Virus record (IMG/VR): IMGVR_UViG_3300020379_000218
Coordinates: 1 to 64,000 of that record
Source of the DNA: a virus
Lineage: Duplodnaviria > Caudoviricetes
Reading direction: 5' to 3' (one strand)
Length of the DNA: 64,000 bases
Part shown: positions 1 through 64,000 of the stretch, piece by piece
Numbering within the stretch: position 1 is the stretch's first letter
Layout of the letters: every line of letters starts with the position of its first letter
The notes under the pieces: model-generated
Database searches by the model: none
Seen by the model: only the letters and a program-made list of their open reading frames with translations
What the model was told of the DNA's origin: nothing
Translations under genes and position numbers: made by a program

Positions 1-1
1 A

Positions 2-190
2 ATGATAAAAGAATATTTAAAAATTATAGGTCTTGGTATACTTGCAATACTATTTCATTGGAAGACAATTGCATTTTATGGATTTATGGCGTTTGCTTTT
101 GTACTAATGATGTTAGAACAAGGTTTCGTTGCGGCTCTTATTGTAATACCTATTCTATACTTCTTACGACTTATAGGTAAGTTTCTATGA
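2..190 (+). CDS. Small hydrophobic membrane protein (start may lie upstream of the window)
   Basis: 62-aa ORF, mostly hydrophobic; stop overlaps next ATG (ATGA at 187-190). Confidence 0.6.
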   Translation: MIKEYLKIIGLGILAILFHWKTIAFYGFMAFAFVLMMLEQGFVAALIVIPILYFLRLIGKFL

Positions 191-489
191 CACCAGAAGA
201 ATTACAAGAAACAATTGAAAAGATTAAATTCATACTAGACGATAAAGTTGCACCTAGTGTAGCTGCACATAATGGTAAGATTAACTTTCTTTCTTTTTCA
301 CAAGAAGGAGTGTTAACATTACAAATGGCAGGAAGTTGTGCTGGGTGTGCTATGTCTCAACTTACTTTAAAACAAGGTGTTGAAAGTATGATGAAACATT
401 ATTGTCCAGAAGTCAAGCAAATCATTTCAGAAGATGATACACAAGCTGCTGAACAAGGTTACACACCTTACGCACCTACCTTAAAATAG
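187..489 (+). CDS. NifU C-terminal / Nfu-type Fe-S cluster carrier protein
   Basis: VAPSVAAHNGKI...LQMAGSCAGCAMSQLTLKQGVE matches the NifU-C/NfuA CxxC signature. Confidence 0.9.
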   Translation: MTPEELQETIEKIKFILDDKVAPSVAAHNGKINFLSFSQEGVLTLQMAGSCAGCAMSQLTLKQGVESMMKHYCPEVKQIISEDDTQAAEQGYTPYAPTLK

Positions 490-570
490 TCCAGGTATAC
501 AGACTAAAGTTTCTGACACGATACAGCCAGCAAAACTGACTAAACCATAAATCATCAAAAAAGTAATCAT
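481..570 (-). CDS. 29-aa hydrophobic peptide MITFLMIYGLVSFAGCIVSETLVCIPGLF
   Basis: Manual translation; AAAGG upstream; ATG overlaps the TGA of the upstream ORF; below ORF-track size cutoff. Confidence 0.5.
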   Translation of the reverse strand: MITFLMIYGLVSFAGCIVSETLVCIPGLF

Positions 571-758
571 TTATTGTACCTTTCATAATGGCTCTTATCT
601 ACGCAATAAAAGGCTTTGTGTTGTGGATATTCTTTTTTAGCGAGGCGATGAGCAGATTGACAATTGGGAAAGTCCCCTAGCATCCGCATATCTTTTGATT
701 CAAAATCAAAATAACCGTAGCCTGATAACCAGACTACGGCAACAAAGGATTGTAATAT
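567..758 (-). CDS. 63-aa hypothetical protein with probable non-canonical ATA start (alternative ATG at 689)
   Basis: Open frame 758->567; GGAG 7 nt before ATA; stop overlaps next ATG; hydrophobic N-terminus and two Cys. Confidence 0.5.
   Translation of the reverse strand: MLQSFVAVVWLSGYGYFDFESKDMRMLGDFPNCQSAHRLAKKEYPQHKAFYCVDKSHYERYNK
715..739 (-). other. 10-bp GC-rich stem-loop (terminator-like or translational control element)
   Basis: Minus strand CCGTAGTCTG-gttat-CAGGCTACGG (one G-U pair) followed by TTATTTTG. Confidence 0.55.
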
Positions 759-782
759 GAATATTCTCCGTTAAGATTATTA

Positions 783-1061
783 TTATGAAGCTAACTTCAT
801 TAAAGAATAAGGCACGGTCCATTTACCACGACCTTCTTCCATAACTACAGCTTTCTTCGGGTTACATTTAACAATAACTCCGTGATGTTGTTTACCACGA
901 GGTCTGCCAAATATCACTTTTGCTCCGACAGCAAACTTGTTAATGTCTTCGGCTTTTGCTTTCGCAATACAAGCCTCAACAATATAAAGATGTTCTTTAT
1001 GACTAGGTTCTCTAATCCAGTCTAACACTTTATTTAAATCATTAAATTTCACTTCTGACAT
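783..1061 (-). CDS. Hypothetical protein with SH3/KOW-like C-terminal half
   Basis: 92-aa ORF with AGGAG RBS; FAVGAKVIF...GVIVKCNPKKAVV...WTVPYSL pattern. Confidence 0.7.
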   Translation of the reverse strand: MSEVKFNDLNKVLDWIREPSHKEHLYIVEACIAKAKAEDINKFAVGAKVIFGRPRGKQHHGVIVKCNPKKAVVMEEGRGKWTVPYSLMKLAS

Positions 1062-1073
1062 AATATACTCCTT

Positions 1074-1436
1074 CTATTTAAGATATAAAGGTCCAGTCCA
1101 CTGGATTGGATAGTTTCCAGTAAGAACATTTCCTCTAGGTTGATTTAAAGCAGGTGCATTAAAACCAGCAGGTTTCAATATATCGCCTTTTTTAAAATGT
1201 TTAAAGTCTTCTTTTACGATAAATGCAAAGACACCGTTTTCTTGTACAATCTTAATGTACTTCTTACCAGGTCTTACAGATGTTTTACTATCCCATTTAT
1301 CAACTTGTTCTTTACAATAACCTGATAATTCTTTACCACCAGTAGTAGACCATTTCAAATAGTCTTCTTTGGCACCAGCCATCAAGTTTTTTATTCCATC
1401 ATTTAAGTTATCAGCAGATTTATCAACTTTTATCAT
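1074..1436 (-). CDS. Phage hypothetical protein (early-type)
   Basis: GAGG RBS before ATG at 1436; GKKYIKIV...KGDILKPAGFNAPALNQPRGN resembles a recurrent phage family. Confidence 0.75.
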   Translation of the reverse strand: MIKVDKSADNLNDGIKNLMAGAKEDYLKWSTTGGKELSGYCKEQVDKWDSKTSVRPGKKYIKIVQENGVFAFIVKEDFKHFKKGDILKPAGFNAPALNQPRGNVLTGNYPIQWTGPLYLK

Positions 1437-1437
1437 A

Positions 1438-1617
1438 TTATTGGTCCTCATTATTAAGTGTTAAGATAGTTCCAATAGTTGAACCTATCATTATTGCAAC
1501 CATTATAAAGAACATTGTCCAGTTTTCTTGTCCTAAACAATGACCTCCACAATCTTCAATTGAACCAACTGCCAAAATGGCAGAAAGTATAGCAGTAATA
1601 CTAAAAAAAGTATTCAT
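1438..1617 (-). CDS. Small two-TM membrane protein
   Basis: AAAGGA RBS before ATG 1617; two hydrophobic segments flank a CGGHC loop. Confidence 0.65.
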   Translation of the reverse strand: MNTFFSITAILSAILAVGSIEDCGGHCLGQENWTMFFIMVAIMIGSTIGTILTLNNEDQ

Positions 1618-1655
1618 AGTGTTTTGTCCTTTCGTTTTATTCATAATATACATAC

Positions 1656-1684
1656 ATATTACCATAGTTTAATAACATTGTCAA
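1656..1684 (-). promoter_or_regulatory. Sigma70-type (early) promoter driving the minus-strand island
   Basis: Minus strand TTGACA-17 nt-TAATAT with extended -10 TG and A/T tracts upstream. Confidence 0.8.
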
Positions 1685-1701
1685 GCAAAAAATGCCCTAA
1701 A

Positions 1702-1893
1702 ATGAAAAAAAATCAACAAAAAATACTAGTGTTCTTGTTTTGTTCTCTATTTTTCTTAAATAGTTGCGGAATTCATTGGAAAAAATGCAAATTTACACCC
1801 GATTACGGACGAATCAGCGAATCAATCTACAAGTCGGTAGAAAAAGACAAATTTATTGCGTTTAGAACGGGACAATTTTCGTGTCCTTTTTAA
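1702..1893 (+). CDS. Possible small lipoprotein
   Basis: MKKNQQKILVFLFCSLFFLNSC: basic N-terminus, hydrophobic core, lipobox-like LNSC; no clear RBS; overlaps promoter upstream region. Confidence 0.35.
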   Translation: MKKNQQKILVFLFCSLFFLNSCGIHWKKCKFTPDYGRISESIYKSVEKDKFIAFRTGQFSCPF

Positions 1894-1926
1894 TTTTCAA
1901 CTAAATATACTTAACAAAAGGATTTT

Positions 1927-2076
1927 ATGGCATTACCAAAGTTTGGTGTGAGTTTGTATTCCCCAGGTAAGGGAAAAAAGACTTCACAAGGGGTCAGAAA
2001 AAGGATGATAAAAAAATCATCTATGAATAAGAGTAAAAAACGAAGTTGGAAAGCATATAAAGGACAAGGAAAATAG
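1927..2076 (+). CDS. 49-aa highly basic protein (KKTSQG...SMNKSKKRSWKAYKGQGK) typical of marine T4-like phages upstream of gp25
   Basis: Manual translation; AAGGA RBS; stop abuts GTG of next gene; missed by ORF track. Confidence 0.75.
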   Translation: MALPKFGVSLYSPGKGKKTSQGVRKRMIKKSSMNKSKKRSWKAYKGQGK

Positions 2077-2285
2077 TGGAAGGCAAATTTGTTATTAAAA
2101 TTGGCAATCAACTACACACTTATACTCAATATGATGAAATTCCTAGTGAGATAGGTGCGGTCATTTCGTTTGAGCCTAAATATCCTGAAGAACCACATAC
2201 AGAAGAAGAACATAATTTAATAGAAACCTTTAACGACAAATTAAAACAATTAATGGAGAGAGAATGCCTGCGGTTACGAGGATAG
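2076..2285 (+). CDS. Hypothetical protein
   Basis: 69-aa ORF coupled to both neighbours; PEEPHTEEEH motif. Confidence 0.7.
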   Translation: MEGKFVIKIGNQLHTYTQYDEIPSEIGAVISFEPKYPEEPHTEEEHNLIETFNDKLKQLMERECLRLRG

Positions 2286-2551
2286 GAGATAAAGATGTTA
2301 CCCATTGTAGTACACCTGCTAGAGCAGTAGGTTCTCCAGATGTATTTTGCAACGGTATAGCAATCAGTAGACAAGGCGATAATAACACGGTACACTTACT
2401 ACCTGGTTTACCTTGCCCAGCACACGCTGCCCCTATTGCAACTGGTAGTACAACGGTCTTTATAAATGGCAAAGGTTGTGGTCGTGTAGGTGACGCAATA
2501 TCGGGTTGTACAAGTGTTGCTCAAGGTTCTCCTAATGTCTTTGCCGGTTAG
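2264..2551 (+). CDS. gp5.4: PAAR-repeat baseplate spike tip protein
   Basis: MPAVTRIGD..H-C...GSPDVFCNG...RQGD...H...GSTTVFINGKGCGRVGD...GSPNVFAG. Confidence 0.92.
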   Translation: MPAVTRIGDKDVTHCSTPARAVGSPDVFCNGIAISRQGDNNTVHLLPGLPCPAHAAPIATGSTTVFINGKGCGRVGDAISGCTSVAQGSPNVFAG

Positions 2552-2553
2552 TG

Positions 2554-2561
2554 TATAAATA
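2554..2561 (+). promoter_or_regulatory. T4-type late promoter
   Basis: TATAAATA just upstream of gp25 ATG. Confidence 0.8.
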
Positions 2562-2569
2562 TTAGTGTT

Positions 2570-2995
2570 ATGGCATTCTACGATTCAAAAGCAAGCACTA
2601 GTAAAAAAAGAGTAAATAGGATTTATTCTGATTTAGACCTAGATTTCACAAGAAATCCGGTTACAGGAGATGTGGTTAAACTTATTGATGTAGACGCTGT
2701 TAAAAGAAGTGTAAAGAATTTAATACAAACAAATCATTATGAGAGACCTTTTCATCCTGAAATAGGAAGTGATGTAAGAGCATTGTTATTTGAAAATATG
2801 ACGCCGTTAACTGCTCTTAATTTAGAAAGAAAAGTTGCTGAGGTTTTAATTAACTTTGAACCAAGAGCAAGTATTGAAAGTATCGTTGCAAGTCCTGATA
2901 TAGACGCAAATAGATACCACTTACAAATTAGTTTCTATGTTGTAGGTATTCAATCACCAATCGTAGTAGAAACATTTTTACAAAGGTTAAGATAG
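2570..2995 (+). CDS. gp25: Baseplate wedge subunit gp25
   Basis: YSDLDLDF...AVKRSVKNLIQTNHYERPFHPEIGS...FEPRA. Confidence 0.93.
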   Translation: MAFYDSKASTSKKRVNRIYSDLDLDFTRNPVTGDVVKLIDVDAVKRSVKNLIQTNHYERPFHPEIGSDVRALLFENMTPLTALNLERKVAEVLINFEPRASIESIVASPDIDANRYHLQISFYVVGIQSPIVVETFLQRLR

Positions 2996-4849
2996 ATGGC
3001 AAGTACAAAACTAGATATTACAGAACTGGATTTTGACCAGATAAAACAAAATTTAAAAGTATTCTTACAAGCACAACCTGAATTTTCAGACTACAACTTT
3101 GAAGGTAGTGGTTTCGCTGTTCTATTAGACTTACTTGCTTACAATACACACTATCTAGGTTTCAATGCTAATATGTTAGCAAACGAAATGTATTTGGATT
3201 CTGCTGATGTTAGAGCAAATGTAGTTTCACTTGCTAAGATGTTAGGTTATACACCTGCAAGTGCAAAAGCACCTGTAGCAAATATTGATGTTGTTGTCAA
3301 TGACGCAACAGGAACAACTTTAACAATGAATAAAGGTACGGTGTTTACTTCTTCTGTAGACGGAACAACTTATAACTTTATTACTAATACAGATACAACA
3401 ACTTCACCTGTTGATGGTGTATTTAAATTTTCTAGTATACCTGTTTACGAAGGTACACCAGTAACCTTTAGATATACGGTTGACACACAAGACCCAGACC
3501 AAAAATATATAATACCTAGTGTAAACGCTGATACAACTACACTACAAATAAAAGTACAAAAGAGTTTAAATGACCAAACTTCTGAAACATATACAGGTGT
3601 TTCTGGATTATTAAAATTAAATAACGAAAGTCAAATATACTTCTTATCAGAAACAGATACAGGTAAATTTGAAGTTAAGTTTGGTGATGGTATTATCGGT
3701 AAGAAATTAGAACACGGTAATATCGTAATTATGGATTATATCGTAACCAATAGGTCAGAAGCGAATGGTGCTAAACTATTTAATCCTGCTGGTAATATTG
3801 GTTCGTTTTCAAATATCACGGTTACTACCGTATCAGAAGCACAAGGTGGTTCAGCACCTGAAACAAAAGAGAGTATTCGTTTCAATGCGCCACTTCAATA
3901 TACTGCACAAGATAGAGCGGTAACAACTTCTGATTATGAAACAAAAGTAATATCAATTTATCCTAACACACAATCAGTTAGTGCTTGGGGAGGTGAAGAT
4001 GACGAAACACCAGTTTACGGTGTTGTAAAAATCGCAATCAAACCTACTTCAGGTTCTACACTAACAACACAAACAAAAGCAGATATAGTTTCACAATTAA
4101 AAGAATATAATGTTGCTTCGGTAACACCTCAAATTGTGGATCCTGAAATAACAAGTATTGTTTTAAATTCAACTGCAAAGTATAATGAAAGAGCAACTAC
4201 TAAAGACGCTGAAACAATTAAAGCAGATATTATTAGTACATTAGGTAAATACAATGTATCAACTTTACAAAAATTTGATAGTATGTTTAGACACTCTAAA
4301 GTTATCAAAGAGATTGATGATACAGACCAAAGTATACTATCTAACATCACAACATTAAAAGTAAGAAAATCATTTGCCCCTACATTAAATTCATCTTTGA
4401 AGTATAACATTTACTTTAGAAATGCAATTTATAATCCACATATGGGACATAATTCATCAATGGGTGGTGTGGTTACATCTACTGGTTTTAAAGTAGCAGG
4501 TTCTACTTTTGAACAATTTTTAGATGATGATGGTAATGGAAATATAAGAGCATACTATCTATCAGGTGCAACTAGAGTTTATACTAACTCAACACAAGGT
4601 ACGATTGATTATACAACTGGTGCAATTACAATTAATTCATTACAGATTACAGAAATTTCAAATATAAGAGGGAGTGCTTCAACGGTGATAGAAGTAACCG
4701 TGCAACCTGCTTCAAACGATATTGTTCCTGTTAGAGACCAGATTTTAGAGTTAGATATTACTAACTCAACGATTAAGGTTGAGAAGGATTCCTTTGTCGG
4801 AGGAAGCTCGGATGCTGGTGTCGGTTATACTACCACTTCTGCATATTAA
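2996..4849 (+). CDS. gp6: Baseplate wedge subunit gp6
   Basis: LDFDQIK...DYNFEGS..LLDLLAYNTHY; FGDGIIG; QDRAVTTSDY. Confidence 0.93.
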   Translation: MASTKLDITELDFDQIKQNLKVFLQAQPEFSDYNFEGSGFAVLLDLLAYNTHYLGFNANMLANEMYLDSADVRANVVSLAKMLGYTPASAKAPVANIDVVVNDATGTTLTMNKGTVFTSSVDGTTYNFITNTDTTTSPVDGVFKFSSIPVYEGTPVTFRYTVDTQDPDQKYIIPSVNADTTTLQIKVQKSLNDQTSETYTGVSGLLKLNNESQIYFLSETDTGKFEVKFGDGIIGKKLEHGNIVIMDYIVTNRSEANGAKLFNPAGNIGSFSNITVTTVSEAQGGSAPETKESIRFNAPLQYTAQDRAVTTSDYETKVISIYPNTQSVSAWGGEDDETPVYGVVKIAIKPTSGSTLTTQTKADIVSQLKEYNVASVTPQIVDPEITSIVLNSTAKYNERATTKDAETIKADIISTLGKYNVSTLQKFDSMFRHSKVIKEIDDTDQSILSNITTLKVRKSFAPTLNSSLKYNIYFRNAIYNPHMGHNSSMGGVVTSTGFKVAGSTFEQFLDDDGNGNIRAYYLSGATRVYTNSTQGTIDYTTGAITINSLQITEISNIRGSASTVIEVTVQPASNDIVPVRDQILELDITNSTIKVEKDSFVGGSSDAGVGYTTTSAY

Positions 4850-4853
4850 TTAG

Positions 4854-7418
4854 ATGAAGTTTAATAAGAAGATTACAAACCTTCTGCAAGGTCAGTTACC
4901 TGAATTTGCATTAGAACAGCATCCTAAATTTTTAGAGTTTGTCAAAACTTATTTCCAGTTAATGGAATCTGCTGAACTGCAAATTACTTCTTCACAATCT
5001 ACAGATGGTATCTTACTAGAAACAGAAACAGGTCAATCTAATAATTTAATATTAGACGCAAGTAGACTTGGTTCAGAAGCAACTCAAATAGACGCCGGTT
5101 CTAAAGTCTTACAAGAGACTTCTTCTTTTGGTAAGTTTACAACTGGTGAAACAATTAAAGGCGAAACATCAAACGCAACTGCTGTTATATTAGCAGAAGA
5201 TTTAGTTAACAATAGATTATTCATTACAGCAGAAGATAAATTTATAGAAGGTGAAACGGTTACTGGTATTTCTTCTCAAGCGTCTGGTGTATCAGGAAAC
5301 TATAGACCTAATCCTGTAAAAACAATACAAGACTTATTATCATTTAGAGATCCAGACAAAGTTATCTCACACTTCTTATCTCAATTTAGAAATGAAGTAT
5401 TAAATACAATACCTGAAAATTTAACAGACAATCTAAACAAAAGAGAATTAATTAAAAGAGTTAAATCTTTGTATCGTACTAAAGGTACTGCAAAAGGACA
5501 CGAATTATTTTTTAGATTATTATTTGGTATCTCTTCTGAAACATTTTATCCTAAAGAACAAATGCTTAGAGTATCAGATGGTGAGTTTACTTCAAACACA
5601 ATATTAAGATGTATTAATTCAATCGGTGATACTGGTAAATTAATTGGAAGAAAAGTTGAAGGTATTACTTCTGGTGCAACTGCGATTATAGAAAACATAT
5701 CTCGTTTTCAAATTTCAAGTGAAGTTGTATCTGAATTTTTATTAAACCAAGAAAGTATTGTAGGTACATTCCAAGTAGGTGAAACTATTAGAGGTACTGA
5801 AACTGATACAGACGACTTGTATATTAAAACAACTATCACAGGTATACCTGGACAATTTACAATTACAAATGATGGTTCTCTATTTGAAGAATCCGACATT
5901 GTAGATTTAGTAGGTGGTGGTGCTGGTGCAAATTGTCAAGTTGCTGAAATAGGTGCTGGTCAAATTACAGATTTTTATATTAATGCTTCTGGTACACAAT
6001 ATCAAATAGGCGACAAACTAGTTTTCAATAATGCAAATACAAATGGTGCCGGTGCAATAGCAGAAGTTGCTGTTGTTAATGGTGCAATTGCAGGAGAAAC
6101 TGGAAGTGGTTACGACCATATTGTATTTGAAGACGCAACAAGTAAGAATGATATTAACCCAGGTAGTAAAATGGTTTTAGAATCTGGTCTAGGTGATATT
6201 ACAGACATAAGATTAATTAAAGGTGGTTCTGGTTATACTAAAATACCTACGGTTACAATTACTTCTGATAATGGTTTATCTGCTGAGATTTACGCATACG
6301 GAAGAGATATTGGAAAACTTCTAGGTATCAATACGGTTGAACCTGGTTTCAAACACGATTTAAGTCCATCTCCACCAACGGTTAAATTACCACAATCAAT
6401 TCTTATATTACAATCTTCAGGTAATTATGCTGTAGGAGAAACGGTTACAGGTGGAACTTCAGGTAGTACAGGTGTTGTATTATCTTGGGACGCAACAAGA
6501 GGTCTATTAAGATTAAAAGATGTTAGTGGTGCATTTATAGGACACGAAGTTATGACTGGTAGTCTTTCTTCGGTAACTGGTCTAATGGCAAAAACAGATT
6601 TAGCAACTGCAACGGTTGATGTTGTAGGTACTTCAACAAGTGAAGGTAAATATATTTCAGAAGATGGTCACTTATCAGAAACAACTATGAAGATACAAGA
6701 TAGTTTATACTATCAGGACTTTTCTTATGTTATTAAAGTAGGTCGTACTATTGATGAATGGAGAGACGCATTTAAAAAGACAATGCACCCTGCTGGTTTC
6801 TACTTTACTGCACAAGTAAATATTGAAAGTAGACTTAATGCGAAAAATAGAATGCCTGTTATTGGTAGGGTTACTGGTATTGAGGCAAGTCCATTTATTT
6901 CTGTATTGAATACATTGTTTGGTACAATCTTTGGAAGAAGACTAGGTACTATAGATGATGGTACTACATTAAGAGGTACTGGTTCTAACGATAGACAATT
7001 AGGTTTACCTGCTGATGTTGTACAATCTGCTCTTTCACCTTTTGCAACTAACACAAGAGACTTAACTCTACATAGAACAAAAATAAGTTTTACATTTCAA
7101 TTTAAACCGTTTTATAACTTTAGAACGGTCAATACTAATTTTGGGTCAGTATATGCAGGACCAAGATTAAGAAGTTTCAATAAATACTTTCAACAATCAA
7201 TGTCTGCTTCTGCAATGAATTGGGCAAGAGTATCAGAATTAAAGGCAATAGGTACAAATACTAATGCTGATGGCACAGACTTGCAATATGGTGATTTAAC
7301 TACTATTGCAAAGACATATATTACATATCCTGCTACGGTTCTAGTGCCTCAAGGTAGATTTAGTAATACACAGAAAAAATTTAGTAGCGGAACAGCGAGA
7401 TTTGACTCAACTGCTTAA
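4854..7418 (+). CDS. gp7: Baseplate wedge initiator, gp7-like
   Basis: LYRTKGTAKGHELFFRLLF; IQDSLYYQDFSYVIK...HPAGF; position after gp6. Confidence 0.8.
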   Translation: MKFNKKITNLLQGQLPEFALEQHPKFLEFVKTYFQLMESAELQITSSQSTDGILLETETGQSNNLILDASRLGSEATQIDAGSKVLQETSSFGKFTTGETIKGETSNATAVILAEDLVNNRLFITAEDKFIEGETVTGISSQASGVSGNYRPNPVKTIQDLLSFRDPDKVISHFLSQFRNEVLNTIPENLTDNLNKRELIKRVKSLYRTKGTAKGHELFFRLLFGISSETFYPKEQMLRVSDGEFTSNTILRCINSIGDTGKLIGRKVEGITSGATAIIENISRFQISSEVVSEFLLNQESIVGTFQVGETIRGTETDTDDLYIKTTITGIPGQFTITNDGSLFEESDIVDLVGGGAGANCQVAEIGAGQITDFYINASGTQYQIGDKLVFNNANTNGAGAIAEVAVVNGAIAGETGSGYDHIVFEDATSKNDINPGSKMVLESGLGDITDIRLIKGGSGYTKIPTVTITSDNGLSAEIYAYGRDIGKLLGINTVEPGFKHDLSPSPPTVKLPQSILILQSSGNYAVGETVTGGTSGSTGVVLSWDATRGLLRLKDVSGAFIGHEVMTGSLSSVTGLMAKTDLATATVDVVGTSTSEGKYISEDGHLSETTMKIQDSLYYQDFSYVIKVGRTIDEWRDAFKKTMHPAGFYFTAQVNIESRLNAKNRMPVIGRVTGIEASPFISVLNTLFGTIFGRRLGTIDDGTTLRGTGSNDRQLGLPADVVQSALSPFATNTRDLTLHRTKISFTFQFKPFYNFRTVNTNFGSVYAGPRLRSFNKYFQQSMSASAMNWARVSELKAIGTNTNADGTDLQYGDLTTIAKTYITYPATVLVPQGRFSNTQKKFSSGTARFDSTA

Positions 7419-7425
7419 AATCGGT

Positions 7426-7433
7426 TATAAATA
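7426..7433 (+). promoter_or_regulatory. T4-type late promoter
   Basis: TATAAATA, intergenic. Confidence 0.8.
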
Positions 7434-7454
7434 TTAGGATAGGAAGATAAAAAT

Positions 7455-9077
7455 ATGGCAAAACAAAGTATAGGATTAGGAACCACAGCGAATGACGGCA
7501 CAGGTGATAACCTGCGTGTAGGTGGTGATAAGGTCAACGATAATTTTGATGAAATTTACACGGCCTTAGGCGACGGTTCGTCATTACAGATAACAACCAC
7601 TGGTGCTTCTTCTAACCAAGTACTTCAATGGAATACTTCTAATAATAGATTTGAACCAACTGCTTCTGCGGCTGCAGGAGATATATCCGTAGACACAACT
7701 CCACAACTTGGTGGTGATTTAGATGTTAACGGAAACAATATTATATCACAAGGAAATGCTGATATTAATATTATACCTAATGGTACTGGTAGAGTTAAAT
7801 TTGGTTCTTTAAGATTTCCTACAGGTGCTGGTACTTCAACATATGTACTTGCAACTGACGGTGCTGCCGATATGTACTGGAAACAAGTAGGTTCTGTAAT
7901 TAACTTATCTGCTGATAGTGGAACAAACGACCAATATACGGTAGGTGATGTTCTTAACTTTACTGGTGGTACAGGATTAACTTCAACGGTTTTAGATGAC
8001 ACAATTAAATTTGATATAGATTCAAATGTCGTAACCTTAGCAGATAACCAAACTCTTTCAAACAAAACAATAGACAATCCTGTTTTTACAGGAACTTCTT
8101 CTGGTAATGTTCAAATTAGAGCTGCAACTCTTGGTTCTTATATTGCACAAGGTGGAACTGCTCTTGCAGGATTTGAAAATGCAACAACTTATGCTGGTGC
8201 GTTTGCTGTTGATACAACAACTTATAAATCTTACTATGCCGCTAACGGTGTATGGAACGAACTTTTATCTTCAACTTCATCTATAGATATATTATCAGAT
8301 GTAGACACAACTACACAAGCACCTACAAGTGGTCAAGCATTAATATGGAATGCCGGTTCAAGTCAATGGAGACCTACGACATTATCTGTACCTGTATCTT
8401 CTGATAGTGCGCCAAGTTTAGGTGGTAATTTAGATACTGCCGGTTATACAATTCAAGGAACTGGTAATATAAGTTTAAGTGGTTCTGGTTCTATTGTTAA
8501 ATCAGATTTCGTTAACACTGGAGCATTACCTAACGCAACAAGTAGTGTTGGTGCCTTTGCGGTAACAACAAATAACAATCTTGCTCTTTTTGCAACCTCT
8601 TCAGGTTGGATAGGATTACTATCTGAAAATGATGGTATTAGCTCGTTTACAGATGTAGACACAACAACTAATCCTCCGTCTTATGGACAAGTATTAGTAT
8701 ATGAAAATGTAGCAGGTCAAGGTCGTTGGAGACCTAATGATTATACTCCTGCTGTTAGAGTATCAGCACAATTTACGGTAACTGCAAATGGTTCAAGTGA
8801 TTTTGTATTTAATGGTGATGGTTTTCCATCAGCACAAAATGACCCAGTTTTATACTTAAAGAAAGGATTAACATATCAATTCGTAATGAACCAAGGTGGT
8901 TCACATCCTTTTGAAATTAGAACTGCGTCAGGTGGTTCTGCATATTCTTTCGGAGTAACCAATAATGGTGCTTCTTCAGGAACACTAACATTTACGGTAC
9001 CAATGAATGCTCCGTCAACATTGTATTATCAATGTACTTCACATAGTGGTATGGGAGCAGTAATTAATATAGATTAA
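7455..9077 (+). CDS. gp9/gp10-like baseplate-fibre connector with C-terminal cupredoxin-like domain
   Basis: N-terminal MAKQSIGLGTTANDGTGDNLRVGGDKVNDNF (gp9/10 type); fibre repeats; C-terminal HPF...LYYQCTSHSGMG. Confidence 0.8.
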   Translation: MAKQSIGLGTTANDGTGDNLRVGGDKVNDNFDEIYTALGDGSSLQITTTGASSNQVLQWNTSNNRFEPTASAAAGDISVDTTPQLGGDLDVNGNNIISQGNADINIIPNGTGRVKFGSLRFPTGAGTSTYVLATDGAADMYWKQVGSVINLSADSGTNDQYTVGDVLNFTGGTGLTSTVLDDTIKFDIDSNVVTLADNQTLSNKTIDNPVFTGTSSGNVQIRAATLGSYIAQGGTALAGFENATTYAGAFAVDTTTYKSYYAANGVWNELLSSTSSIDILSDVDTTTQAPTSGQALIWNAGSSQWRPTTLSVPVSSDSAPSLGGNLDTAGYTIQGTGNISLSGSGSIVKSDFVNTGALPNATSSVGAFAVTTNNNLALFATSSGWIGLLSENDGISSFTDVDTTTNPPSYGQVLVYENVAGQGRWRPNDYTPAVRVSAQFTVTANGSSDFVFNGDGFPSAQNDPVLYLKKGLTYQFVMNQGGSHPFEIRTASGGSAYSFGVTNNGASSGTLTFTVPMNAPSTLYYQCTSHSGMGAVINID

Positions 9078-9096
9078 TAGAGTTAATGAGAAGATG

Positions 9097-9104
9097 TATA
9101 AATA
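9097..9104 (+). promoter_or_regulatory. T4-type late promoter
   Basis: TATAAATA, intergenic. Confidence 0.8.
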
Positions 9105-9129
9105 TATCAAAGAACATAGGAATTAAACA

Positions 9130-10590
9130 ATGCCAGCAATTATAACAAACAAATTTAGAAGAAATAACGCTCAGCAATTTGAAGAATCTTTTGGTGAAGC
9201 GTCTCCTAATATCTATTATCTAGGTATAGGAAAACCTTCTGCGTTTGGTACTAAAACTAGACCAGATGGTAGAACAGAAAATATTGGAACAGATAGTGCT
9301 CCAGTAACCCCAGCGGATTCAGTACAAGATGAGTATGATACTTTTGATGATTTACTTGCCGCTAAAAGAATTACAAGCTCAGATGTAAGTTTTGCTTGTC
9401 CTAGAATTAACTGGACAACAAATACAACTTATGATATTTACAGACACGACTATGGAAACAGAATTACTGGTTCTACTAATTTACAAAGTGCTCATAGTGG
9501 TGCAACTAATTTATATGATTCAAATTTCTATGTTTTAAATTCCAACTTCAATGTTTATAAGTGTTTAGATAACGATAATAACACACCTTCAACGGTTGAA
9601 CCTACTGGCGAGTCAACTTTGATTTTAGAAACTGCTGATGGATACAAATGGAAATATATGTACACTATGTCTGCTGCTCAACAAGCAAACTTCTTGTCAA
9701 CAGACTTTATGGGAGTTTCAACTAACTCAACGGTTACAAACAACGCAACAGACGGTGATGTTAATATCATCAAAATTAAAACTGCTGGTACAGGTGGTAC
9801 TGCTGGAACTTATACAAACATTCCTTTAAGAGGAGATGGTTCTGGTGGAACTTGTACGGTTACGGTTTCAAGTGGTTCGGTTACTTCTGTTATCGCAACA
9901 GGAACACCAACAGGATATACTTTTGCAAATGTAAGAGTGGCAGATATTAATGCTGCCGGTGCTGGTGCATTAACTGGTGCTGAACTAGATTGTATTATTG
10001 AACCAAAAGGTGGTCACGGTTTTGACCCATTTGAAGAATTAGGTGCTTTCTTTGTAATACTTAATACTTCTTTTGAAGGTGCTGAAACTGCAAACTCTGG
10101 TGACTTTACAACTGCAAACGATTTTAGAAGAGTTGCATTGCTTAGGGATCCTAAATCTGCTGGTTCGGCTGCAACGACAGCAACATTAAGAGCAACTAAA
10201 GCTGTTAGATTAAATTCAGGTGCTGGTACTTTTCAATCAGACGAAGTAATTACTCAAACAAACACAGGTGCTGTTGGTAAAGTAGTAGAATTTGATACTG
10301 CAAATAATATCTTATTTTACACACAAACAAGATATAATGATGAAGGTGTTGACGCAAGTGGAGACGGAACTTTATTTAGTGGTACAAATGTAATCACAGG
10401 TTCAACTTCTAGTGCAACTGGAACACCTACAGGTAATACTGAAACGGTTAACAATGTTTCTTTAGTTTCTGGTTATTCAACTTCTGAAATTGACGCTGAC
10501 TCTGGCGATGTAATGTACATTGAGAACAGAGCACCTGTTAATAGAAGTGCTGACCAAACGGAGAATGTTAAGTTAATCATAGAATTTTAA
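9130..10590 (+). CDS. gp8: Baseplate wedge subunit gp8
   Basis: VYKCLDN...DGYKWKYMY; GDVMYIENRAPVNRSADQTENVKLIIEF. Confidence 0.9.
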   Translation: MPAIITNKFRRNNAQQFEESFGEASPNIYYLGIGKPSAFGTKTRPDGRTENIGTDSAPVTPADSVQDEYDTFDDLLAAKRITSSDVSFACPRINWTTNTTYDIYRHDYGNRITGSTNLQSAHSGATNLYDSNFYVLNSNFNVYKCLDNDNNTPSTVEPTGESTLILETADGYKWKYMYTMSAAQQANFLSTDFMGVSTNSTVTNNATDGDVNIIKIKTAGTGGTAGTYTNIPLRGDGSGGTCTVTVSSGSVTSVIATGTPTGYTFANVRVADINAAGAGALTGAELDCIIEPKGGHGFDPFEELGAFFVILNTSFEGAETANSGDFTTANDFRRVALLRDPKSAGSAATTATLRATKAVRLNSGAGTFQSDEVITQTNTGAVGKVVEFDTANNILFYTQTRYNDEGVDASGDGTLFSGTNVITGSTSSATGTPTGNTETVNNVSLVSGYSTSEIDADSGDVMYIENRAPVNRSADQTENVKLIIEF

Positions 10591-10602
10591 AGAGGAAAAT
10601 AA

Positions 10603-13600
10603 ATGCCAAGTCCAACTGACTTTAACCTCTCGCCGTACTTTGATGACTTCTCGGAAGATAAAAGCTTCCATAGAATTCTTTTTAGACCAGCATTTGCTGT
10701 ACAGGCTAGAGAGTTAACTCAATCACAAACGATACTACAGAACCAATTTGAAAAAATGGGTAACCATATTTTTGAATCTGGTGCCCAAATGATTCCTGGT
10801 GAGATTACTTTTGACTTGGAATATTACGCAATCAAACTTACTTCTTTTGCTGGTACTACAGATTTATCACAATTTGTTGGACTAGAAATGACAGGACAAA
10901 CTTCTGGTGTAAAAGCAAAAGTTATCAATACAGATGTTGCAACTTCAACGGATCCTGCAACTCTATATGTTAAGTATACAAGAACTGGTACTAGTACTCA
11001 AACACCAGACTTTGTAGCACCTGAAACGGTTTTAGGTGTACACCCAACACTAGGTAATTTAACTGGTGTTGTTCAGTCTGCTGAAACTGGTTCTGCGGCT
11101 GCGGTTGCAGCTGGTACTTATTACATTAATGGTTATGCTGTTAATGTTCCTGAACAAACAATTGTATTAGACAAATATACAAACACACCTTCTTATAGAG
11201 TAGGTTTAACAATTACAGAAAGTTTTATTACACCTAACCTAGATACTTCTCTAGTAGATAACGCTGCCGGTTCGTCAAACGCAAACGCACCTGGTGCTCA
11301 CAGATTTAAAATTGCATTAACACTATCTAAACTATCAACTTCATCTATAGAAGACTCAAACTTTGTTGAGTTAATGAGATTACAAGATGGTAGATTACAA
11401 AATAGAGTTAGAACTACAGAATATTCTATATTAGAAGATACACTTGCTAGAAGAACTGCTGACGAAAGTGGTGACTATACAATCAGACCTTTTGATTTAG
11501 ATATTAGAGAACATTTAGATGATGGTAATAATAATAGAGGTATCTTTACTTCTGCAAATGGTGGTGACGCTACTAAACTTGCATTAGGATTATCTCCAGG
11601 TAAAGCATATGTTAAAGGATATGAAATTGATAAAGTAGGTACAACTTTTGTAGAAGTTGACAAACCAAGAAGTACAGGAACTGAAAATGGTTTCAATACT
11701 ATCTTTGATGTTGGAAACTTTATGAATGTATCTAACGCATATAACGCTCCAGATGTTAACTTTGTAACCGGTAAGTCGGAAGCATTTAAATCATTACAAT
11801 TAAAACTTGCTAATTCAAGTTATGTTGCTGGTAATATCTCAACAAATGTAAACAACAAAGTATTAGACATAGGTAGAGCAAAATCTAAAGGTTATGAATT
11901 TAACGCAACAACAGGTTCTGGTATAGGTAGTGCTTCAAACTTAGCACCATCTTCTCAAAATATATTTAAACATTATCTATTTGATATGGAAATGTTTAGT
12001 CATATTAAGATACCAACTAATCAAACATTTACAGATGGTGAATTAATAACTGGTAGTACTTCAGGTGCAACTGGTACAAAAGAAAGTGTATCAACAAATA
12101 CAACTTCTGCAATCACTTCATCTACAGCTGCAAATCCTGTTGTAATTACAATGACTGCTGATTTAGAAATAAATGATGGTGACGCAATTACGATAACAGG
12201 TGTCGCAACTCAAACAGAATTAAATGACAATGTATATTATGTAAGACAACTTGTTGGTGGTGTTGCAAAAAGAGAATTTGAATTATATGACGCTGACGGT
12301 GTTGGTGTTGATGGTTCTGCTCACGCAGGTGCTGGTGCTGGCGGAACTGCTTCTTGTTCAGTCGTAGTATTATCTGGTGTACAAGGAGAGTTTATTGTAG
12401 GAGAAACAATAACAGGTGGCACTTCATCAAATACTGCTGTTGTAAAAGCAAATGTATTTGGTAATCACGGTTTCACACATTACGGTTCAAGTGATGTAAA
12501 AGAATTAACAATGGCAGGAAGTCCAGTATATACTTCTCAAGCTGATTTAACTGCAACATATGGAGACAATACTCAATTATCTGGTAATATTTCTATTAGT
12601 GCTTCATCAGCAGATGTAACCGGTTTCAATACTCAATTCTTAACAGAATTAAAAATAGGAGATAGTGTTCAGTTTGCAACAACAGCTGGTACTATTTTAA
12701 CTAGAACGGTTATCAACATTTTAACTTCATCTTCAATTAGACTTGATAGTGCAATCTCAACAACTGCTGTATCAAACTCATTGATTGTAAGAAGAAGAGC
12801 AAAATTACAAGACGCAAGTAAAAATATTTCATTATTCAGTTTACCATATGACACGGTTAAAACATTAAAGACAGAAGCAAACTCTGGTATTTCAGATACT
12901 TCATTTATCGTAAGAAAAACTTTTGTAGGTTCTTTATCTTCAACTGGTGATATTACGATTACTGCAAACACAGGTGAAACTTTTGTCGCTCAATCAGAAT
13001 CAGATTATTCGGTAACAATTATGTCAGCAGGTGGTTCATCTTCTGCTGGTGCTGTCGGAGAAAAACTAACAACTACAGGTAATCAACACGAAGGCGATAC
13101 TTGTTTTACTTTAGGTGGTTCTCCAGTAGGTCGTTCACTAACTTTAGACTTTGGTGCTAATCATCAAGGACACGAAGTAAAAATTATTGCGACTATATCT
13201 AAATCTGCACAAAACGAAAAATCAAAATCATTACAATCAAATGAAGCGGTTACAATTACAACACAAGGTGAAGCAACTGCAAATCATATCGCATTAGGTA
13301 AAGCAGATATTTACCAATTAGTATCTGTTAAGATGGCTGCTGACTTTAGTACAACACCAACTTCTTCTGATACTGATATTACAGATAGATTTACATTAGA
13401 CAATGGTCAAAGAGATAACTTCTATGACATTGGTAGAATTGTAAGAAAACAAAATACTATTGCACCAACTGGACAATTATTAATTACATTTAACTATTTC
13501 ACACACGGTACTGGTGACTTCTTTAGTGTAGATAGTTATTCAGGTATTATTAATTACGAACAAATACCTAATTACACTTCTGATACTACAGGTCAAACTT

Positions 13601-16600
13601 ATGAGTTAAGAGATACACTAGATTTTAGACCACGAGTAGATGACGCAAGTACAATTAACTCTGGTGGCAACGATAGAAGTTTTGATGGCACAGGTGCTTC
13701 AACGGTTGATGTTGTTAAATTTAAAACAAATGTAACCACAGACCACGAATTTTATAAAGGAAGAGTAGACAAATTATTCTTAAACAAAGAAGGTACTTTT
13801 GAAGTACTTAAAGGTGCTGAAGATAGTATACCACAAGAACCTGGTTCTATTGATAACGCAATGCACCTTTACACTATTTCTTTACCACCATACACATTAT
13901 CTCCAGATAATGTATCGTATGAGACGGTAGAAAATAGAAGATACACAATGAGAGATATTGGTGCTATTGATAAGAAAATTGATAGAATAGAATATTACAC
14001 TCAATTGTCTCTATTAGAAAGTGCCGCTCAATCTTTACAAATACAAGACGCTGATGGTTTTGATAGATTTAAAAATGGTTTCGTAGTAGATAACTTTAAC
14101 GGTCACGGTATCGGTGAAGTAACCAATGGTTCATACAGATGTTCTATTGACTATGCAAGAGGTGAGTTAAGACCTTTATTCAACCAAGACGCTGTAAAAC
14201 TAGAAGAGATTGACGAAGATGGTACAACACTTGTTGATACTGATAGAGCAGCTGCAAACTATCAGAAGACTGGTGATTTATTAACATTACCATATACAGA
14301 AAAAGATTTAATTAATCAACCTTTTGCTTCAAAAGCAATTAATGTTAACCCATTTGCAATTTTCAGTTGGATGGGTACAATTGACTTAACACCTTCAAGT
14401 GATGAATGGAGAGAAACACAAAGAACTCCTGATTTAGTTGTAAATTCTGATACAGGTGCTTGGGATCAATTACAAAGACAAACAGGTATTACAGACCAAG
14501 ATGAGATTTCACTTGGTACGGTTTGGAACGAATGGCAAACTAACTGGACTGGTGCTCCGTTAACTTCAACGGTTACAGGTACTGGTGGAACATTTAGAAG
14601 TGGTCGTGCAATTGTAAGAAGAACTGAAATTACAAGTATTAACCAAGTTAACCAAAGTAGAACAGGTATTACAACTACTGCTGTTCCACAAACGGTTAGA
14701 ACTTCTATGGGTGATAGAGTTGTATCAGTTGCTTTCGTACCATTTATCAGAAGCCGTGATGTTGAATTTGTTGCAACAAGATTAAAACCAAATACAAGAG
14801 TATTTCCATTCTTTGACAATGTAAGTATTGCTCAATACATTACACCAACAGGTGGTGCATTAGGTGGTAACTTAATTACAGATGACAATGGTTCTGTATC
14901 AGGAACATTTACTATACCGGATCCAAAAATAGAAACTAATCCTAGATGGAGAACTGGAGAAAGAACATTTAGATTAACTTCTTCTTCAACAAACTCTTCG
15001 GACGCAGCTGCTGTTGCTACTGCGGCTAATGCTGAATATATCGCAAGAGGATTATTAAATACCGTTAGAGATACAATTGTTTCTACAAGAGAGTTTAGAG
15101 GTGTACAACAAACGGTTACAGATTCACAAACAATCTTACAAACAAGTACAAGACAAGGTACTCAAATTATAGGTTGGACAGACCCACTATCTCAAACATT
15201 TATGACAGATGAACAAGGTGGTGTTTTCTTATCTTCTGTAGATTTATATTTCTCAACAAAAGATTCTTCTATACCAATAACTATACAAGTTAGAAATACG
15301 GTCAATGGTTATCCTGGAAGTAAAATATTACCATTTGGTGAGGTTACAATAAATCCATCTGCTGTAAATACAAGTACTGATGGTTCAGTAAAAACAACAT
15401 TTACATTCCCATCGCCTGTTTACATACAAGATAAAGTTGAATACGCATTAACGGTGTTATCTAACTCAAACGAATATAATATGTATGTAGGTAGATTAGG
15501 AGAAACTAATTTAGGTTCTAATAGAACAATATCTAAACAACCATACGCTGGTGTATTATTTAAATCTCAAAACGGTTCTACTTGGACTGCTGAACAAAAC
15601 GAAGATATGAAATTCGTTATGAAAAGATGTGAGTTTAATAATGTAGTAGGTACGGTTCATTTAGGTAGTAAAGAATTACCAGCACAAACATTAAAACAAA
15701 ATGGTTTAAGAACAACAAATGGTTCTGGTGTAATTAGAGTATTCTTTAAAAATCATAACTTACACGATACAAATTCTGTGGTTACAATTGCTGGTGTTCC
15801 TAATGGTACACACAATGGTATCGCACATACAGATATTAATGGAACATACACAACTATTTCTAATATAACTTTAGATAGTTTTGATATTACTGCTCAAAAT
15901 TCTGCTACTGCAAATACTGATGGCGACATTGGTGGCACAGCAGTAACCTGCACAGGTAATAAACAATTTGATGTATTAAACTTAGCAGGTATTCAAACTA
16001 TGACGGTACCTGGTACAAGTTTAGCACCATTTATTAGAACAACAACTAGTAAATCAATTCACGGTACACAAACACCGTATCTATTAACTAGTGAAAGTAA
16101 TAGACAATCGGTTACATTGGCAGATGACATTTACTTTACTGCACCTCAAGCAGTTATGTCAGGACCTAATGAAACAACTAGAATGTCAGGACAAAAATCT
16201 TTCTATACTATTATAAGAATGGCAACAATTAATACTAAATTGTCTCCTGTAATTGATTTAGATAGAAGTAGTGTATTCTGTGTTTCAAACAGATTGAATG
16301 ACCCAACAAGTGGTAATACACCAAACTATGTTGCTGAAACTTCTGCAAATGGTTCATCAACTGCGTCTCAATATATTACTAAACCGATTACACTTGTAAA
16401 CAACTCAACTGCTTTAGATATTAGATTGACACAAGTAGTTAGAGATACTTCTAAAGTTGAAGTTTATTTTAGAACTTCATCAGCAGACGAAGTAAGAGGT
16501 ATCGGAGATATTGATTGGACACCTTTCAATGCAAATGGTGTTGAAGATGAATCTGTTGCAAAATCTAAAAATGATGATGACTTTAGAGAATACAAATATT

Positions 16601-16716
16601 CAAAAGATAACTTAAACGCATTTACAGCGTTTCAAATTAAGATTGTACTAAAAGGAACTAACTCTAGTTATCCACCAATCTTACGAGATATGAGAGGTAT
16701 CGCATTAGCGATTTAA
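10603..16716 (+). CDS. Large virion structural protein (DUF4815 / VrlC-like)
   Basis: PYFDDF...ILFRP..AVQARELTQ.Q; APGAHR; PGKAYVKGYE; RRYTMRDIG; DRFKNGFVVDNF; DPLSQTF. Confidence 0.88.
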   Translation: MPSPTDFNLSPYFDDFSEDKSFHRILFRPAFAVQARELTQSQTILQNQFEKMGNHIFESGAQMIPGEITFDLEYYAIKLTSFAGTTDLSQFVGLEMTGQTSGVKAKVINTDVATSTDPATLYVKYTRTGTSTQTPDFVAPETVLGVHPTLGNLTGVVQSAETGSAAAVAAGTYYINGYAVNVPEQTIVLDKYTNTPSYRVGLTITESFITPNLDTSLVDNAAGSSNANAPGAHRFKIALTLSKLSTSSIEDSNFVELMRLQDGRLQNRVRTTEYSILEDTLARRTADESGDYTIRPFDLDIREHLDDGNNNRGIFTSANGGDATKLALGLSPGKAYVKGYEIDKVGTTFVEVDKPRSTGTENGFNTIFDVGNFMNVSNAYNAPDVNFVTGKSEAFKSLQLKLANSSYVAGNISTNVNNKVLDIGRAKSKGYEFNATTGSGIGSASNLAPSSQNIFKHYLFDMEMFSHIKIPTNQTFTDGELITGSTSGATGTKESVSTNTTSAITSSTAANPVVITMTADLEINDGDAITITGVATQTELNDNVYYVRQLVGGVAKREFELYDADGVGVDGSAHAGAGAGGTASCSVVVLSGVQGEFIVGETITGGTSSNTAVVKANVFGNHGFTHYGSSDVKELTMAGSPVYTSQADLTATYGDNTQLSGNISISASSADVTGFNTQFLTELKIGDSVQFATTAGTILTRTVINILTSSSIRLDSAISTTAVSNSLIVRRRAKLQDASKNISLFSLPYDTVKTLKTEANSGISDTSFIVRKTFVGSLSSTGDITITANTGETFVAQSESDYSVTIMSAGGSSSAGAVGEKLTTTGNQHEGDTCFTLGGSPVGRSLTLDFGANHQGHEVKIIATISKSAQNEKSKSLQSNEAVTITTQGEATANHIALGKADIYQLVSVKMAADFSTTPTSSDTDITDRFTLDNGQRDNFYDIGRIVRKQNTIAPTGQLLITFNYFTHGTGDFFSVDSYSGIINYEQIPNYTSDTTGQTYELRDTLDFRPRVDDASTINSGGNDRSFDGTGASTVDVVKFKTNVTTDHEFYKGRVDKLFLNKEGTFEVLKGAEDSIPQEPGSIDNAMHLYTISLPPYTLSPDNVSYETVENRRYTMRDIGAIDKKIDRIEYYTQLSLLESAAQSLQIQDADGFDRFKNGFVVDNFNGHGIGEVTNGSYRCSIDYARGELRPLFNQDAVKLEEIDEDGTTLVDTDRAAANYQKTGDLLTLPYTEKDLINQPFASKAINVNPFAIFSWMGTIDLTPSSDEWRETQRTPDLVVNSDTGAWDQLQRQTGITDQDEISLGTVWNEWQTNWTGAPLTSTVTGTGGTFRSGRAIVRRTEITSINQVNQSRTGITTTAVPQTVRTSMGDRVVSVAFVPFIRSRDVEFVATRLKPNTRVFPFFDNVSIAQYITPTGGALGGNLITDDNGSVSGTFTIPDPKIETNPRWRTGERTFRLTSSSTNSSDAAAVATAANAEYIARGLLNTVRDTIVSTREFRGVQQTVTDSQTILQTSTRQGTQIIGWTDPLSQTFMTDEQGGVFLSSVDLYFSTKDSSIPITIQVRNTVNGYPGSKILPFGEVTINPSAVNTSTDGSVKTTFTFPSPVYIQDKVEYALTVLSNSNEYNMYVGRLGETNLGSNRTISKQPYAGVLFKSQNGSTWTAEQNEDMKFVMKRCEFNNVVGTVHLGSKELPAQTLKQNGLRTTNGSGVIRVFFKNHNLHDTNSVVTIAGVPNGTHNGIAHTDINGTYTTISNITLDSFDITAQNSATANTDGDIGGTAVTCTGNKQFDVLNLAGIQTMTVPGTSLAPFIRTTTSKSIHGTQTPYLLTSESNRQSVTLADDIYFTAPQAVMSGPNETTRMSGQKSFYTIIRMATINTKLSPVIDLDRSSVFCVSNRLNDPTSGNTPNYVAETSANGSSTASQYITKPITLVNNSTALDIRLTQVVRDTSKVEVYFRTSSADEVRGIGDIDWTPFNANGVEDESVAKSKNDDDFREYKYSKDNLNAFTAFQIKIVLKGTNSSYPPILRDMRGIALAI

Positions 16717-16719
16717 TAT

Positions 16720-16953
16720 ATGTCAAGTAGATATTTAAAAGTTGAAAGTGAAGTAAATTTAGTTAGAGATACACAATCAGGTGGTATTATTAATACTAAT
16801 TCAAGTGAATTTGATTTGTATATGCAAAGAAGAAAATTAAGAGTATCAAGTGCTGACAAAATGAAAGATGTTTGTAGAGAGATAAATACTTTAAAGGCAG
16901 AAATGTTTGAGATAAAAGAATTATTAAAAAATATGTGTAAAGGTAAAGAATAA
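16720..16953 (+). CDS. Small coiled-coil hypothetical protein of T4-like phages
   Basis: KVE...LVRD..SGGIIN...EINTLKAEMFEIKELL; TAATG coupling to next gene. Confidence 0.75.
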   Translation: MSSRYLKVESEVNLVRDTQSGGIINTNSSEFDLYMQRRKLRVSSADKMKDVCREINTLKAEMFEIKELLKNMCKGKE

Positions 16954-18254
16954 TGGCTGTAAGACAGGTAACAGAAACAGATAGTTTAGATAAATTAAGA
17001 ATAGAGTTTAATGCTCTTGCGGCTAATGACTTTGGAGATATTGCAACTCTATCACCAACTTTATCTGCGACTTCTGTAATCGGTGCTGTTAACGAGATTA
17101 ATAGTATTGCGATTGCCGCTGCCGGTTTCATATTATCAGATGGTGTTAATACACAGGCGGTTGCTTCTGGTAACACTATGTTGGTTACTTCTGGTTTAGG
17201 TGTTAATGCAACGGTATCATCACCAGATACTTTAAATATTGCATTAAATAATAACTTATCAGGTTTAAATACAATTGATGTAGGTACTTCTGCTGAAATA
17301 TCAAACATTACAATTTCAACATCATCAATTATTTCTGCAAGTGGAACAATTGATTTTGGTAACGAACAATTAAATACAACAGGTGGTATAAGTGCTGGTG
17401 GTTCATTAGTTGGTTCTACTTTAACACTTAACGGTGCTTCAATGAAATTTGAAGGTGCAACTGCAAACGCATTTGAAACTACTTTAAGAGTAGATGATCC
17501 ATCACAAGACAATATTATTACACTACCAGACATAAGTGGTACCGTTATTACTTCAGGTGATACAGGTACGGTAACTTCTACAATTTTAGCAAACAATGCT
17601 GTAGGTACATCACAAATTGCTGACTCTTCGGTAACGATTGCAAAACTATCAGGATTTGCAAGTGCAACATTAACGGTTGACACTTTAGTTGCAAATACTA
17701 TTACAGGTACTGCTTCATTAGCAACACAAGTAGACATTACTGGTGAGTCCACTACTAACGCAACAAGATATTTAACTTTTGCTGATAATTCATCTGGTGC
17801 AAATACATTAAAAGCGGATTCAAGTTTATACTATAACCCATCTACAAATATTTTAACAACGACTGCTACACAAGCAAGATATGCTGACTTGGCAGAAAAA
17901 TACAAAGCAGATAAAGAATACGAAGTCGGTACGGTATTATGTATCGGTGGAACTGCTGAGGTAACTATATGTACACAAAATCATTGTTCAAAAGTAGTTG
18001 GTGTTGTATCAGAAAAACCTGCCTTTATTATGAACGGCAGTTTAGAAGGTGTAACCGCTACGGTTGCAATGACAGGAAGAGTACCAGTTAAAGTTTGTGG
18101 TCCTGTAAGAAAAGGCGATATGTTAGTATCTTGTGATAAAGCAGGATGTGCTAGAGCAGAAGCAGAACCAAGACCAGGAACATTAATTGGAAAATCATTA
18201 GTCAATGACGATAATTCAGGAGAGAGAATTATAGAAGCAGTTGTTGGTAAATAG
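16953..18254 (+). CDS. Tail fibre protein with C-terminal intramolecular chaperone (Peptidase G2-like autocleavage domain)
   Basis: Thr/Ser/Gly-rich shaft; ARYADLAEKY...VVGVVS..P...VAMTGRVPVKV...KGDMLVS...IGKSL. Confidence 0.8.
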   Translation: MAVRQVTETDSLDKLRIEFNALAANDFGDIATLSPTLSATSVIGAVNEINSIAIAAAGFILSDGVNTQAVASGNTMLVTSGLGVNATVSSPDTLNIALNNNLSGLNTIDVGTSAEISNITISTSSIISASGTIDFGNEQLNTTGGISAGGSLVGSTLTLNGASMKFEGATANAFETTLRVDDPSQDNIITLPDISGTVITSGDTGTVTSTILANNAVGTSQIADSSVTIAKLSGFASATLTVDTLVANTITGTASLATQVDITGESTTNATRYLTFADNSSGANTLKADSSLYYNPSTNILTTTATQARYADLAEKYKADKEYEVGTVLCIGGTAEVTICTQNHCSKVVGVVSEKPAFIMNGSLEGVTATVAMTGRVPVKVCGPVRKGDMLVSCDKAGCARAEAEPRPGTLIGKSLVNDDNSGERIIEAVVGK

Positions 18255-18263
18255 GAGTATATT

Positions 18264-18743
18264 ATGGACGAACAAACCCAATTGTGGATTTCCAGATTAA
18301 AAGAGGAAATTCAATCACACGACAGATACGAAGCAAGACAATTATTCTACATAGATGACGAAGGACTTGACCGTGAGGTTAAAGAACATATGACTTATGG
18401 AGAATGGTTAAGAGAATTTGAAAGATTCAAAACTATCAAGGTGGAAGGTTTAGAAGATGTGGCCTGGTTAAGAGAAGTTTTAGATGAAGTTGTATTGAAT
18501 ATCACAGGTAAGAAAAGACAAGATATTCATTTATTTGTAAATCAAAAACCAGGTGTTAGTTTTAGAGAACACAAAGATGATAAAGATGTTTACTTATATG
18601 TTGTAAAAGGCAAGAAAAAAGTATCATTGAACGGTGAAGTTAAACCAGTATATGATGACGAAGGTATATTGATTGAACAAGGCGTTAAACACTTTGTAGA
18701 TAATGAAGCAGATACTTGGGGGTTAAGTATCGGAGTTGTATAA
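18264..18743 (+). CDS. Cupin/JmjC (Cupin_4, ROX-like) Fe(II)/2OG oxygenase
   Basis: IHLFVN..GVSFREHKDDKDVYLYVVKGKK...GVKH: HxD...H facial triad; GGAG RBS. Confidence 0.75.
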   Translation: MDEQTQLWISRLKEEIQSHDRYEARQLFYIDDEGLDREVKEHMTYGEWLREFERFKTIKVEGLEDVAWLREVLDEVVLNITGKKRQDIHLFVNQKPGVSFREHKDDKDVYLYVVKGKKKVSLNGEVKPVYDDEGILIEQGVKHFVDNEADTWGLSIGVV

Positions 18744-19774
18744 TGAATTGGATGTTTTATCTTAAAACAACCGAGACCTGCAATCTAAATTGTAAACATT
18801 GTTTTACTTCAGGTATCAATGGTCCTAAAGTCTACTGGAATCCAGATAAGATTATCAAGTGGCTTAAAAATTTCAGAAAATATAATTTTCAAAAACACGA
18901 TACAGCACATTTAGAACTACACGGTGGCGAACCGTTTTTAGTTCCTGTGTCTGAAATGCAATATGTCTATGACGCCACAAAGAATTTGTGGGAACAACAA
19001 TCAATGGGCATAACTTCCAATCTAGTTTTCAAACTTAAACAAGAACATATTGACTTTATCAAAGGTCCATTAGGTAATAGATGTGGAACAAGTTGGGATC
19101 CTAATATAAGATTTGCAAATGAGAAACAAGCAAACTTATGGCGTAAGAATGTAGAGACATTAATCGCCGAAGGTGTCAATATTAAACTTTTTATTTCAGT
19201 AACCAAAGACACAATTAGAATTGAACCTATTGAATTACTAAAATGGGTAAGAGATTTGGGTGTAAAAGAAATGGCACTAGAAAGATTGACTGGAAATGGT
19301 AATGCAAACTTACATCCAGAGATATTTCCTAGTAATATAGAACAAGACAAGTGGTTTTTGAAAATGCACGAACAATCTATTGAGTATAATACAAGAGATT
19401 GGTTTGAAAATGAGTTTTTTGAGACAATTTATTCAAAATTTGAGTATGGTTCAACAAAAGATGGCACATTTTGCCGAGATTGTGAACAAAAACTATTTAC
19501 ACTTAACGCAACAGGCACAATAGGCGGTTGTCCTAACGCAGCTCCCGAGTTTAATTTTGGAACTTTAGATGACCCTCTAGTAGAACTTATAAATAGTCCT
19601 AAGAGATTAGAAAATGTTGCTTGTGAAGTGGCAAGGAACCCTAAATGCTTTGATTGTGAAGTATTTAAATATTGTGGAGGCGACTGCCATCAATTAGAAT
19701 GGCAAGGTAATGTATGTGGTGCTCCTAAATCTCTTATGAAGCACTTAAAGAAACAAAGTGAGGCGAAATGGTAA
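18743..19774 (+). CDS. Radical SAM/SPASM enzyme 1
   Basis: CNLNCKHC (CX3CX2C), HGGEP, C-terminal CRDC...GGCP...CFDC..FKYCGGDC...C; TAATG coupling at 18743. Confidence 0.92.
   Translation: MNWMFYLKTTETCNLNCKHCFTSGINGPKVYWNPDKIIKWLKNFRKYNFQKHDTAHLELHGGEPFLVPVSEMQYVYDATKNLWEQQSMGITSNLVFKLKQEHIDFIKGPLGNRCGTSWDPNIRFANEKQANLWRKNVETLIAEGVNIKLFISVTKDTIRIEPIELLKWVRDLGVKEMALERLTGNGNANLHPEIFPSNIEQDKWFLKMHEQSIEYNTRDWFENEFFETIYSKFEYGSTKDGTFCRDCEQKLFTLNATGTIGGCPNAAPEFNFGTLDDPLVELINSPKRLENVACEVARNPKCFDCEVFKYCGGDCHQLEWQGNVCGAPKSLMKHLKKQSEAKW
19588..19595 (+). promoter_or_regulatory. Candidate internal late promoter upstream of the CHxS-repeat gene
   Basis: Exact TATAAATA inside rSAM1, ~170 nt before ATG 19768; could be chance. 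Confidence 0.35.
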
Positions 19775-20541
19775 CTTTAAATAACCCGATAACGAGTCAA
19801 AACATAGTAGATAGATTTGAGGAACTGGTAACTGATATAGCAGACCACCATATTGTATGGGGTACTGATAATTTACCTGGTCACTCGGCATTTTCTGCTT
19901 CTGATTTTGGTGGAGTTGTTGATGGATTTAATCTTAACTTGATAAATGTATCAGGTTCTTATACTCAAAACGAAACCGTAACCGGTTCTATTACAGGTAC
20001 AATAGGTACCGTAGTTAGTTGGTCTAACAATGTATTAAAAGTTAGAAACATAGTACCAGGTTCTGGTCAAACAGGATTTTTACAAAACGATATTATATCT
20101 GGAACTAATTCTGGTGCTGTAGGTTCTGTAAATACTTTTAACGAAGTAAATGCTGTATCTATCGGTATCACAGGTTCATCTATTGGTAATGCAGGTTCAT
20201 TAATTACTGCAAACCAAATTTATACTACACTTAAAAATGAAATGAACACTTATACTAATATTAAAAACACAAACGCTGTAGTTAATATGACAGGTGCAGG
20301 ACAACAATATTCAGATACACAAATTGCACACTTACCAACATCACAAAGAACAACTTTAAATCCAAGTCAACCTAGTAGTTTACAAGCAGGTCAAACTATT
20401 GATGATAACAACTTGGAAGGTTTCTTTTCAACACTTGCAAACTCTTATAATACTGAAAGAGGAAACACTTATACATTGACAAAAACTATTTGCCACAGCA
20501 GTTGCCACGGTAGTTGCCACGGAAGTAGAGGAAGAAGATAA
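19768..20541 (+). CDS. Virion-structural-like protein with C-terminal Cys/His/Ser repeat; putative rSAM substrate
   Basis: Central GSYTQNETVTGSITGTIGTVVSW module like those in gp7/gp8; ends TICHSSCHGSCHGSRGRR; GAGG RBS. Confidence 0.75.
   Translation: MVTLNNPITSQNIVDRFEELVTDIADHHIVWGTDNLPGHSAFSASDFGGVVDGFNLNLINVSGSYTQNETVTGSITGTIGTVVSWSNNVLKVRNIVPGSGQTGFLQNDIISGTNSGAVGSVNTFNEVNAVSIGITGSSIGNAGSLITANQIYTTLKNEMNTYTNIKNTNAVVNMTGAGQQYSDTQIAHLPTSQRTTLNPSQPSSLQAGQTIDDNNLEGFFSTLANSYNTERGNTYTLTKTICHSSCHGSCHGSRGRR
20491..20526 (+). repeat. 3 x 12-nt tandem repeat encoding (C-H-x-S)3
   Basis: tgccacagcagt tgccacggtagt tgccacggaagt. Confidence 0.95.
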
Positions 20542-21233
20542 TGATTGAATCTATAGTACCAATTGAATTAAAAGACTTAAAAAAATACTTTGAAGACAAA
20601 ACAGAAACTTATCTATTAGACTATGAAAACAGCACATTGAAAGGTGCTCAGTTTTTGACATATTTAAGTAATTTAGATATACCTTGTGATATTAAGAATA
20701 TGGACGAAGAACTAATAAGTGAGTATCTTAAATCTCAAATGTTAGTTAGTATACCTAAATTAGAGAAAGAAATAATTGCTGTATTATTTGAACACAAAGG
20801 GTTGACAAAGACAGATAAATATAAGAGTGTTATAGAAGAGAACAAAGAGATACTTGACAAATGGGCAGGTAAATTAGAAAGTCTACCATTATATAATATG
20901 TCAATTGTCGGTGAAGGTGCTTTCAATGATTTTGTTGAGAGTTATCCTAAAGACGAAACAGAAGATGTAAGAGGTATCAACTTTGTTTCATTATTGAAAC
21001 ACAAAGAATTTTATAGTTATTATCAAATGCCAAAAGAAAACATTGTTAAGAATTATACAAAGTACTTTAAAGAATATATGTTTAAAGGTAAATCTTTATT
21101 TGAATATTGGGCAAACGCAAGTAACCCATTATTCTTAATGACTTGGGCAGTTGCTGAAGGCAAGTTTGATAGTAAAGAATATAACAAAAGGAAAATGGAA
21201 GGTGTACAAAATCTTCCACTAGAGAGTAAATAA
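20541..21233 (+). CDS. Hypothetical protein in rSAM cluster
   Basis: 230-aa ORF, TAATG-coupled to the CHxS gene; no recognisable motif. Confidence 0.8.
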   Translation: MIESIVPIELKDLKKYFEDKTETYLLDYENSTLKGAQFLTYLSNLDIPCDIKNMDEELISEYLKSQMLVSIPKLEKEIIAVLFEHKGLTKTDKYKSVIEENKEILDKWAGKLESLPLYNMSIVGEGAFNDFVESYPKDETEDVRGINFVSLLKHKEFYSYYQMPKENIVKNYTKYFKEYMFKGKSLFEYWANASNPLFLMTWAVAEGKFDSKEYNKRKMEGVQNLPLESK

Positions 21234-21234
21234 T

Positions 21235-22350
21235 ATGCTACACTTATTTAATAAAGTTTATTTAGCGTTTGACGATTCAATAGATTGTCATACTAACAGA
21301 TATGTAATATCAGAAGAAGTTGGTAATGAAATGCACCAAGAACTTCAAAGTACATATAGAGGTAGTTTACTTAATTACGCAAAAAATAAAAACGAAATGC
21401 AAGGTAAGTTTGGTGACTTAACTGGTTTCTTTGAAGATGTAAATACTAAACAGAAATCATTAGGAACTAAAGTTATCATTTACTGCGATAGTCAAGCATA
21501 CCTAGAAATATCTGTAACCTGGTTAAAAACTATGTTGCCGTATGCTGAAAGTGCTGAAATACAAAAGTTTTTAGATATTCATTTACACCACGAAAAAATT
21601 ATTGCAAATACACAACTACAACCTACTCATACTTTAGCACTAACTAAATTAAATTCAGGATTAGGAAATGTAAGTGGTTATTTCAATGTTTTACCAACAC
21701 TTGATATAGATAGAATAAAAGCTCTTAATTTAAATTTCTCAATTGAATTATTGTTAGGCGAATACTTTGCTGGTGCTGATACTCACCAAGCAAATTTATT
21801 GTCTACTTGGCATATGTTCTTAAAAAGATTTTATAAAGAAGTGTTGACAGATAGTAGAGAAGGTGCTGCTCTTAATCTTTTAAATAGTAATCAACAAACT
21901 GCGTTAGGTTATACTAGTGATGATGTTGATTTGAATGCTGATAATCCATTTACAGGAATTACACCATTAGCACCATTTGCTGACGAAGATGTATTCACAC
22001 AAAAACCTACTGCAACGGTCGGTGCTGTGAATATTGCAAACATAGATGGTCTTTCTACAGAAAAACAAACTGCATTGAAAACTTTAGTTAAAGACTTATA
22101 TGATTTCCAGAACTCTCCGGATCCTGATTACTTTATGAACCATTTAGATAAAGCTTGTGATTCAAGTTTATCTGCTGAAGATTTTGATACAATTATTACT
22201 GAAACGGTGAATAGTCCATCTAGTCTATCTTATATCCCTAGATTTGATATTGGAAATATAAACTATACTTTCTTACAATATCTTTTCTCATTGAAAAAAT
22301 CTAACGATACAGACACATTAGGAAAATACAGACTATTCGCAAACTCATAG
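21235..22350 (+). CDS. Hypothetical protein in rSAM cluster
   Basis: 371-aa ORF; KVIIYCD weakly recalls a degenerate protein-phosphatase P-loop. Confidence 0.8.
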   Translation: MLHLFNKVYLAFDDSIDCHTNRYVISEEVGNEMHQELQSTYRGSLLNYAKNKNEMQGKFGDLTGFFEDVNTKQKSLGTKVIIYCDSQAYLEISVTWLKTMLPYAESAEIQKFLDIHLHHEKIIANTQLQPTHTLALTKLNSGLGNVSGYFNVLPTLDIDRIKALNLNFSIELLLGEYFAGADTHQANLLSTWHMFLKRFYKEVLTDSREGAALNLLNSNQQTALGYTSDDVDLNADNPFTGITPLAPFADEDVFTQKPTATVGAVNIANIDGLSTEKQTALKTLVKDLYDFQNSPDPDYFMNHLDKACDSSLSAEDFDTIITETVNSPSSLSYIPRFDIGNINYTFLQYLFSLKKSNDTDTLGKYRLFANS

Positions 22351-22358
22351 GAGTTTAA

Positions 22359-23411
22359 ATGCGAGAGTTTTTAATAGACCCGAAAAGAGACCCAGAGCAA
22401 GAGTACACAATTCACTTATTTGAATTTTGTAATCTGCGTTGTGCTTTCTGTTGGCAAAACCACGAAGATACAATCGGTATTGATAATGTGGTTGATAAAC
22501 TTCCATCTATAGAAAAATTTGTTTCAAAAGAAATGTATATGAAAGTCACCTTTAATATTATGGGTGGCGAAGTCTTTGCACCTGCAATCTATAACAGAAA
22601 TTTAAACGAAGGTTATAAACTTCTATCAAAAGGCATACAAAAGATATGTCAAAGGTACGATAAAGAATTTTCAATCAATTGGGTATCTAACTTGGTTACA
22701 TCACCTGATGGTAATGAACTCATTATGGACTTACTTAAATGGTCCAGAGAAGAAGATATACCTTGTAGACTTACAACAAGTTATGACCCACGAGGTAGAT
22801 TTAATAAAAAAGACTTTGAGATATTTAAATCTAATGTAGAATATTGGGGTGATGAAGTTACCTGTTTCTCTTGTCTACTTACAAAACCTAATATAAACTT
22901 TTATTTAAATGAAGGCGATGAATACTTTGATTATTTGTATAATCAAGGTAAGTACATATATTTTGATTATTATATGCCAGATGAACACGCAAAATATAAT
23001 ATGCCTAGTGATGAACTATTATTAAAGTTTTTTAAACATTGTGTTGACAAATATCCAAATGTTCATCCTGTAAGAGACTGGATATTTAATAAAAAGAATT
23101 ATGCAAGTTGTAGAGTATCTAAACTTGTTTTAGCAGATGGTACATTATGTCAATGTGGTAACCTTGTACAAGATGAGAAATCATTAAGTCAATATAAGTC
23201 GCCCATTAAAAGAAAAGACAATAGTATTATAGAAAACTCTTTCCTAGAGAAATATAATTGTAGTAGTTGTGAATTTTTAGATAGATGTACACTTGGCTGT
23301 TTTATGAACCACGATTATAGATATAAGGAGGAGTTGGATGAATGTGTTTACAAACTTACGCACAGATATATTGAAGATGTACGACTACAGCGAAACTATA
23401 TCGCAAACTAA
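22359..23411 (+). CDS. Radical SAM/SPASM enzyme 2
   Basis: CNLRCAFC, MGGEVF, C-terminal C...DGTLCQC...CSSCEFLDRCTLGC...C; GGAG RBS. Confidence 0.92.
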   Translation: MREFLIDPKRDPEQEYTIHLFEFCNLRCAFCWQNHEDTIGIDNVVDKLPSIEKFVSKEMYMKVTFNIMGGEVFAPAIYNRNLNEGYKLLSKGIQKICQRYDKEFSINWVSNLVTSPDGNELIMDLLKWSREEDIPCRLTTSYDPRGRFNKKDFEIFKSNVEYWGDEVTCFSCLLTKPNINFYLNEGDEYFDYLYNQGKYIYFDYYMPDEHAKYNMPSDELLLKFFKHCVDKYPNVHPVRDWIFNKKNYASCRVSKLVLADGTLCQCGNLVQDEKSLSQYKSPIKRKDNSIIENSFLEKYNCSSCEFLDRCTLGCFMNHDYRYKEELDECVYKLTHRYIEDVRLQRNYIAN

Positions 23412-23967
23412 TTATTTCAATTTTCCTAAACATATAGAAGTACAACTAGATAACTTTCCTGTAGAGAAACCATATCTACCTAGAATAGATGGTAGACAAG
23501 CACATATGTTTTTATGGTTAGGCAAGAAAGAAGAAGATGGTGAACTATATGAGATTGCAAAGAAAACTAAAGGCGAAAGACAATGGGTTCAAAACAAGAC
23601 GCCAGGCACATTTATTAAGGGCGTAGGAATGTTTCATATCTATGACGAGTATGTTATAGTCGGTTCTTTGAAATATGCCGGTTATATGAAGAATAGACCT
23701 GCAAAAGAAAATAGACATTTAATAAGAACTATGTGGTGTGAGACTATAAACATATTTAAAGATAAAGATATATTGTGTCCTTCAGGTACTTACTTTGATT
23801 GGTTACATTTAACAATGAATCAAATGAGAGCACAAAAAGAACCATATCATAGAGAAATAATGTGGCAGTTTGGATTTGATAAAATTGTTGAAGGTAAATT
23901 AAAAGATTATTGGATTAGAAGAAAAGAAAATAAAACTGGACTTGACTGGATAGGAAGATGGACTTAA
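23338..23967 (+). CDS. Hypothetical protein in rSAM cluster (alternative start 23377)
   Basis: 209-aa ORF; AAGGAGGAG before ATG; overlaps both neighbours. Confidence 0.7.
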   Translation: MNVFTNLRTDILKMYDYSETISQTNYFNFPKHIEVQLDNFPVEKPYLPRIDGRQAHMFLWLGKKEEDGELYEIAKKTKGERQWVQNKTPGTFIKGVGMFHIYDEYVIVGSLKYAGYMKNRPAKENRHLIRTMWCETINIFKDKDILCPSGTYFDWLHLTMNQMRAQKEPYHREIMWQFGFDKIVEGKLKDYWIRRKENKTGLDWIGRWT

Positions 23968-25052
23968 TTATAAAACCTACTGAACTTTGTAATTTTAAGT
24001 GTACCTTTTGTTCAAGTACACAACTTACAAATGAGAAAAAGAACTGGTTGAAACACGACCAGATATTTCGTTTTTTAGAAAGATTTCCAGAAACTAAAAC
24101 TATAATAGTAAATGGTGGTGACCCATTGATGATGGCACCTGATTACTACTGGAAGATTATTGAATGGTTAGATAATAAAGGTTATGATACTTCACTTGCA
24201 TTAACAACTAACTTGTGGCCTTTCTATAAGAAACCTAAACTATGGGTTGACTTATTTAATAATGATAGAGTAGGTATTACAACTTCTTTTCAATATGGTG
24301 GTGGTAGATTAAAAGGAGACTATTCAGAATTTACAGAAGAAGACTTTTGGAAGTGTTCAGATACTATGTTAGAGTATTGTGGTTATAGACCAGATTTTAT
24401 ATCTGTTATCACAAGAGAAAATGAACACAACGCAATTAAGAATGTTGAACTTGCAAAAAGAATGTCAGAAGATAAAATGCCAGAAGGTACTTTACATAAC
24501 TTTTGGCGAGAAGAAAAGACAGGCGTAGAATGTAAGTTAAATTATGCAATGGCAAGTGGTGAACAAAAAGAGCCTTTTTTGTTATCAGATATATATGAGA
24601 AGTATGTAGAAATCTATAGGGCAGGTTTAGCACCTTGGGAGTTTAATACTAGACAGATGATGTTAGCAATCAACGATAGTGCTACAAGTTGTCCGTTAAG
24701 TAGAAAATGTGATGAAGGTATTAGATGTTTACAACCAGATGGCGATTACTATAGTTGTGGTGCTTTTGGTGATGATAAAGATAAGTCTATAGATTTTGAA
24801 GAAGAAATGAAAGGTAAGTTTTTTACACCTTTACAAGATAGTTTAGAGTTAACTACAATGAAAAAGAATTGTTATAGTTGCCCTATGTTTAATATATGTA
24901 ATGGTTGTAGAAAGACAATTAAAGATTATAAAGAAGCAGGAGTTGTAGAAAAACATTGTGAGAAAATGAAAAGAATAGGACACGATATTTTAATCGCAAA
25001 TAATAAACCTCACATATCAATGACACCTTATGAGAGAGAATATGCAAGTTAA
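23958..25052 (+). CDS. Radical SAM/SPASM enzyme 3
   Basis: IIKPTELCNFKCTFC, NGGDP, C-terminal CPLSRKC...DGDYYSC...CYSCPMFNICNGC...C. Confidence 0.92.
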   Translation: MDLIIKPTELCNFKCTFCSSTQLTNEKKNWLKHDQIFRFLERFPETKTIIVNGGDPLMMAPDYYWKIIEWLDNKGYDTSLALTTNLWPFYKKPKLWVDLFNNDRVGITTSFQYGGGRLKGDYSEFTEEDFWKCSDTMLEYCGYRPDFISVITRENEHNAIKNVELAKRMSEDKMPEGTLHNFWREEKTGVECKLNYAMASGEQKEPFLLSDIYEKYVEIYRAGLAPWEFNTRQMMLAINDSATSCPLSRKCDEGIRCLQPDGDYYSCGAFGDDKDKSIDFEEEMKGKFFTPLQDSLELTTMKKNCYSCPMFNICNGCRKTIKDYKEAGVVEKHCEKMKRIGHDILIANNKPHISMTPYEREYAS

Positions 25053-25494
25053 ACATAATGTATTAACAAACTTGGAACTTAATCATATGATAAGTGAACT
25101 AGGTAATCTAGGCAAAGATTATCCTATCTATGAAAAGAATGTACATAAGAAATTACCAGATGATTGGAAATGGGCAGATAGTATCTGTAAATTAAATGTA
25201 CCTAATGTAAAACATTGTATCGTTAGGTATGTTATCGCTGTAAATAGTAAAGATGAAGAAAAGAATATTATAGGGTTTCATACAGACAGCGATGTAAAAG
25301 GAGAAAAAACTATTATATTATATTTACAAGGTGATAGTAATAAAGGTGGTCAAATACAAGTTGAAGATAAGACTTATGACTTTAGACAAAACGCAATGTT
25401 TATTATGGACTCTCATTTAGTACATAGGGCAATGCCTTATTGGGGAGAAAAAACAAGACTTGCAATTAAATGGAGATGGACTTGTGAGGGGTGA
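25030..25494 (+). CDS. 2OG-Fe(II) oxygenase (start possibly 25042)
   Basis: FHTDSD...IILYL...GGQ...LVHRA...R: HxD...H...R. Confidence 0.8.
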   Translation: MRENMQVKHNVLTNLELNHMISELGNLGKDYPIYEKNVHKKLPDDWKWADSICKLNVPNVKHCIVRYVIAVNSKDEEKNIIGFHTDSDVKGEKTIILYLQGDSNKGGQIQVEDKTYDFRQNAMFIMDSHLVHRAMPYWGEKTRLAIKWRWTCEG

Positions 25495-26005
25495 ACACGA
25501 TTTATCAAACTTAATAATAAATGGAGTATGGCCACATAAAGACCTTGCACCTTTTAAATTCTTTGAAGGTGTACAGATACCTTTTGTAGAAACGAAAGGA
25601 GAGTATACGGTTGCTGTTCATACTGAAAAGGTTGCACACGCACTTACCACAACCCACAAATATTTGGGTGATAAATATATTAGTAAGTTGTCTAGTAGAT
25701 ATACATTACACGGACGACCTGAAATTGTCAATGGTGTAGATAAAGAAAGTACACTTTGGCACAATGACTTGAAAGAAGGAGCAAACATTGCTATATTAAT
25801 GTACTTTACAAATGCTTGTAATAAGAAACAAGGTGGTTCTTTATCAGTTAGAAATAAAGAAACAAAAGAATTATCTTGTTGGTTATATCCAGGTAAGAAC
25901 GATTTAATATTTTTAAATCATAGTAAAGTATGGGAACATAGAGTTGGTAAATTCAAACTAATTGATAGTGAAAGAATTGTAGGATGTTTTAATTATAATA
26001 TATGA
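25484..26005 (+). CDS. 2OG-Fe(II) oxygenase
   Basis: WHND...ILMYF...GGSL...WEHRV...RIV; GTG start with GGAG RBS. Confidence 0.8.
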   Translation: MRGEHDLSNLIINGVWPHKDLAPFKFFEGVQIPFVETKGEYTVAVHTEKVAHALTTTHKYLGDKYISKLSSRYTLHGRPEIVNGVDKESTLWHNDLKEGANIAILMYFTNACNKKQGGSLSVRNKETKELSCWLYPGKNDLIFLNHSKVWEHRVGKFKLIDSERIVGCFNYNI

Positions 26006-26577
26006 AAAATAAGATATTTCCAAACGGCAGAATACACGCCTCAAAAGAACAAGATTTAGATTACTCAAATGGATACCTTGCGTTATCAGTAAGTCCATTT
26101 GACAATAACTTTGACAATGAAGTTGAGAAAGGTGTATTACCTCATTGCCACGCACTTATTAGAAAAGGTTATCTTCCAATATCAAGTTGCGAAGGACACT
26201 TTACTAAAAAACACCATATGCCATTTTATGTAATGTTAGCAGTTGGTGGTAAAAACAAATTAGATAGAATATACGATATAATAAACAAGACAAAACATAT
26301 ACCTGGTATATCATATAAAATTAAAGAACAACAAGCAAATGTAAGAGGTGAACTATTAGAAAGAGTAAACTATAGTTTAGATAAAGCAGAAGAGTATGCT
26401 GAACTAAACAGATTGTTTATGAGAAATCATTTAGAGTATAATTATCTCTGGATAGGTTTATTTCAAAGTGATAAGAAATTATCAGAAAGAATTTTAAGAA
26501 GACTTATGTTTAGTAGATGTAAGAAAATGTTATTGAATAGTATTGAGGTGTTGAACTATGACGAAGCCGAAGATTAA
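26002..26577 (+). CDS. Hypothetical protein with SSCEGH motif
   Basis: ALIRKGYLPISSCEGH; ATGA coupling. Confidence 0.75.
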   Translation: MKNKIFPNGRIHASKEQDLDYSNGYLALSVSPFDNNFDNEVEKGVLPHCHALIRKGYLPISSCEGHFTKKHHMPFYVMLAVGGKNKLDRIYDIINKTKHIPGISYKIKEQQANVRGELLERVNYSLDKAEEYAELNRLFMRNHLEYNYLWIGLFQSDKKLSERILRRLMFSRCKKMLLNSIEVLNYDEAED

Positions 26578-27505
26578 TCTGTCAATCAATCCATCTTATT
26601 TTTGTAATTTTAGATGTCCTTGGTGTTATCTAAAACCTGAACAATTAGGTGACCAAAAATGTATTGACCATTTTAAATTAAGTGAACTATTAAATGAAGT
26701 ACAAACTCATAGAGATATAGAACACATTGATTTATATGGTGGTGAGATAGGCGTATTAAAAGAAGGTGCATTAGAAAAAATCACAAATGCAATTAAGATA
26801 TACTATAAAGAAAAGATTAACATAAACACTAACTTATCTATGATGAGAGAAGAGTTTATGAATCCTGATTATTTTATTAGTGTTAGTTATGATATGGAGA
26901 GTAGAGAAGAAAACGAAAAAGTATGGAACAATATGATGAAACTGCCTGTTCCTTTTTCTGTTTTGATACTTGCAAATGAAAAAGTATTAAAAACATCAAC
27001 TCAACATATATGGTCTAAAATGATACACTTGACTAAAGACAATCAAAACTTTCAAGGATTTGAAATTAAACCTTATAGTACTAATCAGGCAAACCAACAT
27101 CCTATCACTCACGCACATTTTGAAGACTTTATATTAAGAATGGTAGAGACTAAACCTAACCAATGTCCTGTACATTTTATTAATGAAGACAATATTAAAG
27201 ACTCTCTTAATAGTAGTTATAACGCATACAGCGATGACCATTTATATATTACACCTAATGGTAAGTTTGCTGTATTAGATTTTGATAAAGACGATAATGA
27301 ATATTTTTTAGAACTTGATAGTTTTGCTGATTACGAAGTATGGTGTCAGAAAGAAAAAGAACAAAACATTTCCGATATATGTCGTAAGTGTGAATATCTA
27401 GGTAGATGTCTAACTGAACATTACAGATATGTTAAAAGTCTAAAAGATGGTTGCAATGGGTATAGGTATCTGTTGGATACTTATTCGTTTAAATATGGCA
27501 AATAG
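26558..27505 (+). CDS. Radical SAM enzyme 4 with reduced SPASM-like domain
   Basis: CNFRCPWC, YGGEIG, C-terminal CRKCEYLGRCLTEH...GC; GAGG RBS. Confidence 0.9.
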   Translation: MTKPKINLSINPSYFCNFRCPWCYLKPEQLGDQKCIDHFKLSELLNEVQTHRDIEHIDLYGGEIGVLKEGALEKITNAIKIYYKEKININTNLSMMREEFMNPDYFISVSYDMESREENEKVWNNMMKLPVPFSVLILANEKVLKTSTQHIWSKMIHLTKDNQNFQGFEIKPYSTNQANQHPITHAHFEDFILRMVETKPNQCPVHFINEDNIKDSLNSSYNAYSDDHLYITPNGKFAVLDFDKDDNEYFLELDSFADYEVWCQKEKEQNISDICRKCEYLGRCLTEHYRYVKSLKDGCNGYRYLLDTYSFKYGK

Positions 27506-28283
27506 AGCATTTTGTATCGGTAACGGAACAAGTAGAAAAGGTTTTAAATTTTCTACTATCAAAGGACGAGGTGTTATATTAGGTTGTAATAATCTCTATA
27601 AAGATTTTGCACCTGATATTCTAGTCGCAATGAAACATCCTGTTATGCACAAAATTTATCAATCAGGTTATGGTTATACTGCTAGATGTTATTTTAGAGA
27701 TTGGGCACCTAACACACACGAAAGATATGAGACTATGTTAAATAGTTTCTTTCCTGGGTATAGACATTTACGAGCAATCAGACAATCAGGTCTACTTAAA
27801 GAAAATCAACGAGTAGGTTCTGATAGATTTTGTTTACACGGATATGATGATGAAGGACAAAGAAAAGTTAATGTAAGTTGGTTGACAGATGACCTAGTAA
27901 AAAATTTTACAGACATACAGAAAACACCTGAACAAACAGAATGGGCAACAGGTCCTGCAAGTGGTTATGTTGCTTGTAAAGAGATAGCAGAATTAAAAGA
28001 AGTGTATCTAATTGGACACGACATATATAGTATGTCAAATAAATTTAATAACATATATGCCGGACAAGAATTTTATAAACAAGATACACACCCTAGTCAA
28101 TACTATTTACAAAACTGGATATTTCAATGGCGTCAACTCTTCAAGTGGTACCATTGGGTTAAGTTTTATAAAGTAAATAGAAAGGCTATGTTAAATGTCA
28201 ATATTCCGGAGTGGAATGAATGTAGAAATTTGGAGTATATAAGTTATGAAAGAATGGAAGCTCAAACAAGAAGTATATCATAG
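27495..28283 (+). CDS. Nucleotide-sugar-transferase-like protein (Maf/DUF115/GT29-type fold)
   Basis: AFCIGNGTSR...GCNNLYKDFAPDILVA...WATG...VYLIGHD. Confidence 0.6.
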   Translation: MANRAFCIGNGTSRKGFKFSTIKGRGVILGCNNLYKDFAPDILVAMKHPVMHKIYQSGYGYTARCYFRDWAPNTHERYETMLNSFFPGYRHLRAIRQSGLLKENQRVGSDRFCLHGYDDEGQRKVNVSWLTDDLVKNFTDIQKTPEQTEWATGPASGYVACKEIAELKEVYLIGHDIYSMSNKFNNIYAGQEFYKQDTHPSQYYLQNWIFQWRQLFKWYHWVKFYKVNRKAMLNVNIPEWNECRNLEYISYERMEAQTRSIS

Positions 28284-28656
28284 ATTAAATCCTACTCATA
28301 AAGATACATTGAACGATAAGGAGATATATCTTATATGGGAAGATAATGATATAATTCTAAATGCAAAAAGACATTGGGTAGAACAGGTAGATAGATTTAT
28401 CTATCCTGCAAAGAGTTATTGCGTAGCGATATGTTATGCAAAGTGGATAGAGAGAGATTATGGAGATAACTTTTACGACTTGTTAAACGATAAAGACTTG
28501 TTGTATGGTAATGACCCTTACTTTGAAATATACAATGGGAAGAAACACATTTATGACCCAATCATAGAAGCGTTTCCTAAAGATGAACAATTGGGAATGA
28601 TACCAGATATTAGAGACTATTATGAAAAAGAAATACGATATGACGGTGGAATCTAA
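28246..28656 (+). CDS. Hypothetical protein ending the rSAM cluster
   Basis: 136-aa ORF overlapping previous gene; YPAKSYCVAICYA. Confidence 0.75.
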   Translation: MKEWKLKQEVYHRLNPTHKDTLNDKEIYLIWEDNDIILNAKRHWVEQVDRFIYPAKSYCVAICYAKWIERDYGDNFYDLLNDKDLLYGNDPYFEIYNGKKHIYDPIIEAFPKDEQLGMIPDIRDYYEKEIRYDGGI

Positions 28657-28668
28657 TATAAGAACTGG

Positions 28669-28676
28669 TATAAATA
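28669..28676 (+). promoter_or_regulatory. T4-type late promoter
   Basis: TATAAATA followed by AAGGAG RBS. Confidence 0.8.
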
Positions 28677-28695
28677 ATAGTACAAGGAGATAATT

Positions 28696-28926
28696 ATGGC
28701 TATAAAGATAAATGGTAAAGAGTATGATGAAGAGAAGTTTGACGATAGAACTAAAAATTATGTTATCGCTAGACAAGAGTTAGTACAAAACAAAGCTAGA
28801 GTAGAGATTGAACTTGAAAAAATTGATGTGCTTGTTAGGTATTACAATGCTAAGATTTGCGAATTTCTAGGTATTGACCCCAACGCTCCGAAAGAAACTC
28901 AACCAGAAGAACCGAAAAAAGAATAG
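28696..28926 (+). CDS. Small coiled-coil hypothetical protein
   Basis: 76-aa ORF with strong RBS. Confidence 0.75.
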   Translation: MAIKINGKEYDEEKFDDRTKNYVIARQELVQNKARVEIELEKIDVLVRYYNAKICEFLGIDPNAPKETQPEEPKKE

Positions 28927-28930
28927 ATAA

Positions 28931-29272
28931 ATGGCTGCGATAGCAAATTTAAGACTAGACCAAGGAACTACATTTTCCTCAAATATAACACTTGCAGGAA
29001 ATGATGGAGCTGCTTGGGACTTGACTGGTCATACCGTTGCTGCTAAAATGGCAAAAGGATATGAGAGTACAAAGACTAGGATAACTATGACAACTGCTGT
29101 CGCTAACCCGACTACAGGCATTATTACACTATCATTGACTTCAGCTCAGACAAGCGCCCTGGATGCGCCTGCGAGATATGTTTATGATGTAGAGGTTACT
29201 AATACTACTTCAGGAGTGGTTACGAGAGTAATTGAAGGTATTATAACCGTGCGTCCTAATGTGACCATTTAA
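28931..29272 (+). CDS. Virion structural protein (BppU-N-like Ig fold)
   Basis: ANLRLDQGTTFS...GIITLSLTSAQT..L...RYVYDVE...RVIEGIITVRP, common in T4-like tail modules. Confidence 0.75.
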   Translation: MAAIANLRLDQGTTFSSNITLAGNDGAAWDLTGHTVAAKMAKGYESTKTRITMTTAVANPTTGIITLSLTSAQTSALDAPARYVYDVEVTNTTSGVVTRVIEGIITVRPNVTI

Positions 29273-29310
29273 ATATTCTAAATACTATTAGTTTTTGAAT
29301 ACCCTTCGGT

Positions 29311-29318
29311 TATAAATA
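29311..29318 (+). promoter_or_regulatory. T4-type late promoter
   Basis: TATAAATA, intergenic. Confidence 0.8.
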
Positions 29319-29341
29319 TTAACAATTAAGGGAGACTAAAA

Positions 29342-29599
29342 GTGTCGCAAATAAAAGCAAGAATAGATTCTACAATAAGCAGACCGCAACAAGTATCGGT
29401 CACTATGCCTGCTGGTGCAGCCTCACAAACTGCTGTTACCAATTCAACTTTGAAATTAAGACTTCTACAAGATGTTGACGCTAGTACCTTAGCAGACGGT
29501 AGTATGATTCAGTATTCTGCAACAAGTGATAAATTTGTTGTAAGAGACGAGATAACAACTACAACTGGTTCAATAACACTAAATGGTGGTTCATTTTAA
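29342..29599 (+). CDS. Small fibre-associated structural protein
   Basis: GTG start with GGGAG RBS; LQDVDA..LADGSMIQY repeat; ends LNGGSF like the next gene (IDGGSF). Confidence 0.7.
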   Translation: MSQIKARIDSTISRPQQVSVTMPAGAASQTAVTNSTLKLRLLQDVDASTLADGSMIQYSATSDKFVVRDEITTTTGSITLNGGSF

Positions 29600-29624
29600 G
29601 GAAGTAAAAAGAGAGAGTTAAGAT

Positions 29625-31361
29625 ATGGCAACAATAATTAGAATAAAACGAAGTGCTAACACTTCTGCTCCAAGTACTCTAAAACTCGGAGAATTAGCGT
29701 TAACCTACGGTACTGGTACTGCAGGAAATAACGGAGATAGATTATTCATAGGTACAGGTGGTGTAGATACAAATGGTGACGCAAACGATATTGATGTAAT
29801 TGGTGGTAAGTATTTCACAAGTTTATTTCCATCTACAAACGGTGTTATTACCGCTGAAAAATTAATAACAACAGATTCAAACAAAAGAATTGACGAGATT
29901 ATAGTTGGTAACGAAACAACTAACTCTGGTCGTATAACTTTTAATGAAGCTACAAACAACGGTTCAAACAATGTTGTTTTAAAAGCTCCATTATCATTAA
30001 CAAATTCATCAACACTATTATTACCTGATGGTGCTGGTTCACAAGGACAATTTCTAAAAGTAATATCTGCTTCTGGTACTGAAGCTCAATTAGGATTTGA
30101 CGCTGTTGATACCACACTAACAATTGAAGATAGTGCTGGTGCAACAACAGATTACTCAACTAACTCTACTCTATTACTTACAGGTGATGGAACGATTGAT
30201 ACTGCGGTTACTAATAATACGGTAACTATTAAAGTACAAGACGGTGGAGTTGGAACAACACAACTTGCTGCTAATGCGGTAACAAATGCTAAACTTGCAA
30301 ATGACGGTGTAACCTTAGGTTCTACTGCACTAACTCTCGGTGGTACTACAACTGACCTTGCAGGATTAACAAATGTTGTTGTTGACCATTTAACAATTGA
30401 TGGACAAGATATTGCCACATCAGCTGCGAACAGAAATATTACTTTAACACCACACGGAACTGGAACGGTTACCGTACCTAGTGGATATAAAGATAGAGCT
30501 GGTTTCGCTTCTGACTCACTTGCAACAAAAGAATATGTTGATAGTGCTTCAAGTGGTTTAGATGTAAAAGATAGTTGTAGAGTTGCTACTACAGCAAACT
30601 TATCTGCTACATATGACCAATCAAATGGTAGACTAGACAATTCAGGAACTCAAGCCGCACTAACTATTGACGGTATTGCATTATCACAAAACGATAGAGT
30701 ACTTGTTAAAGACCAAACAGAAGCTAGACAAAACGGTATCTACATTGTAGAAATCGTTGGTACTAACTCTACTAATTGGAGATTAACAAGAAGTGATGAC
30801 GCAAATATCGGTACAGATATAACTGGTGGTACATTTACTTTCGTAGAAGAAGGTACTGCTAATAGTGATAACGGTTATGTGTTCACACACAATGGTACAC
30901 CTACAATAACAGATAGTACACTTTCTAACAATACTGAAATGCCAGTATCACAATTCTCTGGTGCAGGACAAGTAGTTGCTGGTGCAGCTATGGTAAAAGC
31001 AGGAAATACTTTAGATGTTAATGTAGACAATACTTCAATCGCTGTAATATCAGACGCTTTATCTATTAAAGCAGGTGGGGTTACAAATGCTATGTTAGCA
31101 GGAAGTATTGCAAATTCTAAACTTGCGGATCCAAATATCTCACTTGCTGGTGAGAGTGGAACCGGTTCAGTTGGATTAGGTGGTACATTAACTATTTCTG
31201 CAGGAGAAGGAATTGATACTTCTGCTTCAGGTACTGCAATCACAATCGCTGGTGAAGACGCAAGTACAACGAATAAAGGAGTTGCTTCTTTTAGTACTGA
31301 TAACTTTACGGTAACAAGTGGTGCCGTTGAGGTTACTACTATTGACGGTGGGTCGTTCTAA
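29625..31361 (+). CDS. Fibre protein
   Basis: MATIIRIKRS..P..LKLGELA N-terminus; GLDVKDSCRVATTAN...IDGIALSQNDRVLVKDQ..QNGIY module. Confidence 0.8.
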   Translation: MATIIRIKRSANTSAPSTLKLGELALTYGTGTAGNNGDRLFIGTGGVDTNGDANDIDVIGGKYFTSLFPSTNGVITAEKLITTDSNKRIDEIIVGNETTNSGRITFNEATNNGSNNVVLKAPLSLTNSSTLLLPDGAGSQGQFLKVISASGTEAQLGFDAVDTTLTIEDSAGATTDYSTNSTLLLTGDGTIDTAVTNNTVTIKVQDGGVGTTQLAANAVTNAKLANDGVTLGSTALTLGGTTTDLAGLTNVVVDHLTIDGQDIATSAANRNITLTPHGTGTVTVPSGYKDRAGFASDSLATKEYVDSASSGLDVKDSCRVATTANLSATYDQSNGRLDNSGTQAALTIDGIALSQNDRVLVKDQTEARQNGIYIVEIVGTNSTNWRLTRSDDANIGTDITGGTFTFVEEGTANSDNGYVFTHNGTPTITDSTLSNNTEMPVSQFSGAGQVVAGAAMVKAGNTLDVNVDNTSIAVISDALSIKAGGVTNAMLAGSIANSKLADPNISLAGESGTGSVGLGGTLTISAGEGIDTSASGTAITIAGEDASTTNKGVASFSTDNFTVTSGAVEVTTIDGGSF

Positions 31362-31744
31362 TGGCTGATACCGTAATAAAACCAAAAAGAAGTTTCACAG
31401 CTGCTGCTGTTCCTCAATTATCTGATTTAGAAATTGGTGAATTAGCAATGAACATTGCTGACGGTAAGTTTTACACGAAGCAAAATGCGAACACTATTAG
31501 AGAAGTTGGTGGTGCAAGTGCTGTTAATATTCAATCAGTATTAAATGCTGGTGCTATTACAACAACTGACTTAACTTTTAATAACGCAAATATAGTATTT
31601 GAAGGCGCTACACCAGACGCCTACGAAACAACATTAACGGTAGAAGACCCGACTGCTGATAGAACGGTTAAACTACCAAATTCTAGTGGAACATTAGCAT
31701 TGACAGGAGATATTCTTGCCTTTGCTGTTGTATTTGGAGGATAA
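31361..31744 (+). CDS. Short fibre-like structural protein
   Basis: IKPKRS...P..LEIGELAMN.ADGK; FEGATPDAYETTL module shared with 16953-18254. Confidence 0.75.
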   Translation: MADTVIKPKRSFTAAAVPQLSDLEIGELAMNIADGKFYTKQNANTIREVGGASAVNIQSVLNAGAITTTDLTFNNANIVFEGATPDAYETTLTVEDPTADRTVKLPNSSGTLALTGDILAFAVVFGG

Positions 31745-31747
31745 TAA

Positions 31748-32077
31748 ATGGCTAGTGCTTTTAAAAACGCAGGACAAACTAACTCACAAGTTGATGATTC
31801 AACTGCAAATGTTTATACAGCGCCATCTAATGGTACTGCTGTATTACACGCTGTTTATATCTCAAACACTTCAACTGATACACAAGCAGAAGTAGATGTA
31901 AAGGTTACGGTTGATGGTGGTACTACTTTCAAAACAATGATGAGTAATATTATTATTCCACAGAATAACACTTTTATATTAGATAAGCCTGTAAATTTAG
32001 AGGCAAATGACATTATAAGAGTGATTGCTTCTCACGGAAATACTGATACATTTATTTCGGTATTAGAGAATACATAA
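31748..32077 (+). CDS. Hypothetical structural protein
   Basis: MASAFKNAG...VYTAP...LDKPVNLEANDII..ISVLE; GGAGG RBS. Confidence 0.75.
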   Translation: MASAFKNAGQTNSQVDDSTANVYTAPSNGTAVLHAVYISNTSTDTQAEVDVKVTVDGGTTFKTMMSNIIIPQNNTFILDKPVNLEANDIIRVIASHGNTDTFISVLENT

Positions 32078-32089
32078 GATTAAAATAGT

Positions 32090-32097
32090 TATAAATA
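32090..32097 (+). promoter_or_regulatory. T4-type late promoter
   Basis: TATAAATA, intergenic. Confidence 0.8.
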
Positions 32098-32122
32098 TAA
32101 GAAAACGAAGAGGAAGAATTAG

Positions 32123-32620
32123 ATGGCATTAGCATTACCAACAGGAGCTTCACAAGCAGTTGCCGTAGACGCAGCTGGTTTCCAAATCTCTAACGAATAT
32201 GCTATGCACGCCCTTAACCGTGATGTTAATGGTCTTTTGATATACACAAAGACCAAATTAGATAGTAATGAGGAAGTGATTGTTAACAGCGGAGAAGGTT
32301 TTGGATTTAATGGGTTTGAAGGACTTGCAATCGGTAAGGCAAGTGATGGAACAACCGTTCAGAATACACTACAAAGTGATTTTGACGAGAATACAGACGC
32401 TCATTACCAAACTAACGCAAAGTTTAGAAAGTATCAACAGACAAGATTTGATCCGTTGAAACTTTTTTACTTTTTAAATGATGAAGGTAATCTTGTGGCA
32501 AGGTATCAACAAGATTATACTTACGCCGCTAGTGAGACAGCAACTTCTACAACTGGAAGCAACTGGATCCCAAGTGGTGGAAACTATTATACCGCTAGTA
32601 ATGTTAACAGGTACTTGTAA
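32123..32620 (+). CDS. Hypothetical virion-associated protein
   Basis: 165 aa; HALNRDVNGLLIY...YQQTRFD..LFYFLNDEGNLVARY. Confidence 0.75.
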   Translation: MALALPTGASQAVAVDAAGFQISNEYAMHALNRDVNGLLIYTKTKLDSNEEVIVNSGEGFGFNGFEGLAIGKASDGTTVQNTLQSDFDENTDAHYQTNAKFRKYQQTRFDPLKLFYFLNDEGNLVARYQQDYTYAASETATSTTGSNWIPSGGNYYTASNVNRYL

Positions 32621-32643
32621 AAATTAAATAGAGAGAGATAAAA

Positions 32644-35600
32644 ATGGCAGATTTTATTTTAGGAAGACTTAAATTTCACTTTAAAGGAGATTGGGTTACA
32701 GGAACGGCATATATTAAAGATGATGTCGTAAGATACGGAGGAAATAGCTTCGTAGCGATGGCGAACCATACAGGTTCAGCTGCGTTTGAAACAGATTTAA
32801 CAGCAACCAAATGGAAAAAGATGGTTGCAGGACAAGAATGGAAAGGCGCTTGGCAAGCAACTACAGCTTATAAAGTTGATGATGTTGTACAATGGGGAGG
32901 TTCTACTTTCGTATGTAATGAAGCGCACACTTCACAATCAGATTTATATGACGACACTAGTAAATGGACTTCTTTTGTTCCAGGATTTAACTGGACAGGA
33001 ACTTATACTGCTTCAACAGCATATAAAGTAAACGACTTAGCGAAATACGGTGCAAATGTTTATATTTGTTCAGTTGAACATACTGCCGCTTCAACAATAG
33101 ATACAACTAAATTTTCACTATTCGTTTCTGGATTAGAATTTGAAGATTCATACAACTCTGGTACTGCCTACCAAGCTGGTGATGTTGTAACCTACGGAGG
33201 TTATAACTATGTCGCAATTCAACAATCTACAGGTCAATCACCTTATAACAATGCAACATACTGGGAAGTACTTACAACTGGATTTAAAATGGTTGGTACT
33301 TATGCCGGTGCAACTGCTTATAAAACTGGTGATGTAGTTAGATATGGTGGTCATACATATGTTGCAAAAACAGACGCAACTGGTATTGTACCAACAACAA
33401 CTGCAACTTGGGATTTATTAAACGAAGGATTTAACTGGAGAGATAGTTGGGCAGACGCAACTGCTTATGCTCCTGGTGACGCAATCGGTTATGGTTCATC
33501 TTCTTACAGATGTAAACTTGCTCACACTTCTTCTGCTGTACAAGGTGACGCAAAAAGACCTGACTATGATACAGGCGGAGTTTACTGGGATTTAGTTGCT
33601 GAAGGTGATTCAAACTTTGTTACCACTAGTAGAGGTGACTTATTAACTAGAAACGCTACACAAAATATTAGACTACCAATTGGTACAGCTGGTTCAGTTG
33701 TACAATCAGACGGAACAGATGTTAGTTGGGGAATACCTGGGGTTACAACAAATGTATTCTTTGTTGCTAAACACGGTGCTGACAACGATCCATCTACTGA
33801 TACAGGTAGAGGTACTTCACTAGACAAACCTTGGTTAACACTTGCATACGCAATGGCTTGGATTAATTCAAATGTTGCTGCTAGTGCTTACAAAACGGTT
33901 TATGTAAAAACTGGAACTTACGAAGAGGCATTGCCTATCGTTCTTTCTGCTAATACACAATTAGTTGGAGACGGAGTAAGAAGTACAAGAATTACACCTG
34001 CTTCTGGAAATTCAGTAGTTGCAGGATTAACAAACACACCAAACAATCGTGCTGATATGTTTAGAGTACATAACGGTACAACGGTTACTGGTTTCACATT
34101 TAGTGGAATGGTTGGAACTATGGGAAGTGCTGACTCATATGGAGTTGCAAGACCTAATACTTCTGACGGTGCAACACGAAGTGGTGTTGTATTTGCATTA
34201 GACCCAGGAACTGGAGTTGGTGATACAACTACACACATTACAACTAAATCACCATTTATTCAGAATTGTACACACTTTGGTACAGGTTCTGTTGGTATTA
34301 AAATTGACGGTGCATTACACAACTCTGGAAACAGAAGTATACTTGCAAACGACTTTACACAGGTAACTTCTGGAGGTGTTGGAGTATGGGCACTTGCAAA
34401 TGCAAAATCAGAATTAGTATCTGTATTTACATATTACGCACATCACGGTTACTTATGTGATAGTGGTGCTGTTATGAGAAGTTTGAACTCAAACAACTCT
34501 TACGGTGAATACGGTTCAACAGCTGCTGGTATTGACGCAAACGAAACGCCATATACTGGTAATGTAGATTTAAGAGATAACGAAGCTCAAGTAGGAAGAG
34601 TATTAGTATCTGGTTCAGGTATCGGAAGATTAGAATTACAATATGCAGGACAATCATATTCTTCTGCTTCAATTGCAATTGCCGGTTCTGGTGCTTCAGG
34701 AACTGCGTCTGCTTCTTTTAGTGATGGCGCTGTAAACTTTATTAAAGTTAACACAACAGGTTCTACACACTTTACTACAACAGGATTTGCACAATCAGGA
34801 ACTGCAAGTACAATTAAACTTGCTGCTTCTGACTCACAACCTGATGACTTCTACAATGGTATGAGAATTACGGTTTACACAGGAACTGGTTATGGTAACA
34901 CAGGTGTTATCGCTGACTATGTTGCTTCTACAAAAACTTGTACGGTACAAAAAGAAAATGGTACTGCAGGATTTGATGTATTTGTAAACTCTGGATTATC
35001 AGCTGCAACATCTTTTGATACAACAACAGGTTACGAAATTGAACCTAGAGTTGCTTTAAGTGGTGGTGGTTCTCCTAGTAGAAACGCACTCGCAAGAGCA
35101 GTTGTAGAAAATCAACAAGTTTCAAAAATTCTTATATTAGACGGTGGTGCTGGTTATTCTTCTGCACCAACGGTAACAATTACAGACCCTAACGCAAGTA
35201 CGGTTGCTACTGCAACTTCACATATTGCTGACGGTGTAATATCACAAACAACAATAACAAGTGCTGGTTCTGGATACAAAACAGAAACTTCAACTGCTAC
35301 TATCACTGGTAACGGTTTTGCTGAAATTCAAAGTGAAGGTACTGCCTTTGTAAGATTAACAGGATTATCTAAATCGCCAACAGGTGGTGACATTGTTGAA
35401 TTTGCTGGAATAACAAACCAAGCATATTATGTTGTTGGTGTAACCGGTTATTCAAGTGGTGCTGGTTTAGTTAGAGTAAATCCTAAATTTACAACTTCTA
35501 ATCAACCAACTCACGCTGAAACTGCAACTTTAAGAAGTAATTACTCAAACATTAGATTGACTGGACACGACTTCTTGGATGTAGGTACTGGTGATTTTAC

Positions 35601-36360
35601 AACAACAAATTATCCTAACACACCAACTCAAGCGCCTGACGCAAATGATGAAATCTTTGAAGCAGATAGAGGAAGAGTATTCTACTCATCTACTGACCAA
35701 GACGGTAACTTTAGAGTTGGTAACTTGTTTAGAATTGAACAGGCAACTGGTAAAGCAACATTGAATGCTGAAGCATTTGACCTTTCAGGATTACAAGAAT
35801 TGAGTTTAGGCTCAAACGCACAAGGTAATTTCGGTGCTACAATTAATGAATTTAGTACTGACGGAACATTAGCAGATAATTCTGATAGTGCTCTAGTTAC
35901 CGAAAGAGCGATTAAGACTTATGTAGATGGTCAACTTGGTGGAGGACAGAATGATTTATCAGTTAACTCATTAACTGCTGGTTCAATTACTGCTTCTGGC
36001 ACAGCGATTTCTACAACAGGTGTTGCGGGAAGTGATGTAAACTTATCTATTGGAACACAAAACAATGGTATAATTTCATTTACTTCACAAACACAAACAG
36101 CAATCACTCCGACTGCGAATAATGATATAGTTAATAAATCTTATGTTGACGCACAAGGAACACCAACTTTACAAACACTTTCAATTGATGATGACACATT
36201 AGACTTGAAGAGAAGAGTTATCACAAACGCTAATGAGTTAATACAGAAAGAAAGTGCTTACTTTGATGGTACGGATGCTACTGAAGGATTTGAATTTATC
36301 AACGGAACAATGCAAATTAACATTGATAAATCTGGAGACTTGGTAATAGAAACAACATAA
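32644..36360 (+). CDS. Long tail fibre/tailspike: ~7 CBM5/12-like repeats plus pectin-lyase-like beta-helix
   Basis: Repeats G.W...TAY..DDVV.YGG..YV; FVAKHGADND...GTSLDKPWLTL...VYVKTGTYEE. Confidence 0.82.
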   Translation: MADFILGRLKFHFKGDWVTGTAYIKDDVVRYGGNSFVAMANHTGSAAFETDLTATKWKKMVAGQEWKGAWQATTAYKVDDVVQWGGSTFVCNEAHTSQSDLYDDTSKWTSFVPGFNWTGTYTASTAYKVNDLAKYGANVYICSVEHTAASTIDTTKFSLFVSGLEFEDSYNSGTAYQAGDVVTYGGYNYVAIQQSTGQSPYNNATYWEVLTTGFKMVGTYAGATAYKTGDVVRYGGHTYVAKTDATGIVPTTTATWDLLNEGFNWRDSWADATAYAPGDAIGYGSSSYRCKLAHTSSAVQGDAKRPDYDTGGVYWDLVAEGDSNFVTTSRGDLLTRNATQNIRLPIGTAGSVVQSDGTDVSWGIPGVTTNVFFVAKHGADNDPSTDTGRGTSLDKPWLTLAYAMAWINSNVAASAYKTVYVKTGTYEEALPIVLSANTQLVGDGVRSTRITPASGNSVVAGLTNTPNNRADMFRVHNGTTVTGFTFSGMVGTMGSADSYGVARPNTSDGATRSGVVFALDPGTGVGDTTTHITTKSPFIQNCTHFGTGSVGIKIDGALHNSGNRSILANDFTQVTSGGVGVWALANAKSELVSVFTYYAHHGYLCDSGAVMRSLNSNNSYGEYGSTAAGIDANETPYTGNVDLRDNEAQVGRVLVSGSGIGRLELQYAGQSYSSASIAIAGSGASGTASASFSDGAVNFIKVNTTGSTHFTTTGFAQSGTASTIKLAASDSQPDDFYNGMRITVYTGTGYGNTGVIADYVASTKTCTVQKENGTAGFDVFVNSGLSAATSFDTTTGYEIEPRVALSGGGSPSRNALARAVVENQQVSKILILDGGAGYSSAPTVTITDPNASTVATATSHIADGVISQTTITSAGSGYKTETSTATITGNGFAEIQSEGTAFVRLTGLSKSPTGGDIVEFAGITNQAYYVVGVTGYSSGAGLVRVNPKFTTSNQPTHAETATLRSNYSNIRLTGHDFLDVGTGDFTTTNYPNTPTQAPDANDEIFEADRGRVFYSSTDQDGNFRVGNLFRIEQATGKATLNAEAFDLSGLQELSLGSNAQGNFGATINEFSTDGTLADNSDSALVTERAIKTYVDGQLGGGQNDLSVNSLTAGSITASGTAISTTGVAGSDVNLSIGTQNNGIISFTSQTQTAITPTANNDIVNKSYVDAQGTPTLQTLSIDDDTLDLKRRVITNANELIQKESAYFDGTDATEGFEFINGTMQINIDKSGDLVIETT

Positions 36361-36387
36361 ATAATAGTTAAATAGGAAGATATAAAA

Positions 36388-39300
36388 ATGGCAACAACAA
36401 AAACTAGAATTGGTAATCTGTTCTTCAATTATCAAGGTGAATATTCTGCTACGAAGACTTATCATAAAGATGATGTTGTATTATACAACAATTCTGATTT
36501 TATCTGCGTAAAAAATTCATCTACGACAGGACAAGCACCTGACACAGGAACAGAAGCTCAACAAAAAAGATATGTAAGGGTAACTATTGCTACATCAGCA
36601 AGTACTGGTGGCAATGCCTTTAAATGGGACGGCGAAGCAGCTTGGCCTGCTACAGAAGTACAATACAAAATTGGTGATACTTTAGTATTATACCAAGACG
36701 GTAATGACTTTGATGATAACTCAATAGCATTTTCAACTTCGTCTACTTCAAAAGAAAACAATTTATACCACACAGATGTAACCTATATGTTAGACGGTAA
36801 ATCTGTTGGTGGTGGAACTGCAAGTGGTGAATACTTTAACTCTGGTACATTTAACAATGCTGCTAAAAGAGAAATAAGAATAGAAATTACTGCTGAAACA
36901 CCAAAAGAATTATACATTTTTAATTATCAAAATCCTTCTGCTACTTGGGGACCTAAATTAGTTGTTGCCGAGAACCAAGTATGGAAAGAAATTAGACAAT
37001 CATTTAAATGGAGAGGTGACCACGACAATACAAACGCAAGTGGTTCATATTTAACTTATCAACCAAATGATGTTGTAAGAATAAATGTACCTGTTGATAA
37101 TGACTTTTCAACAAACAATCAGTATTCTGGAAACCAAATACAAAAAATCAGAGCAACTTACATATGTTTAAAAACACATACTTGTGATGGTACTGACAAA
37201 TATTTACCTTGGGACCAAGATACAGATACAGACGAAAACAAATGGTGGGAAAGAATTTCAGAAGAACATCAATTTGATGAAGAAACAATAACAGATAGTG
37301 GTTCTGTTGTTTCTATCAATAACATTTCTGCTGCTTCTCCTGCAAGACAACAAGGATTTTATCCTTTCGTAAATACTAAAAACATAACTGCCGCTGCTGA
37401 AAACTCAAATGCTGGTAGAACTGGTGGATATAACCCACCTATGGTTAATGTAACCGTTGAAGGTTACCAATCTGTTAAATCAGTTGGAAACTTCTCTACT
37501 GCACATTACAAAAGAAAACCTGGTGTTTACAGAAACTTAACTCAATCTTCAACTTCAGGTGCTGGTTCAAACGCAAACTTTGATATTGAAGTAGACAACA
37601 ATGGTAAAGTAATTAGAGTAGAGGTTACGAAAAAATCACTTGGTGGTCAAATGGGTGGTTTAGGATACGCACAAAACGAAACGATTACAATAGGTGACTC
37701 ACTTCTAGGAAGTGGTGGTGCACCTGACTTTACTTTTGATGTATTAACAATTGGTACTTGGGGTGCTCTTAATATAGAAATCGCTAGAGACCAAAAAAGA
37801 GGAATGCAAAACGCACAATGGGAAAACAATGACGAAGCTGAAATGCTTGGTGGTGAGAACAATGCTGCTTCTGACCAACTAGGTATTGACGGACAAGTAT
37901 TCTATTCTTCTGCGAATGTAACCTTTGATGTTGTATCTACACAAAAGAAAGCAAGAGGTTATCAAAACTTCTATAGTGGAAACAGATTAGAATGTATGGC
38001 ATTATGTAATGAAAACGGACCTATCGGAGATGACCATCCGTTATACAGATTGCCTGGACAATTCCAACAAGCACAATGTGTTAACTGGCCGTGTTTTATT
38101 AATGGTCGTGGCGGAATTACAAGTTGGGGTTCAAACTCTAACGGTCAAAACGGACAAGACCAAGGTTCAATTTTAACTGGAGTTGGAATGGTATTTCCAT
38201 TCCTAGATTGGTACAGAAGTACAGACAATGGTGGTTCTGGAATTCACACTACTCCTGATGGAGAAGTACCAAAAGCAATTCAACTATTATCTGGATACGA
38301 AGTTGGTATGGCACTATTTAATAATGGTGAAGTATACCATTGGGGTTACGGAGGTCACGGACAAAATGGTGACGCTGCTACTTCAAACAGAGGATATCCA
38401 GTAAGATGTGGTGGAACATACCAAGAAATTTATCTTGCTGCTAATACTTCTACACACACTTTTAAAGATACTAGAATTAAAAGAATTTACATAACTAATT
38501 GGGGCGGAGACAATAACACAAGTACACATAGTTGTTATGCGTTAGATACTGACGGCGAACTATGGGCTTGGGGTTACAATGGTTACGGTCAATTAGGACA
38601 AAATAATACTTCTGATTTAAGTAGACCAACAAAAATTAATAAGACAGCTTACTTTAATGGTAATAAGATTGACGCTTTCTGGACTGCTGGTGCAGGATAC
38701 GCTTTCTGTTATGCTTTAGATGTAACCGGAAAACTTTATAGTTGGGGTTACAATGGATATGGTCAGTTAGGACAAACTAATACAACTAACTTATCAGTAC
38801 CTACAGAAGTTCCAGGTATCACTTGGGATAACGGTGCTTCAAATCCAGGTAAGATTAAAAAACTATTAGTAGACTCGCAACAATCATATGGAAGAACAGC
38901 AATCTTAACTGAAAAAGGTAAGATATACTGGTGTGGAAGAAATGAATACGGTTGGGCGATGATGGGTAATACTTCAGATGTAAGCACATTTACAATTATG
39001 TCTAATGGTCCAGGTTCTGGAACATATTCTGATTGTCAAAATATGTGGTTTACAGGAAACGGCAGATATGCAAGTTTCTGGACTAAAGATAGTATTGGTG
39101 ACATCAAGTGCTGTGGTTACAATGGTAACTATGAACTTGGTATTGGTAACTCAACTAACCAAACTGCTGCTGTATCACCTAAATGGCAAATTAACGGAAC
39201 AACAACTTCTGACTTACATAATATTAAAGACATAGGTTGTAATTCTGAATATGGTAACCAATGGATGTGTAATGTATGGGTATTAACATATGACGGATTT

Positions 39301-39621
39301 ATGTTTAATACAGGAAGAAACAACTACGGTTTAGGCGCTCAAGGTTGGTCTTCAAGTTATAATGATAGACAATCATCTAATGGTATTGAAGAAACAGATG
39401 ATTACTATTTCCAAATGCAAAGAATGCCTAATTACGCACACGGAAGAGTAGAAGATGTAAGAGGAAGAGGTTACTACTCTACAGACGGTAATAGATACCA
39501 CTTTAGAGAAATTAGAACTTTTGACAACAGATACCTAATGTGGGGTTACGGTGGAGACTATATGCAAGGTCAGAATGACTCAAACTATGTTTCTATGCCA
39601 CAACCCGCTGTGTTAGGATAG
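36388..39621 (+). CDS. RCC1/BLIP-II-like beta-propeller fibre/RBP 1
   Basis: Repeated LWAWGYNGYGQLG; N-terminal YQGEY..TYHKDDVV; CATAAATA variant promoter at 36356. Confidence 0.82.
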   Translation: MATTKTRIGNLFFNYQGEYSATKTYHKDDVVLYNNSDFICVKNSSTTGQAPDTGTEAQQKRYVRVTIATSASTGGNAFKWDGEAAWPATEVQYKIGDTLVLYQDGNDFDDNSIAFSTSSTSKENNLYHTDVTYMLDGKSVGGGTASGEYFNSGTFNNAAKREIRIEITAETPKELYIFNYQNPSATWGPKLVVAENQVWKEIRQSFKWRGDHDNTNASGSYLTYQPNDVVRINVPVDNDFSTNNQYSGNQIQKIRATYICLKTHTCDGTDKYLPWDQDTDTDENKWWERISEEHQFDEETITDSGSVVSINNISAASPARQQGFYPFVNTKNITAAAENSNAGRTGGYNPPMVNVTVEGYQSVKSVGNFSTAHYKRKPGVYRNLTQSSTSGAGSNANFDIEVDNNGKVIRVEVTKKSLGGQMGGLGYAQNETITIGDSLLGSGGAPDFTFDVLTIGTWGALNIEIARDQKRGMQNAQWENNDEAEMLGGENNAASDQLGIDGQVFYSSANVTFDVVSTQKKARGYQNFYSGNRLECMALCNENGPIGDDHPLYRLPGQFQQAQCVNWPCFINGRGGITSWGSNSNGQNGQDQGSILTGVGMVFPFLDWYRSTDNGGSGIHTTPDGEVPKAIQLLSGYEVGMALFNNGEVYHWGYGGHGQNGDAATSNRGYPVRCGGTYQEIYLAANTSTHTFKDTRIKRIYITNWGGDNNTSTHSCYALDTDGELWAWGYNGYGQLGQNNTSDLSRPTKINKTAYFNGNKIDAFWTAGAGYAFCYALDVTGKLYSWGYNGYGQLGQTNTTNLSVPTEVPGITWDNGASNPGKIKKLLVDSQQSYGRTAILTEKGKIYWCGRNEYGWAMMGNTSDVSTFTIMSNGPGSGTYSDCQNMWFTGNGRYASFWTKDSIGDIKCCGYNGNYELGIGNSTNQTAAVSPKWQINGTTTSDLHNIKDIGCNSEYGNQWMCNVWVLTYDGFMFNTGRNNYGLGAQGWSSSYNDRQSSNGIEETDDYYFQMQRMPNYAHGRVEDVRGRGYYSTDGNRYHFREIRTFDNRYLMWGYGGDYMQGQNDSNYVSMPQPAVLG

Positions 39622-39629
39622 TATAAATA
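39622..39629 (+). promoter_or_regulatory. T4-type late promoter
   Basis: TATAAATA, intergenic. Confidence 0.8.
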
Positions 39630-39657
39630 TAAAGAACAATTAAGATAGGAAATAAAA

Positions 39658-42600
39658 ATGGCAAAAATTAATCTCGGAAGAATTAAATTACAATTCCAAG
39701 GAGAATATAATAAAGACCAACAATACAGACGAGACGATATTGTTTATCATAATAACGCTATGTGGATTATGAAACAAGAATACTTTGCTGATGGGTCTTC
39801 TGCGTATGCTCCTGGTACTAAAATCTTTGGATATAATCCAAAAGACTACACTGGTGACTTCTGGTCAAATGACCCGAACTACAATGGTGTAGATAGTGTT
39901 TTCAGATACACACAATATTGGACTGAAAACGAAAGAAGAGGCGAAACTCAAAGAACTGATAGAGACGGTAATCCTATCACTAAAAACTCTACATACGGTT
40001 CTAACGAGGACGGTGCAAACGAAATTAGACACGACTATATTGATTCATCTATGGGTACGGTTGTTCGCCATCAACAACACCTTATGAATGAATATGACGC
40101 AATGTTTCAAGCTTGCGAAGATGACTATGACCAGTTAGACACATATAATCATTACGAACAAAACTACTTTAAATACCACTATATGCCAGTACACAACTCT
40201 TTTGTTGTGGAAGTTAATGTATCAGGTGGTGTGCCAGATTTCAAAATTGATAACAGACTTGGTAACAATACTAAAGGTAGAGAGTTTGAAGGTTATAGAA
40301 ACTGGGAAAACTTTAAAGAAGGTCATACATACAGATTTTCACAAGACAAACCTAATAACAAATACTACCCATTAGGTTTCTCTTATACTGCTGACGGTAT
40401 TCACAATGCTGGCGATACAGGTAAGTCTTTAGGAATGGATCCTGATGGACCTTACTATGTAAAAGGTACTGCTTCAAATGGTGATAGTGGATTCTTTTCA
40501 CCTATGTACAAAACTGAAGCGGCTGCAATTGCTGAAGATACAAGAAGAGGTGGTGCTGGTGCTGCTCACAAATTAACTTTTGACCAAGGTGATGTACCTG
40601 GTTGGGAGACTGAAGCAAGTCCATCATTACAAGGACATTTACATACAGACGGAACTCAATTAAAAGATACCGTTGTATCACAATTAATAGACGATAGTGG
40701 AAATACATACTTACAAGTATCAAATGCTTGGGCAGGAACAACTGCTGGTGGTGTTTCTTCACACGCAAGAAAAACAATTTACATAAACACTGGTGATTCA
40801 ACAGAATTTCACGGACAAACAGGAAGCACATATTCATATGTTTATATTCAAGGTGCATTAAAAACTGGTTCTAATATTTCTGCTGTAATTACACAACAAA
40901 GAGATAATACAACAACTGCAAACGATAGTGCTGGAAGAAAAATCTTATTAGTAAACGGAAAACCTGTTTATCAATTAGTTGCTGAAGCTTCTACTACAAC
41001 GGTTGGTGGTATCTCTGGTGCTTATCAAGCAATTGATAAAACAGGAGCAGGTTCAACTACTGCATTAGGACTAAATCCAGTATCTAATGAAAATAAAGTT
41101 GACTTGTATATGCCGAAACTTACAGACCCAACAGCAAATGTTGAAAGAACAATGCAAGTTTCAGTTGCTAATCCTGGTTCAGGAAACAAATATTACATTG
41201 ATGGTGTTTTACCAACGGTAAACACAATGAAATTAGAAGAAGGAAAAACTTACAAGTTTGACCAATCAGATAGTACAAATGCAGGACACTGGTTAAAACT
41301 ATCAACTACAAGTGATGGTACACACGGTGGTGGATCCGAGTATACTGCTGGGGTAACTTATGTAGGTACTCCTGGTAATCCTGGTGCTTATACAGAAATT
41401 AAATTAAGAAGTGGTGTTGCAAAACTTTATATCTATTGTAATGCACACTCTGGTATGGGACAAGAAGCAGAAACTTATGATGTTTCTACTAATCTTGGAA
41501 AAACATACGCTCCTGGTAATATCAAAAAATGGCAAGGTTACAACAAAAACGGTTGGGTTAAATACTACTTAAACTCAATTCAAGTTGATGAAAACACTTA
41601 CATTGAAACATTTTTCAATGATAATAATACAAAAGATAGAAACTATCCTAGAACTATGCCTAATGGTAAAGTTAAAGGTGGAAACAAATTCACTTTTGAA
41701 CATCAAGCAGGTAGATATGTTGAGATAACAATTCCTTATCAAACAACACAATCAGACGCTGAATCAACAATTATATATCCATTCTGTTTAGAACCTACTA
41801 CAACTGCAAGACAAACTTCTGGAATGTACAACGATTTCGGTTGGACAATTGAGAAGTCTTGGAGAGGTTATAGACATTGGGATAAAGTACAATCTTCAAT
41901 GAGATTTAGAGGAGAATATTCTCCAAATACACAATACAACTACAATGATATTGTTTCATACAAACCAATTAAAAGAATATCAACTGGTGAGAAGTTTATG
42001 AAACACGGTACTGGATTGTACAGATGTTTAAGAGACAATAGAGGAAGACCACCTCAACACGGATTCCAAGAACCTACAAGGTCACCATTGATGACTAAAT
42101 CAACGGTTACTTCTGGAAGATTAACTGGAAGAGGTGAACACGAACAAAACAATGAGACAGGTAAGAATTATCCTGCACATATTCAATCGTACCACAACTG
42201 CTGGGAATCTTGGGCTGGAATGAACAACCAAGAACAAGGTGCTGGTGTTTGGTTCCCGAACAAAGGACCAATCGGATGGCCATATAAACACGGTCACTCT
42301 AGTGGTGCTAACATTTACAGATGTCATATGTACATTGATAAAAATGGTGCTGTATGGTCAATCGGACACGGTTCAGATAGTGCCAATATGGAACAAGGTC
42401 GTTCTTCTTCATACTTTAGAGAAGTAACCTTCAGATGGAGAGATTTCTACAATTCTGAAAACAGAAACGAAGGTGGTTACAATGAAAGAAGAAGTAGCAA
42501 ATGGACTCGTTATGATAGAATGAGAACACCAAGAGCTATTCAAATAGAAATGGGATATAGTTTCACAATGATATTATTTGATAACGGACAAGTATTCCAC

Positions 42601-43761
42601 GGTGGTTACGGTTCACACGGTCAACAAGGTACTGGTTATGACGGTGCTCCTGGTATGGCAATGACACCTGACGGACTAGAAGATGTACACTTTATCAAAA
42701 TCGCAATGAAAAATATGAATGAAGATTCAACTCATACTCCTTGCGGATTAACAGATGATGGAGATGTATATACTTGGGGTTACAATGGTTACGGTGAAGT
42801 CGGAGACGGTAGAACAGATAACGCATACGGTCCTAAGAGAATATCCAGAGAATTCTTTAATGACGAAAAAATTATTGATATTTTAGCAACTGGTGGAGAT
42901 AGTACTTCATTCTACGCTAGAACATCACAAGACAACATTTACGGTTGGGGAAGAAACAACATCGGTCAATTAGGTGATACAACTACTACTGACAAATACA
43001 GACCTGTATTAATGTCTGGCTTTAATGCTTCAGACAATGGTGGTATCGCTGTATGGCAAGGTGACGCTCACTCATCTAATTCTGCTTTCTATGTACTAGA
43101 CGGAAACGGATTTATTTGGGCGACTGGTTACAATGGATATGGTAACTTTGTAGATAACTCAACAACAAATAGAACACAATTAACTCAATCTACTGCTTCT
43201 CCTAATGGAGATATAGCAGACTTCTGGACAATGTTCTGGAATGGATATCATACAACATTTATGAGATTGAAAAATGGTGAAACTTGGACTGCTGGACATA
43301 GTGGTGGATACTACAACTCTGGTGATGGTGGAACTGGAACAAACCAGGCACCTGTACAAGTAGACAAGATAACTAACCTAAAAGAAGTTTGTATATGTAA
43401 TACATATTCAGACCAAGGTAGAAGTTATTGGTTAACAGATAATGGTGAATTCTTTAGTCAAGGCCGTGATGTATACGGTTCTATGCCTAATCCTGTTGCT
43501 GGAGATAACTGGAATGGTGAAGATGGAACATATAAACCTTTCCACGCTTTCGTACCTGCAGGAACTAGAATTAGAACAATGTGTATTCAAGGTATTGACC
43601 AATCAACTAACTATTACGGACTTCAACCAATGGTTGGAACAGAGGATGGCCAAGTATTACTTTGGGGCTATTCTAATAACAATAACCTAGGACACCACGC
43701 AACTGCAACTTGGTCAAGTACAGGAAGAGCAATGATGTGGAATGCTGGTATTGGTAGATAA
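39658..43761 (+). CDS. RCC1-like beta-propeller fibre/RBP 2 with internal cupredoxin-like domain
   Basis: VYTWGYNGYGEVGDG, IYGWGRNNIGQLGD repeats; GHWL...LYIYCNAHSGMG. Confidence 0.82.
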   Translation: MAKINLGRIKLQFQGEYNKDQQYRRDDIVYHNNAMWIMKQEYFADGSSAYAPGTKIFGYNPKDYTGDFWSNDPNYNGVDSVFRYTQYWTENERRGETQRTDRDGNPITKNSTYGSNEDGANEIRHDYIDSSMGTVVRHQQHLMNEYDAMFQACEDDYDQLDTYNHYEQNYFKYHYMPVHNSFVVEVNVSGGVPDFKIDNRLGNNTKGREFEGYRNWENFKEGHTYRFSQDKPNNKYYPLGFSYTADGIHNAGDTGKSLGMDPDGPYYVKGTASNGDSGFFSPMYKTEAAAIAEDTRRGGAGAAHKLTFDQGDVPGWETEASPSLQGHLHTDGTQLKDTVVSQLIDDSGNTYLQVSNAWAGTTAGGVSSHARKTIYINTGDSTEFHGQTGSTYSYVYIQGALKTGSNISAVITQQRDNTTTANDSAGRKILLVNGKPVYQLVAEASTTTVGGISGAYQAIDKTGAGSTTALGLNPVSNENKVDLYMPKLTDPTANVERTMQVSVANPGSGNKYYIDGVLPTVNTMKLEEGKTYKFDQSDSTNAGHWLKLSTTSDGTHGGGSEYTAGVTYVGTPGNPGAYTEIKLRSGVAKLYIYCNAHSGMGQEAETYDVSTNLGKTYAPGNIKKWQGYNKNGWVKYYLNSIQVDENTYIETFFNDNNTKDRNYPRTMPNGKVKGGNKFTFEHQAGRYVEITIPYQTTQSDAESTIIYPFCLEPTTTARQTSGMYNDFGWTIEKSWRGYRHWDKVQSSMRFRGEYSPNTQYNYNDIVSYKPIKRISTGEKFMKHGTGLYRCLRDNRGRPPQHGFQEPTRSPLMTKSTVTSGRLTGRGEHEQNNETGKNYPAHIQSYHNCWESWAGMNNQEQGAGVWFPNKGPIGWPYKHGHSSGANIYRCHMYIDKNGAVWSIGHGSDSANMEQGRSSSYFREVTFRWRDFYNSENRNEGGYNERRSSKWTRYDRMRTPRAIQIEMGYSFTMILFDNGQVFHGGYGSHGQQGTGYDGAPGMAMTPDGLEDVHFIKIAMKNMNEDSTHTPCGLTDDGDVYTWGYNGYGEVGDGRTDNAYGPKRISREFFNDEKIIDILATGGDSTSFYARTSQDNIYGWGRNNIGQLGDTTTTDKYRPVLMSGFNASDNGGIAVWQGDAHSSNSAFYVLDGNGFIWATGYNGYGNFVDNSTTNRTQLTQSTASPNGDIADFWTMFWNGYHTTFMRLKNGETWTAGHSGGYYNSGDGGTGTNQAPVQVDKITNLKEVCICNTYSDQGRSYWLTDNGEFFSQGRDVYGSMPNPVAGDNWNGEDGTYKPFHAFVPAGTRIRTMCIQGIDQSTNYYGLQPMVGTEDGQVLLWGYSNNNNLGHHATATWSSTGRAMMWNAGIGR

Positions 43762-43769
43762 TATAAATA
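43762..43769 (+). promoter_or_regulatory. T4-type late promoter
   Basis: TATAAATA, intergenic. Confidence 0.8.
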
Positions 43770-43805
43770 GAAGTATAACTTAAAAGGAAAACGGAGAAAA
43801 AACAA

Positions 43806-44195
43806 ATGGCAAAAGTAATTTATTCAATGACAGCTGGCGTACCTCACGGTGACGACTATGTTGCTCCTACAGGTGATACGCCAATCAGTTTAGGTGAAGT
43901 AAGTGGAAAAACTTACTTTTCAATTGATGATGGTAATACTACTATCACAACTGATGGTGCAAATGATTCTGTATACGGAGTAAGTATCGTAACCGACGCT
44001 GACGAAAAAGCTGCGCTTAAGGCTTCTTCAAATTATGTTGAACAAGGTTTAAGTAATTTAGACAACGAATTTCTAACAGGAAAGTCAATGATAGACTTAT
44101 TAGCAGATGTGGCAGATGACACTTCAGCTACTAAAACTTCAATCGCTGACCATAAGACTGCAAAAGCTGCTTTCTTATCTAACTTAGGATTCTAA
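43806..44195 (+). CDS. Acidic hypothetical protein (possible fibre assembly factor)
   Basis: 129 aa between RCC1 genes; GGAG RBS. Confidence 0.75.
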   Translation: MAKVIYSMTAGVPHGDDYVAPTGDTPISLGEVSGKTYFSIDDGNTTITTDGANDSVYGVSIVTDADEKAALKASSNYVEQGLSNLDNEFLTGKSMIDLLADVADDTSATKTSIADHKTAKAAFLSNLGF

Positions 44196-44227
44196 AGAAA
44201 ATTTAACAAAAAGAAGGTAATAGCGAT

Positions 44228-46423
44228 ATGGCACTAGATATACAAAACTTTAAAGTAACCTGGAAAGGTAACTGGAAAGATAAAGAGAAGTATTATAAAA
44301 ATGATATAGTTTACTGGAGAGGAAAGTCTTACAGATGTATAGAAGAAACACCTGATAACTTTACTATCTCTTCTGAAGCTATGATTAATACGAACTCTTA
44401 TGGCCAATATCAGCCTACGGTTGTTAGACGGTCATATAGACCTGACAACAATAGATACTGGACGCTATTGCTTGCAGGTAACGATAACATTGAGACTTGG
44501 CAGTTTTGGAGACAATACGAAAGAGGCGAAATGGTTAAAGTTGCTGACAAGATTTATCTTTGTTTGAGAAAAACAAGATATTGTAATACTTGGGTAGAAG
44601 AACACGATGGAACTCCATCAAAATATTGGGTACTTGTTTACATAAACGAAAACAAGTGGTGTACAAGAAACGAAGTTGTATCTTTTAACAACCGTGCTCC
44701 GTTAGGTTGGAAATACAATATGGGTTCAGATACAGCACACAGCTGGGACCAAAACTATAGAACTTGTACATTATGCTCAGATGGTTCTGATATGTGGGTT
44801 GGTTCTTCTGATGGTACAGGTTCATCTGGATTAGGTGATGGTACTGCTGGAAATGACGAACCAGGAAAACACTTTTCTACAGGTTTCACATTTACTGATT
44901 GGATGGCTTCTACAGACAACCAATCTTGGAATATTAATGCTACAGGTAGAATGACTACACCTGATGGTAAAGCACCTAGAGTAATACAAGTTAGAAAAAA
45001 TCAAAATAGAACTTTCTGGTTAATGAACAATGGTGAAGTTTACGCCGCTGGTGAAAATGGAAACTACGGTTTAGGAAATTCAGAAACTTCTGACAGAAAT
45101 TATGCTGTAAGGGTTACTGCTAATGATACACAAGATTGGCAAGGTAACACTATAGGCAAAACATTCAATCAAACTAAAATGGTTAAAGTCGGTATGTCCG
45201 ACGCCGGACACGATAGTGGAACATCATCTTGTTTCTCACTAGGCGATGATGGTTCAGTATGGGTTTGGGGTTACAATAACAACGGTCAATTAGGACTAGG
45301 TAATCCAGGAATAAACAATTCAACAGACGCTTCTGGTGGTCCAACAAGTACTGCTTTCTATAGTGCCAATGTGACCAGACCAGTTAGATTACCTCAATCA
45401 TATTTTGACGGAAGACAAATTGTTGATATGTGGGTATCAGGTTCAGAAGAAGCTTGGTTCCATTGTTTAGACGAACAAGGTCAATTATGGGGTTGGGGAC
45501 ATAACCAACACGGTGAATTAGGAGTAGGTAACAGAAATGGCACTTACTACTACACATTCCCAACAAGAATTGGTATTAACTGGAACAGATACGGCGGAAT
45601 TAAAATGTATCAAACAACTCACTCAAATGGTGGACACTCTTGTACACACATTTTAGATGGTGAAGGATATATGTGGTTCACAGGTTATACAACTTCAGGC
45701 GCTTGGCCGATTGGTTCTCCTGGTTATACAGGAACACACCACATTGGTTCATTCAGAAGAGAAGGTCACTTCTTAAATGGTGATATTGATTACTTCTGGT
45801 GCGGTGGAGATGAAAACAAATGGTTATATATCAGACAGAAAACTACTGGTATGTTATGGGTCCACGATGGTAACTACGGAACAGATGGTGGTCGTGGTCA
45901 ATCAGTTGAGTCCAATGGATATTGGTATCAATCAGGTGGTCACCCAGGAAGTTTCTTACATATGAAAGGTCCTAAATGGGCAGTCAATGTATGTGATGTA
46001 GGTATGAGTAGAGCTGATGGTTCTTATATGTACTCTTTCCCAATGATACTTGATGACGAAGGTTTAATTTGGGGTGGTGCTCCATATTCAAACAATGAAC
46101 ACGGTTTAGGTGGAGATTCATCTAATAGTGACCAATGGACAAACGGTGGTAGAAACGATACACAAGGTGCAATGGAAGACAATGAAATGTTTAGAACAAG
46201 AAAAAGAATTGTATTCCAACCTGCCGGTGGACATAGATGGACAGATTTATTCTATTCAGGAACTGGTTCTTCAAATATACCAAGAGCTCTTAACCAAAGA
46301 GGTCAAGTATACTGGACTGGTTATGACGGAAGTACTTCGGTAACTCAACACTACGATTATTATTCAGAAGGTGCTGATAGTAACCAGGCACAATACTTCT
46401 TCCACTTGGGTCCTAGAGACTAA
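44228..46423 (+). CDS. RCC1-like beta-propeller fibre/RBP 3
   Basis: VWVWGYNNNGQLGLG, LWGWGHNQHGELGVG; N-terminal WKGNW...YYKNDIVYW. Confidence 0.82.
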   Translation: MALDIQNFKVTWKGNWKDKEKYYKNDIVYWRGKSYRCIEETPDNFTISSEAMINTNSYGQYQPTVVRRSYRPDNNRYWTLLLAGNDNIETWQFWRQYERGEMVKVADKIYLCLRKTRYCNTWVEEHDGTPSKYWVLVYINENKWCTRNEVVSFNNRAPLGWKYNMGSDTAHSWDQNYRTCTLCSDGSDMWVGSSDGTGSSGLGDGTAGNDEPGKHFSTGFTFTDWMASTDNQSWNINATGRMTTPDGKAPRVIQVRKNQNRTFWLMNNGEVYAAGENGNYGLGNSETSDRNYAVRVTANDTQDWQGNTIGKTFNQTKMVKVGMSDAGHDSGTSSCFSLGDDGSVWVWGYNNNGQLGLGNPGINNSTDASGGPTSTAFYSANVTRPVRLPQSYFDGRQIVDMWVSGSEEAWFHCLDEQGQLWGWGHNQHGELGVGNRNGTYYYTFPTRIGINWNRYGGIKMYQTTHSNGGHSCTHILDGEGYMWFTGYTTSGAWPIGSPGYTGTHHIGSFRREGHFLNGDIDYFWCGGDENKWLYIRQKTTGMLWVHDGNYGTDGGRGQSVESNGYWYQSGGHPGSFLHMKGPKWAVNVCDVGMSRADGSYMYSFPMILDDEGLIWGGAPYSNNEHGLGGDSSNSDQWTNGGRNDTQGAMEDNEMFRTRKRIVFQPAGGHRWTDLFYSGTGSSNIPRALNQRGQVYWTGYDGSTSVTQHYDYYSEGADSNQAQYFFHLGPRD

Positions 46424-46431
46424 TATAAATA
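46424..46431 (+). promoter_or_regulatory. T4-type late promoter upstream of heme/bilin cassette
   Basis: TATAAATA, followed by hairpin AAGACTT-aat-AAGTCTT (46442-46458). Confidence 0.75.
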
Positions 46432-46482
46432 ATTATACAATAAGACTTAATAAGTCTTTTACATTAAACAATTGAGGTGAAA

Positions 46483-47262
46483 ATGCAGGAAGTAGAAAAG
46501 TTTGTAGAACTGGCTCGTAAGAAGTTTGATTCACAACCATTCATAGAAGACTATCTAAATAAAAAACTTAAATACAAAGAACTTGTTGGTACATACTTGT
46601 ACAATCAATGGGTCTATACTTGTCAAATAGAAGGACTATGCAAAGACGCAGGTCTACTTGAAGACATAAAAGAAATTTGTATTAAAGAAAATCTAGCAGA
46701 AGCGTGGAAAGCAGAATGGCCTTATGACGCTGACGATATATCAAAACCTTGGGTAGAACCATCTGTAATGTACGCAACGCAAAGTTGGTGTGATGAGATA
46801 CACAAGATAAAAGAAAATAAAGATTTATTACTTGCACATTTATATGCTTCGCATAGTGAGATAATGGTTAATCAAGGCACTTCTGTCCTCAAAGAAAGAC
46901 TTACAAAAAAATTTGAAGAAGCATATAAGAATAACGCTGACGCAATGTTAGAAGTTGTTAAGTTATCTTGGGACTTTAAAATTAATCTCGCACACGATTT
47001 AGAAGCACACAAAGACCATATGGAAGAAGTCTTACCTAGAATTGCAATGTTTAAAATTGCAGCCAAAGAGATTAGTGAAGATAAAAGTGGTATCAATGAT
47101 TTATCTGCTGGCGCTAGAGACGAGGCAGAAGATAATAGAATAAGAGCTGAATTGATGGCAAACCAAGTGTGGGTTAAAGAAATGGATGTCAATGATGTAC
47201 CTGAAGAATATAAAGCAGATGTACAAGCAGAATTGAAAAAACGAGAAGTTGCTAATAAATGA
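46483..47262 (+). CDS. Divergent heme-oxygenase-like protein
   Basis: YLYNQ...IE and LLAHLY align by eye with YLFNQ...LE and IAAHIY of the next gene; lacks proximal His and GDLSGG. Confidence 0.6.
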   Translation: MQEVEKFVELARKKFDSQPFIEDYLNKKLKYKELVGTYLYNQWVYTCQIEGLCKDAGLLEDIKEICIKENLAEAWKAEWPYDADDISKPWVEPSVMYATQSWCDEIHKIKENKDLLLAHLYASHSEIMVNQGTSVLKERLTKKFEEAYKNNADAMLEVVKLSWDFKINLAHDLEAHKDHMEEVLPRIAMFKIAAKEISEDKSGINDLSAGARDEAEDNRIRAELMANQVWVKEMDVNDVPEEYKADVQAELKKREVANK

Positions 47263-47918
47263 AAACATTAAAAGAACTTACTTGGGAACATCACAAAGAA
47301 GCAGAAAGACAACACTTTGTTAAAGTATTAATGTCAGGTAAAATATTAGAAGAAGTCTACGCTGTTTATCTATTCAATCAACATCAAGCATATAACATAT
47401 TAGAAGCGATAGCAATGTCGGAAGGTTTCTTTGATGATATGCCACAATTAAGAAGAGCACCTGAAATAAAAAAAGACTTTGATGAATTGTGGACTTGGAA
47501 TCATCAACCTTGGTTATGTGAAAGTACAAAGAGATATGTTTATCATTGTCAAAATGAATTGATGGACTCTCCTGAAAAAATAGCTGCACACATATATGTT
47601 AGACATATGGGAGACTTATCTGGTGGTCAAATGATTAAAAGAAAAACACCAGGTAGTAATAAATATTACGATTTCAATTTTAAAAAAATTGATGATGGAG
47701 TACAAAGATATAAAAGTGTACAAGAACTAAAAGACGCATTAAGATTAAAAGTGGATAGTTATCAAAAGTATTCAGACGCAAGTACACTAACAGAAAATGT
47801 AAATAATGTTGTATACGAAGCAAGAGTTTGTTTTAGTTTTGCAACAGAATTATTTAAAGAAATGATGAGTTTTATTAAAAATAATGAAAAGAGGTTTGGC
47901 GATGGAACGAAGAAGTAG
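47259..47918 (+). CDS. hemO: Heme oxygenase
   Basis: LKELTWEHHKEAE; AHIYVRHMGDLSGGQMI; EARVCF. Confidence 0.92.
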   Translation: MKTLKELTWEHHKEAERQHFVKVLMSGKILEEVYAVYLFNQHQAYNILEAIAMSEGFFDDMPQLRRAPEIKKDFDELWTWNHQPWLCESTKRYVYHCQNELMDSPEKIAAHIYVRHMGDLSGGQMIKRKTPGSNKYYDFNFKKIDDGVQRYKSVQELKDALRLKVDSYQKYSDASTLTENVNNVVYEARVCFSFATELFKEMMSFIKNNEKRFGDGTKK

Positions 47919-48603
47919 AATATGGGAAATGCTAGAGCAACACACTCATAGCATTATTGCAAATTTTGAAAGAGAAGGTGAAGAAATATTTGAACCTACA
48001 ATGAAGAAGTTTAATAGACCAGAAGAAGGTTGGGTCAATAGAGTATGGGCAACACCAGAGGCAAGAAGATGTCATTTAGATGTTGTTGACGCTAGAGACG
48101 AAAAAGGTTTATATATGTTTCATTGTTGTGTATTTCCTAAACTTACAAGTACTGCGCCAATATATGGATTAGATGTAATCGCTGGTGCAAAAAAGGTTAC
48201 AGGTTTCTTCCACGACTTTTCGCCACTTGCAAAGAAAGACCACTCAATGGTAGATTGGTTTGTAAAAGAAGCAAGTCTTTATACACCATCAAAACCTAGA
48301 CCATTACCTGATTGGGCAATGAAAATTTTTAGTCCAGGTATGATTGCAGCTGGTAATATTAATACAGAAAAAGAATTGACACAAGCATTAAGTATGGCAC
48401 AATCTAACTTAGGAGTTTATTTCACTTTATTAAGAAGAGAAAAAGAACAAGGAGATATACAGGAAATAAAAGACGCACAAAATAGATACGCAAAACATCA
48501 ACGAGAAAATCCTCATACTCCTAGAGTTATGTTAAGTTTAGGATTGCCAGAAGATGATGTTAAAGAGTTTTGTTCAGACGCCTTATTCCCATATGTAGAA
48601 TAA
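47902..48603 (+). CDS. pcyX: Ferredoxin-dependent bilin reductase (PcyX/PcyA type)
   Basis: RRCHLDV...MFHCCVFP...PIYGLDVIAG..KVTGFFHDFSP...RPLPDWA..IFS...Q..Y...Q..NPHT; lies between hemO and hemA. Confidence 0.8.
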   Translation: MERRSRIWEMLEQHTHSIIANFEREGEEIFEPTMKKFNRPEEGWVNRVWATPEARRCHLDVVDARDEKGLYMFHCCVFPKLTSTAPIYGLDVIAGAKKVTGFFHDFSPLAKKDHSMVDWFVKEASLYTPSKPRPLPDWAMKIFSPGMIAAGNINTEKELTQALSMAQSNLGVYFTLLRREKEQGDIQEIKDAQNRYAKHQRENPHTPRVMLSLGLPEDDVKEFCSDALFPYVE

Positions 48604-49796
48604 TGGAACATTTAGATAAATTTAAGGCAGTAATAAAAGATTTAAAAGATGACGGTAGATACCGTGTCTTCAATGATATTCTACGAACTAGAGGCGATTA
48701 TCCTAACGCAATCTGGTATTCAAAATACTCAATCAAAAAAATAGTTAACTGGTGTTCAAATGATTATCTAGGTATGGGACAACACTCTTATGTGCTAGAT
48801 AGTATGAAAACAGCACTGGAGACGAGCGGAGCGGGCGCTGGAGGGACGAGAAACATATCCGGCACTACTCACTATCACATTGCTTTAGAACACGAATTAA
48901 CTCAATTACACAAGAAAGAAAGTGCGTTATTATTCACTTCAGCATACAATGCTAATCAAACAACTTTAGAAACAATGGGCAAGATTATGCCTGACTTGTT
49001 GTTTATATCAGACGCACAAAATCACTCTTCAATCATACAAGGTTTAAGGCATAGTAAATGTAGAAAAGAAATATTTAAACATAATGATGTACAAGATTTA
49101 GAAAGTATATTAATGTCTAACCCAGGACCTAAATGTGTTGTATTTGAAAGTGTATATTCTATGGACGGTGATATTGCACCTGTAAAAGAAATTGTTGAAG
49201 TATGTAAAAAATATAATGCAATAACTTTTATAGATGAAGTACACGCTGTTGGTCTTTACGGTCCTACAGGTGCTGGTATTTGTGAGAGAGACGGTATTGA
49301 AGTAGATATTATTAACGGAACATTAGCCAAGGCCTACGGTGTACAAGGTGGATACATTGCAGGAAAGAGAGAGTTTATAGACGCAATAAGAAGTATGGCA
49401 AGTGCGTTTATATTTACAACTAGTTTATCTCCAGTATTATGCGCTGGTGCATTGACTAGTATAAAATATGTCAAAGACCATCCTGAATTAAGAATGAAAT
49501 TACAGGAGAGAGCATTAAAAACAAAAGAAGAACTTGAAAGAATAGGTATAGAAGTGATGAAAAACGATAGTCATATTGTACCTGTAATTATAGGTGACGC
49601 TAAAAAATGTAAAGCAGTTTCAGATGAATTACTTTACAAAAATGGTATCTATGTTCAACCAATTAATTATCCTACGGTTGCTGTTGGTACTGAAAGATTA
49701 AGATTTACTCCAACACCATTTCATACAGACGCAATGATATTTGATATGGTAGTTAAAGTAAAATCTGCTATGAGAAGATGTGGCAATAAGAAATGA
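48603..49796 (+). CDS. hemA: 5-aminolevulinate synthase (Shemin/C4 pathway)
   Basis: WCSNDYLGMG; GAGAGGTRNISGT; FESVYSMDGD; DEVHAVGLYG; GTLAKAYG; QPINYPTV..G.ERLR. Confidence 0.95.
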   Translation: MEHLDKFKAVIKDLKDDGRYRVFNDILRTRGDYPNAIWYSKYSIKKIVNWCSNDYLGMGQHSYVLDSMKTALETSGAGAGGTRNISGTTHYHIALEHELTQLHKKESALLFTSAYNANQTTLETMGKIMPDLLFISDAQNHSSIIQGLRHSKCRKEIFKHNDVQDLESILMSNPGPKCVVFESVYSMDGDIAPVKEIVEVCKKYNAITFIDEVHAVGLYGPTGAGICERDGIEVDIINGTLAKAYGVQGGYIAGKREFIDAIRSMASAFIFTTSLSPVLCAGALTSIKYVKDHPELRMKLQERALKTKEELERIGIEVMKNDSHIVPVIIGDAKKCKAVSDELLYKNGIYVQPINYPTVAVGTERLRFTPTPFHTDAMIFDMVVKVKSAMRRCGNKK

Positions 49797-49987
49797 ATAT
49801 AACAGAAGAGATTGATTGGTTAATTGTTGATGGTGCAAACGGATTAGAAATCTTATGGTTTATGTTAAAACACGAACCATTTTTACAAGGACTCATAGTT
49901 TTCGGCATATTGTTAGTGATATTGTGTTGGTATTTAGATAAAAAAGACGATAAAGACACGAAATGGGATTGCGACCCTCACGGATAA
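49793..49987 (+). CDS. Small membrane protein
   Basis: 64 aa, one TM; ATGA coupling to hemA. Confidence 0.6.
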   Translation: MNITEEIDWLIVDGANGLEILWFMLKHEPFLQGLIVFGILLVILCWYLDKKDDKDTKWDCDPHG

Positions 49988-49988
49988 T

Positions 49989-49996
49989 TATAAATA
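49989..49996 (+). promoter_or_regulatory. T4-type late promoter
   Basis: TATAAATA, intergenic. Confidence 0.8.
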
Positions 49997-50021
49997 TTGC
50001 TAAAAGATAAAGGAAATAACT

Positions 50022-50828
50022 ATGGCTCAACCTAATACAAGACAGACACTTATCGCATATGCTAAACGAGCATTAGGGCATCCTGTTATTGAGATTAATG
50101 TAGATGATGACCAAATAGATGATAGAGTTGACGAAGCACTACAATACTATCAACAATATCACTATGACGGTATCAAAAGAGTATACTTAAAATACGAATA
50201 CACTCAAACAGACAAAACTAGAATACTAGCAGATAGCTCAGAAGGTGCAACAAAAAATTCTGTAACCACAACTTGGAAATCAGGCAACAACTATATCGTT
50301 GTACCTGAAAGTGTAATATCGGTTACAAACATATTTCCTTTTTCTAATAAAGGAAACTTAAACTTATTTGATGTAAGATACCAATTAAGATTAAATGACC
50401 TTTATGATTTTTCATCTACAAGTGTTATTAACTATGACATTGTGATGAGACAATTAGATTTCCTAGACCATATATTAGTTGGTGAAAAACCATTAAGATT
50501 TAATCAACACGACAATAGATTATACATTGATATGGACTGGGCAAACGATTTACAAGTCGGTGAGTATCTAGTAATTGACGCATATAGAAAATTAGACCCA
50601 GACACTTATACAGATGTATATGATGATATATGGTTGAAGAGATACACAACTGCATTAGTAAAAAAACAATGGGGTGCCAACCTATCAAAATTTAATGGAG
50701 TAGCAATGATTGGTGGAGTTACCTTGAACGGACAACAAATTTATTCTGAAGCATTACAAGATGTTGAAAAACTTGAAACTGAAATCAGAAATTCGTTTGA
50801 GTTAAACCCAGCAATGTTAATAGGATAA
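50022..50828 (+). CDS. gp13: Neck protein gp13
   Basis: RALGHPVIEINVDDDQIDDR; KKQWGANLSKF..V...GGVTLNG. Confidence 0.93.
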   Translation: MAQPNTRQTLIAYAKRALGHPVIEINVDDDQIDDRVDEALQYYQQYHYDGIKRVYLKYEYTQTDKTRILADSSEGATKNSVTTTWKSGNNYIVVPESVISVTNIFPFSNKGNLNLFDVRYQLRLNDLYDFSSTSVINYDIVMRQLDFLDHILVGEKPLRFNQHDNRLYIDMDWANDLQVGEYLVIDAYRKLDPDTYTDVYDDIWLKRYTTALVKKQWGANLSKFNGVAMIGGVTLNGQQIYSEALQDVEKLETEIRNSFELNPAMLIG

Positions 50829-50835
50829 AAATACA

Positions 50836-51675
50836 ATGGCCGTTAATCATTACTTTCAAGGCGGCGATGGCATAGGTAGTCAAAATGAGAAAAGATTAAT
50901 AGAAGATTTAATCGTTGAAAATTTAAAAATCTATGGTCACGCTGTTTACTATTTACCTAGGACTCTAGTCAATAGAGATTTAATTTTAGGCGAAGATTCT
51001 GCGTCTAGGTTTGATGAGTCATATCTAGTTGAAATGTACTTTGAAACGGTTGAAGGATTCCAAGGCGAACAAGAAATAATTAGTAAGTTTGGTTTAGAAG
51101 TTAGAGACGATACAACTTTTGTAATTGCGAAGAGAAGATTCCAAGAACAAGTTGATGACCCAGCAAACTTAATGGTAGATGGTAGACCTAACGAAGGTGA
51201 TGTAATTTACTATCCTTTAATGAATAAGTTTTTTGAAGTTGCGTTTGTAGAAGACCAGGAACCTTTCTTTCAATTAGGAAACTTACCTGTATACAAATTA
51301 AGATGTAAAACTTTTGAATATTCTAGTGAAGAATTTAATACTGGTGTTTCTGATATTGATACTGCTGATGATAGAAAATCACTTGATACAAGTTTACAAC
51401 ATCAATTCAGACTTGAAGATGGTACATTAAATCAATCTTCATACAATGGTTTCTTATTATTAGAAACAGGAGACAAACACGGTAATCCACAATACTTAAT
51501 TAATGAAGACTATGACGACACTACTACAGACGGAGACGCCGCTACAAGTATACAAACTAAATCTGTATATGCTGATAATTTAGATTTAGATACTGAAGCA
51601 GGTTTTGATACTGCAACGGTTTCAGATGACATATTAGACTTTACAGAAAGCAACCCATTTGGAGATGTTAAATAA
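50836..51675 (+). CDS. gp14: Neck protein gp14
   Basis: YYLPR; SKFGLEVRD; RPNEGDVIY; PFFQLG; DFTESNPFG. Confidence 0.93.
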   Translation: MAVNHYFQGGDGIGSQNEKRLIEDLIVENLKIYGHAVYYLPRTLVNRDLILGEDSASRFDESYLVEMYFETVEGFQGEQEIISKFGLEVRDDTTFVIAKRRFQEQVDDPANLMVDGRPNEGDVIYYPLMNKFFEVAFVEDQEPFFQLGNLPVYKLRCKTFEYSSEEFNTGVSDIDTADDRKSLDTSLQHQFRLEDGTLNQSSYNGFLLLETGDKHGNPQYLINEDYDDTTTDGDAATSIQTKSVYADNLDLDTEAGFDTATVSDDILDFTESNPFGDVK

Positions 51676-52487
51676 TGTTCGGTACACATTTTTATAACGA
51701 AGGATTAAGAAAGTTAACTATTGCGTTTGGTCAAATCTTTAATAAGATTGTAGTACAAACTAAAGACGCAAATGATAGTGTTGTAAAAAGATTTACGGTG
51801 CCTCTTGCATATGCACCAAAAGAAAAGTTTATTACAAGATTAACTCAACAACCAGATTTACAAGACCAACAATTTTCAACTATATTACCTCGTATGGGTT
51901 TTGAAATATCAGGTATACAATATGACCCTAGTAGAAAATTAAATAAACTACAAAAGACAAGAACACAAACAGATGAAGGTAATACATCTAATCAACAAAA
52001 CAAGATGAAGTTTAATTATACTCCTGTACCATATAATATAACTTACTCTTTGTTTATTTTTACTGCTACTGCTGAAAATGGTTTACAAATTTTAGAACAA
52101 ATAGTTCCGTACTTTCAACCTGATTATACGGTTACTATAAATATGATACCAGACTTAAATATCAAGCGTGATGTACCTATTGTTATAGGTGATATTAATT
52201 ACGAAGATAATTATGATGGTGACTTTAATACAAGAAGAGCAGTAATTTATACAATTAATTTTACTGCAAAAACTTATCTATATGGTCCGTCAACACATCA
52301 AGGTGTTGTAAGAAAAGTACAATCAGATTTAGGTTCGGATCCTGTAAATAAAGCAAGAGAAGAAAGAATTGTAATTACACCAAATCCATCTTCTGCAAAA
52401 CCAGGTGATGACTTTGGATTTACGACAACTATATCATTCTTTAATGATGGTAAGAAATATGACCCATCAACAGGAAGTGATACATAA
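51675..52487 (+). CDS. gp15: Tail sheath stabiliser and completion protein gp15
   Basis: VPLAYAPKEKF; LPRMGFE; PVPYNI; QILEQIVPYFQP. Confidence 0.93.
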   Translation: MFGTHFYNEGLRKLTIAFGQIFNKIVVQTKDANDSVVKRFTVPLAYAPKEKFITRLTQQPDLQDQQFSTILPRMGFEISGIQYDPSRKLNKLQKTRTQTDEGNTSNQQNKMKFNYTPVPYNITYSLFIFTATAENGLQILEQIVPYFQPDYTVTINMIPDLNIKRDVPIVIGDINYEDNYDGDFNTRRAVIYTINFTAKTYLYGPSTHQGVVRKVQSDLGSDPVNKAREERIVITPNPSSAKPGDDFGFTTTISFFNDGKKYDPSTGSDT

Positions 52488-52499
52488 TGAGAGGCGAAA

Positions 52500-53132
52500 A
52501 TGAAACGAGAAGATGTATTAGTAATAGACAATGTTTTACCAGAAGTTGTAAATAATAGTTTCTGTCAAAACATTTATAGATTAGGTTATATTATATCAAT
52601 GGATATATTGCCTAGTCAAACAGACAATAAAGGTATTATGAAAGACGATAATACTTTTTCATCAATGCAAATGGTTCATAGAGTATACTTGCATAACGAA
52701 CCAGCAAATATGCCAAAAAATCCTGCAATGGAACCAGTAAAACATTCTTTATCTGAAATGGTTGGTAAAGCAGGTCTGTTAACTAAAGACTTTGATAAAG
52801 TAGAATTGTTAAGAGCAAAATTTAATTTAATGTTTCCACATCCTGACTTTAAAGATGGTCAGTATAATATGGCACATATTGATGATGAACAAGAAGAGCA
52901 TTTAGTTTGTATTTACTATCCTGAAGATACAGATGGTGATACAATATTGTTCAATGAGTTTTTTAATAAAGATAAGAAACCAGAAAAACTAACTATTCAT
53001 AAGAGGGTTACACCAAAAGCAAATCGTTGTGTAATATTTAATGGTTGGAGATTTCACGCAAGTAGTAATCCAGTTGCATATAATAAACGAATAGTTTTAA
53101 ATACAAATTTTAGGATAACAAACAATGGGTAA
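52500..53132 (+). CDS. 2OG-Fe(II) oxygenase
   Basis: AHIDD...IYY..DTDGDT.LF...PKANRCVIFNG..FHASSNP...RIVLN. Confidence 0.8.
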   Translation: MKREDVLVIDNVLPEVVNNSFCQNIYRLGYIISMDILPSQTDNKGIMKDDNTFSSMQMVHRVYLHNEPANMPKNPAMEPVKHSLSEMVGKAGLLTKDFDKVELLRAKFNLMFPHPDFKDGQYNMAHIDDEQEEHLVCIYYPEDTDGDTILFNEFFNKDKKPEKLTIHKRVTPKANRCVIFNGWRFHASSNPVAYNKRIVLNTNFRITNNG

Positions 53133-53613
53133 ACTAGAAGACAAAGTAAATGATATTTTAGGTATCAAAGAAGAGAGTACTCCTGTATCAGATTTAATGA
53201 TACAAGAGAAACAAGTACCTGTGCCTAGAAATGAAGACCCAAAGAAAGACGATATAGATAACGATTACAAATATAGTAGAGAGAACTATTATAATTTAAT
53301 TGAAAGAGGACAAGACGCAATACAAGGCATTTTAGATGTTGCAAAAGAAGGGCAACACCCTAGAGCATACGAAGTCGCTGGTGCATTAATTAAAAATGTA
53401 GCCGACACCGTTGATAAATTACAAGACTTACAAAGTAAATTATCTAAACTAAAAGATGTACCAAATAAGACAACTAACAATATTAAAAATGCTTTGTTTG
53501 TAGGTTCTACAGCAGAATTACAAAAACATTTAAAAGATAAAAAGTTTGACGAAAACAATAGAGATACTAAAGACGACCCTTTCAAAGGTACTACTATTGA
53601 AGGCAAAGATTAA
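53125..53613 (+). CDS. gp16: Terminase small subunit gp16
   Basis: DYKYSRENYY; HPRAYEVAG; NALFVGSTAELQK. Confidence 0.92.
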   Translation: MGKLEDKVNDILGIKEESTPVSDLMIQEKQVPVPRNEDPKKDDIDNDYKYSRENYYNLIERGQDAIQGILDVAKEGQHPRAYEVAGALIKNVADTVDKLQDLQSKLSKLKDVPNKTTNNIKNALFVGSTAELQKHLKDKKFDENNRDTKDDPFKGTTIEGKD

Positions 53614-53615
53614 TT

Positions 53616-55247
53616 ATGAGTACAGACGCATATTTAGGCAACCCTAATCTAAAGAAAGTAAACACACCACAAGAGTTTACTGCTGAAGAGATTAGCGAAT
53701 TTAAAAAATGTGAAAAGGATCCGTTATACTTTATGATGAAGTATGTACAGATTGTTTCACTTGACGAAGGTTTAGTGCCTTTTAATATGTACGACTTTCA
53801 AAAGAAGATTGTAGAAACTATACATAATAATAGATTTACAATTTGCAAACTACCTAGACAATCAGGTAAATCAACAACAACGATTTCGTATCTATTACAT
53901 TATGCGTTATTTAATCCTAATTGTAATATTGCAATTCTTGCCAACAAATCTTCAACTGCAAGAGATATATTAGGTAGACTACAACTTGCATATGAGAACT
54001 TACCAAAGTGGTTACAACAAGGCGTATTAAACTGGAACAAAGGTAATATAGAATTAGAGAATGGAAGTAAAGTAGTAGCAGCCGCAACATCTTCAAGTGC
54101 TGTCCGAGGAGGTTCATATAACATTATCTTCCTTGACGAGTTTGCTTTCGTACCTACAACTATTGCCGAACAATTTTTTAGTTCCGTTTATCCTACAATT
54201 ACTTCTGGTAAATCAACTAAAGTAATTATTGTATCAACTCCACACGGAATGAATCAATTCTATAAATTGTGGGTTGACGCTGAAAACGGACAAAACGATT
54301 ATGTACCGATTGAAGTACACTGGTCAGAAGTACCAGGTAGAGACGCAAAGTGGAAAGAAGAGACAATAAGAAACACTAGTGAAAGTCAATTTGCTAGTGA
54401 GTTTGAGTGTGAATTTTTAGGTAGTATTGATACACTAATCAGTCCTGCTAAAATCAAAGCGACACCGTATAAAACACCACTTAAAACAAATGGACGATTG
54501 AGTATCTTTGAAGAACCTGTAAAAGGCCATACTTACTTATGTACGGTTGATGTTGCCAGAGGTACACTAAAAGATTTCTCAGCATTTATTATATTTGATG
54601 TAACCGAATTACCATATAGAGTTGTTGCAACATTTAGAGACAATGAGATTAAACCTATATTGTTTCCTGAAATGATTGCGAAAGTCTGTACACAATATAA
54701 CAAAGCACACATACTTGTTGAAGTTAACGATATTGGTGCTCAGATTTCAGATGGTTTACATTTTGAAATAGAGTATGACAATATATTAATGACTACACAA
54801 AAAGGTAGAGCAGGTCAAATACTAGGTGCTATGTTTAGTCAAAGAGGTTCACAATTAGGTGTTCGTATGACTAAACAAATTAAGAAGATGGGAACTGCAA
54901 ACATTAAAGCGATTATTGAGAGTGATAAACTCGTTATCAATGACTTTAATATTGTAGGTGAAATGTCTACTTACACAAGAAAAAATCAATCTTGGCAAGC
55001 AGAAGAAGGCTGTAATGACGACTATATGACTTGTTTAGTTATATTAGGTTGGGTTGCAAACCAAAGATATTTCAAAGAAATGACTGATAGAAATATCAGA
55101 GCAGAAATGTACAAAGAGCAAGAGAAGTTAATTGAGCAAGATATGGCACCATTTGGGTTCGTAGATGATGGTACTCCTGAAGAAGAAAAACCGTTTTCAG
55201 ACGAATATGGTCAGGTCTGGCATCCCGTGGTACGCAAAGGAAGTTAA
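53616..55247 (+). CDS. gp17: Terminase large subunit gp17
   Basis: YLGNPNLK; PRQSGKSTT (Walker A); IFLDEFAF; VSTPHG; NDDYMTCL. Confidence 0.96.
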   Translation: MSTDAYLGNPNLKKVNTPQEFTAEEISEFKKCEKDPLYFMMKYVQIVSLDEGLVPFNMYDFQKKIVETIHNNRFTICKLPRQSGKSTTTISYLLHYALFNPNCNIAILANKSSTARDILGRLQLAYENLPKWLQQGVLNWNKGNIELENGSKVVAAATSSSAVRGGSYNIIFLDEFAFVPTTIAEQFFSSVYPTITSGKSTKVIIVSTPHGMNQFYKLWVDAENGQNDYVPIEVHWSEVPGRDAKWKEETIRNTSESQFASEFECEFLGSIDTLISPAKIKATPYKTPLKTNGRLSIFEEPVKGHTYLCTVDVARGTLKDFSAFIIFDVTELPYRVVATFRDNEIKPILFPEMIAKVCTQYNKAHILVEVNDIGAQISDGLHFEIEYDNILMTTQKGRAGQILGAMFSQRGSQLGVRMTKQIKKMGTANIKAIIESDKLVINDFNIVGEMSTYTRKNQSWQAEEGCNDDYMTCLVILGWVANQRYFKEMTDRNIRAEMYKEQEKLIEQDMAPFGFVDDGTPEEEKPFSDEYGQVWHPVVRKGS

Positions 55248-55337
55248 TGAAGATCCCCTATTTCATAAATATAAACGATTGAGAAATTTGAATATGGGCG
55301 TATGAATAATACGAATTTTGAACAAAGGTAAACATTA

Positions 55338-55357
55338 TGTATTTTTATAAAAATACA
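55338..55357. repeat. Perfect 20-bp palindrome in the gp18 leader
   Basis: TGTATTTTTA|TAAAAATACA; CATAAATA late-promoter variant at 55264. Confidence 0.85.
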
Positions 55358-55383
55358 AACAATAAAATAGAGGAGAAAACCTA

Positions 55384-57318
55384 ATGGCATTTCAAGTATC
55401 ACCAGGTGTTCTCGTACAAGAAAAGGATTTAACTAACATAATTCCTGCTGTTTCTACTAGTATCGGAGCATATGCTTTCAATTCTAGCAGAGGTCCAGTT
55501 GGAGAGGTAACGCTTATCTCTTCTGAACAAGAACTTGTTAGTATCTTTGGAAAACCAACTGCAAGCAACTTTGAAGAGTATTTTACTGCTTCATCTTTCC
55601 TTCAGTATTCCAATGCTCTGAAAGTTGTACGAACAGAAAACTCTGGAATTTTAAACGCTGTAACCAACGGTGGTTCAGCAGTATTGGTCAAAAATACTGA
55701 CCAGTATAACTCAACATACTTAGCAGATGGTTCATACACTGGTTTATCCGGTAGAGAGTTTGTCGCTAGATTTGCAGGTGCATATGGAAACGGTTTAGAA
55801 GTTTCTGTTTGTCCTTCATTACAAGCCTATGAAGTAGCGGTGGTAACAACCGTTAATGATAGTGCTGTATCTATCGGCGATACAACTATAACAATGACAA
55901 GTGGAACTAACATTAATGTTGGTGACATTTTAAGCTTTTCAACAACAGCAGCAACTTCAGATTATGATGACGGAATAGAGTACGAGGTAACAGCCGTATC
56001 TACTAATGATGTTACCATAAAGAAAAAAGTTGGTACTGGAGGTTTAACTAGAGTTATCGTAGATGGCGCTAATGTTAGACGAAGATGGAAATATTACGAC
56101 CAAGTAAGTGGTGCACCTGGAACATCTCCAGATGTAGCAGCTGCTGGTGGTAGTGATGACGAATTGCACATTGTAGTAGTAGATTCTGACGGAACAATTA
56201 GTGGAACTAAAGGTGAAGTTTTAGAAGTATACGAAAAAGTATCAAAAGCAAAAGACGCCAAAGACGCAGGTGGTTCAAATAATTTCTATCCAGAAGTTAT
56301 TTACAGAAAATCATCTTTCATCTATTGGGGTGACCATAACACAAACGGAACTAATTGGGGTGACGCAAAAGCAAATAAAGCATTCACTGCTGTTTCTGGT
56401 CCTATCGCATTATCATTTACAGGTGGTGCTGACGGAACGGTAACTGACGGTGTAAGAAAAACTGCATTTGAATTATTCCAAGATTCAGAATCCGTTGATG
56501 TTGGTTTGATTATGGCAGGTAATGCTAGTGCAAACTTAATCGGTGATTTAATTACAATCGCTGAAACAAGAAAAGATTGTGTAGTATTTGCTAGTCCACA
56601 AAGAAGTGATGTAGTTAATATTGCTTCTGCGATTACTCAAACTAATAATGTGCTTGGATTCTTTAATGCAATCCAATCATCTAGTTATGTTATCTTTGAT
56701 AGTGGTTACAAATATATGTACGACAGATACAATGATGTCTACAGATATGTACCATTAAACGGTGATATGGCTGGCTTGGCTGCAAGAACTGATTTAACTA
56801 ATGACGCTTGGTTTAGTCCTGCTGGATTAAATAGAGGTATTATTAGAGGAGCAGTTAAACTTGCTTATAATCCTAATCAAACACAAAGAGACGAATTGTA
56901 CAGAGCGAGAGTAAACCCAGTTGTTTCTTTCCCTGGACAAGGAATTATCTTGTTTGGTGATAAGACAGGATTATCAACACCAAGTGCATTTGATAGAATC
57001 AATGTAAGAAGATTGTTTATCGTTTTAGAAAAGGCGATTGCTACAGCTTCTAAATTCCAACTCTTTGAATTCAATGATGAGTTTACAAGAGCGAACTTTA
57101 GAAACCTAGTAGAACCTTTTTTAAGAGAAGTACAAGGTAGACGAGGTATCACAGACTTTTTAGTAGTGTGTGATGAAACTAACAACACAGGCGAAGTAAT
57201 TGATAGAAACGAATTTATTGCTGAAATCTATATCAAACCAGCAAGAAGTATCAACTTTATCACATTATCTTTCGTTGCAACAAGAACTGGCGTGGCTTTT
57301 GAAGAAGTCGCAGGTTAA
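55384..57318 (+). CDS. gp18: Tail sheath protein gp18
   Basis: SPGVLVQEKDLT; WFSPAG.NRG; FDRINVRRLF; KPARSINFITL. Confidence 0.96.
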   Translation: MAFQVSPGVLVQEKDLTNIIPAVSTSIGAYAFNSSRGPVGEVTLISSEQELVSIFGKPTASNFEEYFTASSFLQYSNALKVVRTENSGILNAVTNGGSAVLVKNTDQYNSTYLADGSYTGLSGREFVARFAGAYGNGLEVSVCPSLQAYEVAVVTTVNDSAVSIGDTTITMTSGTNINVGDILSFSTTAATSDYDDGIEYEVTAVSTNDVTIKKKVGTGGLTRVIVDGANVRRRWKYYDQVSGAPGTSPDVAAAGGSDDELHIVVVDSDGTISGTKGEVLEVYEKVSKAKDAKDAGGSNNFYPEVIYRKSSFIYWGDHNTNGTNWGDAKANKAFTAVSGPIALSFTGGADGTVTDGVRKTAFELFQDSESVDVGLIMAGNASANLIGDLITIAETRKDCVVFASPQRSDVVNIASAITQTNNVLGFFNAIQSSSYVIFDSGYKYMYDRYNDVYRYVPLNGDMAGLAARTDLTNDAWFSPAGLNRGIIRGAVKLAYNPNQTQRDELYRARVNPVVSFPGQGIILFGDKTGLSTPSAFDRINVRRLFIVLEKAIATASKFQLFEFNDEFTRANFRNLVEPFLREVQGRRGITDFLVVCDETNNTGEVIDRNEFIAEIYIKPARSINFITLSFVATRTGVAFEEVAG

Positions 57319-57337
57319 GGAAGAGGAGAAATAAAAA

Positions 57338-57865
57338 ATGGCAAACATTAATGACTTCAAAACTAAACTTGCTGGCGGCGGCGCTAGAGCGAACCAATTT
57401 AAGGTTACTATGCCTTTTCCTGGTTATGCACAAGTTGGTGGAGAAACAGAAGAGTTAGCATTCTTATGTAATGCTACATCTATTCCTGCAATGAGTATTG
57501 GAACTACAACGGTTAACTTCCGTGGTAGACCAGTGTATCTAGCAGCTGATAGAAATTTTGAACCTTGGAATATTACGGTACTTAACGATACTAACTTCAA
57601 ATTAAGAGACGCTTTTGAAAGATGGCAAAATGGTATCAATAATATGTCTGATAACGAAGGATTAGTTAATCCAGTAGATTATCAAGTAGACGCATTTATT
57701 GACCACCTTGACAGAAATGGCTCTACTATTAAATCATACACATTAAGAGGTTGTTTTCCAACTTCTATCGGTGCTATTGATTTGAATATGGAACCAACAG
57801 AAGCAGTTGAAACTTTTGAAGTATCGTTTAGATACTTATTCTTTGAAGCAAGAACGACTACTTAA
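57338..57865 (+). CDS. gp19: Tail tube protein gp19
   Basis: GGARANQF; FRGR....A.DR.FEPWNITVLND. Confidence 0.94.
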   Translation: MANINDFKTKLAGGGARANQFKVTMPFPGYAQVGGETEELAFLCNATSIPAMSIGTTTVNFRGRPVYLAADRNFEPWNITVLNDTNFKLRDAFERWQNGINNMSDNEGLVNPVDYQVDAFIDHLDRNGSTIKSYTLRGCFPTSIGAIDLNMEPTEAVETFEVSFRYLFFEARTTT

Positions 57866-57912
57866 TAGTTGAATAAATATATAATAAAAAGTAAAATTGT
57901 GAGGAAATTATA

Positions 57913-59436
57913 ATGGCGGAACTTTTCGGTTTTCAAATTACTAGAGTTAAAGATACTCCAGACCCGAAGCAAAGTTTTACTCAACCGAAGGCAGATGACG
58001 GTACACAAACCGTCGCTGCCGGCGGTTATTTCGGTCAGTACCTTGATATGGAAGGTAATGCGAAAACTGAGCAAGACTTAATCAGAAGGTATAGAGAGAT
58101 TTCAATCCATCCTGAATGTGATATGGCTGTTGAAGATATTGTCAACGAGGCTATTGTCGCAAACGAGATTGATAAAGATCCGGTGCGAGTAGATTTATCT
58201 GACACAGACTTTAGCGATAAAGTCAAGCGTAAGGTAGAAGACGAGTTTAAAGAAATACTAAGGTTAATGAATTTTAGTACTAAAGGACACGACATATTCA
58301 GAAGATGGTATGTTGATGGAAGAATTTACTATCATAAAATTATTGATAGAGAATCACCTGTAAAAGGTATAACAGAATTAAGATATATTGATCCTCGTAA
58401 AATTAAAAAAATACGAGAGATTAAAAAAGGTCGTCCAGTTGCTATGGCAAACATACAAGTGATACACGACTATAACGAATATTTTTTATATAATGAAAAA
58501 GGTGTTGCAGGACCTGGTATGGCTGCTGGTGGTATTAAGATTGCCACAGACGCTATCTCATTTTGTCCAAGTGGATTAGTAGACTTGAACAAAAATATGG
58601 TTATGGGTTATATGCACAAGGCAATTAAACCAGTTAATCAATTAAGAATGATTGAAGACGCTGTTGTTATTTACAGAATTGCAAGAGCACCTGAAAGAAG
58701 AATATTTAAAATTGATGTAGGTAATTTACCTAAAGTAAAAGCAGAGCAATATCTCCGTGATGTAATGGCAAGATACAGAAATAAACTTGTCTATGACGCA
58801 AGTACAGGAGAGATTAGAGACGACAGAAATTATATGTCTATGCTTGAAGACTTTTGGTTACCAAGTAGAGAAGGTGGTAGAGGTACAGATATTTCTACAT
58901 TACCTGGTGGACAAAATCTTGGTGAAGTAGCAGATATTGAATACTTCCAAAAGAAACTCTACAGAAGTTTAAATGTACCAGTAAGTAGATTAGAAGGAAG
59001 TCAAGGTTTCAATCTAGGTAGAACAACTGAAATCACAAGAGACGAACTTAAATTTACAAAATTTGTACATAGATTAAGAAAGAAGTTTACAGATTTATTT
59101 AATGACTTGCTAAGAACTCAATTAGTTTTAAAAGCAGTTATAAATGAAGAAGATTGGCAATCTATTGCTCAAAAAATCAAATATGATTTTATAGCAGATG
59201 GTCATTTCTCGGAACTAAAAGACGCTGAACTATTAAGAGAAAGAATAGCATTAGCGAATGATGTTAGAGATTATGTTGGTAAATATTTTAGTGTTAACTT
59301 TGTTAGACGAAATATTTTAAAACAATCTGAAAGAGAAATTGTTATGATTGACAATGAAATTAAGAAAGAAATTGATGATGGTATTATCGCAGCTCCACAA
59401 ACAAATGTCGGTGCTGATGATGACGGCATTATGTAA
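57913..59436 (+). CDS. gp20: Portal protein gp20
   Basis: FRRWYVDGR; YRIARAPERRIF.IDVGNLPK; EDFWLP.REGGRGT. Confidence 0.96.
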   Translation: MAELFGFQITRVKDTPDPKQSFTQPKADDGTQTVAAGGYFGQYLDMEGNAKTEQDLIRRYREISIHPECDMAVEDIVNEAIVANEIDKDPVRVDLSDTDFSDKVKRKVEDEFKEILRLMNFSTKGHDIFRRWYVDGRIYYHKIIDRESPVKGITELRYIDPRKIKKIREIKKGRPVAMANIQVIHDYNEYFLYNEKGVAGPGMAAGGIKIATDAISFCPSGLVDLNKNMVMGYMHKAIKPVNQLRMIEDAVVIYRIARAPERRIFKIDVGNLPKVKAEQYLRDVMARYRNKLVYDASTGEIRDDRNYMSMLEDFWLPSREGGRGTDISTLPGGQNLGEVADIEYFQKKLYRSLNVPVSRLEGSQGFNLGRTTEITRDELKFTKFVHRLRKKFTDLFNDLLRTQLVLKAVINEEDWQSIAQKIKYDFIADGHFSELKDAELLRERIALANDVRDYVGKYFSVNFVRRNILKQSEREIVMIDNEIKKEIDDGIIAAPQTNVGADDDGIM

Positions 59437-59456
59437 TAGTATATAGGAGATAAAAA

Positions 59457-59792
59457 ATGGCAGACAATGATAAACCTAATTATGTAGATACTTTTGTATC
59501 GCAATTGCAAAAAGGTAATAACACGGAAGCAGGAGACGCTTTCAAAGACGCATTAAGAGATAAAGTTGGAGACGCATTAGACACAAGTAGAAAAGAATAT
59601 GCTTCTTCATTATTTCAAAGTGCAGCTGATGTTATGACTGGCACAACTACTCCAGTAGCAGATACGACAGACGCAGCTGCTGAGCATAGTGATAGTAAAC
59701 CTGAAGTTGCGGATGCTTTACCACAAAGTGCTACACAAGACGAAGTACAACAAGCATTTAATCAGGCAACACCTGATAACACAGGAGAGTAA
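59457..59792 (+). CDS. Prohead core protein, gp67-like
   Basis: Position after gp20; FKDALRDKVGDALD..RKEYASSLF; acidic tail. Confidence 0.6.
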   Translation: MADNDKPNYVDTFVSQLQKGNNTEAGDAFKDALRDKVGDALDTSRKEYASSLFQSAADVMTGTTTPVADTTDAAAEHSDSKPEVADALPQSATQDEVQQAFNQATPDNTGE

Positions 59793-59794
59793 AA

Positions 59795-60031
59795 ATGGCA
59801 TTAACGGTATCAAGTATTGTAGGTAATACATCTGGATTCATTAAGAACGATAGATACAATTCTCTATCGCCTGCAATGAAAACAGCGGTAGAATCTTTAG
59901 TCGCAGGACTAGACGCAATAGACTGGTCGCAACCACAAGATTTAGTAAACATTATTGAAACTAAAATTAGTGAAGTTGCAGCTGGTGACAGCGATGTAGA
60001 AACTGCTTTGACAACTTATTTTTCGGAGTAA
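59795..60031 (+). CDS. Small head-module protein (gp68 position)
   Basis: 78 aa; YNSLSPAMK.AV; GGAG RBS. Confidence 0.65.
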   Translation: MALTVSSIVGNTSGFIKNDRYNSLSPAMKTAVESLVAGLDAIDWSQPQDLVNIIETKISEVAAGDSDVETALTTYFSE

Positions 60032-60034
60032 TTT

Positions 60035-60376
60035 ATGGCATTAAGTATCTCAACAAAAGTTGACGATACCACAAAGGCTATAATTAACGCTAGTGGTGCG
60101 GACAACGAAAGCGGAACTTTATATTCTGCTGGGCAAAATGTATCGCTGGCAAATGTATATTATGAAATTAGAGGAACAGGCACAGCGACTCTTAAACTCG
60201 GAGACCATTCTTTAAGTTTAACTGGGTTTGGTAATTGGGGTTTAAAAGAAGGCGAACCTCGTAAAGTAATTGAACAAGATTTAAACTCTTCAACTACTTT
60301 AGAAATTACTACAGACGCTAATGTGTCAAAATTTAATATGGCTGTAGAAGTACAGAAAGAGACGGAGACAAAATAA
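60035..60376 (+). CDS. Hypothetical beta-rich protein, apparent paralogue of next gene
   Basis: LANVYYEI...LSLTGFGNWG. Confidence 0.7.
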   Translation: MALSISTKVDDTTKAIINASGADNESGTLYSAGQNVSLANVYYEIRGTGTATLKLGDHSLSLTGFGNWGLKEGEPRKVIEQDLNSSTTLEITTDANVSKFNMAVEVQKETETK

Positions 60377-60377
60377 A

Positions 60378-60773
60378 ATGGCAGATTTGGTTACACAACA
60401 AATTATATCAGATACGGCAGGAGTTAAGTATGTTGTAAAACAAACTAACTATTCAGACGGCACAGGTGAAACAAACACCGTGATTGCTAATCCTACTACT
60501 TCTAATTTTATGACAGCAGATGGAACAAAAGAGATTGCAAAAGTGTGGTATTCTATTAATACTGCAAACCGAAAATCAGCAGTAGAGATTGCTTGGGGAG
60601 GCGCTACTGAAAATACAACTGCATTGTTATTGTCTGGACAAGGGTATTTAGACTTTAGAACTGCGGGAAATGATATTACTAATAATGCAACAAGTCCTAA
60701 TGGATTTGTCTATTTGACAACAAAAGACTTTGCTTTAAACGATAATTACACGATTGTTGTTGAATTTAGATAA
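60378..60773 (+). CDS. Hypothetical beta-rich head-module protein
   Basis: SDGTGE...IAKVWYSI...LLSGQGYLDF...YTIVVEFR. Confidence 0.75.
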   Translation: MADLVTQQIISDTAGVKYVVKQTNYSDGTGETNTVIANPTTSNFMTADGTKEIAKVWYSINTANRKSAVEIAWGGATENTTALLLSGQGYLDFRTAGNDITNNATSPNGFVYLTTKDFALNDNYTIVVEFR

Positions 60774-60780
60774 AAAATAT

Positions 60781-60788
60781 TATAAATA
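60781..60788 (+). promoter_or_regulatory. T4-type late promoter
   Basis: TATAAATA, intergenic. Confidence 0.8.
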
Positions 60789-60813
60789 TTAGGAAAGAGA
60801 GAGATAAACAACT

Positions 60814-61461
60814 ATGAAACTTATTACAGAAACTCTGGAAAATGTAGAGTACATTACAGAAGAAACTAATGGCAAAACGAATTATAAGATTCGTGGTGTA
60901 TTTCTACAATCTGAAATCAAAAACAGAAATGGAAGAGTTTATCCTAAAGATACATTAACACAAGAAGTTAATAGATACAATAGAGAATTTGTGGAACAGA
61001 AAAGAGCGTTTGGTGAATTAGGACATCCTGATGGACCAACGGTCAACTTGGAGAGAGTTAGTCATATGATTACAAAACTCTATCCAGATGGCAACAACTT
61101 TATCGGTGAAGCAAAAGTAATGGACACACCCTACGGAAAGATTGTAAAAAATCTTATAGATGAAGGCGCTAAATTAGGCGTTTCTTCTCGTGGTATGGGT
61201 TCATTAGAGAGAAGTAGAAGTGGTGAAGCTAGGGTCGGAAACGACTTCTATCTTGCTACTGCTGCCGACATTGTGGCGGATCCAAGTGCTCCTGACGCTT
61301 TCGTAGAAGGAATTATGGAAGGTAAAGAGTGGATTTGGGACAATGGTGTTATTAAAGAAAAAGATATAGAAGAATATAAACAATACATTAAGGAAGCAAA
61401 AAGACTAAAAATCGCTGAAGCGAAAGCTGAGGTATTTAGTAAGTTCCTTAAAGGATTGTAA
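60814..61461 (+). CDS. gp21: Prohead protease gp21
   Basis: KNRNGRVYP; GELGHP; LGVSSRGMGS; DIVADPSAPDA. Confidence 0.96.
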   Translation: MKLITETLENVEYITEETNGKTNYKIRGVFLQSEIKNRNGRVYPKDTLTQEVNRYNREFVEQKRAFGELGHPDGPTVNLERVSHMITKLYPDGNNFIGEAKVMDTPYGKIVKNLIDEGAKLGVSSRGMGSLERSRSGEARVGNDFYLATAADIVADPSAPDAFVEGIMEGKEWIWDNGVIKEKDIEEYKQYIKEAKRLKIAEAKAEVFSKFLKGL

Positions 61462-61464
61462 TAT

Positions 61465-61472
61465 TATAAATA
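61465..61472 (+). promoter_or_regulatory. T4-type late promoter
   Basis: TATAAATA, intergenic. Confidence 0.8.
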
Positions 61473-61531
61473 TCTTATAACAAAACAAGAAAATAATTAT
61501 TTTTTTTAAAAGAAATAAGGAGAACTTCAAT

Positions 61532-62710
61532 ATGGCCGAGACAGAAAAACAAGTTGCCGAAATGACAGCTCCAGACGCTCCTAAAAAGAACGCCGTAGCT
61601 GCTGAAACTTCACCGTTAAAAAATGACGCTGAAGATTTAGGTGCTGCTGTAGTAAAACCTACAGATAGCAATCCAGACGCAACAAAAAAAGTTAAAGAAG
61701 TTTCAGGTGACGCACAGCAAAAAAACGCTGGTTCTGCTGAACCAATGCCTTCTGTAAAGAAGGAAGAAACTGCTTCTGAAGGCGAGAAGATTTCCGAGGG
61801 AGAAATGCCTGACGGTCTGAAAAAATTCCTAGATAAAAAGAAAGAAAAAGAAGAAACTAAAAAAGAAGGCTATAAGATGAAAAAAGAATCTGAAGCTGAA
61901 AAAGTGGACTCTAAATCTGAAAAATCTGAGGAAACAGCTGACCAGAAAGCAAAAGATGTTGATGTAAAAGAACACATTGACGCTTTGACCTCTGGCGAAT
62001 CAGACTTGTCGGAAGAATTTAAAACGAAAGCTGCTACTATTTTTGAAGCTGCGATTAAATCTAAAGTAAAAGAAATCGCTGAAGAAATGGAAGTAGACTA
62101 CAATAAGAAATTTGAAGAAGAAAGTGCTAAAGCAAAATCTGAACTTGTTGAAAAAGTTGACAATTACTTAAACTATGTTGTAAACGAGTGGATGAAAGAA
62201 AACGAACTTGCTATTGAAAAAGGTATCAAGGGAGAAATTGCTGAGGACTTCATCAACGGTCTGAAAAAACTTTTTGAAGACCATTATATTGATGTACCTG
62301 ATGAAAAATATGATGTGTTAGAAGACCAAGCTTCAAAAATTGAGTCGTTAGAGAAAAAACTAAACGAACAGATTGCGAAGAATGTTGACTTGAATAGTAA
62401 GGCTAACTTACTTGAAAAATCTGACATTTTAGCTGATGTTGCTTCTGATTTAACAGATGTCTCTAAAGAGAAATTTGCTAAACTTACAGAAGAAGTTGAA
62501 TTTTCAACGGCTGAAGATTTTAGAAACAAGGTAACTACTATCAAAGAAAGTTATTTTGGTGCTAAAAAAGAAGCTAATTCTGACAGCGAAGTAGATAATG
62601 CGGTAGCTGATAATGCTGGTGTAGACAATACGCAAGACTTATCTAGTGCAATGGCTGCTTATACTACCGCTATTAGTAAAACAAAAGACATTAAATTGTC
62701 TATAAAATAA
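61532..62710 (+). CDS. gp22: Prohead core scaffold gp22
   Basis: LSEEFKTKAATIFEAA; YLNYVVNEWM.EN; IKESYF. Confidence 0.93.
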   Translation: MAETEKQVAEMTAPDAPKKNAVAAETSPLKNDAEDLGAAVVKPTDSNPDATKKVKEVSGDAQQKNAGSAEPMPSVKKEETASEGEKISEGEMPDGLKKFLDKKKEKEETKKEGYKMKKESEAEKVDSKSEKSEETADQKAKDVDVKEHIDALTSGESDLSEEFKTKAATIFEAAIKSKVKEIAEEMEVDYNKKFEEESAKAKSELVEKVDNYLNYVVNEWMKENELAIEKGIKGEIAEDFINGLKKLFEDHYIDVPDEKYDVLEDQASKIESLEKKLNEQIAKNVDLNSKANLLEKSDILADVASDLTDVSKEKFAKLTEEVEFSTAEDFRNKVTTIKESYFGAKKEANSDSEVDNAVADNAGVDNTQDLSSAMAAYTTAISKTKDIKLSIK

Positions 62711-62732
62711 TAATAGGAGAGAGGAACAAGAT

Positions 62733-64000
62733 ATGTACTTATCTGAAAACTACCAAAAAAAGTGGCAGCCAGTATTAGAGCATCCTGATTTACCAAAAAT
62801 CACGGATACTTATAAACGAGCTGTTACCAGTGTTATCCTTGAGAACCAAGAGAAAGCACTAAAAGAAGACGCTCAGTTTATGACTGAAACTGCGCCTACT
62901 AACTCAACAGGTTCTTCAATCGCTAACTGGGATCCAATTTTGATTTCATTAGTAAGAAGAGCAATGCCAAACCTTATCGCTTACGATATTGCTGGCGTTC
63001 AACCTATGAGCGGTCCTACTGGTCTTATATTTGCAATGAGAAGCAGATACAAAGCTCAGGACGGTACTGAAGCATTATTTGATGAAGCAGAATCACAATT
63101 CTCAGCTGCAGGAACTAAAGCAAACATTCCTGGTTCAGCTGGTACTTCTTCTGCTGGAGAAACTAACCCTGCTGTACTTAACGACTCATCACCTGGAGCA
63201 TACACTGCTGAAGGTGGAATGTCTACTGCTAACGCAGAAGCATTAGGAGACGGTTCAACATCTGGATACGAGCAATTTGCTGAAATGGCATTCTCAATTG
63301 AGAAGTCAACGGTAACTGCTAAGTCAAGAGCATTGAAAGCCGAGTACACAATGGAACTTGCACAAGACCTTAAAGCTATTCACGGTTTAGACGCTGAGTC
63401 TGAACTTGCGAATATTCTTTCTGCTGAAATCCTTGCTGAAATCAATAGAGAAGTTGTAAGAACTATCTATGTAAATTCAGAAAAAGGTGCTCAGACTGAC
63501 ACAACTACTGCTGGTATCTTTGATTTAGATACTGACTCAAACGGTAGATGGTCTGTTGAAAGATTTAAAGGACTTATGTTCCAATTAGAAAGAGACGCTA
63601 ACGCTATCGCACAAAGAACAAGAAGAGGAAAAGGTAACATAATTATCTGTTCTTCTGATGTTGCTAGTGCATTACAAATGGCTGGTGTTTTAGACTATAC
63701 ACCTGCATTAAACAACAATTTATCTGTTGATGACGCAGGAAACACTTTTGCTGGAGTATTAAACGGCAGATTTAAAGTGTACATTGATCCATATTCAGCG
63801 AACCAAGCTAGCAAACAATTCTATGTTGTTGGTTACAAAGGTACTTCACCTTATGACGCTGGTATGTTCTACTGCCCTTATGTACCATTACAAATGGTTA
63901 GAGCAGTTGGTCAGGACACTTTCCAACCGAAAATCGGTTTCAAAACTAGATACGGCCTACAAGCAAATCCTTTTGCTGAAGCTTCTTCTAGTACAGACGC
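62733..64000 (+). CDS. gp23: Major capsid protein gp23 (runs off window end; absent from ORF track)
   Basis: MYLSENYQKKWQPVLEH; LVRRAMPNLIAYDIAGVQPMSGPTGLIFAMR; KSRALKAEYTMELAQDLKAIHGLDAE; FYCPYVPL. Confidence 0.97.
   Translation, partial: MYLSENYQKKWQPVLEHPDLPKITDTYKRAVTSVILENQEKALKEDAQFMTETAPTNSTGSSIANWDPILISLVRRAMPNLIAYDIAGVQPMSGPTGLIFAMRSRYKAQDGTEALFDEAESQFSAAGTKANIPGSAGTSSAGETNPAVLNDSSPGAYTAEGGMSTANAEALGDGSTSGYEQFAEMAFSIEKSTVTAKSRALKAEYTMELAQDLKAIHGLDAESELANILSAEILAEINREVVRTIYVNSEKGAQTDTTTAGIFDLDTDSNGRWSVERFKGLMFQLERDANAIAQRTRRGKGNIIICSSDVASALQMAGVLDYTPALNNNLSVDDAGNTFAGVLNGRFKVYIDPYSANQASKQFYVVGYKGTSPYDAGMFYCPYVPLQMVRAVGQDTFQPKIGFKTRYGLQANPFAEASSSTD

Follow-up and report, generated by a model that had tools for sequence, protein, structure and literature searches.

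Restriction-type sites kept only beside GG/CC steps in a relative of SAR11 phages point to an undescribed phage-made DNA mark

The window analysed here, 64,000 nucleotides in full, belongs to a 109,563-bp contig of an ocean phage related to cultured SAR11 phages, and the sequence is present in 20 marine metagenome runs from 8 studies (as assembled contigs). Approximately 19 short words of the restriction type are purged from it, the spared copies being those that touch a GG/CC step (Table 1). CATG, TCGA, ACGT, CGCG and ACWGT are each absent from the window as well as from the whole contig, and ATGCAT, TCTAGA and TAGCTA have no copies. Every one of the 23 GATC sites in the window carries a 5' G or a 3' C, with 14 of them in the GGATCC form. 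Likewise, 193 of 193 GTNAC sites have a 5' G or a 3' C, the four copies of GATGC are all GGATGC, the five of GCATC are all GCATCC, and ACNGT is found only with C or G at its central position (ACSGT, n = 199). Over the whole contig, the flank accompanies 28 of 28 GATC and 249 of 249 GTNAC. GAGATG and GATATC are present solely with a 5' G or a 3' C, and CTNAG, CACTG, CAGAG, CATCG and TCACG solely beside a G or C flank. These zeros apply whichever strand or frame is read. Asp-Pro codon pairs are the main source of GATCC. The confinement of GATC, GTNAC, GATGC/GCATC and ACNGT to these contexts and the lack of CATG, TCGA and ACGT had been read off the sequence in the original prediction and are all borne out by the counts, as are its GATC positions (4139, 5349, 14464 and 63786); the effect is stronger than had been noted.

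Table 1. Positions of the footprint, of example sites and of the genes discussed (window coordinates unless the contig is named).
Feature	Position	Strand	Basis
Window-wide purge with retention of flanked copies only	1..64000	.	Word counts, codon null
GGATCC, doubly flanked GATC	4138..4143	.	Counts
GGATC followed by A, singly flanked GATC	14463..14467	.	Counts
GATCC preceded by T, singly flanked GATC	63786..63790	.	Counts
GGTTAC, tolerated GTNAC	457..462	.	Counts
GGATGC, sole form of GATGC	4810..4815	.	Counts
ACCGT, example of ACNGT	714..718	.	Counts
G-CTGAG-G, tolerated CTNAG	2837..2843	.	Counts and codon null
P0006, 278 aa	27447..28283	+	Family in 4/4 waiver phages, not in Melnitz or two cyanophages
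P0002, candidate SPPY amino-methyltransferase	contig 76687-77871, outside window		Motif I and TSPPY
P0004, candidate SPPY amino-methyltransferase	contig 93410-94645, outside window		Motif I and TSPPY

Expected counts were derived from 200 synonymous-codon shuffles of 58 genes, which preserve the proteins and the codon usage. For the words that are absent this null gives 106 ± 8 (CATG), 93 ± 8 (TCGA), 122 ± 8 (ACGT), 14 ± 3 (CGCG) and 122 ± 6 (ACWGT). The original prediction had proposed a codon-aware count split by flanking base, and in such a count the unflanked forms, all of them zero, lie far below expectation (HGATCD 76 ± 6, HGTNACD 129 ± 7, WCTNAGW 50). The shielded forms are in excess by a factor of 1.6-1.7, with GGTNAC/GTNACC at 205 versus 128 ± 10 and ACSGT at 199 versus 115 ± 9. 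Control palindromes remain at the null level (GTAC 279 versus 280, CTAG 155 versus 167, TTAA 644 versus 625). GTAC had thus been rightly chosen as a control beforehand, while GANTC, the second word named for this role, is itself depleted (89 versus 154 ± 8) and is not a clean control; AGCT is depleted too (88 versus 231). These counts establish the footprint and its statistics. They also refute the reading in which the pattern follows from codon usage, amino-acid content or functional motifs and owes nothing to nuclease pressure, a reading to which we assign practically no chance: the Asp-Pro origin of most GATCC would suit it, yet the shuffle, with proteins and codon usage unchanged, expects 76-130 copies where none is seen, the zeros extend to every frame and both strands, and the control palindromes stay at the null.

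The lifting of avoidance beside GG/CC, hereafter the waiver, has a defined geometry. Where a site starts with G, protection falls on the pair formed by the 3' G of GG and the 5' C of CC, and C-GATC does not occur (0 versus 43 expected). Sites that start with C or end with G are rescued when CC/GG stands in the other register and, in part, when the junction is GC; a CG junction never rescues. A GC junction protects CTNAG, TCACG and CATCG; an internal GC confers no protection on CGCG, ATGCAT, GCATC or TAGCTA. CCATGG is not tolerated, and no further preference was detected for the base beside GG. A single simple motif does not account for all rescue patterns. The original prediction had placed a modification on the 3' G of GG or its paired C, which agrees with the pair protected at G-starting sites, while the rule is wider than was stated. 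It had also treated the waiver as one property of the phage DNA that spans many unrelated sites and not as a quirk of a single enzyme, and in this it is upheld.

In T-even phages every C is replaced, and the glucosylation of adjacent hydroxymethylcytosines depends on context. By analogy, all C (or all G) might be replaced before replication here, with one modified base tolerated and two neighbouring ones blocking the nucleases, and two adjacent G:C pairs are indeed present in every rescue. CG junctions, however, never rescue despite their adjacent modified bases, the annotated parts of the genome show no recognisable dCMP-modifying pathway, and relatives carry a ThyX-type thymidylate synthase together with ordinary nucleotide genes, all of which makes full replacement very improbable.

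The waiver extends to relatives of the phage. Among 48 uncultured relatives (642 kb) there are 270 GATC sites and not one is unflanked, where 1001 unflanked copies are expected. All 121 GATC in G001, a complete 177-kb relative, and all 83 in the cultured SAR11 myophage HTVC008M are flanked, and in Mosig, another cultured SAR11 myophage, GATC is found solely as GGATCC. In G001, 32 of the 38 GAGAC copies are GAGAC-C. The sets of avoided sites differ among relatives, shifting even between close ones, and the flank waiver is unchanged. SAR11 podophages on the same host avoid overlapping words and display no waiver: GATC is absent from HTVC019P and HTVC011P, where approximately 22 and 21 flanked copies are expected, and HTVC010P lacks CTNAG (0 versus 130) and GTSAC (0 versus 34). 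There is no waiver either in the related OM43 myophage Melnitz (GATC 23 versus 440, in mixed contexts), and a T4-like clade that has neither candidate writer (see below) contains no GATC (0 versus 226, with about 63 of the expected copies flanked). The cyanomyophages P-SSM2 and Bellamy, considered as outgroups, do not avoid the informative G-starting sites and are uninformative on the waiver. The confinement of the waiver to one phage lineage is thereby established. As it is missing from podophages of the same host, it belongs to the phage lineage and not to host enzymes, which speaks for a context-specific DNA modification made by the phage. We infer that a covalent modification is the cause, that its origin is phage-encoded, and which base it affects, all from sequence statistics.

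Some type II enzymes cleave at rates that depend on the flanks. The host nucleases might accordingly spare targets with a 5' G or 3' C by themselves, through extended or flank-sensitive specificity and with no modification of the DNA, and such flank effects are documented for some type II enzymes. This is very unlikely to be the explanation, as at least 10 unrelated sites follow one flank rule, the rule is the same in relatives with other avoided sets, in podophages of the same host strain the purge of GATC, CTNAG and GTSAC takes no account of context, and the asymmetry is absolute, with G-G junctions rescuing and C-G never. A SAR11 methyltransferase with a CC/GG-type motif that marks all DNA replicating in the cell is a further candidate, given that orphan host enzymes do mark phage DNA and that a SAR11 m5C motif could be overlooked because SMRT sequencing sees m5C poorly (PMC8919816). 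We hold it to be highly improbable, since the waiver is missing in podophages with the same host strain and the SAR11 genomes in a marine methylome survey gave only GANTC/GAWTC.

The original prediction had drawn a parallel with context-dependent 7-deazaguanine, according to which preQ0, archaeosine or a similar base would be put at the 3' G of GG by DpdA. Motif-specific partial replacement of G has precedents in phage iggy, whose DpdA is strict for GA and exchanges 16.5% of G (PMC10484667), and in phage 9g, whose DNA carries dG+ (PMC5567051). In the present phage 17% of G:C pairs, about one sixth of all, are in GG/CC position, so that the footprint resembles the iggy and 9g marks in suggesting a partial, short-context mark on about 1/6 of G that would shield overlapping sites (PMC10484667, PMC5567051). 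Unlike in iggy, the context is GG/CC instead of GA, and DpdA/TGT was not found in the contig, complete G001 or complete HTVC008M: at E <= 1, PF01702 matches nothing in these three or in Melnitz, with controls found in 14 of 14 genomes. The contig is about 59% complete, yet both complete relatives carry the footprint. FolE, QueD, QueE and QueC are missing among the 30 Pfam-scanned ORFs of contig 64-109.6 kb. A 7-deazaguanine mark is exceedingly improbable, and the original interpretation as a whole is partly supported.

The search for writer genes in the rest of the genome, also proposed there, gave no dpdA and no PF00145 gene in this phage and did yield two candidate SPPY methyltransferases, P0002 and P0004. 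Both carry motif I and the (S/D/N)PP(Y/F) motif IV of exocyclic-amine methyltransferases, as GYGGR followed by TSPPY in P0002 and GWGDR followed by TSPPY in P0004. They are paralogs with 30% identity over 178 residues, and their PF01555 matches are weak. The P0002 model is predicted to adopt a class I SAM-methyltransferase fold (pLDDT 79.5); Foldseek relates it with probability 1.00 to Rossmann-fold methyltransferases including the amino-methyltransferase Trm11, a generic match that is not specific to DNA methyltransferases. The best cultured homolog (33% identity) belongs to Vibrio phage 2.058.O and bears the label of N4 cytosine methylase from annotation, not from an assay. GATC-purged loci with a P0002-family or DruA-like gene beside a CobT-like peptidase contain 37 flanked GATC versus 180 expected and those with neither gene contain 0 versus 63, a link between writer and waiver that is drawn from a few clades and is confounded by phylogeny.

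HTVC008M, which is complete and shows the waiver, has no match to PF01555, PF00145, PF05063 or PF01702, nor to the P0002/P0004 family profile, and the P0002/P0004 methyltransferases are thus dispensable for the rule in that phage. In HTVC008M and Mosig the same genomic slot is filled by DruA-like GNAT-fold genes, with two matches to PF14236 (DruA-like) in HTVC008M and none in complete G001. The DruA-like proteins of both phages gave no tblastn match in G001 or in this contig (only 59% complete), and BLASTP detects no similarity between P0002 and the DruA-like protein. Because these genes occupy the slot in relatives that lack P0002/P0004, the writer assignment is tentative, with P0002 and P0004 as the most likely writers in this phage. 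That one dinucleotide context should be served by two unrelated families, SPPY methyltransferases and DruA-like GNAT proteins, is unexpected. In one scheme, which we consider unlikely, the GG/CC mark of SAR11-type myophages would be written by interchangeable enzymes in one hypervariable slot, the SPPY methyltransferase here and a DruA-like GNAT acyltransferase in HTVC008M/Mosig, both modifying an exocyclic amine of the same base pair.

Other genes were rejected as writers. The MT-A70 adenine methyltransferase P0005 is missing from G001, HTVC008M and Melnitz and cannot be a common writer. P0001, a beta-class methyltransferase-like protein with an atypical TSLPD, has no homologs in HTVC008M/Mosig by tblastn, and the same holds for its GNAT-AspH, PLP and 2OG neighbours; no finding connects any of these genes with DNA. 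A small (D/N)PPY ORF of HTVC008M and Mosig is too short, has a helical fold and occurs in Melnitz as well, and a beta-glucosyltransferase-like ORF (weak match) beside DruA in HTVC008M is found in that phage alone. Genes common to the four waiver phages and missing in Melnitz are mostly 2OG-Fe(II) oxygenases and CobS/CobT-like genes, together with a ferredoxin-like protein and the P0006 family. The predicted fold of P0006 resembles CstII-type sialyltransferases, the scores being modest (TM about 0.4). P0006 offers a weak lead at best and may glycosylate a target other than DNA.

Several known systems share features with the footprint. Mom of phage Mu, an enzyme with a GNAT fold, acts on adenine within a short degenerate context. 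Its mark is post-replicative, context-dependent and partial and blocks many restriction enzymes, as proposed here, and the DruA-like genes in the writer slot of HTVC008M/Mosig have a GNAT fold as well; the present footprint, in contrast, lies on G:C pairs and not on adenine. PF25680 (Mom family) has no match in this phage, G001, HTVC008M or Mosig, the sole match being in Melnitz, which lacks the waiver. The chlorella virus enzymes M.CviPII (CCD) and M.CviPI (GC) are C5 methyltransferases. They likewise methylate cytosine very frequently at motifs of 2-3 bp, whereas the present phage has no gene of this C5 type. To our knowledge no plain CC-specific N4 methyltransferase has been described. Many m4C motifs rich in CC/GG (CCNGG, GGWCC, GGHCC, CCWGG) are found in marine Myoviridae-like viral genomes, whose predicted methyltransferases are mostly of m4C type (PMC8919816). 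HTVC008M differs from these systems in having the footprint with no recognisable methyltransferase.

From the sequence evidence we consider it probable that the phage marks its own DNA at GG/CC steps, that the mark blocks host nucleases, and that targets out of its reach have been purged. The mark would be set after replication at GG/CC dinucleotide steps, with GC steps marked more weakly or in a site-dependent manner. Placed on the end base pair of a target, even on one strand, it would block restriction-type nucleases of the host. In CATG, TCGA, ACGT and ACWGT the site's own G or C would never stand beside another G/C in the right register, and selection would strip such copies from the genome. 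Unflanked GATC, GTNAC, GATGC and others would be stripped likewise, as the mark cannot reach them, and flanked copies would be spared or even turned into the favoured synonymous spelling. Methylation by P0002/P0004 would fall on an exocyclic amine, in the simplest case N4 of cytosine.

As in other cases of phage restriction-site avoidance, palindromes of 4-6 bp and type IIS-like words are strongly depleted, here against a null that takes account of composition and of codons. The present case differs in that avoidance is fully lifted, or reversed to an excess, at the GG/CC step. It also differs in extent, since some 19 purged words are extreme for a host group in which a restriction-modification system was reported in only one of more than 100 genomes (PMC7029224). 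This reported scarcity counts against the proposed reading.

The footprint would imply that these phages are under intense pressure from many site-specific nucleases, despite the reports on SAR11, and that their partial answer is a mark at a two-base step on about one sixth of G:C pairs; neither was found in the literature searched. No bacteria in the ocean are more abundant than SAR11, whose large phages rank among the most abundant marine viruses. HTVC008M and Mosig are in culture, so the claim is directly testable, and such footprints offer a purely computational route to the contexts of DNA modifications in uncultured viruses. A GG/CC mark with interchangeable writers would, if true, constitute a new class of DNA mark in phages. 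DruA-like writers would give the DruA fold its first biochemical function, with a bearing on Druantia defence, and SAR11 populations would then harbour a large, unrecognised arsenal of site-specific nucleases.

The contig, a linear IMG/VR virus of 109,563 bp whose first 64 kb form the window, is about 59% complete according to CheckV and carries nearly all of its genes on one strand. The DNA has a G+C content of 34%. The window contains T4-like structural genes, and the remainder of the contig encodes replication proteins (clamp, clamp loader, RegA, family B polymerase, UvsX, a gp41-like helicase and gp46/47) together with peptide deformylase and a CobS/CobT-like pair. Pelagibacter phage Mosig is the closest cultured relative: its DNA polymerase is 66% identical and its genes are syntenic. 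Near-identical sequence recurs in 20 runs of marine metagenomes (8 studies, 2014 to 2025), which makes this a real and abundant genotype, that of a pelagimyophage-like phage.

A recount of the window confirmed all counts of the original prediction, which had claimed that avoided sites are retained only next to GG or CC. CATG, TCGA, ACGT and CGCG never occur, every ACNGT has the form ACSGT (199 versus 0 otherwise), and each copy of GATC (23/23), GTNAC (193/193) and GATGC/GCATC (9/9) has a G on its 5' side or a C on its 3' side. The full contig shows the same pattern (GATC 28/28, GTNAC 249/249). We then compared the counts, as had been proposed, with a codon-aware null in which synonymous codons were shuffled within each of 58 genes (200 shuffles), preserving proteins and codon usage. 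This null expects 106 CATG, 93 TCGA, 122 ACGT, 122 ACWGT, 76 unflanked GATC and 129 unflanked GTNAC, none of which is observed, and the lowest counts among the shuffles range from 60 to 112 for these six words. For CGCG, also at zero, the mean is 14 and the minimum 7. Flanked GTNAC (205 versus 128) and ACSGT (199 versus 115) are in excess over the null, as would be expected if they had turned into a safe spelling. GTAC, CTAG and TTAA are at the level of the codon null. GANTC, in contrast, had been taken as a control alongside GTAC but is actually depleted (89 versus 154), as is AGCT. GANTC is the target of CcrM, the cell-cycle methyltransferase of Alphaproteobacteria, and is strongly avoided in the SAR11 phages HTVC008M, HTVC011P and HTVC019P. 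HTVC011P has 1 GAATC versus 54 expected and 0 GACTC versus 33, and in HTVC008M depletion is seen for the six-letter words GAATCA (2 versus 82), GAGTCA (0 versus 53) and AGACTC (0 versus 44).

About nineteen words are purged in this phage. An unbiased scan for words found only beside particular neighbours showed a wider rule. The sites starting with G also include GAGATG (5' G in 13/13) and GATATC (4/4), and a preceding C never rescues such a site (C-GATC, 0 versus 43 expected). Sites starting with C or ending with G, namely CTNAG, CACTG, CAGAG, CATCG and TCACG, are kept only beside a neighbouring G or C: WCTNAGW is missing where a first-order Markov estimate predicts 176 copies, and CACTG never precedes A or T (0 versus 119). 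The rescuing junction is GG or CC, for some sites GC, and never CG. ACGT, TCGA, ACWGT, TCTAGA and TCAAGA offer no G or C able to form a rescuing junction and are absent in all contexts. CATG is likewise absent throughout despite a possible C-C or G-C junction, CCATGG providing no rescue. No base preference was found on the far side of GG, and the context thus consists of the dinucleotide alone. GG and CC steps number 6,165 in the contig (56 per kb) and cover 17% of all G:C pairs. CGCG, ATGCAT, GCATC and TAGCTA are not saved by their internal GC, and therefore one simple motif cannot explain every detail. We also observed that GGG/CCC runs have observed/expected ratios of 0.47-0.57 in the four phages with the flank rule versus 0.65-0.84 in the OM43 myophage Melnitz, podophages and cyanophages, and that CAGGG, GGCCC and CCCGG are among the words absent from the whole contig and its relatives. 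GGATCC occurs at about twice the expected frequency in Mosig (19 versus 8.5) and in the contig (19 versus about 9.5); these copies lie in coding DNA, share no common flanks and mostly represent Asp-Pro codon pairs.

To decide whether the rule stems from the phage or from the host enzymes, we collected 53 uncultured relatives via P0002, a methyltransferase-like protein of the contig. Across 48 of these, together 642 kb, GATC occurs 270 times, with 0 unflanked copies versus 1001 expected, and the other avoided words CATG, ACGT, ACWGT, TCGA, AGCT and GTNAC come and go by clade among the 53. In the complete relative G001 (177,460 bp, with terminal repeats) all 121 GATC are flanked, GAGAC is found chiefly as GAGAC-C (32/38) and CTNAG exclusively as G-CTNAG. 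The cultured SAR11 myophage HTVC008M has 83 GATC, all flanked, where about 220 unflanked copies are expected, and obeys the same CACTG and CATCG rules; in Mosig GGATCC is the sole form of GATC. In contrast, Melnitz, a related myophage of OM43, is depleted of GATC (23 versus 440) and does not follow the flank rule. Two SAR11 podophages that share their isolation strain with HTVC008M and Mosig have no GATC anywhere, where some 21-22 flanked copies per phage would be expected, and a third lacks CTNAG (0 versus 130) and GTSAC (0 versus 34). A separate T4-like marine clade has purged GATC regardless of context (0 versus 226 in 82 kb). Nucleases blind to flanked sites would have left such sites in the podophages too, which is not the case. 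The contrast with the podophages, Melnitz and the other clade therefore marks the sparing of flanked sites as a trait inherited within a single phage lineage. Its simplest cause would be a covalent, context-specific modification of the DNA, and these comparative controls support the core of the original prediction: a GG/CC-context mark encoded by the phage itself is, on the sequence comparisons, somewhat probable.

As to the selecting agents, a pelagimyophage survey reported that, among more than 100 genomes of SAR11, a single one encodes a restriction-modification system (PMC7029224). The agents would be either nucleases hidden in poorly assembled variable regions or not classical systems. 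A further case of a site spared only inside a longer word is seen in the first 200 kb of Synechococcus phage Bellamy (NC_047838), where GGCC occurs solely within TGGCCA (35 copies; elsewhere 0 of 113 expected); TGGCCA is listed as an m5C motif in a marine methylome survey.

With respect to the chemistry, 7-deazaguanine in DNA requires the transglycosylase DpdA. No TGT-family match was found in the contig or in the complete genomes of G001 and HTVC008M, and the suggested parallel to 7-deazaguanine phages is thus not supported. C5 methyltransferases were not found in these three genomes, nor were Mom-family genes in these or in Mosig; Melnitz has one of the latter. Melnitz avoids other words (GGACC, GGAGGA and CGACG). 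According to a marine methylome survey, the methyltransferases of Myoviridae-like viral genomes are mostly of the m4C type, these genomes have several CC/GG-rich m4C motifs, and motif calls in viral genomes were often ambiguous (PMC8919816). Such ambiguous calls in the survey's own genomes would fit a very short true motif.

The contig encodes four methyltransferase-like proteins, all outside the window (see table). Motif I followed by TSPPY, as in two of them, is the usual signature of N4-cytosine enzymes. The predicted model of P0002 has a class I SAM-methyltransferase fold, and the best homolog from a cultured phage bears the annotation N4 cytosine methylase. A profile of the P0002/P0004 family gave no match in HTVC008M, Mosig or Melnitz, and HTVC008M has no PF01555, PF00145 or PF05063 genes. 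In the contig and G001, P0002 is encoded immediately upstream of the CobT-like peptidase, a position occupied in HTVC008M and Mosig by a DruA-like protein (PF14236), whose domain has been assigned to the GNAT fold in a published analysis. A second DruA-like copy is present elsewhere in HTVC008M and none in G001. A DruA-like modifying enzyme would suit HTVC008M and Mosig, but neither G001 nor the contig. The surrounding hypervariable slot comprises an AspH-type oxygenase fusion, a PLP enzyme, a small 2OG-like ORF, P0001 and P0002 in the contig, a weak beta-glucosyltransferase-like ORF, a JmjC/cupin protein and the DruA-like protein in HTVC008M, and the DruA-like protein with MazG in Mosig.

Coordinates and characteristics of the features discussed
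Feature	Location	Coordinates	Description
Radical SAM and 2OG oxygenase gene cluster	Window	18264-28656	Amid tail-fibre genes (ORF list)
P0006	Window	27447-28283 (+)	Protein without Pfam domain
Hypervariable slot	Contig, 8.8-13.9 kb past window end	72787-77871 (L001:8787-13871)	Between peptide deformylase and CobT-like peptidase
P0001	Contig, outside window		Beta-class, atypical TSLPD motif
P0002, P0004	Contig, outside window		Paralogs, motif I then TSPPY
P0005	Contig, outside window		MT-A70, DPPW motif
C5 cytosine methyltransferase and Mom-family protein	Melnitz (MZ577095)	2818-3918 and 68322-68933	Myophage without the flank rule

Of 72 additional neighbourhoods of the peptidase gene, we compared those in which unflanked GATC is purged. 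Loci with a P0002-family or DruA-like gene retain some flanked GATC (37 seen versus 180 expected), whereas loci spanning the slot with neither gene have none (0 versus 63 expected). This association between slot gene and flanked GATC is suggestive and derives from few clades; as two unrelated enzymes would in addition need one dinucleotide context, we refrain from assigning the modifying enzyme. Within the contig P0002 and P0004 are the best, if doubtful, candidates. As a separate observation, the P0006 family comprises about 90 clusters from marine metagenomes, its invariant residues include G-N-G-x-S-R and G-H-D, and its predicted fold appears similar to CstII-type sialyltransferases. It is multi-copy in HTVC008M and missing from Melnitz and two cyanophages.

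The phenomenon works like the partial, context-specific modifications of phage DNA by Mom and by the DpdA of phage iggy at a GA motif (PMC10484667), and resembles very short-motif viral methyltransferases, but the phage does not qualify as a member of the DpdA or Mom systems. In the literature covered, which is incomplete, we found no paper describing that pelagimyophages avoid sites in a flank-dependent manner or modify their DNA. The flank-dependent avoidance of sites is confirmed, and there is a real chance that new chemistry lies behind the proposed mark.

Follow-up and report, generated by a model that had tools for sequence, protein, structure and literature searches.

A conserved set of radical-SAM enzymes encoded among the tail-fibre genes of a marine T4-like phage is a candidate maturation system for the repeat tail of a virion-type protein

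Radical-SAM enzymes (rSAMs) are encoded four times over among the tail-fibre genes of a marine T4-like phage, which raises the question of what they act on. In the 64,000-nt stretch of DNA analysed here (the window), the cassette spans 18264-28656 and comprises 14 open reading frames (ORFs), all on the + strand, with junctions that overlap or measure 1-9 nt; these coordinates bear out the description of 14 co-oriented, overlapping or near-abutting genes in an earlier note made from the sequence alone. The cassette encodes the four rSAMs, a cupin, two 2OG-type oxygenases, and a 257-aa tail protein (C), and its core runs in the order cupin (A), rSAM1 (B), tail protein (C), 230-aa partner (D), rSAM2 (F), rSAM3 (H), rSAM4 (L), and 136-aa protein (N). 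The junction of C with D is TAATG, and the cassette genes are translationally coupled. Directly upstream lies U1 (16953-18254, + strand), a 433-aa fibre-like virion protein, and the cluster is closed by a late-promoter-like box, TATAAATA, at 28669-28676, which precedes fibre-assembly-like genes. The window holds 14 copies of TATAAATA, every one on the + strand. The earlier placement of the cassette between a tail-fibre gene and the next late promoter therefore stands as to the closing box, but the fibre-like assignment of U1 consists of weak PHROG tail-fibre matches only, and a second T4-type copy of the box sits within rSAM1 (19588-19595), 180 nt 5' of the tail-protein start.

All four rSAMs (rSAM1, 18716-19774; rSAM2, 22359-23411; rSAM3, 23958-25052; rSAM4, 26558-27505) carry CX3CX2C near the N-terminus (C22/C26/C29, C24/C28/C31, C11/C15/C18, and C16/C20/C23, respectively) and match PF04055 and phrog_1802. 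PF04055 E-values ranged from 2e-7 to 8e-4, with the gathering score exceeded by rSAM3 alone (32.0 against a cut-off of 29.5), and phrog_1802 was matched at 4e-41 by rSAM2 and at 9e-31 by rSAM4. In family alignments, the three core cysteines and the GGE motif (GGD in rSAM3) are kept at 90% or more in every one of the four, which thus have the two defining motifs of the radical SAM superfamily, CX3CX2C as ligand of the SAM-binding 4Fe-4S cluster and a GGE-type SAM motif. For the SPASM domain, we used the TIGR04085 cut-off of 27 bits and the presence of 7-8 C-terminal cysteines in the pattern CX9-15GX4C ... CX2CX5CX3C ... C, corresponding to two auxiliary clusters. By this measure rSAM1 is a SPASM enzyme (31.8 bits), with C253, C256, C272, C311, C314, C320, C324, and C334 invariant. 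The cysteine pattern is also present in rSAM2 (7 conserved C-terminal cysteines) and rSAM3 (8), at TIGR04085 scores under the cut-off (21.0 and 22.7 bits). rSAM4 gave no TIGR04085 match and has four conserved C-terminal cysteines only (C275, C278, C284, and C299), which rules it out as a full SPASM enzyme; this set would suit one auxiliary cluster at most. The earlier claim of four CX3CX2C enzymes with SPASM-like C-termini therefore holds for the motif in all four and for the SPASM cysteines of rSAM1, rSAM2, and rSAM3, but is too generous for rSAM4, since it keeps just four of these residues.

Profile classification of each rSAM, a check proposed in the earlier note, revealed full-length similarity to SPASM maturases. 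The nearest families modify peptides or proteins (DynA, PapB, anSME, HxsB/C, ChlB, and CteB), and the best full-length PDB relative of both rSAM1 and rSAM3, the latter being the most conserved core member, is anSME (4K36-39 for rSAM1). All equivalog models of known maturases stayed far short of their cut-offs, so the chemistry of those enzymes cannot be carried over to the cassette. None has a leader-recognition (RRE) domain, as they start at CX3CX2C and leave no room for one. Each rSAM forms one clade uniting phage and bacterial members (support 0.80-0.999, with 0.999 for the separate clade of rSAM2), and these four separate clades argue for four distinct conserved roles.

Among the other enzymes, the 159-aa cupin A (18264-18743) scored 28.8 bits for Cupin_2 (cut-off 27.2) and has the H-x-D...H metal triad, with H103, D105, and H143 conserved at 90% or more; it adjoins rSAM1 both in phages and in Bdellovibrionota. 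The cupin and Fe(II)/2OG class is defined by an H-x-D/E...H facial triad, plus a 2OG-binding Arg, on a double-stranded beta-helix. The 181-aa J (25460-26005), a 2OG-Fe(II) oxygenase frequent in cassettes, fell slightly short of the 2OG-FeII_Oxy_3 cut-off (25.7 against 27) while conserving H101, D103, H160, and R172. The case is weaker for the 154-aa accessory protein I (25030-25494), a probable Fe(II)/2OG-type oxygenase with an FHTD motif, conserved H132 and R143, and matches to Asp_Arg_Hydrox (E 0.012) and phrog_274 (4e-12). Thus, of three HxD...H oxygenases claimed earlier, A and J have the full triad and I is the doubtful one. Partner D (20541-21233; phrog_20767) was found in 70 of the 79 loci that extend 1 kb or more downstream and is modelled by AF2 at a pLDDT of 89; Foldseek, VIA-align, Pfam, and NCBIfam gave no match for it, and Pfam, NCBIfam, and Atlas searches gave no lead for N (28246-28656; phrog_20737). 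The functions of D, N, and the 371-aa E (21235-22350), an accessory protein of many cassettes but not every one, were not recognisable from family or structure searches. The other accessory proteins are G (23338-23967, 209 aa), restricted to close marine relatives, K (26002-26577, 191 aa), and M (27447-28283, 278 aa; phrog_30607).

The presumed substrate of these enzymes is C (19768-20541), which ends in TICHSSCHGSCHGSRGRR. The three repeats and basic end, CHSS-CHGS-CHGS-RGRR (20491-20538), agree with the (CHxS)3-RGRR ending reported earlier, hold all the cysteines of C, and form the presumed modification site. The family of C comprises 867 clusters at 50% identity, and among the best 150 of these, 136 end exactly in (CHxx)3-R-x-RR. 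The Cys, His, and R-x-RR of the tail are invariant across relatives, and the remainder of C averages 15% column identity; the tail is thus under extreme purifying selection while the body diverges. The fourth repeat position is less strict than the CHxS formula implies, with Ser at ~88% and Asn or Ala otherwise. Presumed substrates of related loci are 125-326 aa long. The AF2 model of C (mean pLDDT 79; above 90 for core residues 130-245) predicts a family-specific fold with an inserted beta-barrel at residues 52-129. A BFVD structure search with C returned family members only, including gp170 of phage Atu_ph07, and no clear PDB match, and NCBIfam gave no match. The finding of gp170 in virions (below) marks C as a virion-type protein.

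The earlier note had proposed a search of viral sequences for co-occurrence of such rSAMs with CHxS repeats. Scanning IMG/VR with the back-translated tail pattern, we found 99 viral loci, against a chance expectation of ~1e-3 (our own estimate, assuming ~1e11 bases), with the motif at the exact C-terminus every time and gene order conserved. In the converse search, started from rSAM1, the tail gene followed in all 75 homologue loci that had enough flank (75/75). Enzymes and tail gene therefore co-occur without exception, and rSAM clusters that routinely lack the CHxS gene, which the note had named as grounds for abandoning its reading, were not seen. Loci apparently without rSAMs were short fragments, with rSAM3 farther off on 3/5 of their contigs. 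Core order is preserved in jumbo phages of Ralstonia, Burkholderia, Agrobacterium, and Pseudomonas, and in RSL2, Atu_ph07, pPa_SNUABM_DT01, and the present phage the cassette lies between fibre or baseplate genes. In most loci the gene for U1, a homologue of Atu_ph07 gp176, is linked to that of the tail protein, in the synteny U1-(A-B)-C or U1-C-C-D. The cassette also occurs in Bdellovibrionota chromosomes, near housekeeping and fibre-like genes; in Halobacteriovoraceae it sits among housekeeping genes and adjoins a Peptidase_S74 fibre-like protein. Bacterial loci keep the pairing of rSAM1 with the tail gene, and U1 was not detected there. The kit is thus common to hundreds of phages and to predatory bacteria, and we found no publication describing it. 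Four rSAMs stand beside three repeats in the present phage, a mismatch in number that counts against the reading favoured below; tails of 4-5 repeats are likewise accompanied by four rSAMs.

Direct evidence on the fate of C comes from one phage, Atu_ph07, whose orthologue resembles the present protein just in its family fold and its tail. In purified Atu_ph07 virions, gp170 (31.9 kDa) was detected with 8 peptides at 35% coverage, as was gp176 (66.07 kDa), and the proteome list contains no rSAM, cupin, or D (PMC6102473 Table S5, against whose entries we checked molecular weights). gp170 peaks in gel band 1, at the top, unlike the majority of proteins of ~30 kDa, which have their maxima in bands 7-8 or further down the gel (PMC6102473); since no reductant is given for the loading buffer, an oligomer that is disulfide-linked or resists SDS could account for this position.

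We consider it probable that the rSAMs, lacking an RRE and resembling anSME, have as their target the tail of a structural protein associated with the fibre, which they modify, although the pairing of enzymes with substrate is something we infer. The cassette as a whole is likely to be a conserved protein-maturation set for a structural "cell-attack" protein, with a presumed role in attacking the envelope of host or prey. The earlier proposal of a dedicated multi-enzyme system acting on a phage protein is thereby supported in silico, by co-occurrence, coupling, and tail selection. In our model, C would be produced late and built into the particle, probably at the baseplate or fibre together with U1. 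Its C-terminal (C-H-x-S)3-R-x-RR tail would be modified ahead of assembly or in the course of it; the modifiers would be the four distinct rSAMs, which like anSME have no leader-recognition domain, assisted by cupin A, the 2OG oxygenases, and partners D and N. Each rSAM would convert SAM to a 5'-deoxyadenosyl radical that abstracts hydrogen from a tail residue. Cross-linking, accompanied by hydroxylation by the oxygenases, might then stiffen the tail or fix it in place between subunits. As to the chemistry, our guess, somewhat short of even, is C-S and/or C-C cross-links, either thioethers of Cys or, on H-x-S, His-C2-to-C-beta cyclophanes; formylglycine, made from Cys or Ser by oxidation as in anSME, is a guess that we hold unlikely, and the rest of the probability goes to chemistry of some other kind.

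Alternatively, the tail could be a native metal-binding or disulfide module free of rSAM modification, with the enzymes targeting something else, be it U1 or a different virion protein, a glycan, or a small molecule. T4 fibres carry HxH iron sites, and three Cys-His pairs with a period of 4 are classic metal ligands; placed on a trimer axis, they could bind Zn, Fe, or Cu or ligate an Fe-S cluster. The high-molecular-weight migration of gp170, in a buffer listing no reductant, could be disulfide- or metal-mediated, and the linkage of U1 is as tight as that of C. However, the tail gene is translationally coupled to rSAM1 and accompanies it in 75/75 loci, bacterial loci in which U1 was not detected keep this pairing, and a simple metal site has no obvious need for a strongly preferred Ser or Asn at position 4 or for a fixed R-x-RR. 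We therefore regard such a module as improbable.

A classical RiPP or cofactor pathway, in which the modified tail is cleaved from C and set free as a metallophore, a redox cofactor, or a small peptide and the remainder of C is an outsized leader or scaffold, is considerably less credible. Precursors of the MftA and PqqA type likewise have the core motif at the extreme C-terminus, processing could make use of the basic R-x-RR end as a handle, and the combination of rSAM/SPASM enzymes and oxygenases is typical of RiPP tailoring. Against this, family-model searches of the 14 genes, six of which have no assignable family, found no peptidase or exporter/transporter family, in agreement with the earlier note; the body of C folds into a conserved domain and is present in virions; and the genes are located in late structural operons. 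In the strict sense, a RiPP pathway comprises a leader/core precursor, a leader peptidase, and release or export of the modified peptide. The earlier suggestion that the product stays on the full-length protein or virion fits both the lack of a peptidase or exporter match and the presence of gp170, with its enzymes unlisted, in Atu_ph07 particles.

It is very improbable that the enzymes modify nucleic acids or nucleotides or reprogram host metabolism as auxiliary metabolic genes and adjoin C by chance. Phage rSAMs do take part in DNA hypermodification (PMC8989533), marine T4-like genomes hold many Fe-S genes (PMC5332604), and viperin and MoaA models give weak matches to the N-terminal rSAM cores. 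These matches, however, are restricted to the generic CX3CX2C region, so that the grouping with cofactor or nucleotide rSAMs named in the earlier note as counter-evidence was not found; full-length similarity points to SPASM protein and peptide maturases; unrelated phages, and bacteria too, show strict linkage of the enzymes to C; and the cassette has no nucleotide-handling domains. In PADLOC, the rSAMs matched viperin models over ~60-100 N-terminal residues only, and A, C, D, E, and N gave no match; since the matches stop at the generic rSAM core, we rejected a known anti-phage defence family.

Several characterised systems resemble the proposed modification of the tail. SPASM rSAMs of SCIFF, ranthipeptide, and sactipeptide systems turn Cys-rich cores into thioether cross-links, but the cassette lacks the RRE, short precursor, and product export of those systems, and the corresponding SCIFF/ranthipeptide/sactipeptide/cyclophane models (TIGR03974, NF047865, TIGR04496, NF041707, and TIGR04269) all scored 17-44 bits against cut-offs of 340-450 (SCIFF TIGR03974, 21 against 425; PapB, 36 against 340). 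The triceptide synthases HaaB, YhhB, and HtkB form His-C2-to-C-beta links on repeated H-x-x, often three per precursor (PMC11499958). The H-x-S of the tail fits this template; however, their substrates are short and leader-bearing, an invariant Cys plays no role in their chemistry, and the YhhB, XyeB, and FxsB models matched the generic N-terminal core only, at scores far under cut-offs. In quinohemoprotein amine dehydrogenase, the rSAM/SPASM enzyme QhpD installs several Cys thioethers on the small subunit QhpC. Compared by description, this case is similar in that the modified subunit stays in the final assembly and differs in its single enzyme, Cys-to-Asp/Glu links, and enzyme-complex context. 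anSME (4K36-4K39) is likewise a minimal rSAM plus SPASM enzyme of ~350-370 aa without RRE, and its target is a Cys or Ser on a whole folded protein; the last repeat, C-H-G-S-R, loosely recalls the sulfatase motif C-x-P/A-x-R. It is, however, one enzyme rather than four paralogous ones, and the cassette tail has three repeats and an invariant His. Membership was rejected at 35.3 bits for TIGR03942 against 349, and the cassette has no sulfatase substrate gene.

The closest known system is HXS, an antiphage system in which HxsA is matured by the rSAMs HxsB and HxsC with HxsD (Li et al., Nat Commun 2026, PMC13128918), and which qualifies the earlier statement that no system of this kind had been characterised. 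As proposed for the cassette, several rSAMs of HXS and a small non-enzymatic partner mature a full-length protein with tandem His-x-Ser-type repeats, and the product functions as the protein itself rather than as a free peptide. HXS, in contrast, is a bacterial defence, confined almost entirely to Pseudomonadota, with an effector exported to the periplasm, two rSAMs rather than four, no oxygenases, and repeats that have a period of 3, no Cys, and a location other than the C-terminus; the presumed cassette substrate belongs to phages and predators and is associated with the virion or fibre. Family models exclude the cassette from HXS: rSAM1 scored 32.6 bits for TIGR03978 (HxsB) against 370 and rSAM3 30.9 for TIGR03977 (HxsC) against 267.9, over the N-terminal core only; and TIGR03979 (HxsA) had no match in C, nor TIGR03976 (HxsD) in D, E, G, N, or U1 at E up to 1. 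A six-frame search of the phage record for HXS partners gave no match, but neither did its controls. What HXS provides is a precedent that rSAMs can mature a full-length HxS-repeat protein (PMC13128918).

The region at 18264-28656 encodes 14 ORFs (A to N, in order), all on the + strand and with junctions that overlap or span 1-9 nt (C and D are joined at TAATG), which bears out the close packing and shared orientation described in the earlier note. Four of the products, B, F, H, and L (rSAM1 to rSAM4), carry CX3CX2C within their first 31 residues and match PF04055 and, strongly, phrog_1802; family alignments of related loci showed that three cluster cysteines and a GGE or GGD are kept in all four. 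The proposed SPASM-like C-termini held for three of these enzymes: rSAM1 has eight C-terminal cysteines in canonical SPASM spacing and passed TIGR04085 (31.8 vs 27 bits), and rSAM2 and rSAM3 keep seven and eight, whereas rSAM4 keeps only four. Similarly, two of three proposed HxD...H oxygenases retained their triads, namely cupin A (Cupin_2 passed; H103, D105, and H143 kept) and J (H101, D103, H160, and R172 kept), and protein I is a weaker candidate. The presumed substrate C (19768-20541, 257 aa) has its sole cysteines in its terminal TICHSSCHGSCHGSRGRR, and its C-terminal tryptic peptide would end in TICHSSCHGSCHGSR. Pfam and NCBIfam searches found no family for D, E, G, K, M, or N. Protein M (27447-28283), present in closest relatives only and matched by no family model, starts with a short N-terminal extension followed by a glycine-rich CIGNGTS-like motif, which we take to be reminiscent of DUF115/sialyltransferase-type nucleotide-sugar enzymes.

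The cassette is surrounded by structural genes. Upstream lie genes for a 2037-aa structural protein, a 77-aa virion protein, and the fibre-like U1 (16953-18254, 433 aa; weak tail-fibre PHROG matches), and downstream those for an LtfC-like fibre-assembly protein and a fibre-like 578-aa protein. A T4-type late-promoter-like box, TATAAATA, stands on the + strand at 28669, directly past the cluster end, and another at 19588 (+), 180 nt ahead of C. All 14 exact copies in the window are on the + strand (among them 2554, 7426, 9097, 19588, 28669, 29311, and 32090), in a total no higher than in shuffles (mean 9.8). This strand bias is consistent with T4-type late promoters driving the entire structural region. 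The source IMG/VR record spans 109.5 kb and is an estimated 59% complete.

In a tblastn search, rSAM1 shared 42-52% identity with proteins from jumbo phages that infect Sinorhizobium, Agrobacterium, Ralstonia, Burkholderia, and Pseudomonas. Phages RSL2, Atu_ph07, and pPa_SNUABM_DT01 share the order cupin, rSAM, tail protein, and then more rSAM genes, and their tail proteins end in CHSSCHTSCHGSRGRR, CHSSCHASCHNSRSRR, or CHTSCHTSCHSARGRR. When the whole cluster or C was used as query against the phage collection, neither near-identity nor protein searches gave a match; apart from its low-complexity tail, C has diverged too far for this, and a pattern scan was required. The back-translated tail pattern matched 99 IMG/VR loci, with an estimated ~1e-3 expected by chance, and the motif formed the exact C-terminus in 128/128 ORFs found (3-5 repeats, bodies of 125-326 aa). 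Many of these phages encode two tandem C paralogues. Synteny was kept as U3-U2-U1-A-B-C-D-[E]-F-[G]-H-[I/J]-[K]-L-[M]-N, where U2 and U3 are genes further upstream; A, B, C, D, F, H, L, and N form the core, and D followed C in 70 of the 79 loci where 1 kb or more of downstream sequence was available. Since the pattern search presupposed the motif, we also performed the converse search from rSAM1. Its alignment recovered at least 362 viral contigs and, among the best 80, a (CHxx)3-R-x-RR terminus was encoded in every one of the 75 loci with at least 1.2 kb downstream. The co-occurrence of these rSAMs with CHxS tails across viral metagenomes, as anticipated in the earlier note, was thus confirmed from both directions. 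In 22 motif loci no rSAM was detected; all were of a 'U1-C-C-D' type with the enzymes ~8-10 kb off, and rSAM3 was present elsewhere on 3 of 5 such contig fragments.

A profile search of 1.84 billion representatives extended the C family to 867 clusters, and 136 of the best 150 had the exact (CHxx)3-R-x-RR end. The cysteines, histidines, and R-x-RR are invariant, whereas the rest of C averages 15% column identity. Serine occupies the fourth repeat position in ~88% of cases, with asparagine or alanine otherwise; the seeming invariance of this position in the first alignment arose because the search pattern imposed serine. In a tree, the rSAMs fell into four clean clades, each with both phage and bacterial members.

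Among contigs of species-representative genomes, 16 matched the tail pattern, and at least eight of these belong to Bdellovibrionota metagenome-assembled genomes (MAGs) that encode the complete set of enzymes. In one Halobacteriovoraceae contig of 1.29 Mb, the genes next to the cassette encode a serine dehydratase, an Mrp/NUBPL ATPase, YchF, and an SLT transglycosylase. A search for other proteins of this phage within 60 kb of that cassette gave no match, and we therefore read this copy (genome G001) as chromosomal and rejected a prophage origin for it. A Peptidase_S74 (endosialidase-chaperone) fibre-like protein adjoins the Halobacteriovoraceae cassette, and a relative adjoins that of a second genome. 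Several bacterial cassettes are also joined by a conserved 512-aa protein. Versions of ~512-525 aa, without a Pfam family and conserved at E ~1e-129, lie within or adjacent to the cassette in two Halobacteriovoraceae genomes and in a 223-kb contig labelled Flavobacteriaceae (loci L120:17370-18908 (-), L124:1148-2725 (-), and L116:4179-5720 (+)), and may be an additional member of the cellular cassette version. The hosts of all cultured carrier phages are Gram-negative Pseudomonadota, and Gram-negative cells are the prey of Bdellovibrionota. That phages and predatory bacteria share the cassette points to a common requirement for attacking Gram-negative cells.

The C orthologue of Atu_ph07, gp170 (31.89 kDa), is in the published virion list with 8 peptides and 35% coverage, as are the U1 homologue gp176 (66.07 kDa) and a neighbour, gp177 (21.66 kDa); the list, whose gp numbering we confirmed by recomputed masses, does not contain the rSAMs gp171, gp168, and gp165, the cupin gp172, or the D protein gp169 (PMC6102473, Table S5). 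Gp170 was spread over gel bands 1-9 with its maximum in band 1, the gel top; most other ~30 kDa proteins peaked in bands 7-8 or further down the gel, and a 137-kDa wedge protein in band 2 (PMC6102473). Gp170 is the only well-supported protein below 40 kDa in this list with a band-1 peak. This result is consistent with a covalent or SDS-resistant multimer; disulfides are also possible, since the loading buffer as described contained no reductant.

The predicted structure of C has a core, residues 130-245, above pLDDT 90 and a tail modeled as a low-confidence helix; that of D reached pLDDT 89. Fold searches found no convincing PDB match for C (Foldseek E >0.4; VIA-align Z <=5.3, inserted barrel only) or D (Foldseek E >0.2; VIA-align Z <=4.2, residues 1-54 only). 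Matches of C in BFVD were unannotated family members only, Atu_ph07 gp170 included. D also gave no hit in a PDB profile search, and ESM Atlas scores for D and N were at chance level (<=0.82) and gave no lead.

Classification of the rSAMs by HMM, as proposed in the earlier note, placed peptide and protein maturases in the top NCBIfam rows (DynA, PapB, anSME, HxsB/C, and cyclophane synthases), although all equivalog scores were 10-20 times under their cut-offs, so that no chemistry can be transferred from known maturases. The best full-length solved relative of both rSAM1 and rSAM3 is anSME, and PADLOC gave generic rSAM-core matches only. Judged by sequence, the cassette enzymes are of the SPASM peptide- or protein-maturase kind. 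They lack an RRE, as anSME does, and would likewise have a folded protein as their substrate. Because of this class, the anSME relationship, and the absence of an RRE, we read the cassette as a putative maturation line for the tail of C.

Cross-linking of the tail seems the most likely modification, either as cysteine thioethers or as His-C2-to-C-beta cyclophanes on H-x-S, the latter being established for HaaB, YhhB, and HtkB (PMC11499958). An anSME-like oxidation would be the second option; the last repeat, C-H-G-S-R, is loosely similar to C-x-P-x-R. The predicted oxygenases would probably hydroxylate. At 20491-20526, the tail also contains two overlapping C-x3-C-H units (CHSSCH and CHGSCH), formally akin to variant c-type haem attachment motifs. 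More speculatively, these could be attachment sites for a tetrapyrrole-like ligand, but the likeness may be coincidental, because the phage is assembled in the cytoplasm and haem genes are not nearby in most carriers.

The closest described system is HXS, in which HxsA, a protein with HxS repeats, is matured by two rSAMs together with HxsD and shows a +8 Da shift on SHRSS (PMC13128918). The cassette tested negative for HXS membership in every comparison with the family models. A six-frame HxsD search of the phage record also gave no match, but its controls were equally silent, so it does not count towards this result. It differs from HXS in repeat type, repeat position, enzyme number, oxygenases, host, and role. 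In the literature on the tail motif, phage rSAMs, and virion RiPPs, we found no description of the cassette, and jumbo-phage papers give annotations only. The remark in the earlier note that it knew of no characterised system of this kind must be qualified by HXS, of which the cassette is not a member. We class the cassette as a putative case of rSAM maturation acting on a ribosomally made protein, with new features that are strong.

Tentatively, and with more doubt than confidence, we propose that the four rSAMs and the oxygenases build an in-place cross-linked Cys/His knot on the structural protein, serving as a protein-derived metal-binding or redox centre and possibly as a covalent subunit link. 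It would reside on attack fibres of tailed phages of Gram-negative hosts and of predatory Bdellovibrionota, where it would be needed to engage or breach the outer envelope. If true, it would set a precedent among virus particles, in which no radical cross-link or cofactor installed by an enzyme is yet known. Maturation of virion proteins is usually taken to consist of folding, proteolysis, and a handful of autocatalytic or glycosyl changes; phage assembly would gain a new layer from a radical-enzyme set dedicated to a protein of the particle. The 867 tail-protein clusters and the viral contigs with rSAM1 relatives make the family large, abundant marine phages included, and four new RRE-less rSAM families with a presumed protein substrate would be of use for enzymology and protein engineering.

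At least 82% of sampled words from 18264-28200 occurred in 14 marine metagenome runs of seven studies (2014-2025), indicating that this lineage is widespread and persistent in the sea. One RNA-library run came from a sample whose DNA run also contains this stretch, and its contigs match A, B/C, C, D, E, and N in part, at 99% identity or more; two further runs contained 90-95% relatives across most of the cluster. We treat these contigs as a hint of transcription only, because such libraries can contain DNA and the contigs show neither strand nor level; cluster parts left uncovered are uninformative. The same module, in the order U3-U2-U1-A-B-C-D-E-F-G, is found on NZIN01000021.1, a 32.5-kb contig of the 'Rickettsiales bacterium MED606' MAG. 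The contig is probably phage DNA that was placed in the bin of a low-GC marine alphaproteobacterium, which may hint at the host or be a plain binning error.

Culturable carriers include Atu_ph07, RSL2/RSF1, Burkholderia FLC phages, and the P. aeruginosa jumbo phage pPa_SNUABM_DT01. In the last of these (MW735835.1, 47610-66605), the cupin-rSAM-tail-protein trio adjoins a central-spike gene, and the submitter annotation of this stretch lists two 2OG oxygenases and seven radical SAM proteins, of which six lie downstream of the tail-protein gene. Here the cassette is enlarged, and the host is tractable.

Follow-up and report, generated by a model that had tools for sequence, protein, structure and literature searches.

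We identify, in a marine T4-like myovirus, a 257-residue protein that is probably a late virion protein whose C-terminal tail is covalently matured by the cassette of radical SAM (rSAM) genes around it, and that possibly caps the tip of a tail fibre as gp38 does in T-even phages. What we infer is the action of the enzymes on the tail, the bond type, where on the virion the protein sits and what it does. Phage rSAM clusters among structural genes have been left unexplained or ascribed to DNA repair or metabolism (PMC12390700, PMC8541153, PMC5332604), and in the literature that we searched, from which subscription papers are mostly absent, we found no description of this tail-protein family, of the cassette or of the maturation of the tail. 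One widespread phage rSAM cluster now gains a specific candidate substrate, and published data place a homologue of that substrate in virion preparations. If the proposal is right, post-translational tailoring of the particle is added to phage biology; rSAM enzymes are dedicated to tailoring a virion protein that takes part in attachment to Gram-negative cells; four uncharacterised rSAM enzymes get a defined 16-residue substrate; the crosslink chemistry on Cys, His and Ser is probably new; and attachment devices of phages and Bdellovibrio are linked.

The window, by which we mean the whole 64,000-nt stretch analysed, is part of an incomplete 109.6-kb virus record. Among cultured phages, the source virus is closest to Pelagibacter phages Mosig and HTVC008M and to Methylophilales phage Melnitz. 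The gene for the 257-aa protein sits in the baseplate and fibre region, where it is preceded by gp6, gp7, gp9, gp8, DUF4815/VrlC and a fibre gene, and the co-oriented block around it includes a cupin, four rSAM genes and two 2OG-Fe(II) oxygenases (Table 1). The fibre carries a C-terminal RYADLAE domain, which we take to be a self-cleaving chaperone of peptidase G2 type; neither Pfam nor PDB gave a tie between this domain and peptidase G2. Elsewhere in the window, positions 187-489 read, judging from the sequence, as a NifU-like Fe-S scaffold protein with a CxxC motif, which could feed clusters to the four rSAM enzymes.

Table 1. Features of the cassette and its surroundings (positions in the window; counts refer to viral loci)
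Feature	Position	Strand	Remark
Tail fibre with C-terminal RYADLAE domain; candidate docking partner	16953..18254	+	phrog_19602 tail fiber; upstream in 60/74 loci
Cupin/JmjC-like protein	18264..18743	+	upstream in 66/74 loci
Radical SAM/SPASM enzyme 1 (rSAM1); CxxxCxHC and C-terminal Cys clusters	18743..19774	+	directly upstream in 74/74 loci
T4-type late-promoter consensus TATAAATA	19588..19595	+	in rSAM1 3' end, 173 nt before start codon
Virion-type protein, 257 aa: ~180-aa body, inserted beta-barrel, (CHxS)3-RGRR tail	19768..20541	+	
Inserted small beta-barrel, residues 54-126	19927..20145	+	only in 255-260-aa subclade
Tail C242-R257, putative modification site	20491..20541	+	invariant C/H/C/H/C/H, R254, R256, R257 (114 aligned members)
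230-aa protein, phrog_20767; candidate maturation scaffold	20541..21233	+	downstream in 59/59 loci
371-aa protein, no assigned function	21235..22350	+	53/59 loci
Radical SAM/SPASM enzyme 2	22359..23411	+	59/59 loci
Radical SAM/SPASM enzyme 3	23958..25052	+	59/59 loci
Two 2OG-Fe(II)-type oxygenase genes, variable	25030..26005	+	8/59 and 26/59 loci
Radical SAM enzyme 4; Cys cluster at C-terminus	26558..27505	+	59/59 loci
136-aa protein, phrog_20737; last gene of cassette	28246..28656	+	55/59 loci

The ORF (19768-20541, + strand) ends in CHSS-CHGS-CHGS-RGRR, where its only three cysteines lie. The first-pass annotation had singled out this period-4 ending and the 12-nt tandem repeat encoding it; the former is confirmed by the ORF translation and the latter by TRF (20490-20526, period 12, 3.1 copies, 88% matches). 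The 70 distinct tails compared use synonymous codons freely (TGT/TGC, CAT/CAC, both AGY and TCN for Ser) yet always have three copies, so the (CHxS)3 repeat is kept at the protein level; on this evidence we reject DNA slippage as what maintains it. The tail is likewise kept across homologues. An alignment of 114 members, hand-picked as intact and with bodies 23-75% identical to the query, shows no variation at nine of the 16 tail positions, and three CH units occur in 140 of 145 distant hits that were not selected in this way. A Ser stands two residues after the His in 371 of 430 units, and an Asn in 46. This tail is also found at the end of a 587-609-aa protein whose body has no detectable similarity to ours and which lies inside the same cassette, and where paralogues occur in tandem pairs the tail ends both members. 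In each of two such loci (L150:4271-5985 and L182:4477-5990), a single cassette is shared by a tandem pair whose bodies have diverged and whose tails are identical. The tail is predicted with low confidence (pLDDT 53-64), and its end is helical in one model.

Linkage between the tail and the rSAM genes is borne out in both directions of search. We found 80 viral loci through the tail and scored rSAM1 in the 74, and the downstream genes in the 59, that had enough sequence: rSAM1 precedes the tail-protein gene in 74/74, and 59/59 have rSAM2-4 and the 230-aa gene, 53/59 the 371-aa gene and 55/59 the 136-aa gene. As these loci had been found via the tail, we ran the reverse search from the 230-aa protein, and the tail was present in 80 of 80 loci. 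Besides Bdellovibrio-like genomes, the cassette occurs in phages of T4-like, Rak2-like and phiKZ-like type. It is carried by cultured jumbo phages from two groups other than the T4-like one (Atu_ph07 and Phosso; RSL2, RSF1, the FLC phages (FLC6) and pPa_SNUABM_DT01), and by 8 of 301 genomes of the Bdellovibrio-like class, some of them with a B12-binding rSAM.

The family to which the protein belongs comprises 783 clusters at 50% identity (E ≤ 0.001), with a core made of a ~180-aa body and the near-invariant tail. The predicted structure of the 257-aa protein has a pLDDT of 89.9; a model of the body freed of its insert reaches 91 and has three helices with a strand after each, followed by a low-confidence tail. 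The body can be read as three weak helix-strand pseudo-repeats, of which the second and third score 18.8 against a null maximum of 9.2 and the first and second 12.7 against 7.4; the score for the first and third was not above the null. No Pfam, NCBIfam or PADLOC family was found for the protein, and a PDB sequence search gave no match, with a homeodomain row at E 0.026 judged to be chance. A fold search of the insert-free body against 48,161 chains returned no solved match (best Z 4.0), which is no proof of a new fold. Among predicted structures, Foldseek matched the body only to uncharacterised phage proteins, and three BFVD entries of 504-660 aa from Myoviridae sp. ctijX18 (A0A8S5USJ7, A0A8S5USJ8, A0A8S5USV2) have the body fold in common (TM 0.53-0.57). 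The ESM Atlas held no usable match for the body or for the 230-aa protein. With tblastn, the 257-aa protein found no relative in cultured phages, and homologues there were reached via neighbouring genes instead. Similarity to the protein encoded behind the chaperone fibre of phage MIJ3 fell short of significance (5.0 bits against a shuffle maximum of 10).

Residues ~55-125 had been said to resemble a module of gp7, gp8 and the DUF4815 protein, and this resemblance is above chance. An HMM of residues 54-126 matches the gp7-like protein (window 4854, residues 518-576) at iE 8.7e-8, and profile-profile comparison gives probabilities of 95% (gp7), 92% (gp8) and 92-94% (two DUF4815 copies); shuffled columns score at most 15-24, against 34-38 for gp8 and DUF4815, gp7 was compared without a null, and the regions were picked by eye. 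By fold, the barrel is closest to 9f4a, a baseplate chain of 1031 residues from phage KP1 (Z 7.5, rmsd 2.3, 71 residues aligned), which lends modest support of its own to the identity of the predicted barrel. The insert is thus homologous to T4-like baseplate proteins (gp7, gp8, DUF4815/VrlC) and has the same small barrel fold. However, only this 73-residue insert of one subclade matches the baseplate wedge proteins and the rest is unrelated to them; Pfam and PHROG baseplate models had no hit on the 257-aa protein. The further suggestion that the baseplate-like module is the carrier of the tail did not survive. Homologues split into a 255-260-aa clade with the barrel and a ~190-aa majority without it, and we dismiss the module as carrier since its HMM matches the former clade only: it is an optional insert, and the conserved carrier is a different fold of ~180 aa.

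Insertions in the family fall at three loops. Glycine-rich domains (PF21722, Gly_rich_2) are fused at three positions, which are N-terminal, internal or at the barrel site; in the last case the domain is joined to the N-terminal half, and the C-terminal half is then an ORF of its own. In L066:9052-10420 (and also in L022-L024), the gene is split at the barrel site into a 308-aa N-terminal half with glycine-rich domain and a 140-aa ORF that carries the tail.

The SPASM-type model TIGR04085 scores above its cut-off for rSAM1 only, and C-terminal Cys clusters are found in the rSAMs. Their best sub-threshold matches are mostly peptide maturases (DynA, PapB, TIGR04083). In all four enzymes the cluster motif starts at residue 11-24, which leaves no room for an N-terminal RRE and counts against the maturation that we propose. 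Covalent modification of the tail is the simplest reading, because SPASM clusters and weak maturase matches go together with an invariant, flexible and portable tail next door. A precedent is HxsA, which is matured on its HxS repeat by rSAM enzymes (PMC13128918). In the mechanism that we propose, the folded ~180-aa body would be the carrier and would take variable inserts (the barrel here, glycine-rich domains elsewhere), and the flexible 16-residue tail would be the site that the cassette recognises and modifies. The four rSAM/SPASM enzymes would be the modifiers, with the 230- and 136-aa proteins, and optionally oxygenases or a B12-dependent methylase, as helpers. They would most likely put covalent crosslinks on the Cys, His and Ser of the tail before assembly, giving a rigid, basic and probably metal-binding tip. 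Taken at its broadest, the cassette may be a portable RiPP-type pathway, shared by at least three unrelated phage groups and predatory Bdellovibrio-like bacteria, whose product is a multiply crosslinked, possibly metal-binding Cys-His cage on a fibre-tip protein or else a covalent polymer; we offer this tentatively, as possible rather than probable.

The same residues could serve without any covalent change. The tail would then be a direct Cys3/His3 ligand for a metal (Zn, Fe or Cu), a haem-like cofactor or an Fe-S cluster (it holds two overlapping Cx3CH), and the enzymes would make or load the cofactor or use another substrate. The invariance of Cys and His at i, i+4 and i+8, the helical tail end in one model and the NifU-like protein all suit such a ligand, which we nonetheless find unlikely in both its parts: the near-invariant Ser and the R-x-R-R would be superfluous for metal ligation, nothing resembling a haem lyase was identified among the cassette genes, and SPASM-type Cys clusters and best matches that are mostly maturases point to peptide modification.

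Among known systems, the closest in operation is HXS (HxsA/B/C/D, TIGR03976-03979), in which maturation has been shown as +8 Da on SHRSS (PMC13128918). Both pair a full-size protein bearing tandem His-Xaa-Ser and basic residues with rSAM enzymes and small accessory proteins. Here, unlike in HXS, a Cys opens each repeat, there are three repeats at the C-terminus and there are four rSAM/SPASM enzymes; moreover, the protein is phage-encoded and late, has a virion-associated homologue and lacks a signal peptide or peptidoglycan-binding domain. The HxsA model TIGR03979 did not match the window protein. The 114 members had 27 NCBIfam matches at E ≤ 0.1, all at chance level, and TIGR03979 is absent from the 25 of these that were listed; the HxsB and HxsC cut-offs were missed (32.6 vs 370 bits and 30.9 vs 267.9 bits). 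With ranthipeptides, SCIFF and PapA-PapB (CxxxD/E, Cys-rich cores), the tail shares a Cys at every fourth residue of a C-terminal core and rSAM/SPASM partners with weak similarity to PapB (36 bits against a cut-off of 340). In those systems the substrate is a short leader-core peptide; here it is a folded protein of 180-600 aa, the enzymes could not accommodate an N-terminal RRE, the tail has no acidic acceptors and a thioether link is hypothetical. No ranthipeptide or SCIFF precursor model is among the listed NCBIfam matches, and the protein is folded, with 177-257 aa. What had been called a hybrid ranthipeptide/HxS core is thus a resemblance, with no family model matching; by its sequence, the cassette appears to work most like HXS and to resemble ranthipeptide cores as a member of neither.

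The likeness to HXS admits a different function, superinfection exclusion or DNA binding, in which the basic HxS tail, once matured, would attach to DNA within the particle or in the periplasm. HxS repeats with Arg and rSAM partners are found in HXS itself (PMC13128918), and chromosomal copies exist in Bdellovibrio-like bacteria. We consider this function very improbable, as HxsA, HxsB, HxsC and HxsD had no match at cut-off, PADLOC gave no relevant hit, no signal peptide or peptidoglycan-binding domain is evident, and late expression and presence in virions are unfit for exclusion.

Timing and location were assessed through the promoter and a published virion proteome. The window has 14 TATAAATA sites, every one on the coding strand, and 12 of them lie within 60 nt of a start. 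Of 56 distinct loci, 50 have the consensus, at several distances, within the 400 nt upstream of the tail-protein gene, compared with 12 of 993 background windows (1.2%); the 56 include related loci that are non-independent. Gp170 of Atu_ph07 is a true homologue of the protein (tail-less HMM E 2e-11; Foldseek E 1.2e-5, TM 0.55), with a computed mass of 31.89 kDa that equals the entry in the published table. It was detected in the Atu_ph07 virion proteome by 8 peptides covering 35%, whereas cassette products gp164-169, gp171 and gp172, the 230-aa homologue among them, are absent from the table (PMC6102473 Table S5). Two of the four peptide sets that fit this coverage include the C-terminal peptide. 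The evidence comes from one phage and one experiment. The earlier view of a virion-type protein is upheld by the dedicated late-promoter consensus and by the presence of this homologue in a PEG-purified Atu_ph07 stock. Presence of the body in virions also weighs against a RiPP precursor with a large folded leader, in which the tail would be modified, cut off and act free as a metallophore, inhibitor or toxin. Such a precursor would have its core at the C-terminus, more than one tailoring enzyme and a tail portable between bodies, as is the case here. However, the body folds stably, its insertion loops are hypervariable and it bears domains of adhesin type; among the cassette genes we identified neither a conserved protease nor an exporter, and we hold this reading to be improbable.

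In the gel of the same study, gp170 is spread across slices 1-9 (PMC6102473 Table S5). Its peak is in slice 1, at the top and far above its mass, alone among the 34 proteins of 25-40 kDa with at least 3 peptides, 20 of which peak in slices 7-8. With a PEG-purified sample and no reductant listed for the loading buffer (PMC6102473), the slow migration could be due to plain disulfides or to co-pelleting. Among the proteins detected in the virions is also the upstream fibre gp176 (PMC6102473 Table S5). This 66-kDa fibre (L081:3611-5434) peaks in slice 4 with proteins of 50-57 kDa, a position consistent with loss of its C-terminal domain.

As to the place on the particle, we tentatively suggest, by analogy, that the protein caps a trimeric tail fibre and works like gp38 on gp37. 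Three features favour a gp38-like cap: the pseudo-repeat of three helices, the fusions to glycine-rich domains and a gene position behind fibre genes that recurs in three settings. RYADLAE fibres are found in 60 of 74 viral loci and also in Atu_ph07 and Phosso; in phiKZ-like phages, probable fibre genes, by our own reading, adjoin the cassette; and in two Bdellovibrio loci, prepilin-S74 fibre genes flank it. The latter genes (L087:4670-8412 and L091:17708-18754) encode short proteins of prepilin type that end in a peptidase S74 chaperone. The link to fibres is one-way only, 21 of 36 similar chaperone fibres having no cassette behind them, and about 14 of the 74 loci and three Bdellovibrio loci have no such fibre nearby. 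Gp38 is a monomer whose three-helix bundle caps the fibre trimer and which has a polyglycine domain (PMC6851490). In T-even phages (phage S16, PDB 6F45), as here, the gene lies downstream of a fibre gene, in our case after the cupin and rSAM1, and the product is one chain with three helices, variable inserts and, in some members, glycine-rich domains. Unlike gp38, the 257-aa protein lacks the three conserved apex Trp. The fold of gp38 combines a helical attachment domain, a beta-helix and a polyglycine sandwich; gp38 is not among the rows of the fold search (48,161 chains, best Z 4.0), nor did it appear in the PDB sequence search. Gp38 itself has no modifying enzymes and no Cys-His tail.

With the same enzymes and the same substrate, the bonds could instead run between chains and produce a covalent filament or coat on the virion, or a weld to the fibre. 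Such inter-chain bonding is compatible with the maturation that we propose and differs from it in place and stoichiometry. A crosslinked polymer suits the gel result at least as well as a fibre cap does, given the spread of gp170 over slices 1-9 with its peak at the gel top; the late-promoter consensus of its own is as expected for a higher-copy protein, and the linkage to fibres is incomplete. Against it, rSAM/SPASM maturases, to our knowledge, crosslink within one chain, the fibre gp176 peaks in slice 4 and not in slice 1, and disulfides in an unreduced gel yield the same pattern; we regard bonding between chains as somewhat unlikely.

In L029, L067 and L086, the cassette runs in the opposite orientation to the structural genes, and the RYADLAE fibre gene is at its far end on the other strand. 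Behind RYADLAE fibres of PA5oct-like phages and two viral contigs (L191:6462-7682, L233, L238) stands a protein family with the motif G-x-x-I-x-A-x-x-x-N-x-L; it has no tail or rSAMs, and its similarity to the tail-protein family is not significant. In jumbo phages phiRP12 (ORF75-80) and phiRP31 (ORF71-76), rSAM clusters behind YomR-like genes gave no match to the cassette queries (PMC5468394 supplement), and Aeromonas phage 332-Vera has eight rSAM genes among its structural genes (PMC12390700). Further substrate families may be present in rSAM clusters of other jumbo phages.

Pelagibacter phage Mosig, the closest cultured relative, lacks the cassette and has another protein and another enzyme set in the slot; the cassette is therefore accessory and not essential to the phage type. 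The Mosig slot (L190:9001-18561) holds a fibre without RYADLAE domain and a 306-aa protein that is three-fold repeated by eye, a repeat that BLAST did not confirm. Its enzymes are an epimerase, a nitroreductase, a methyltransferase, a carbamoyltransferase, a MoaA-like rSAM and an aminotransferase, and the slot looks like a swappable fibre-tailoring locus.
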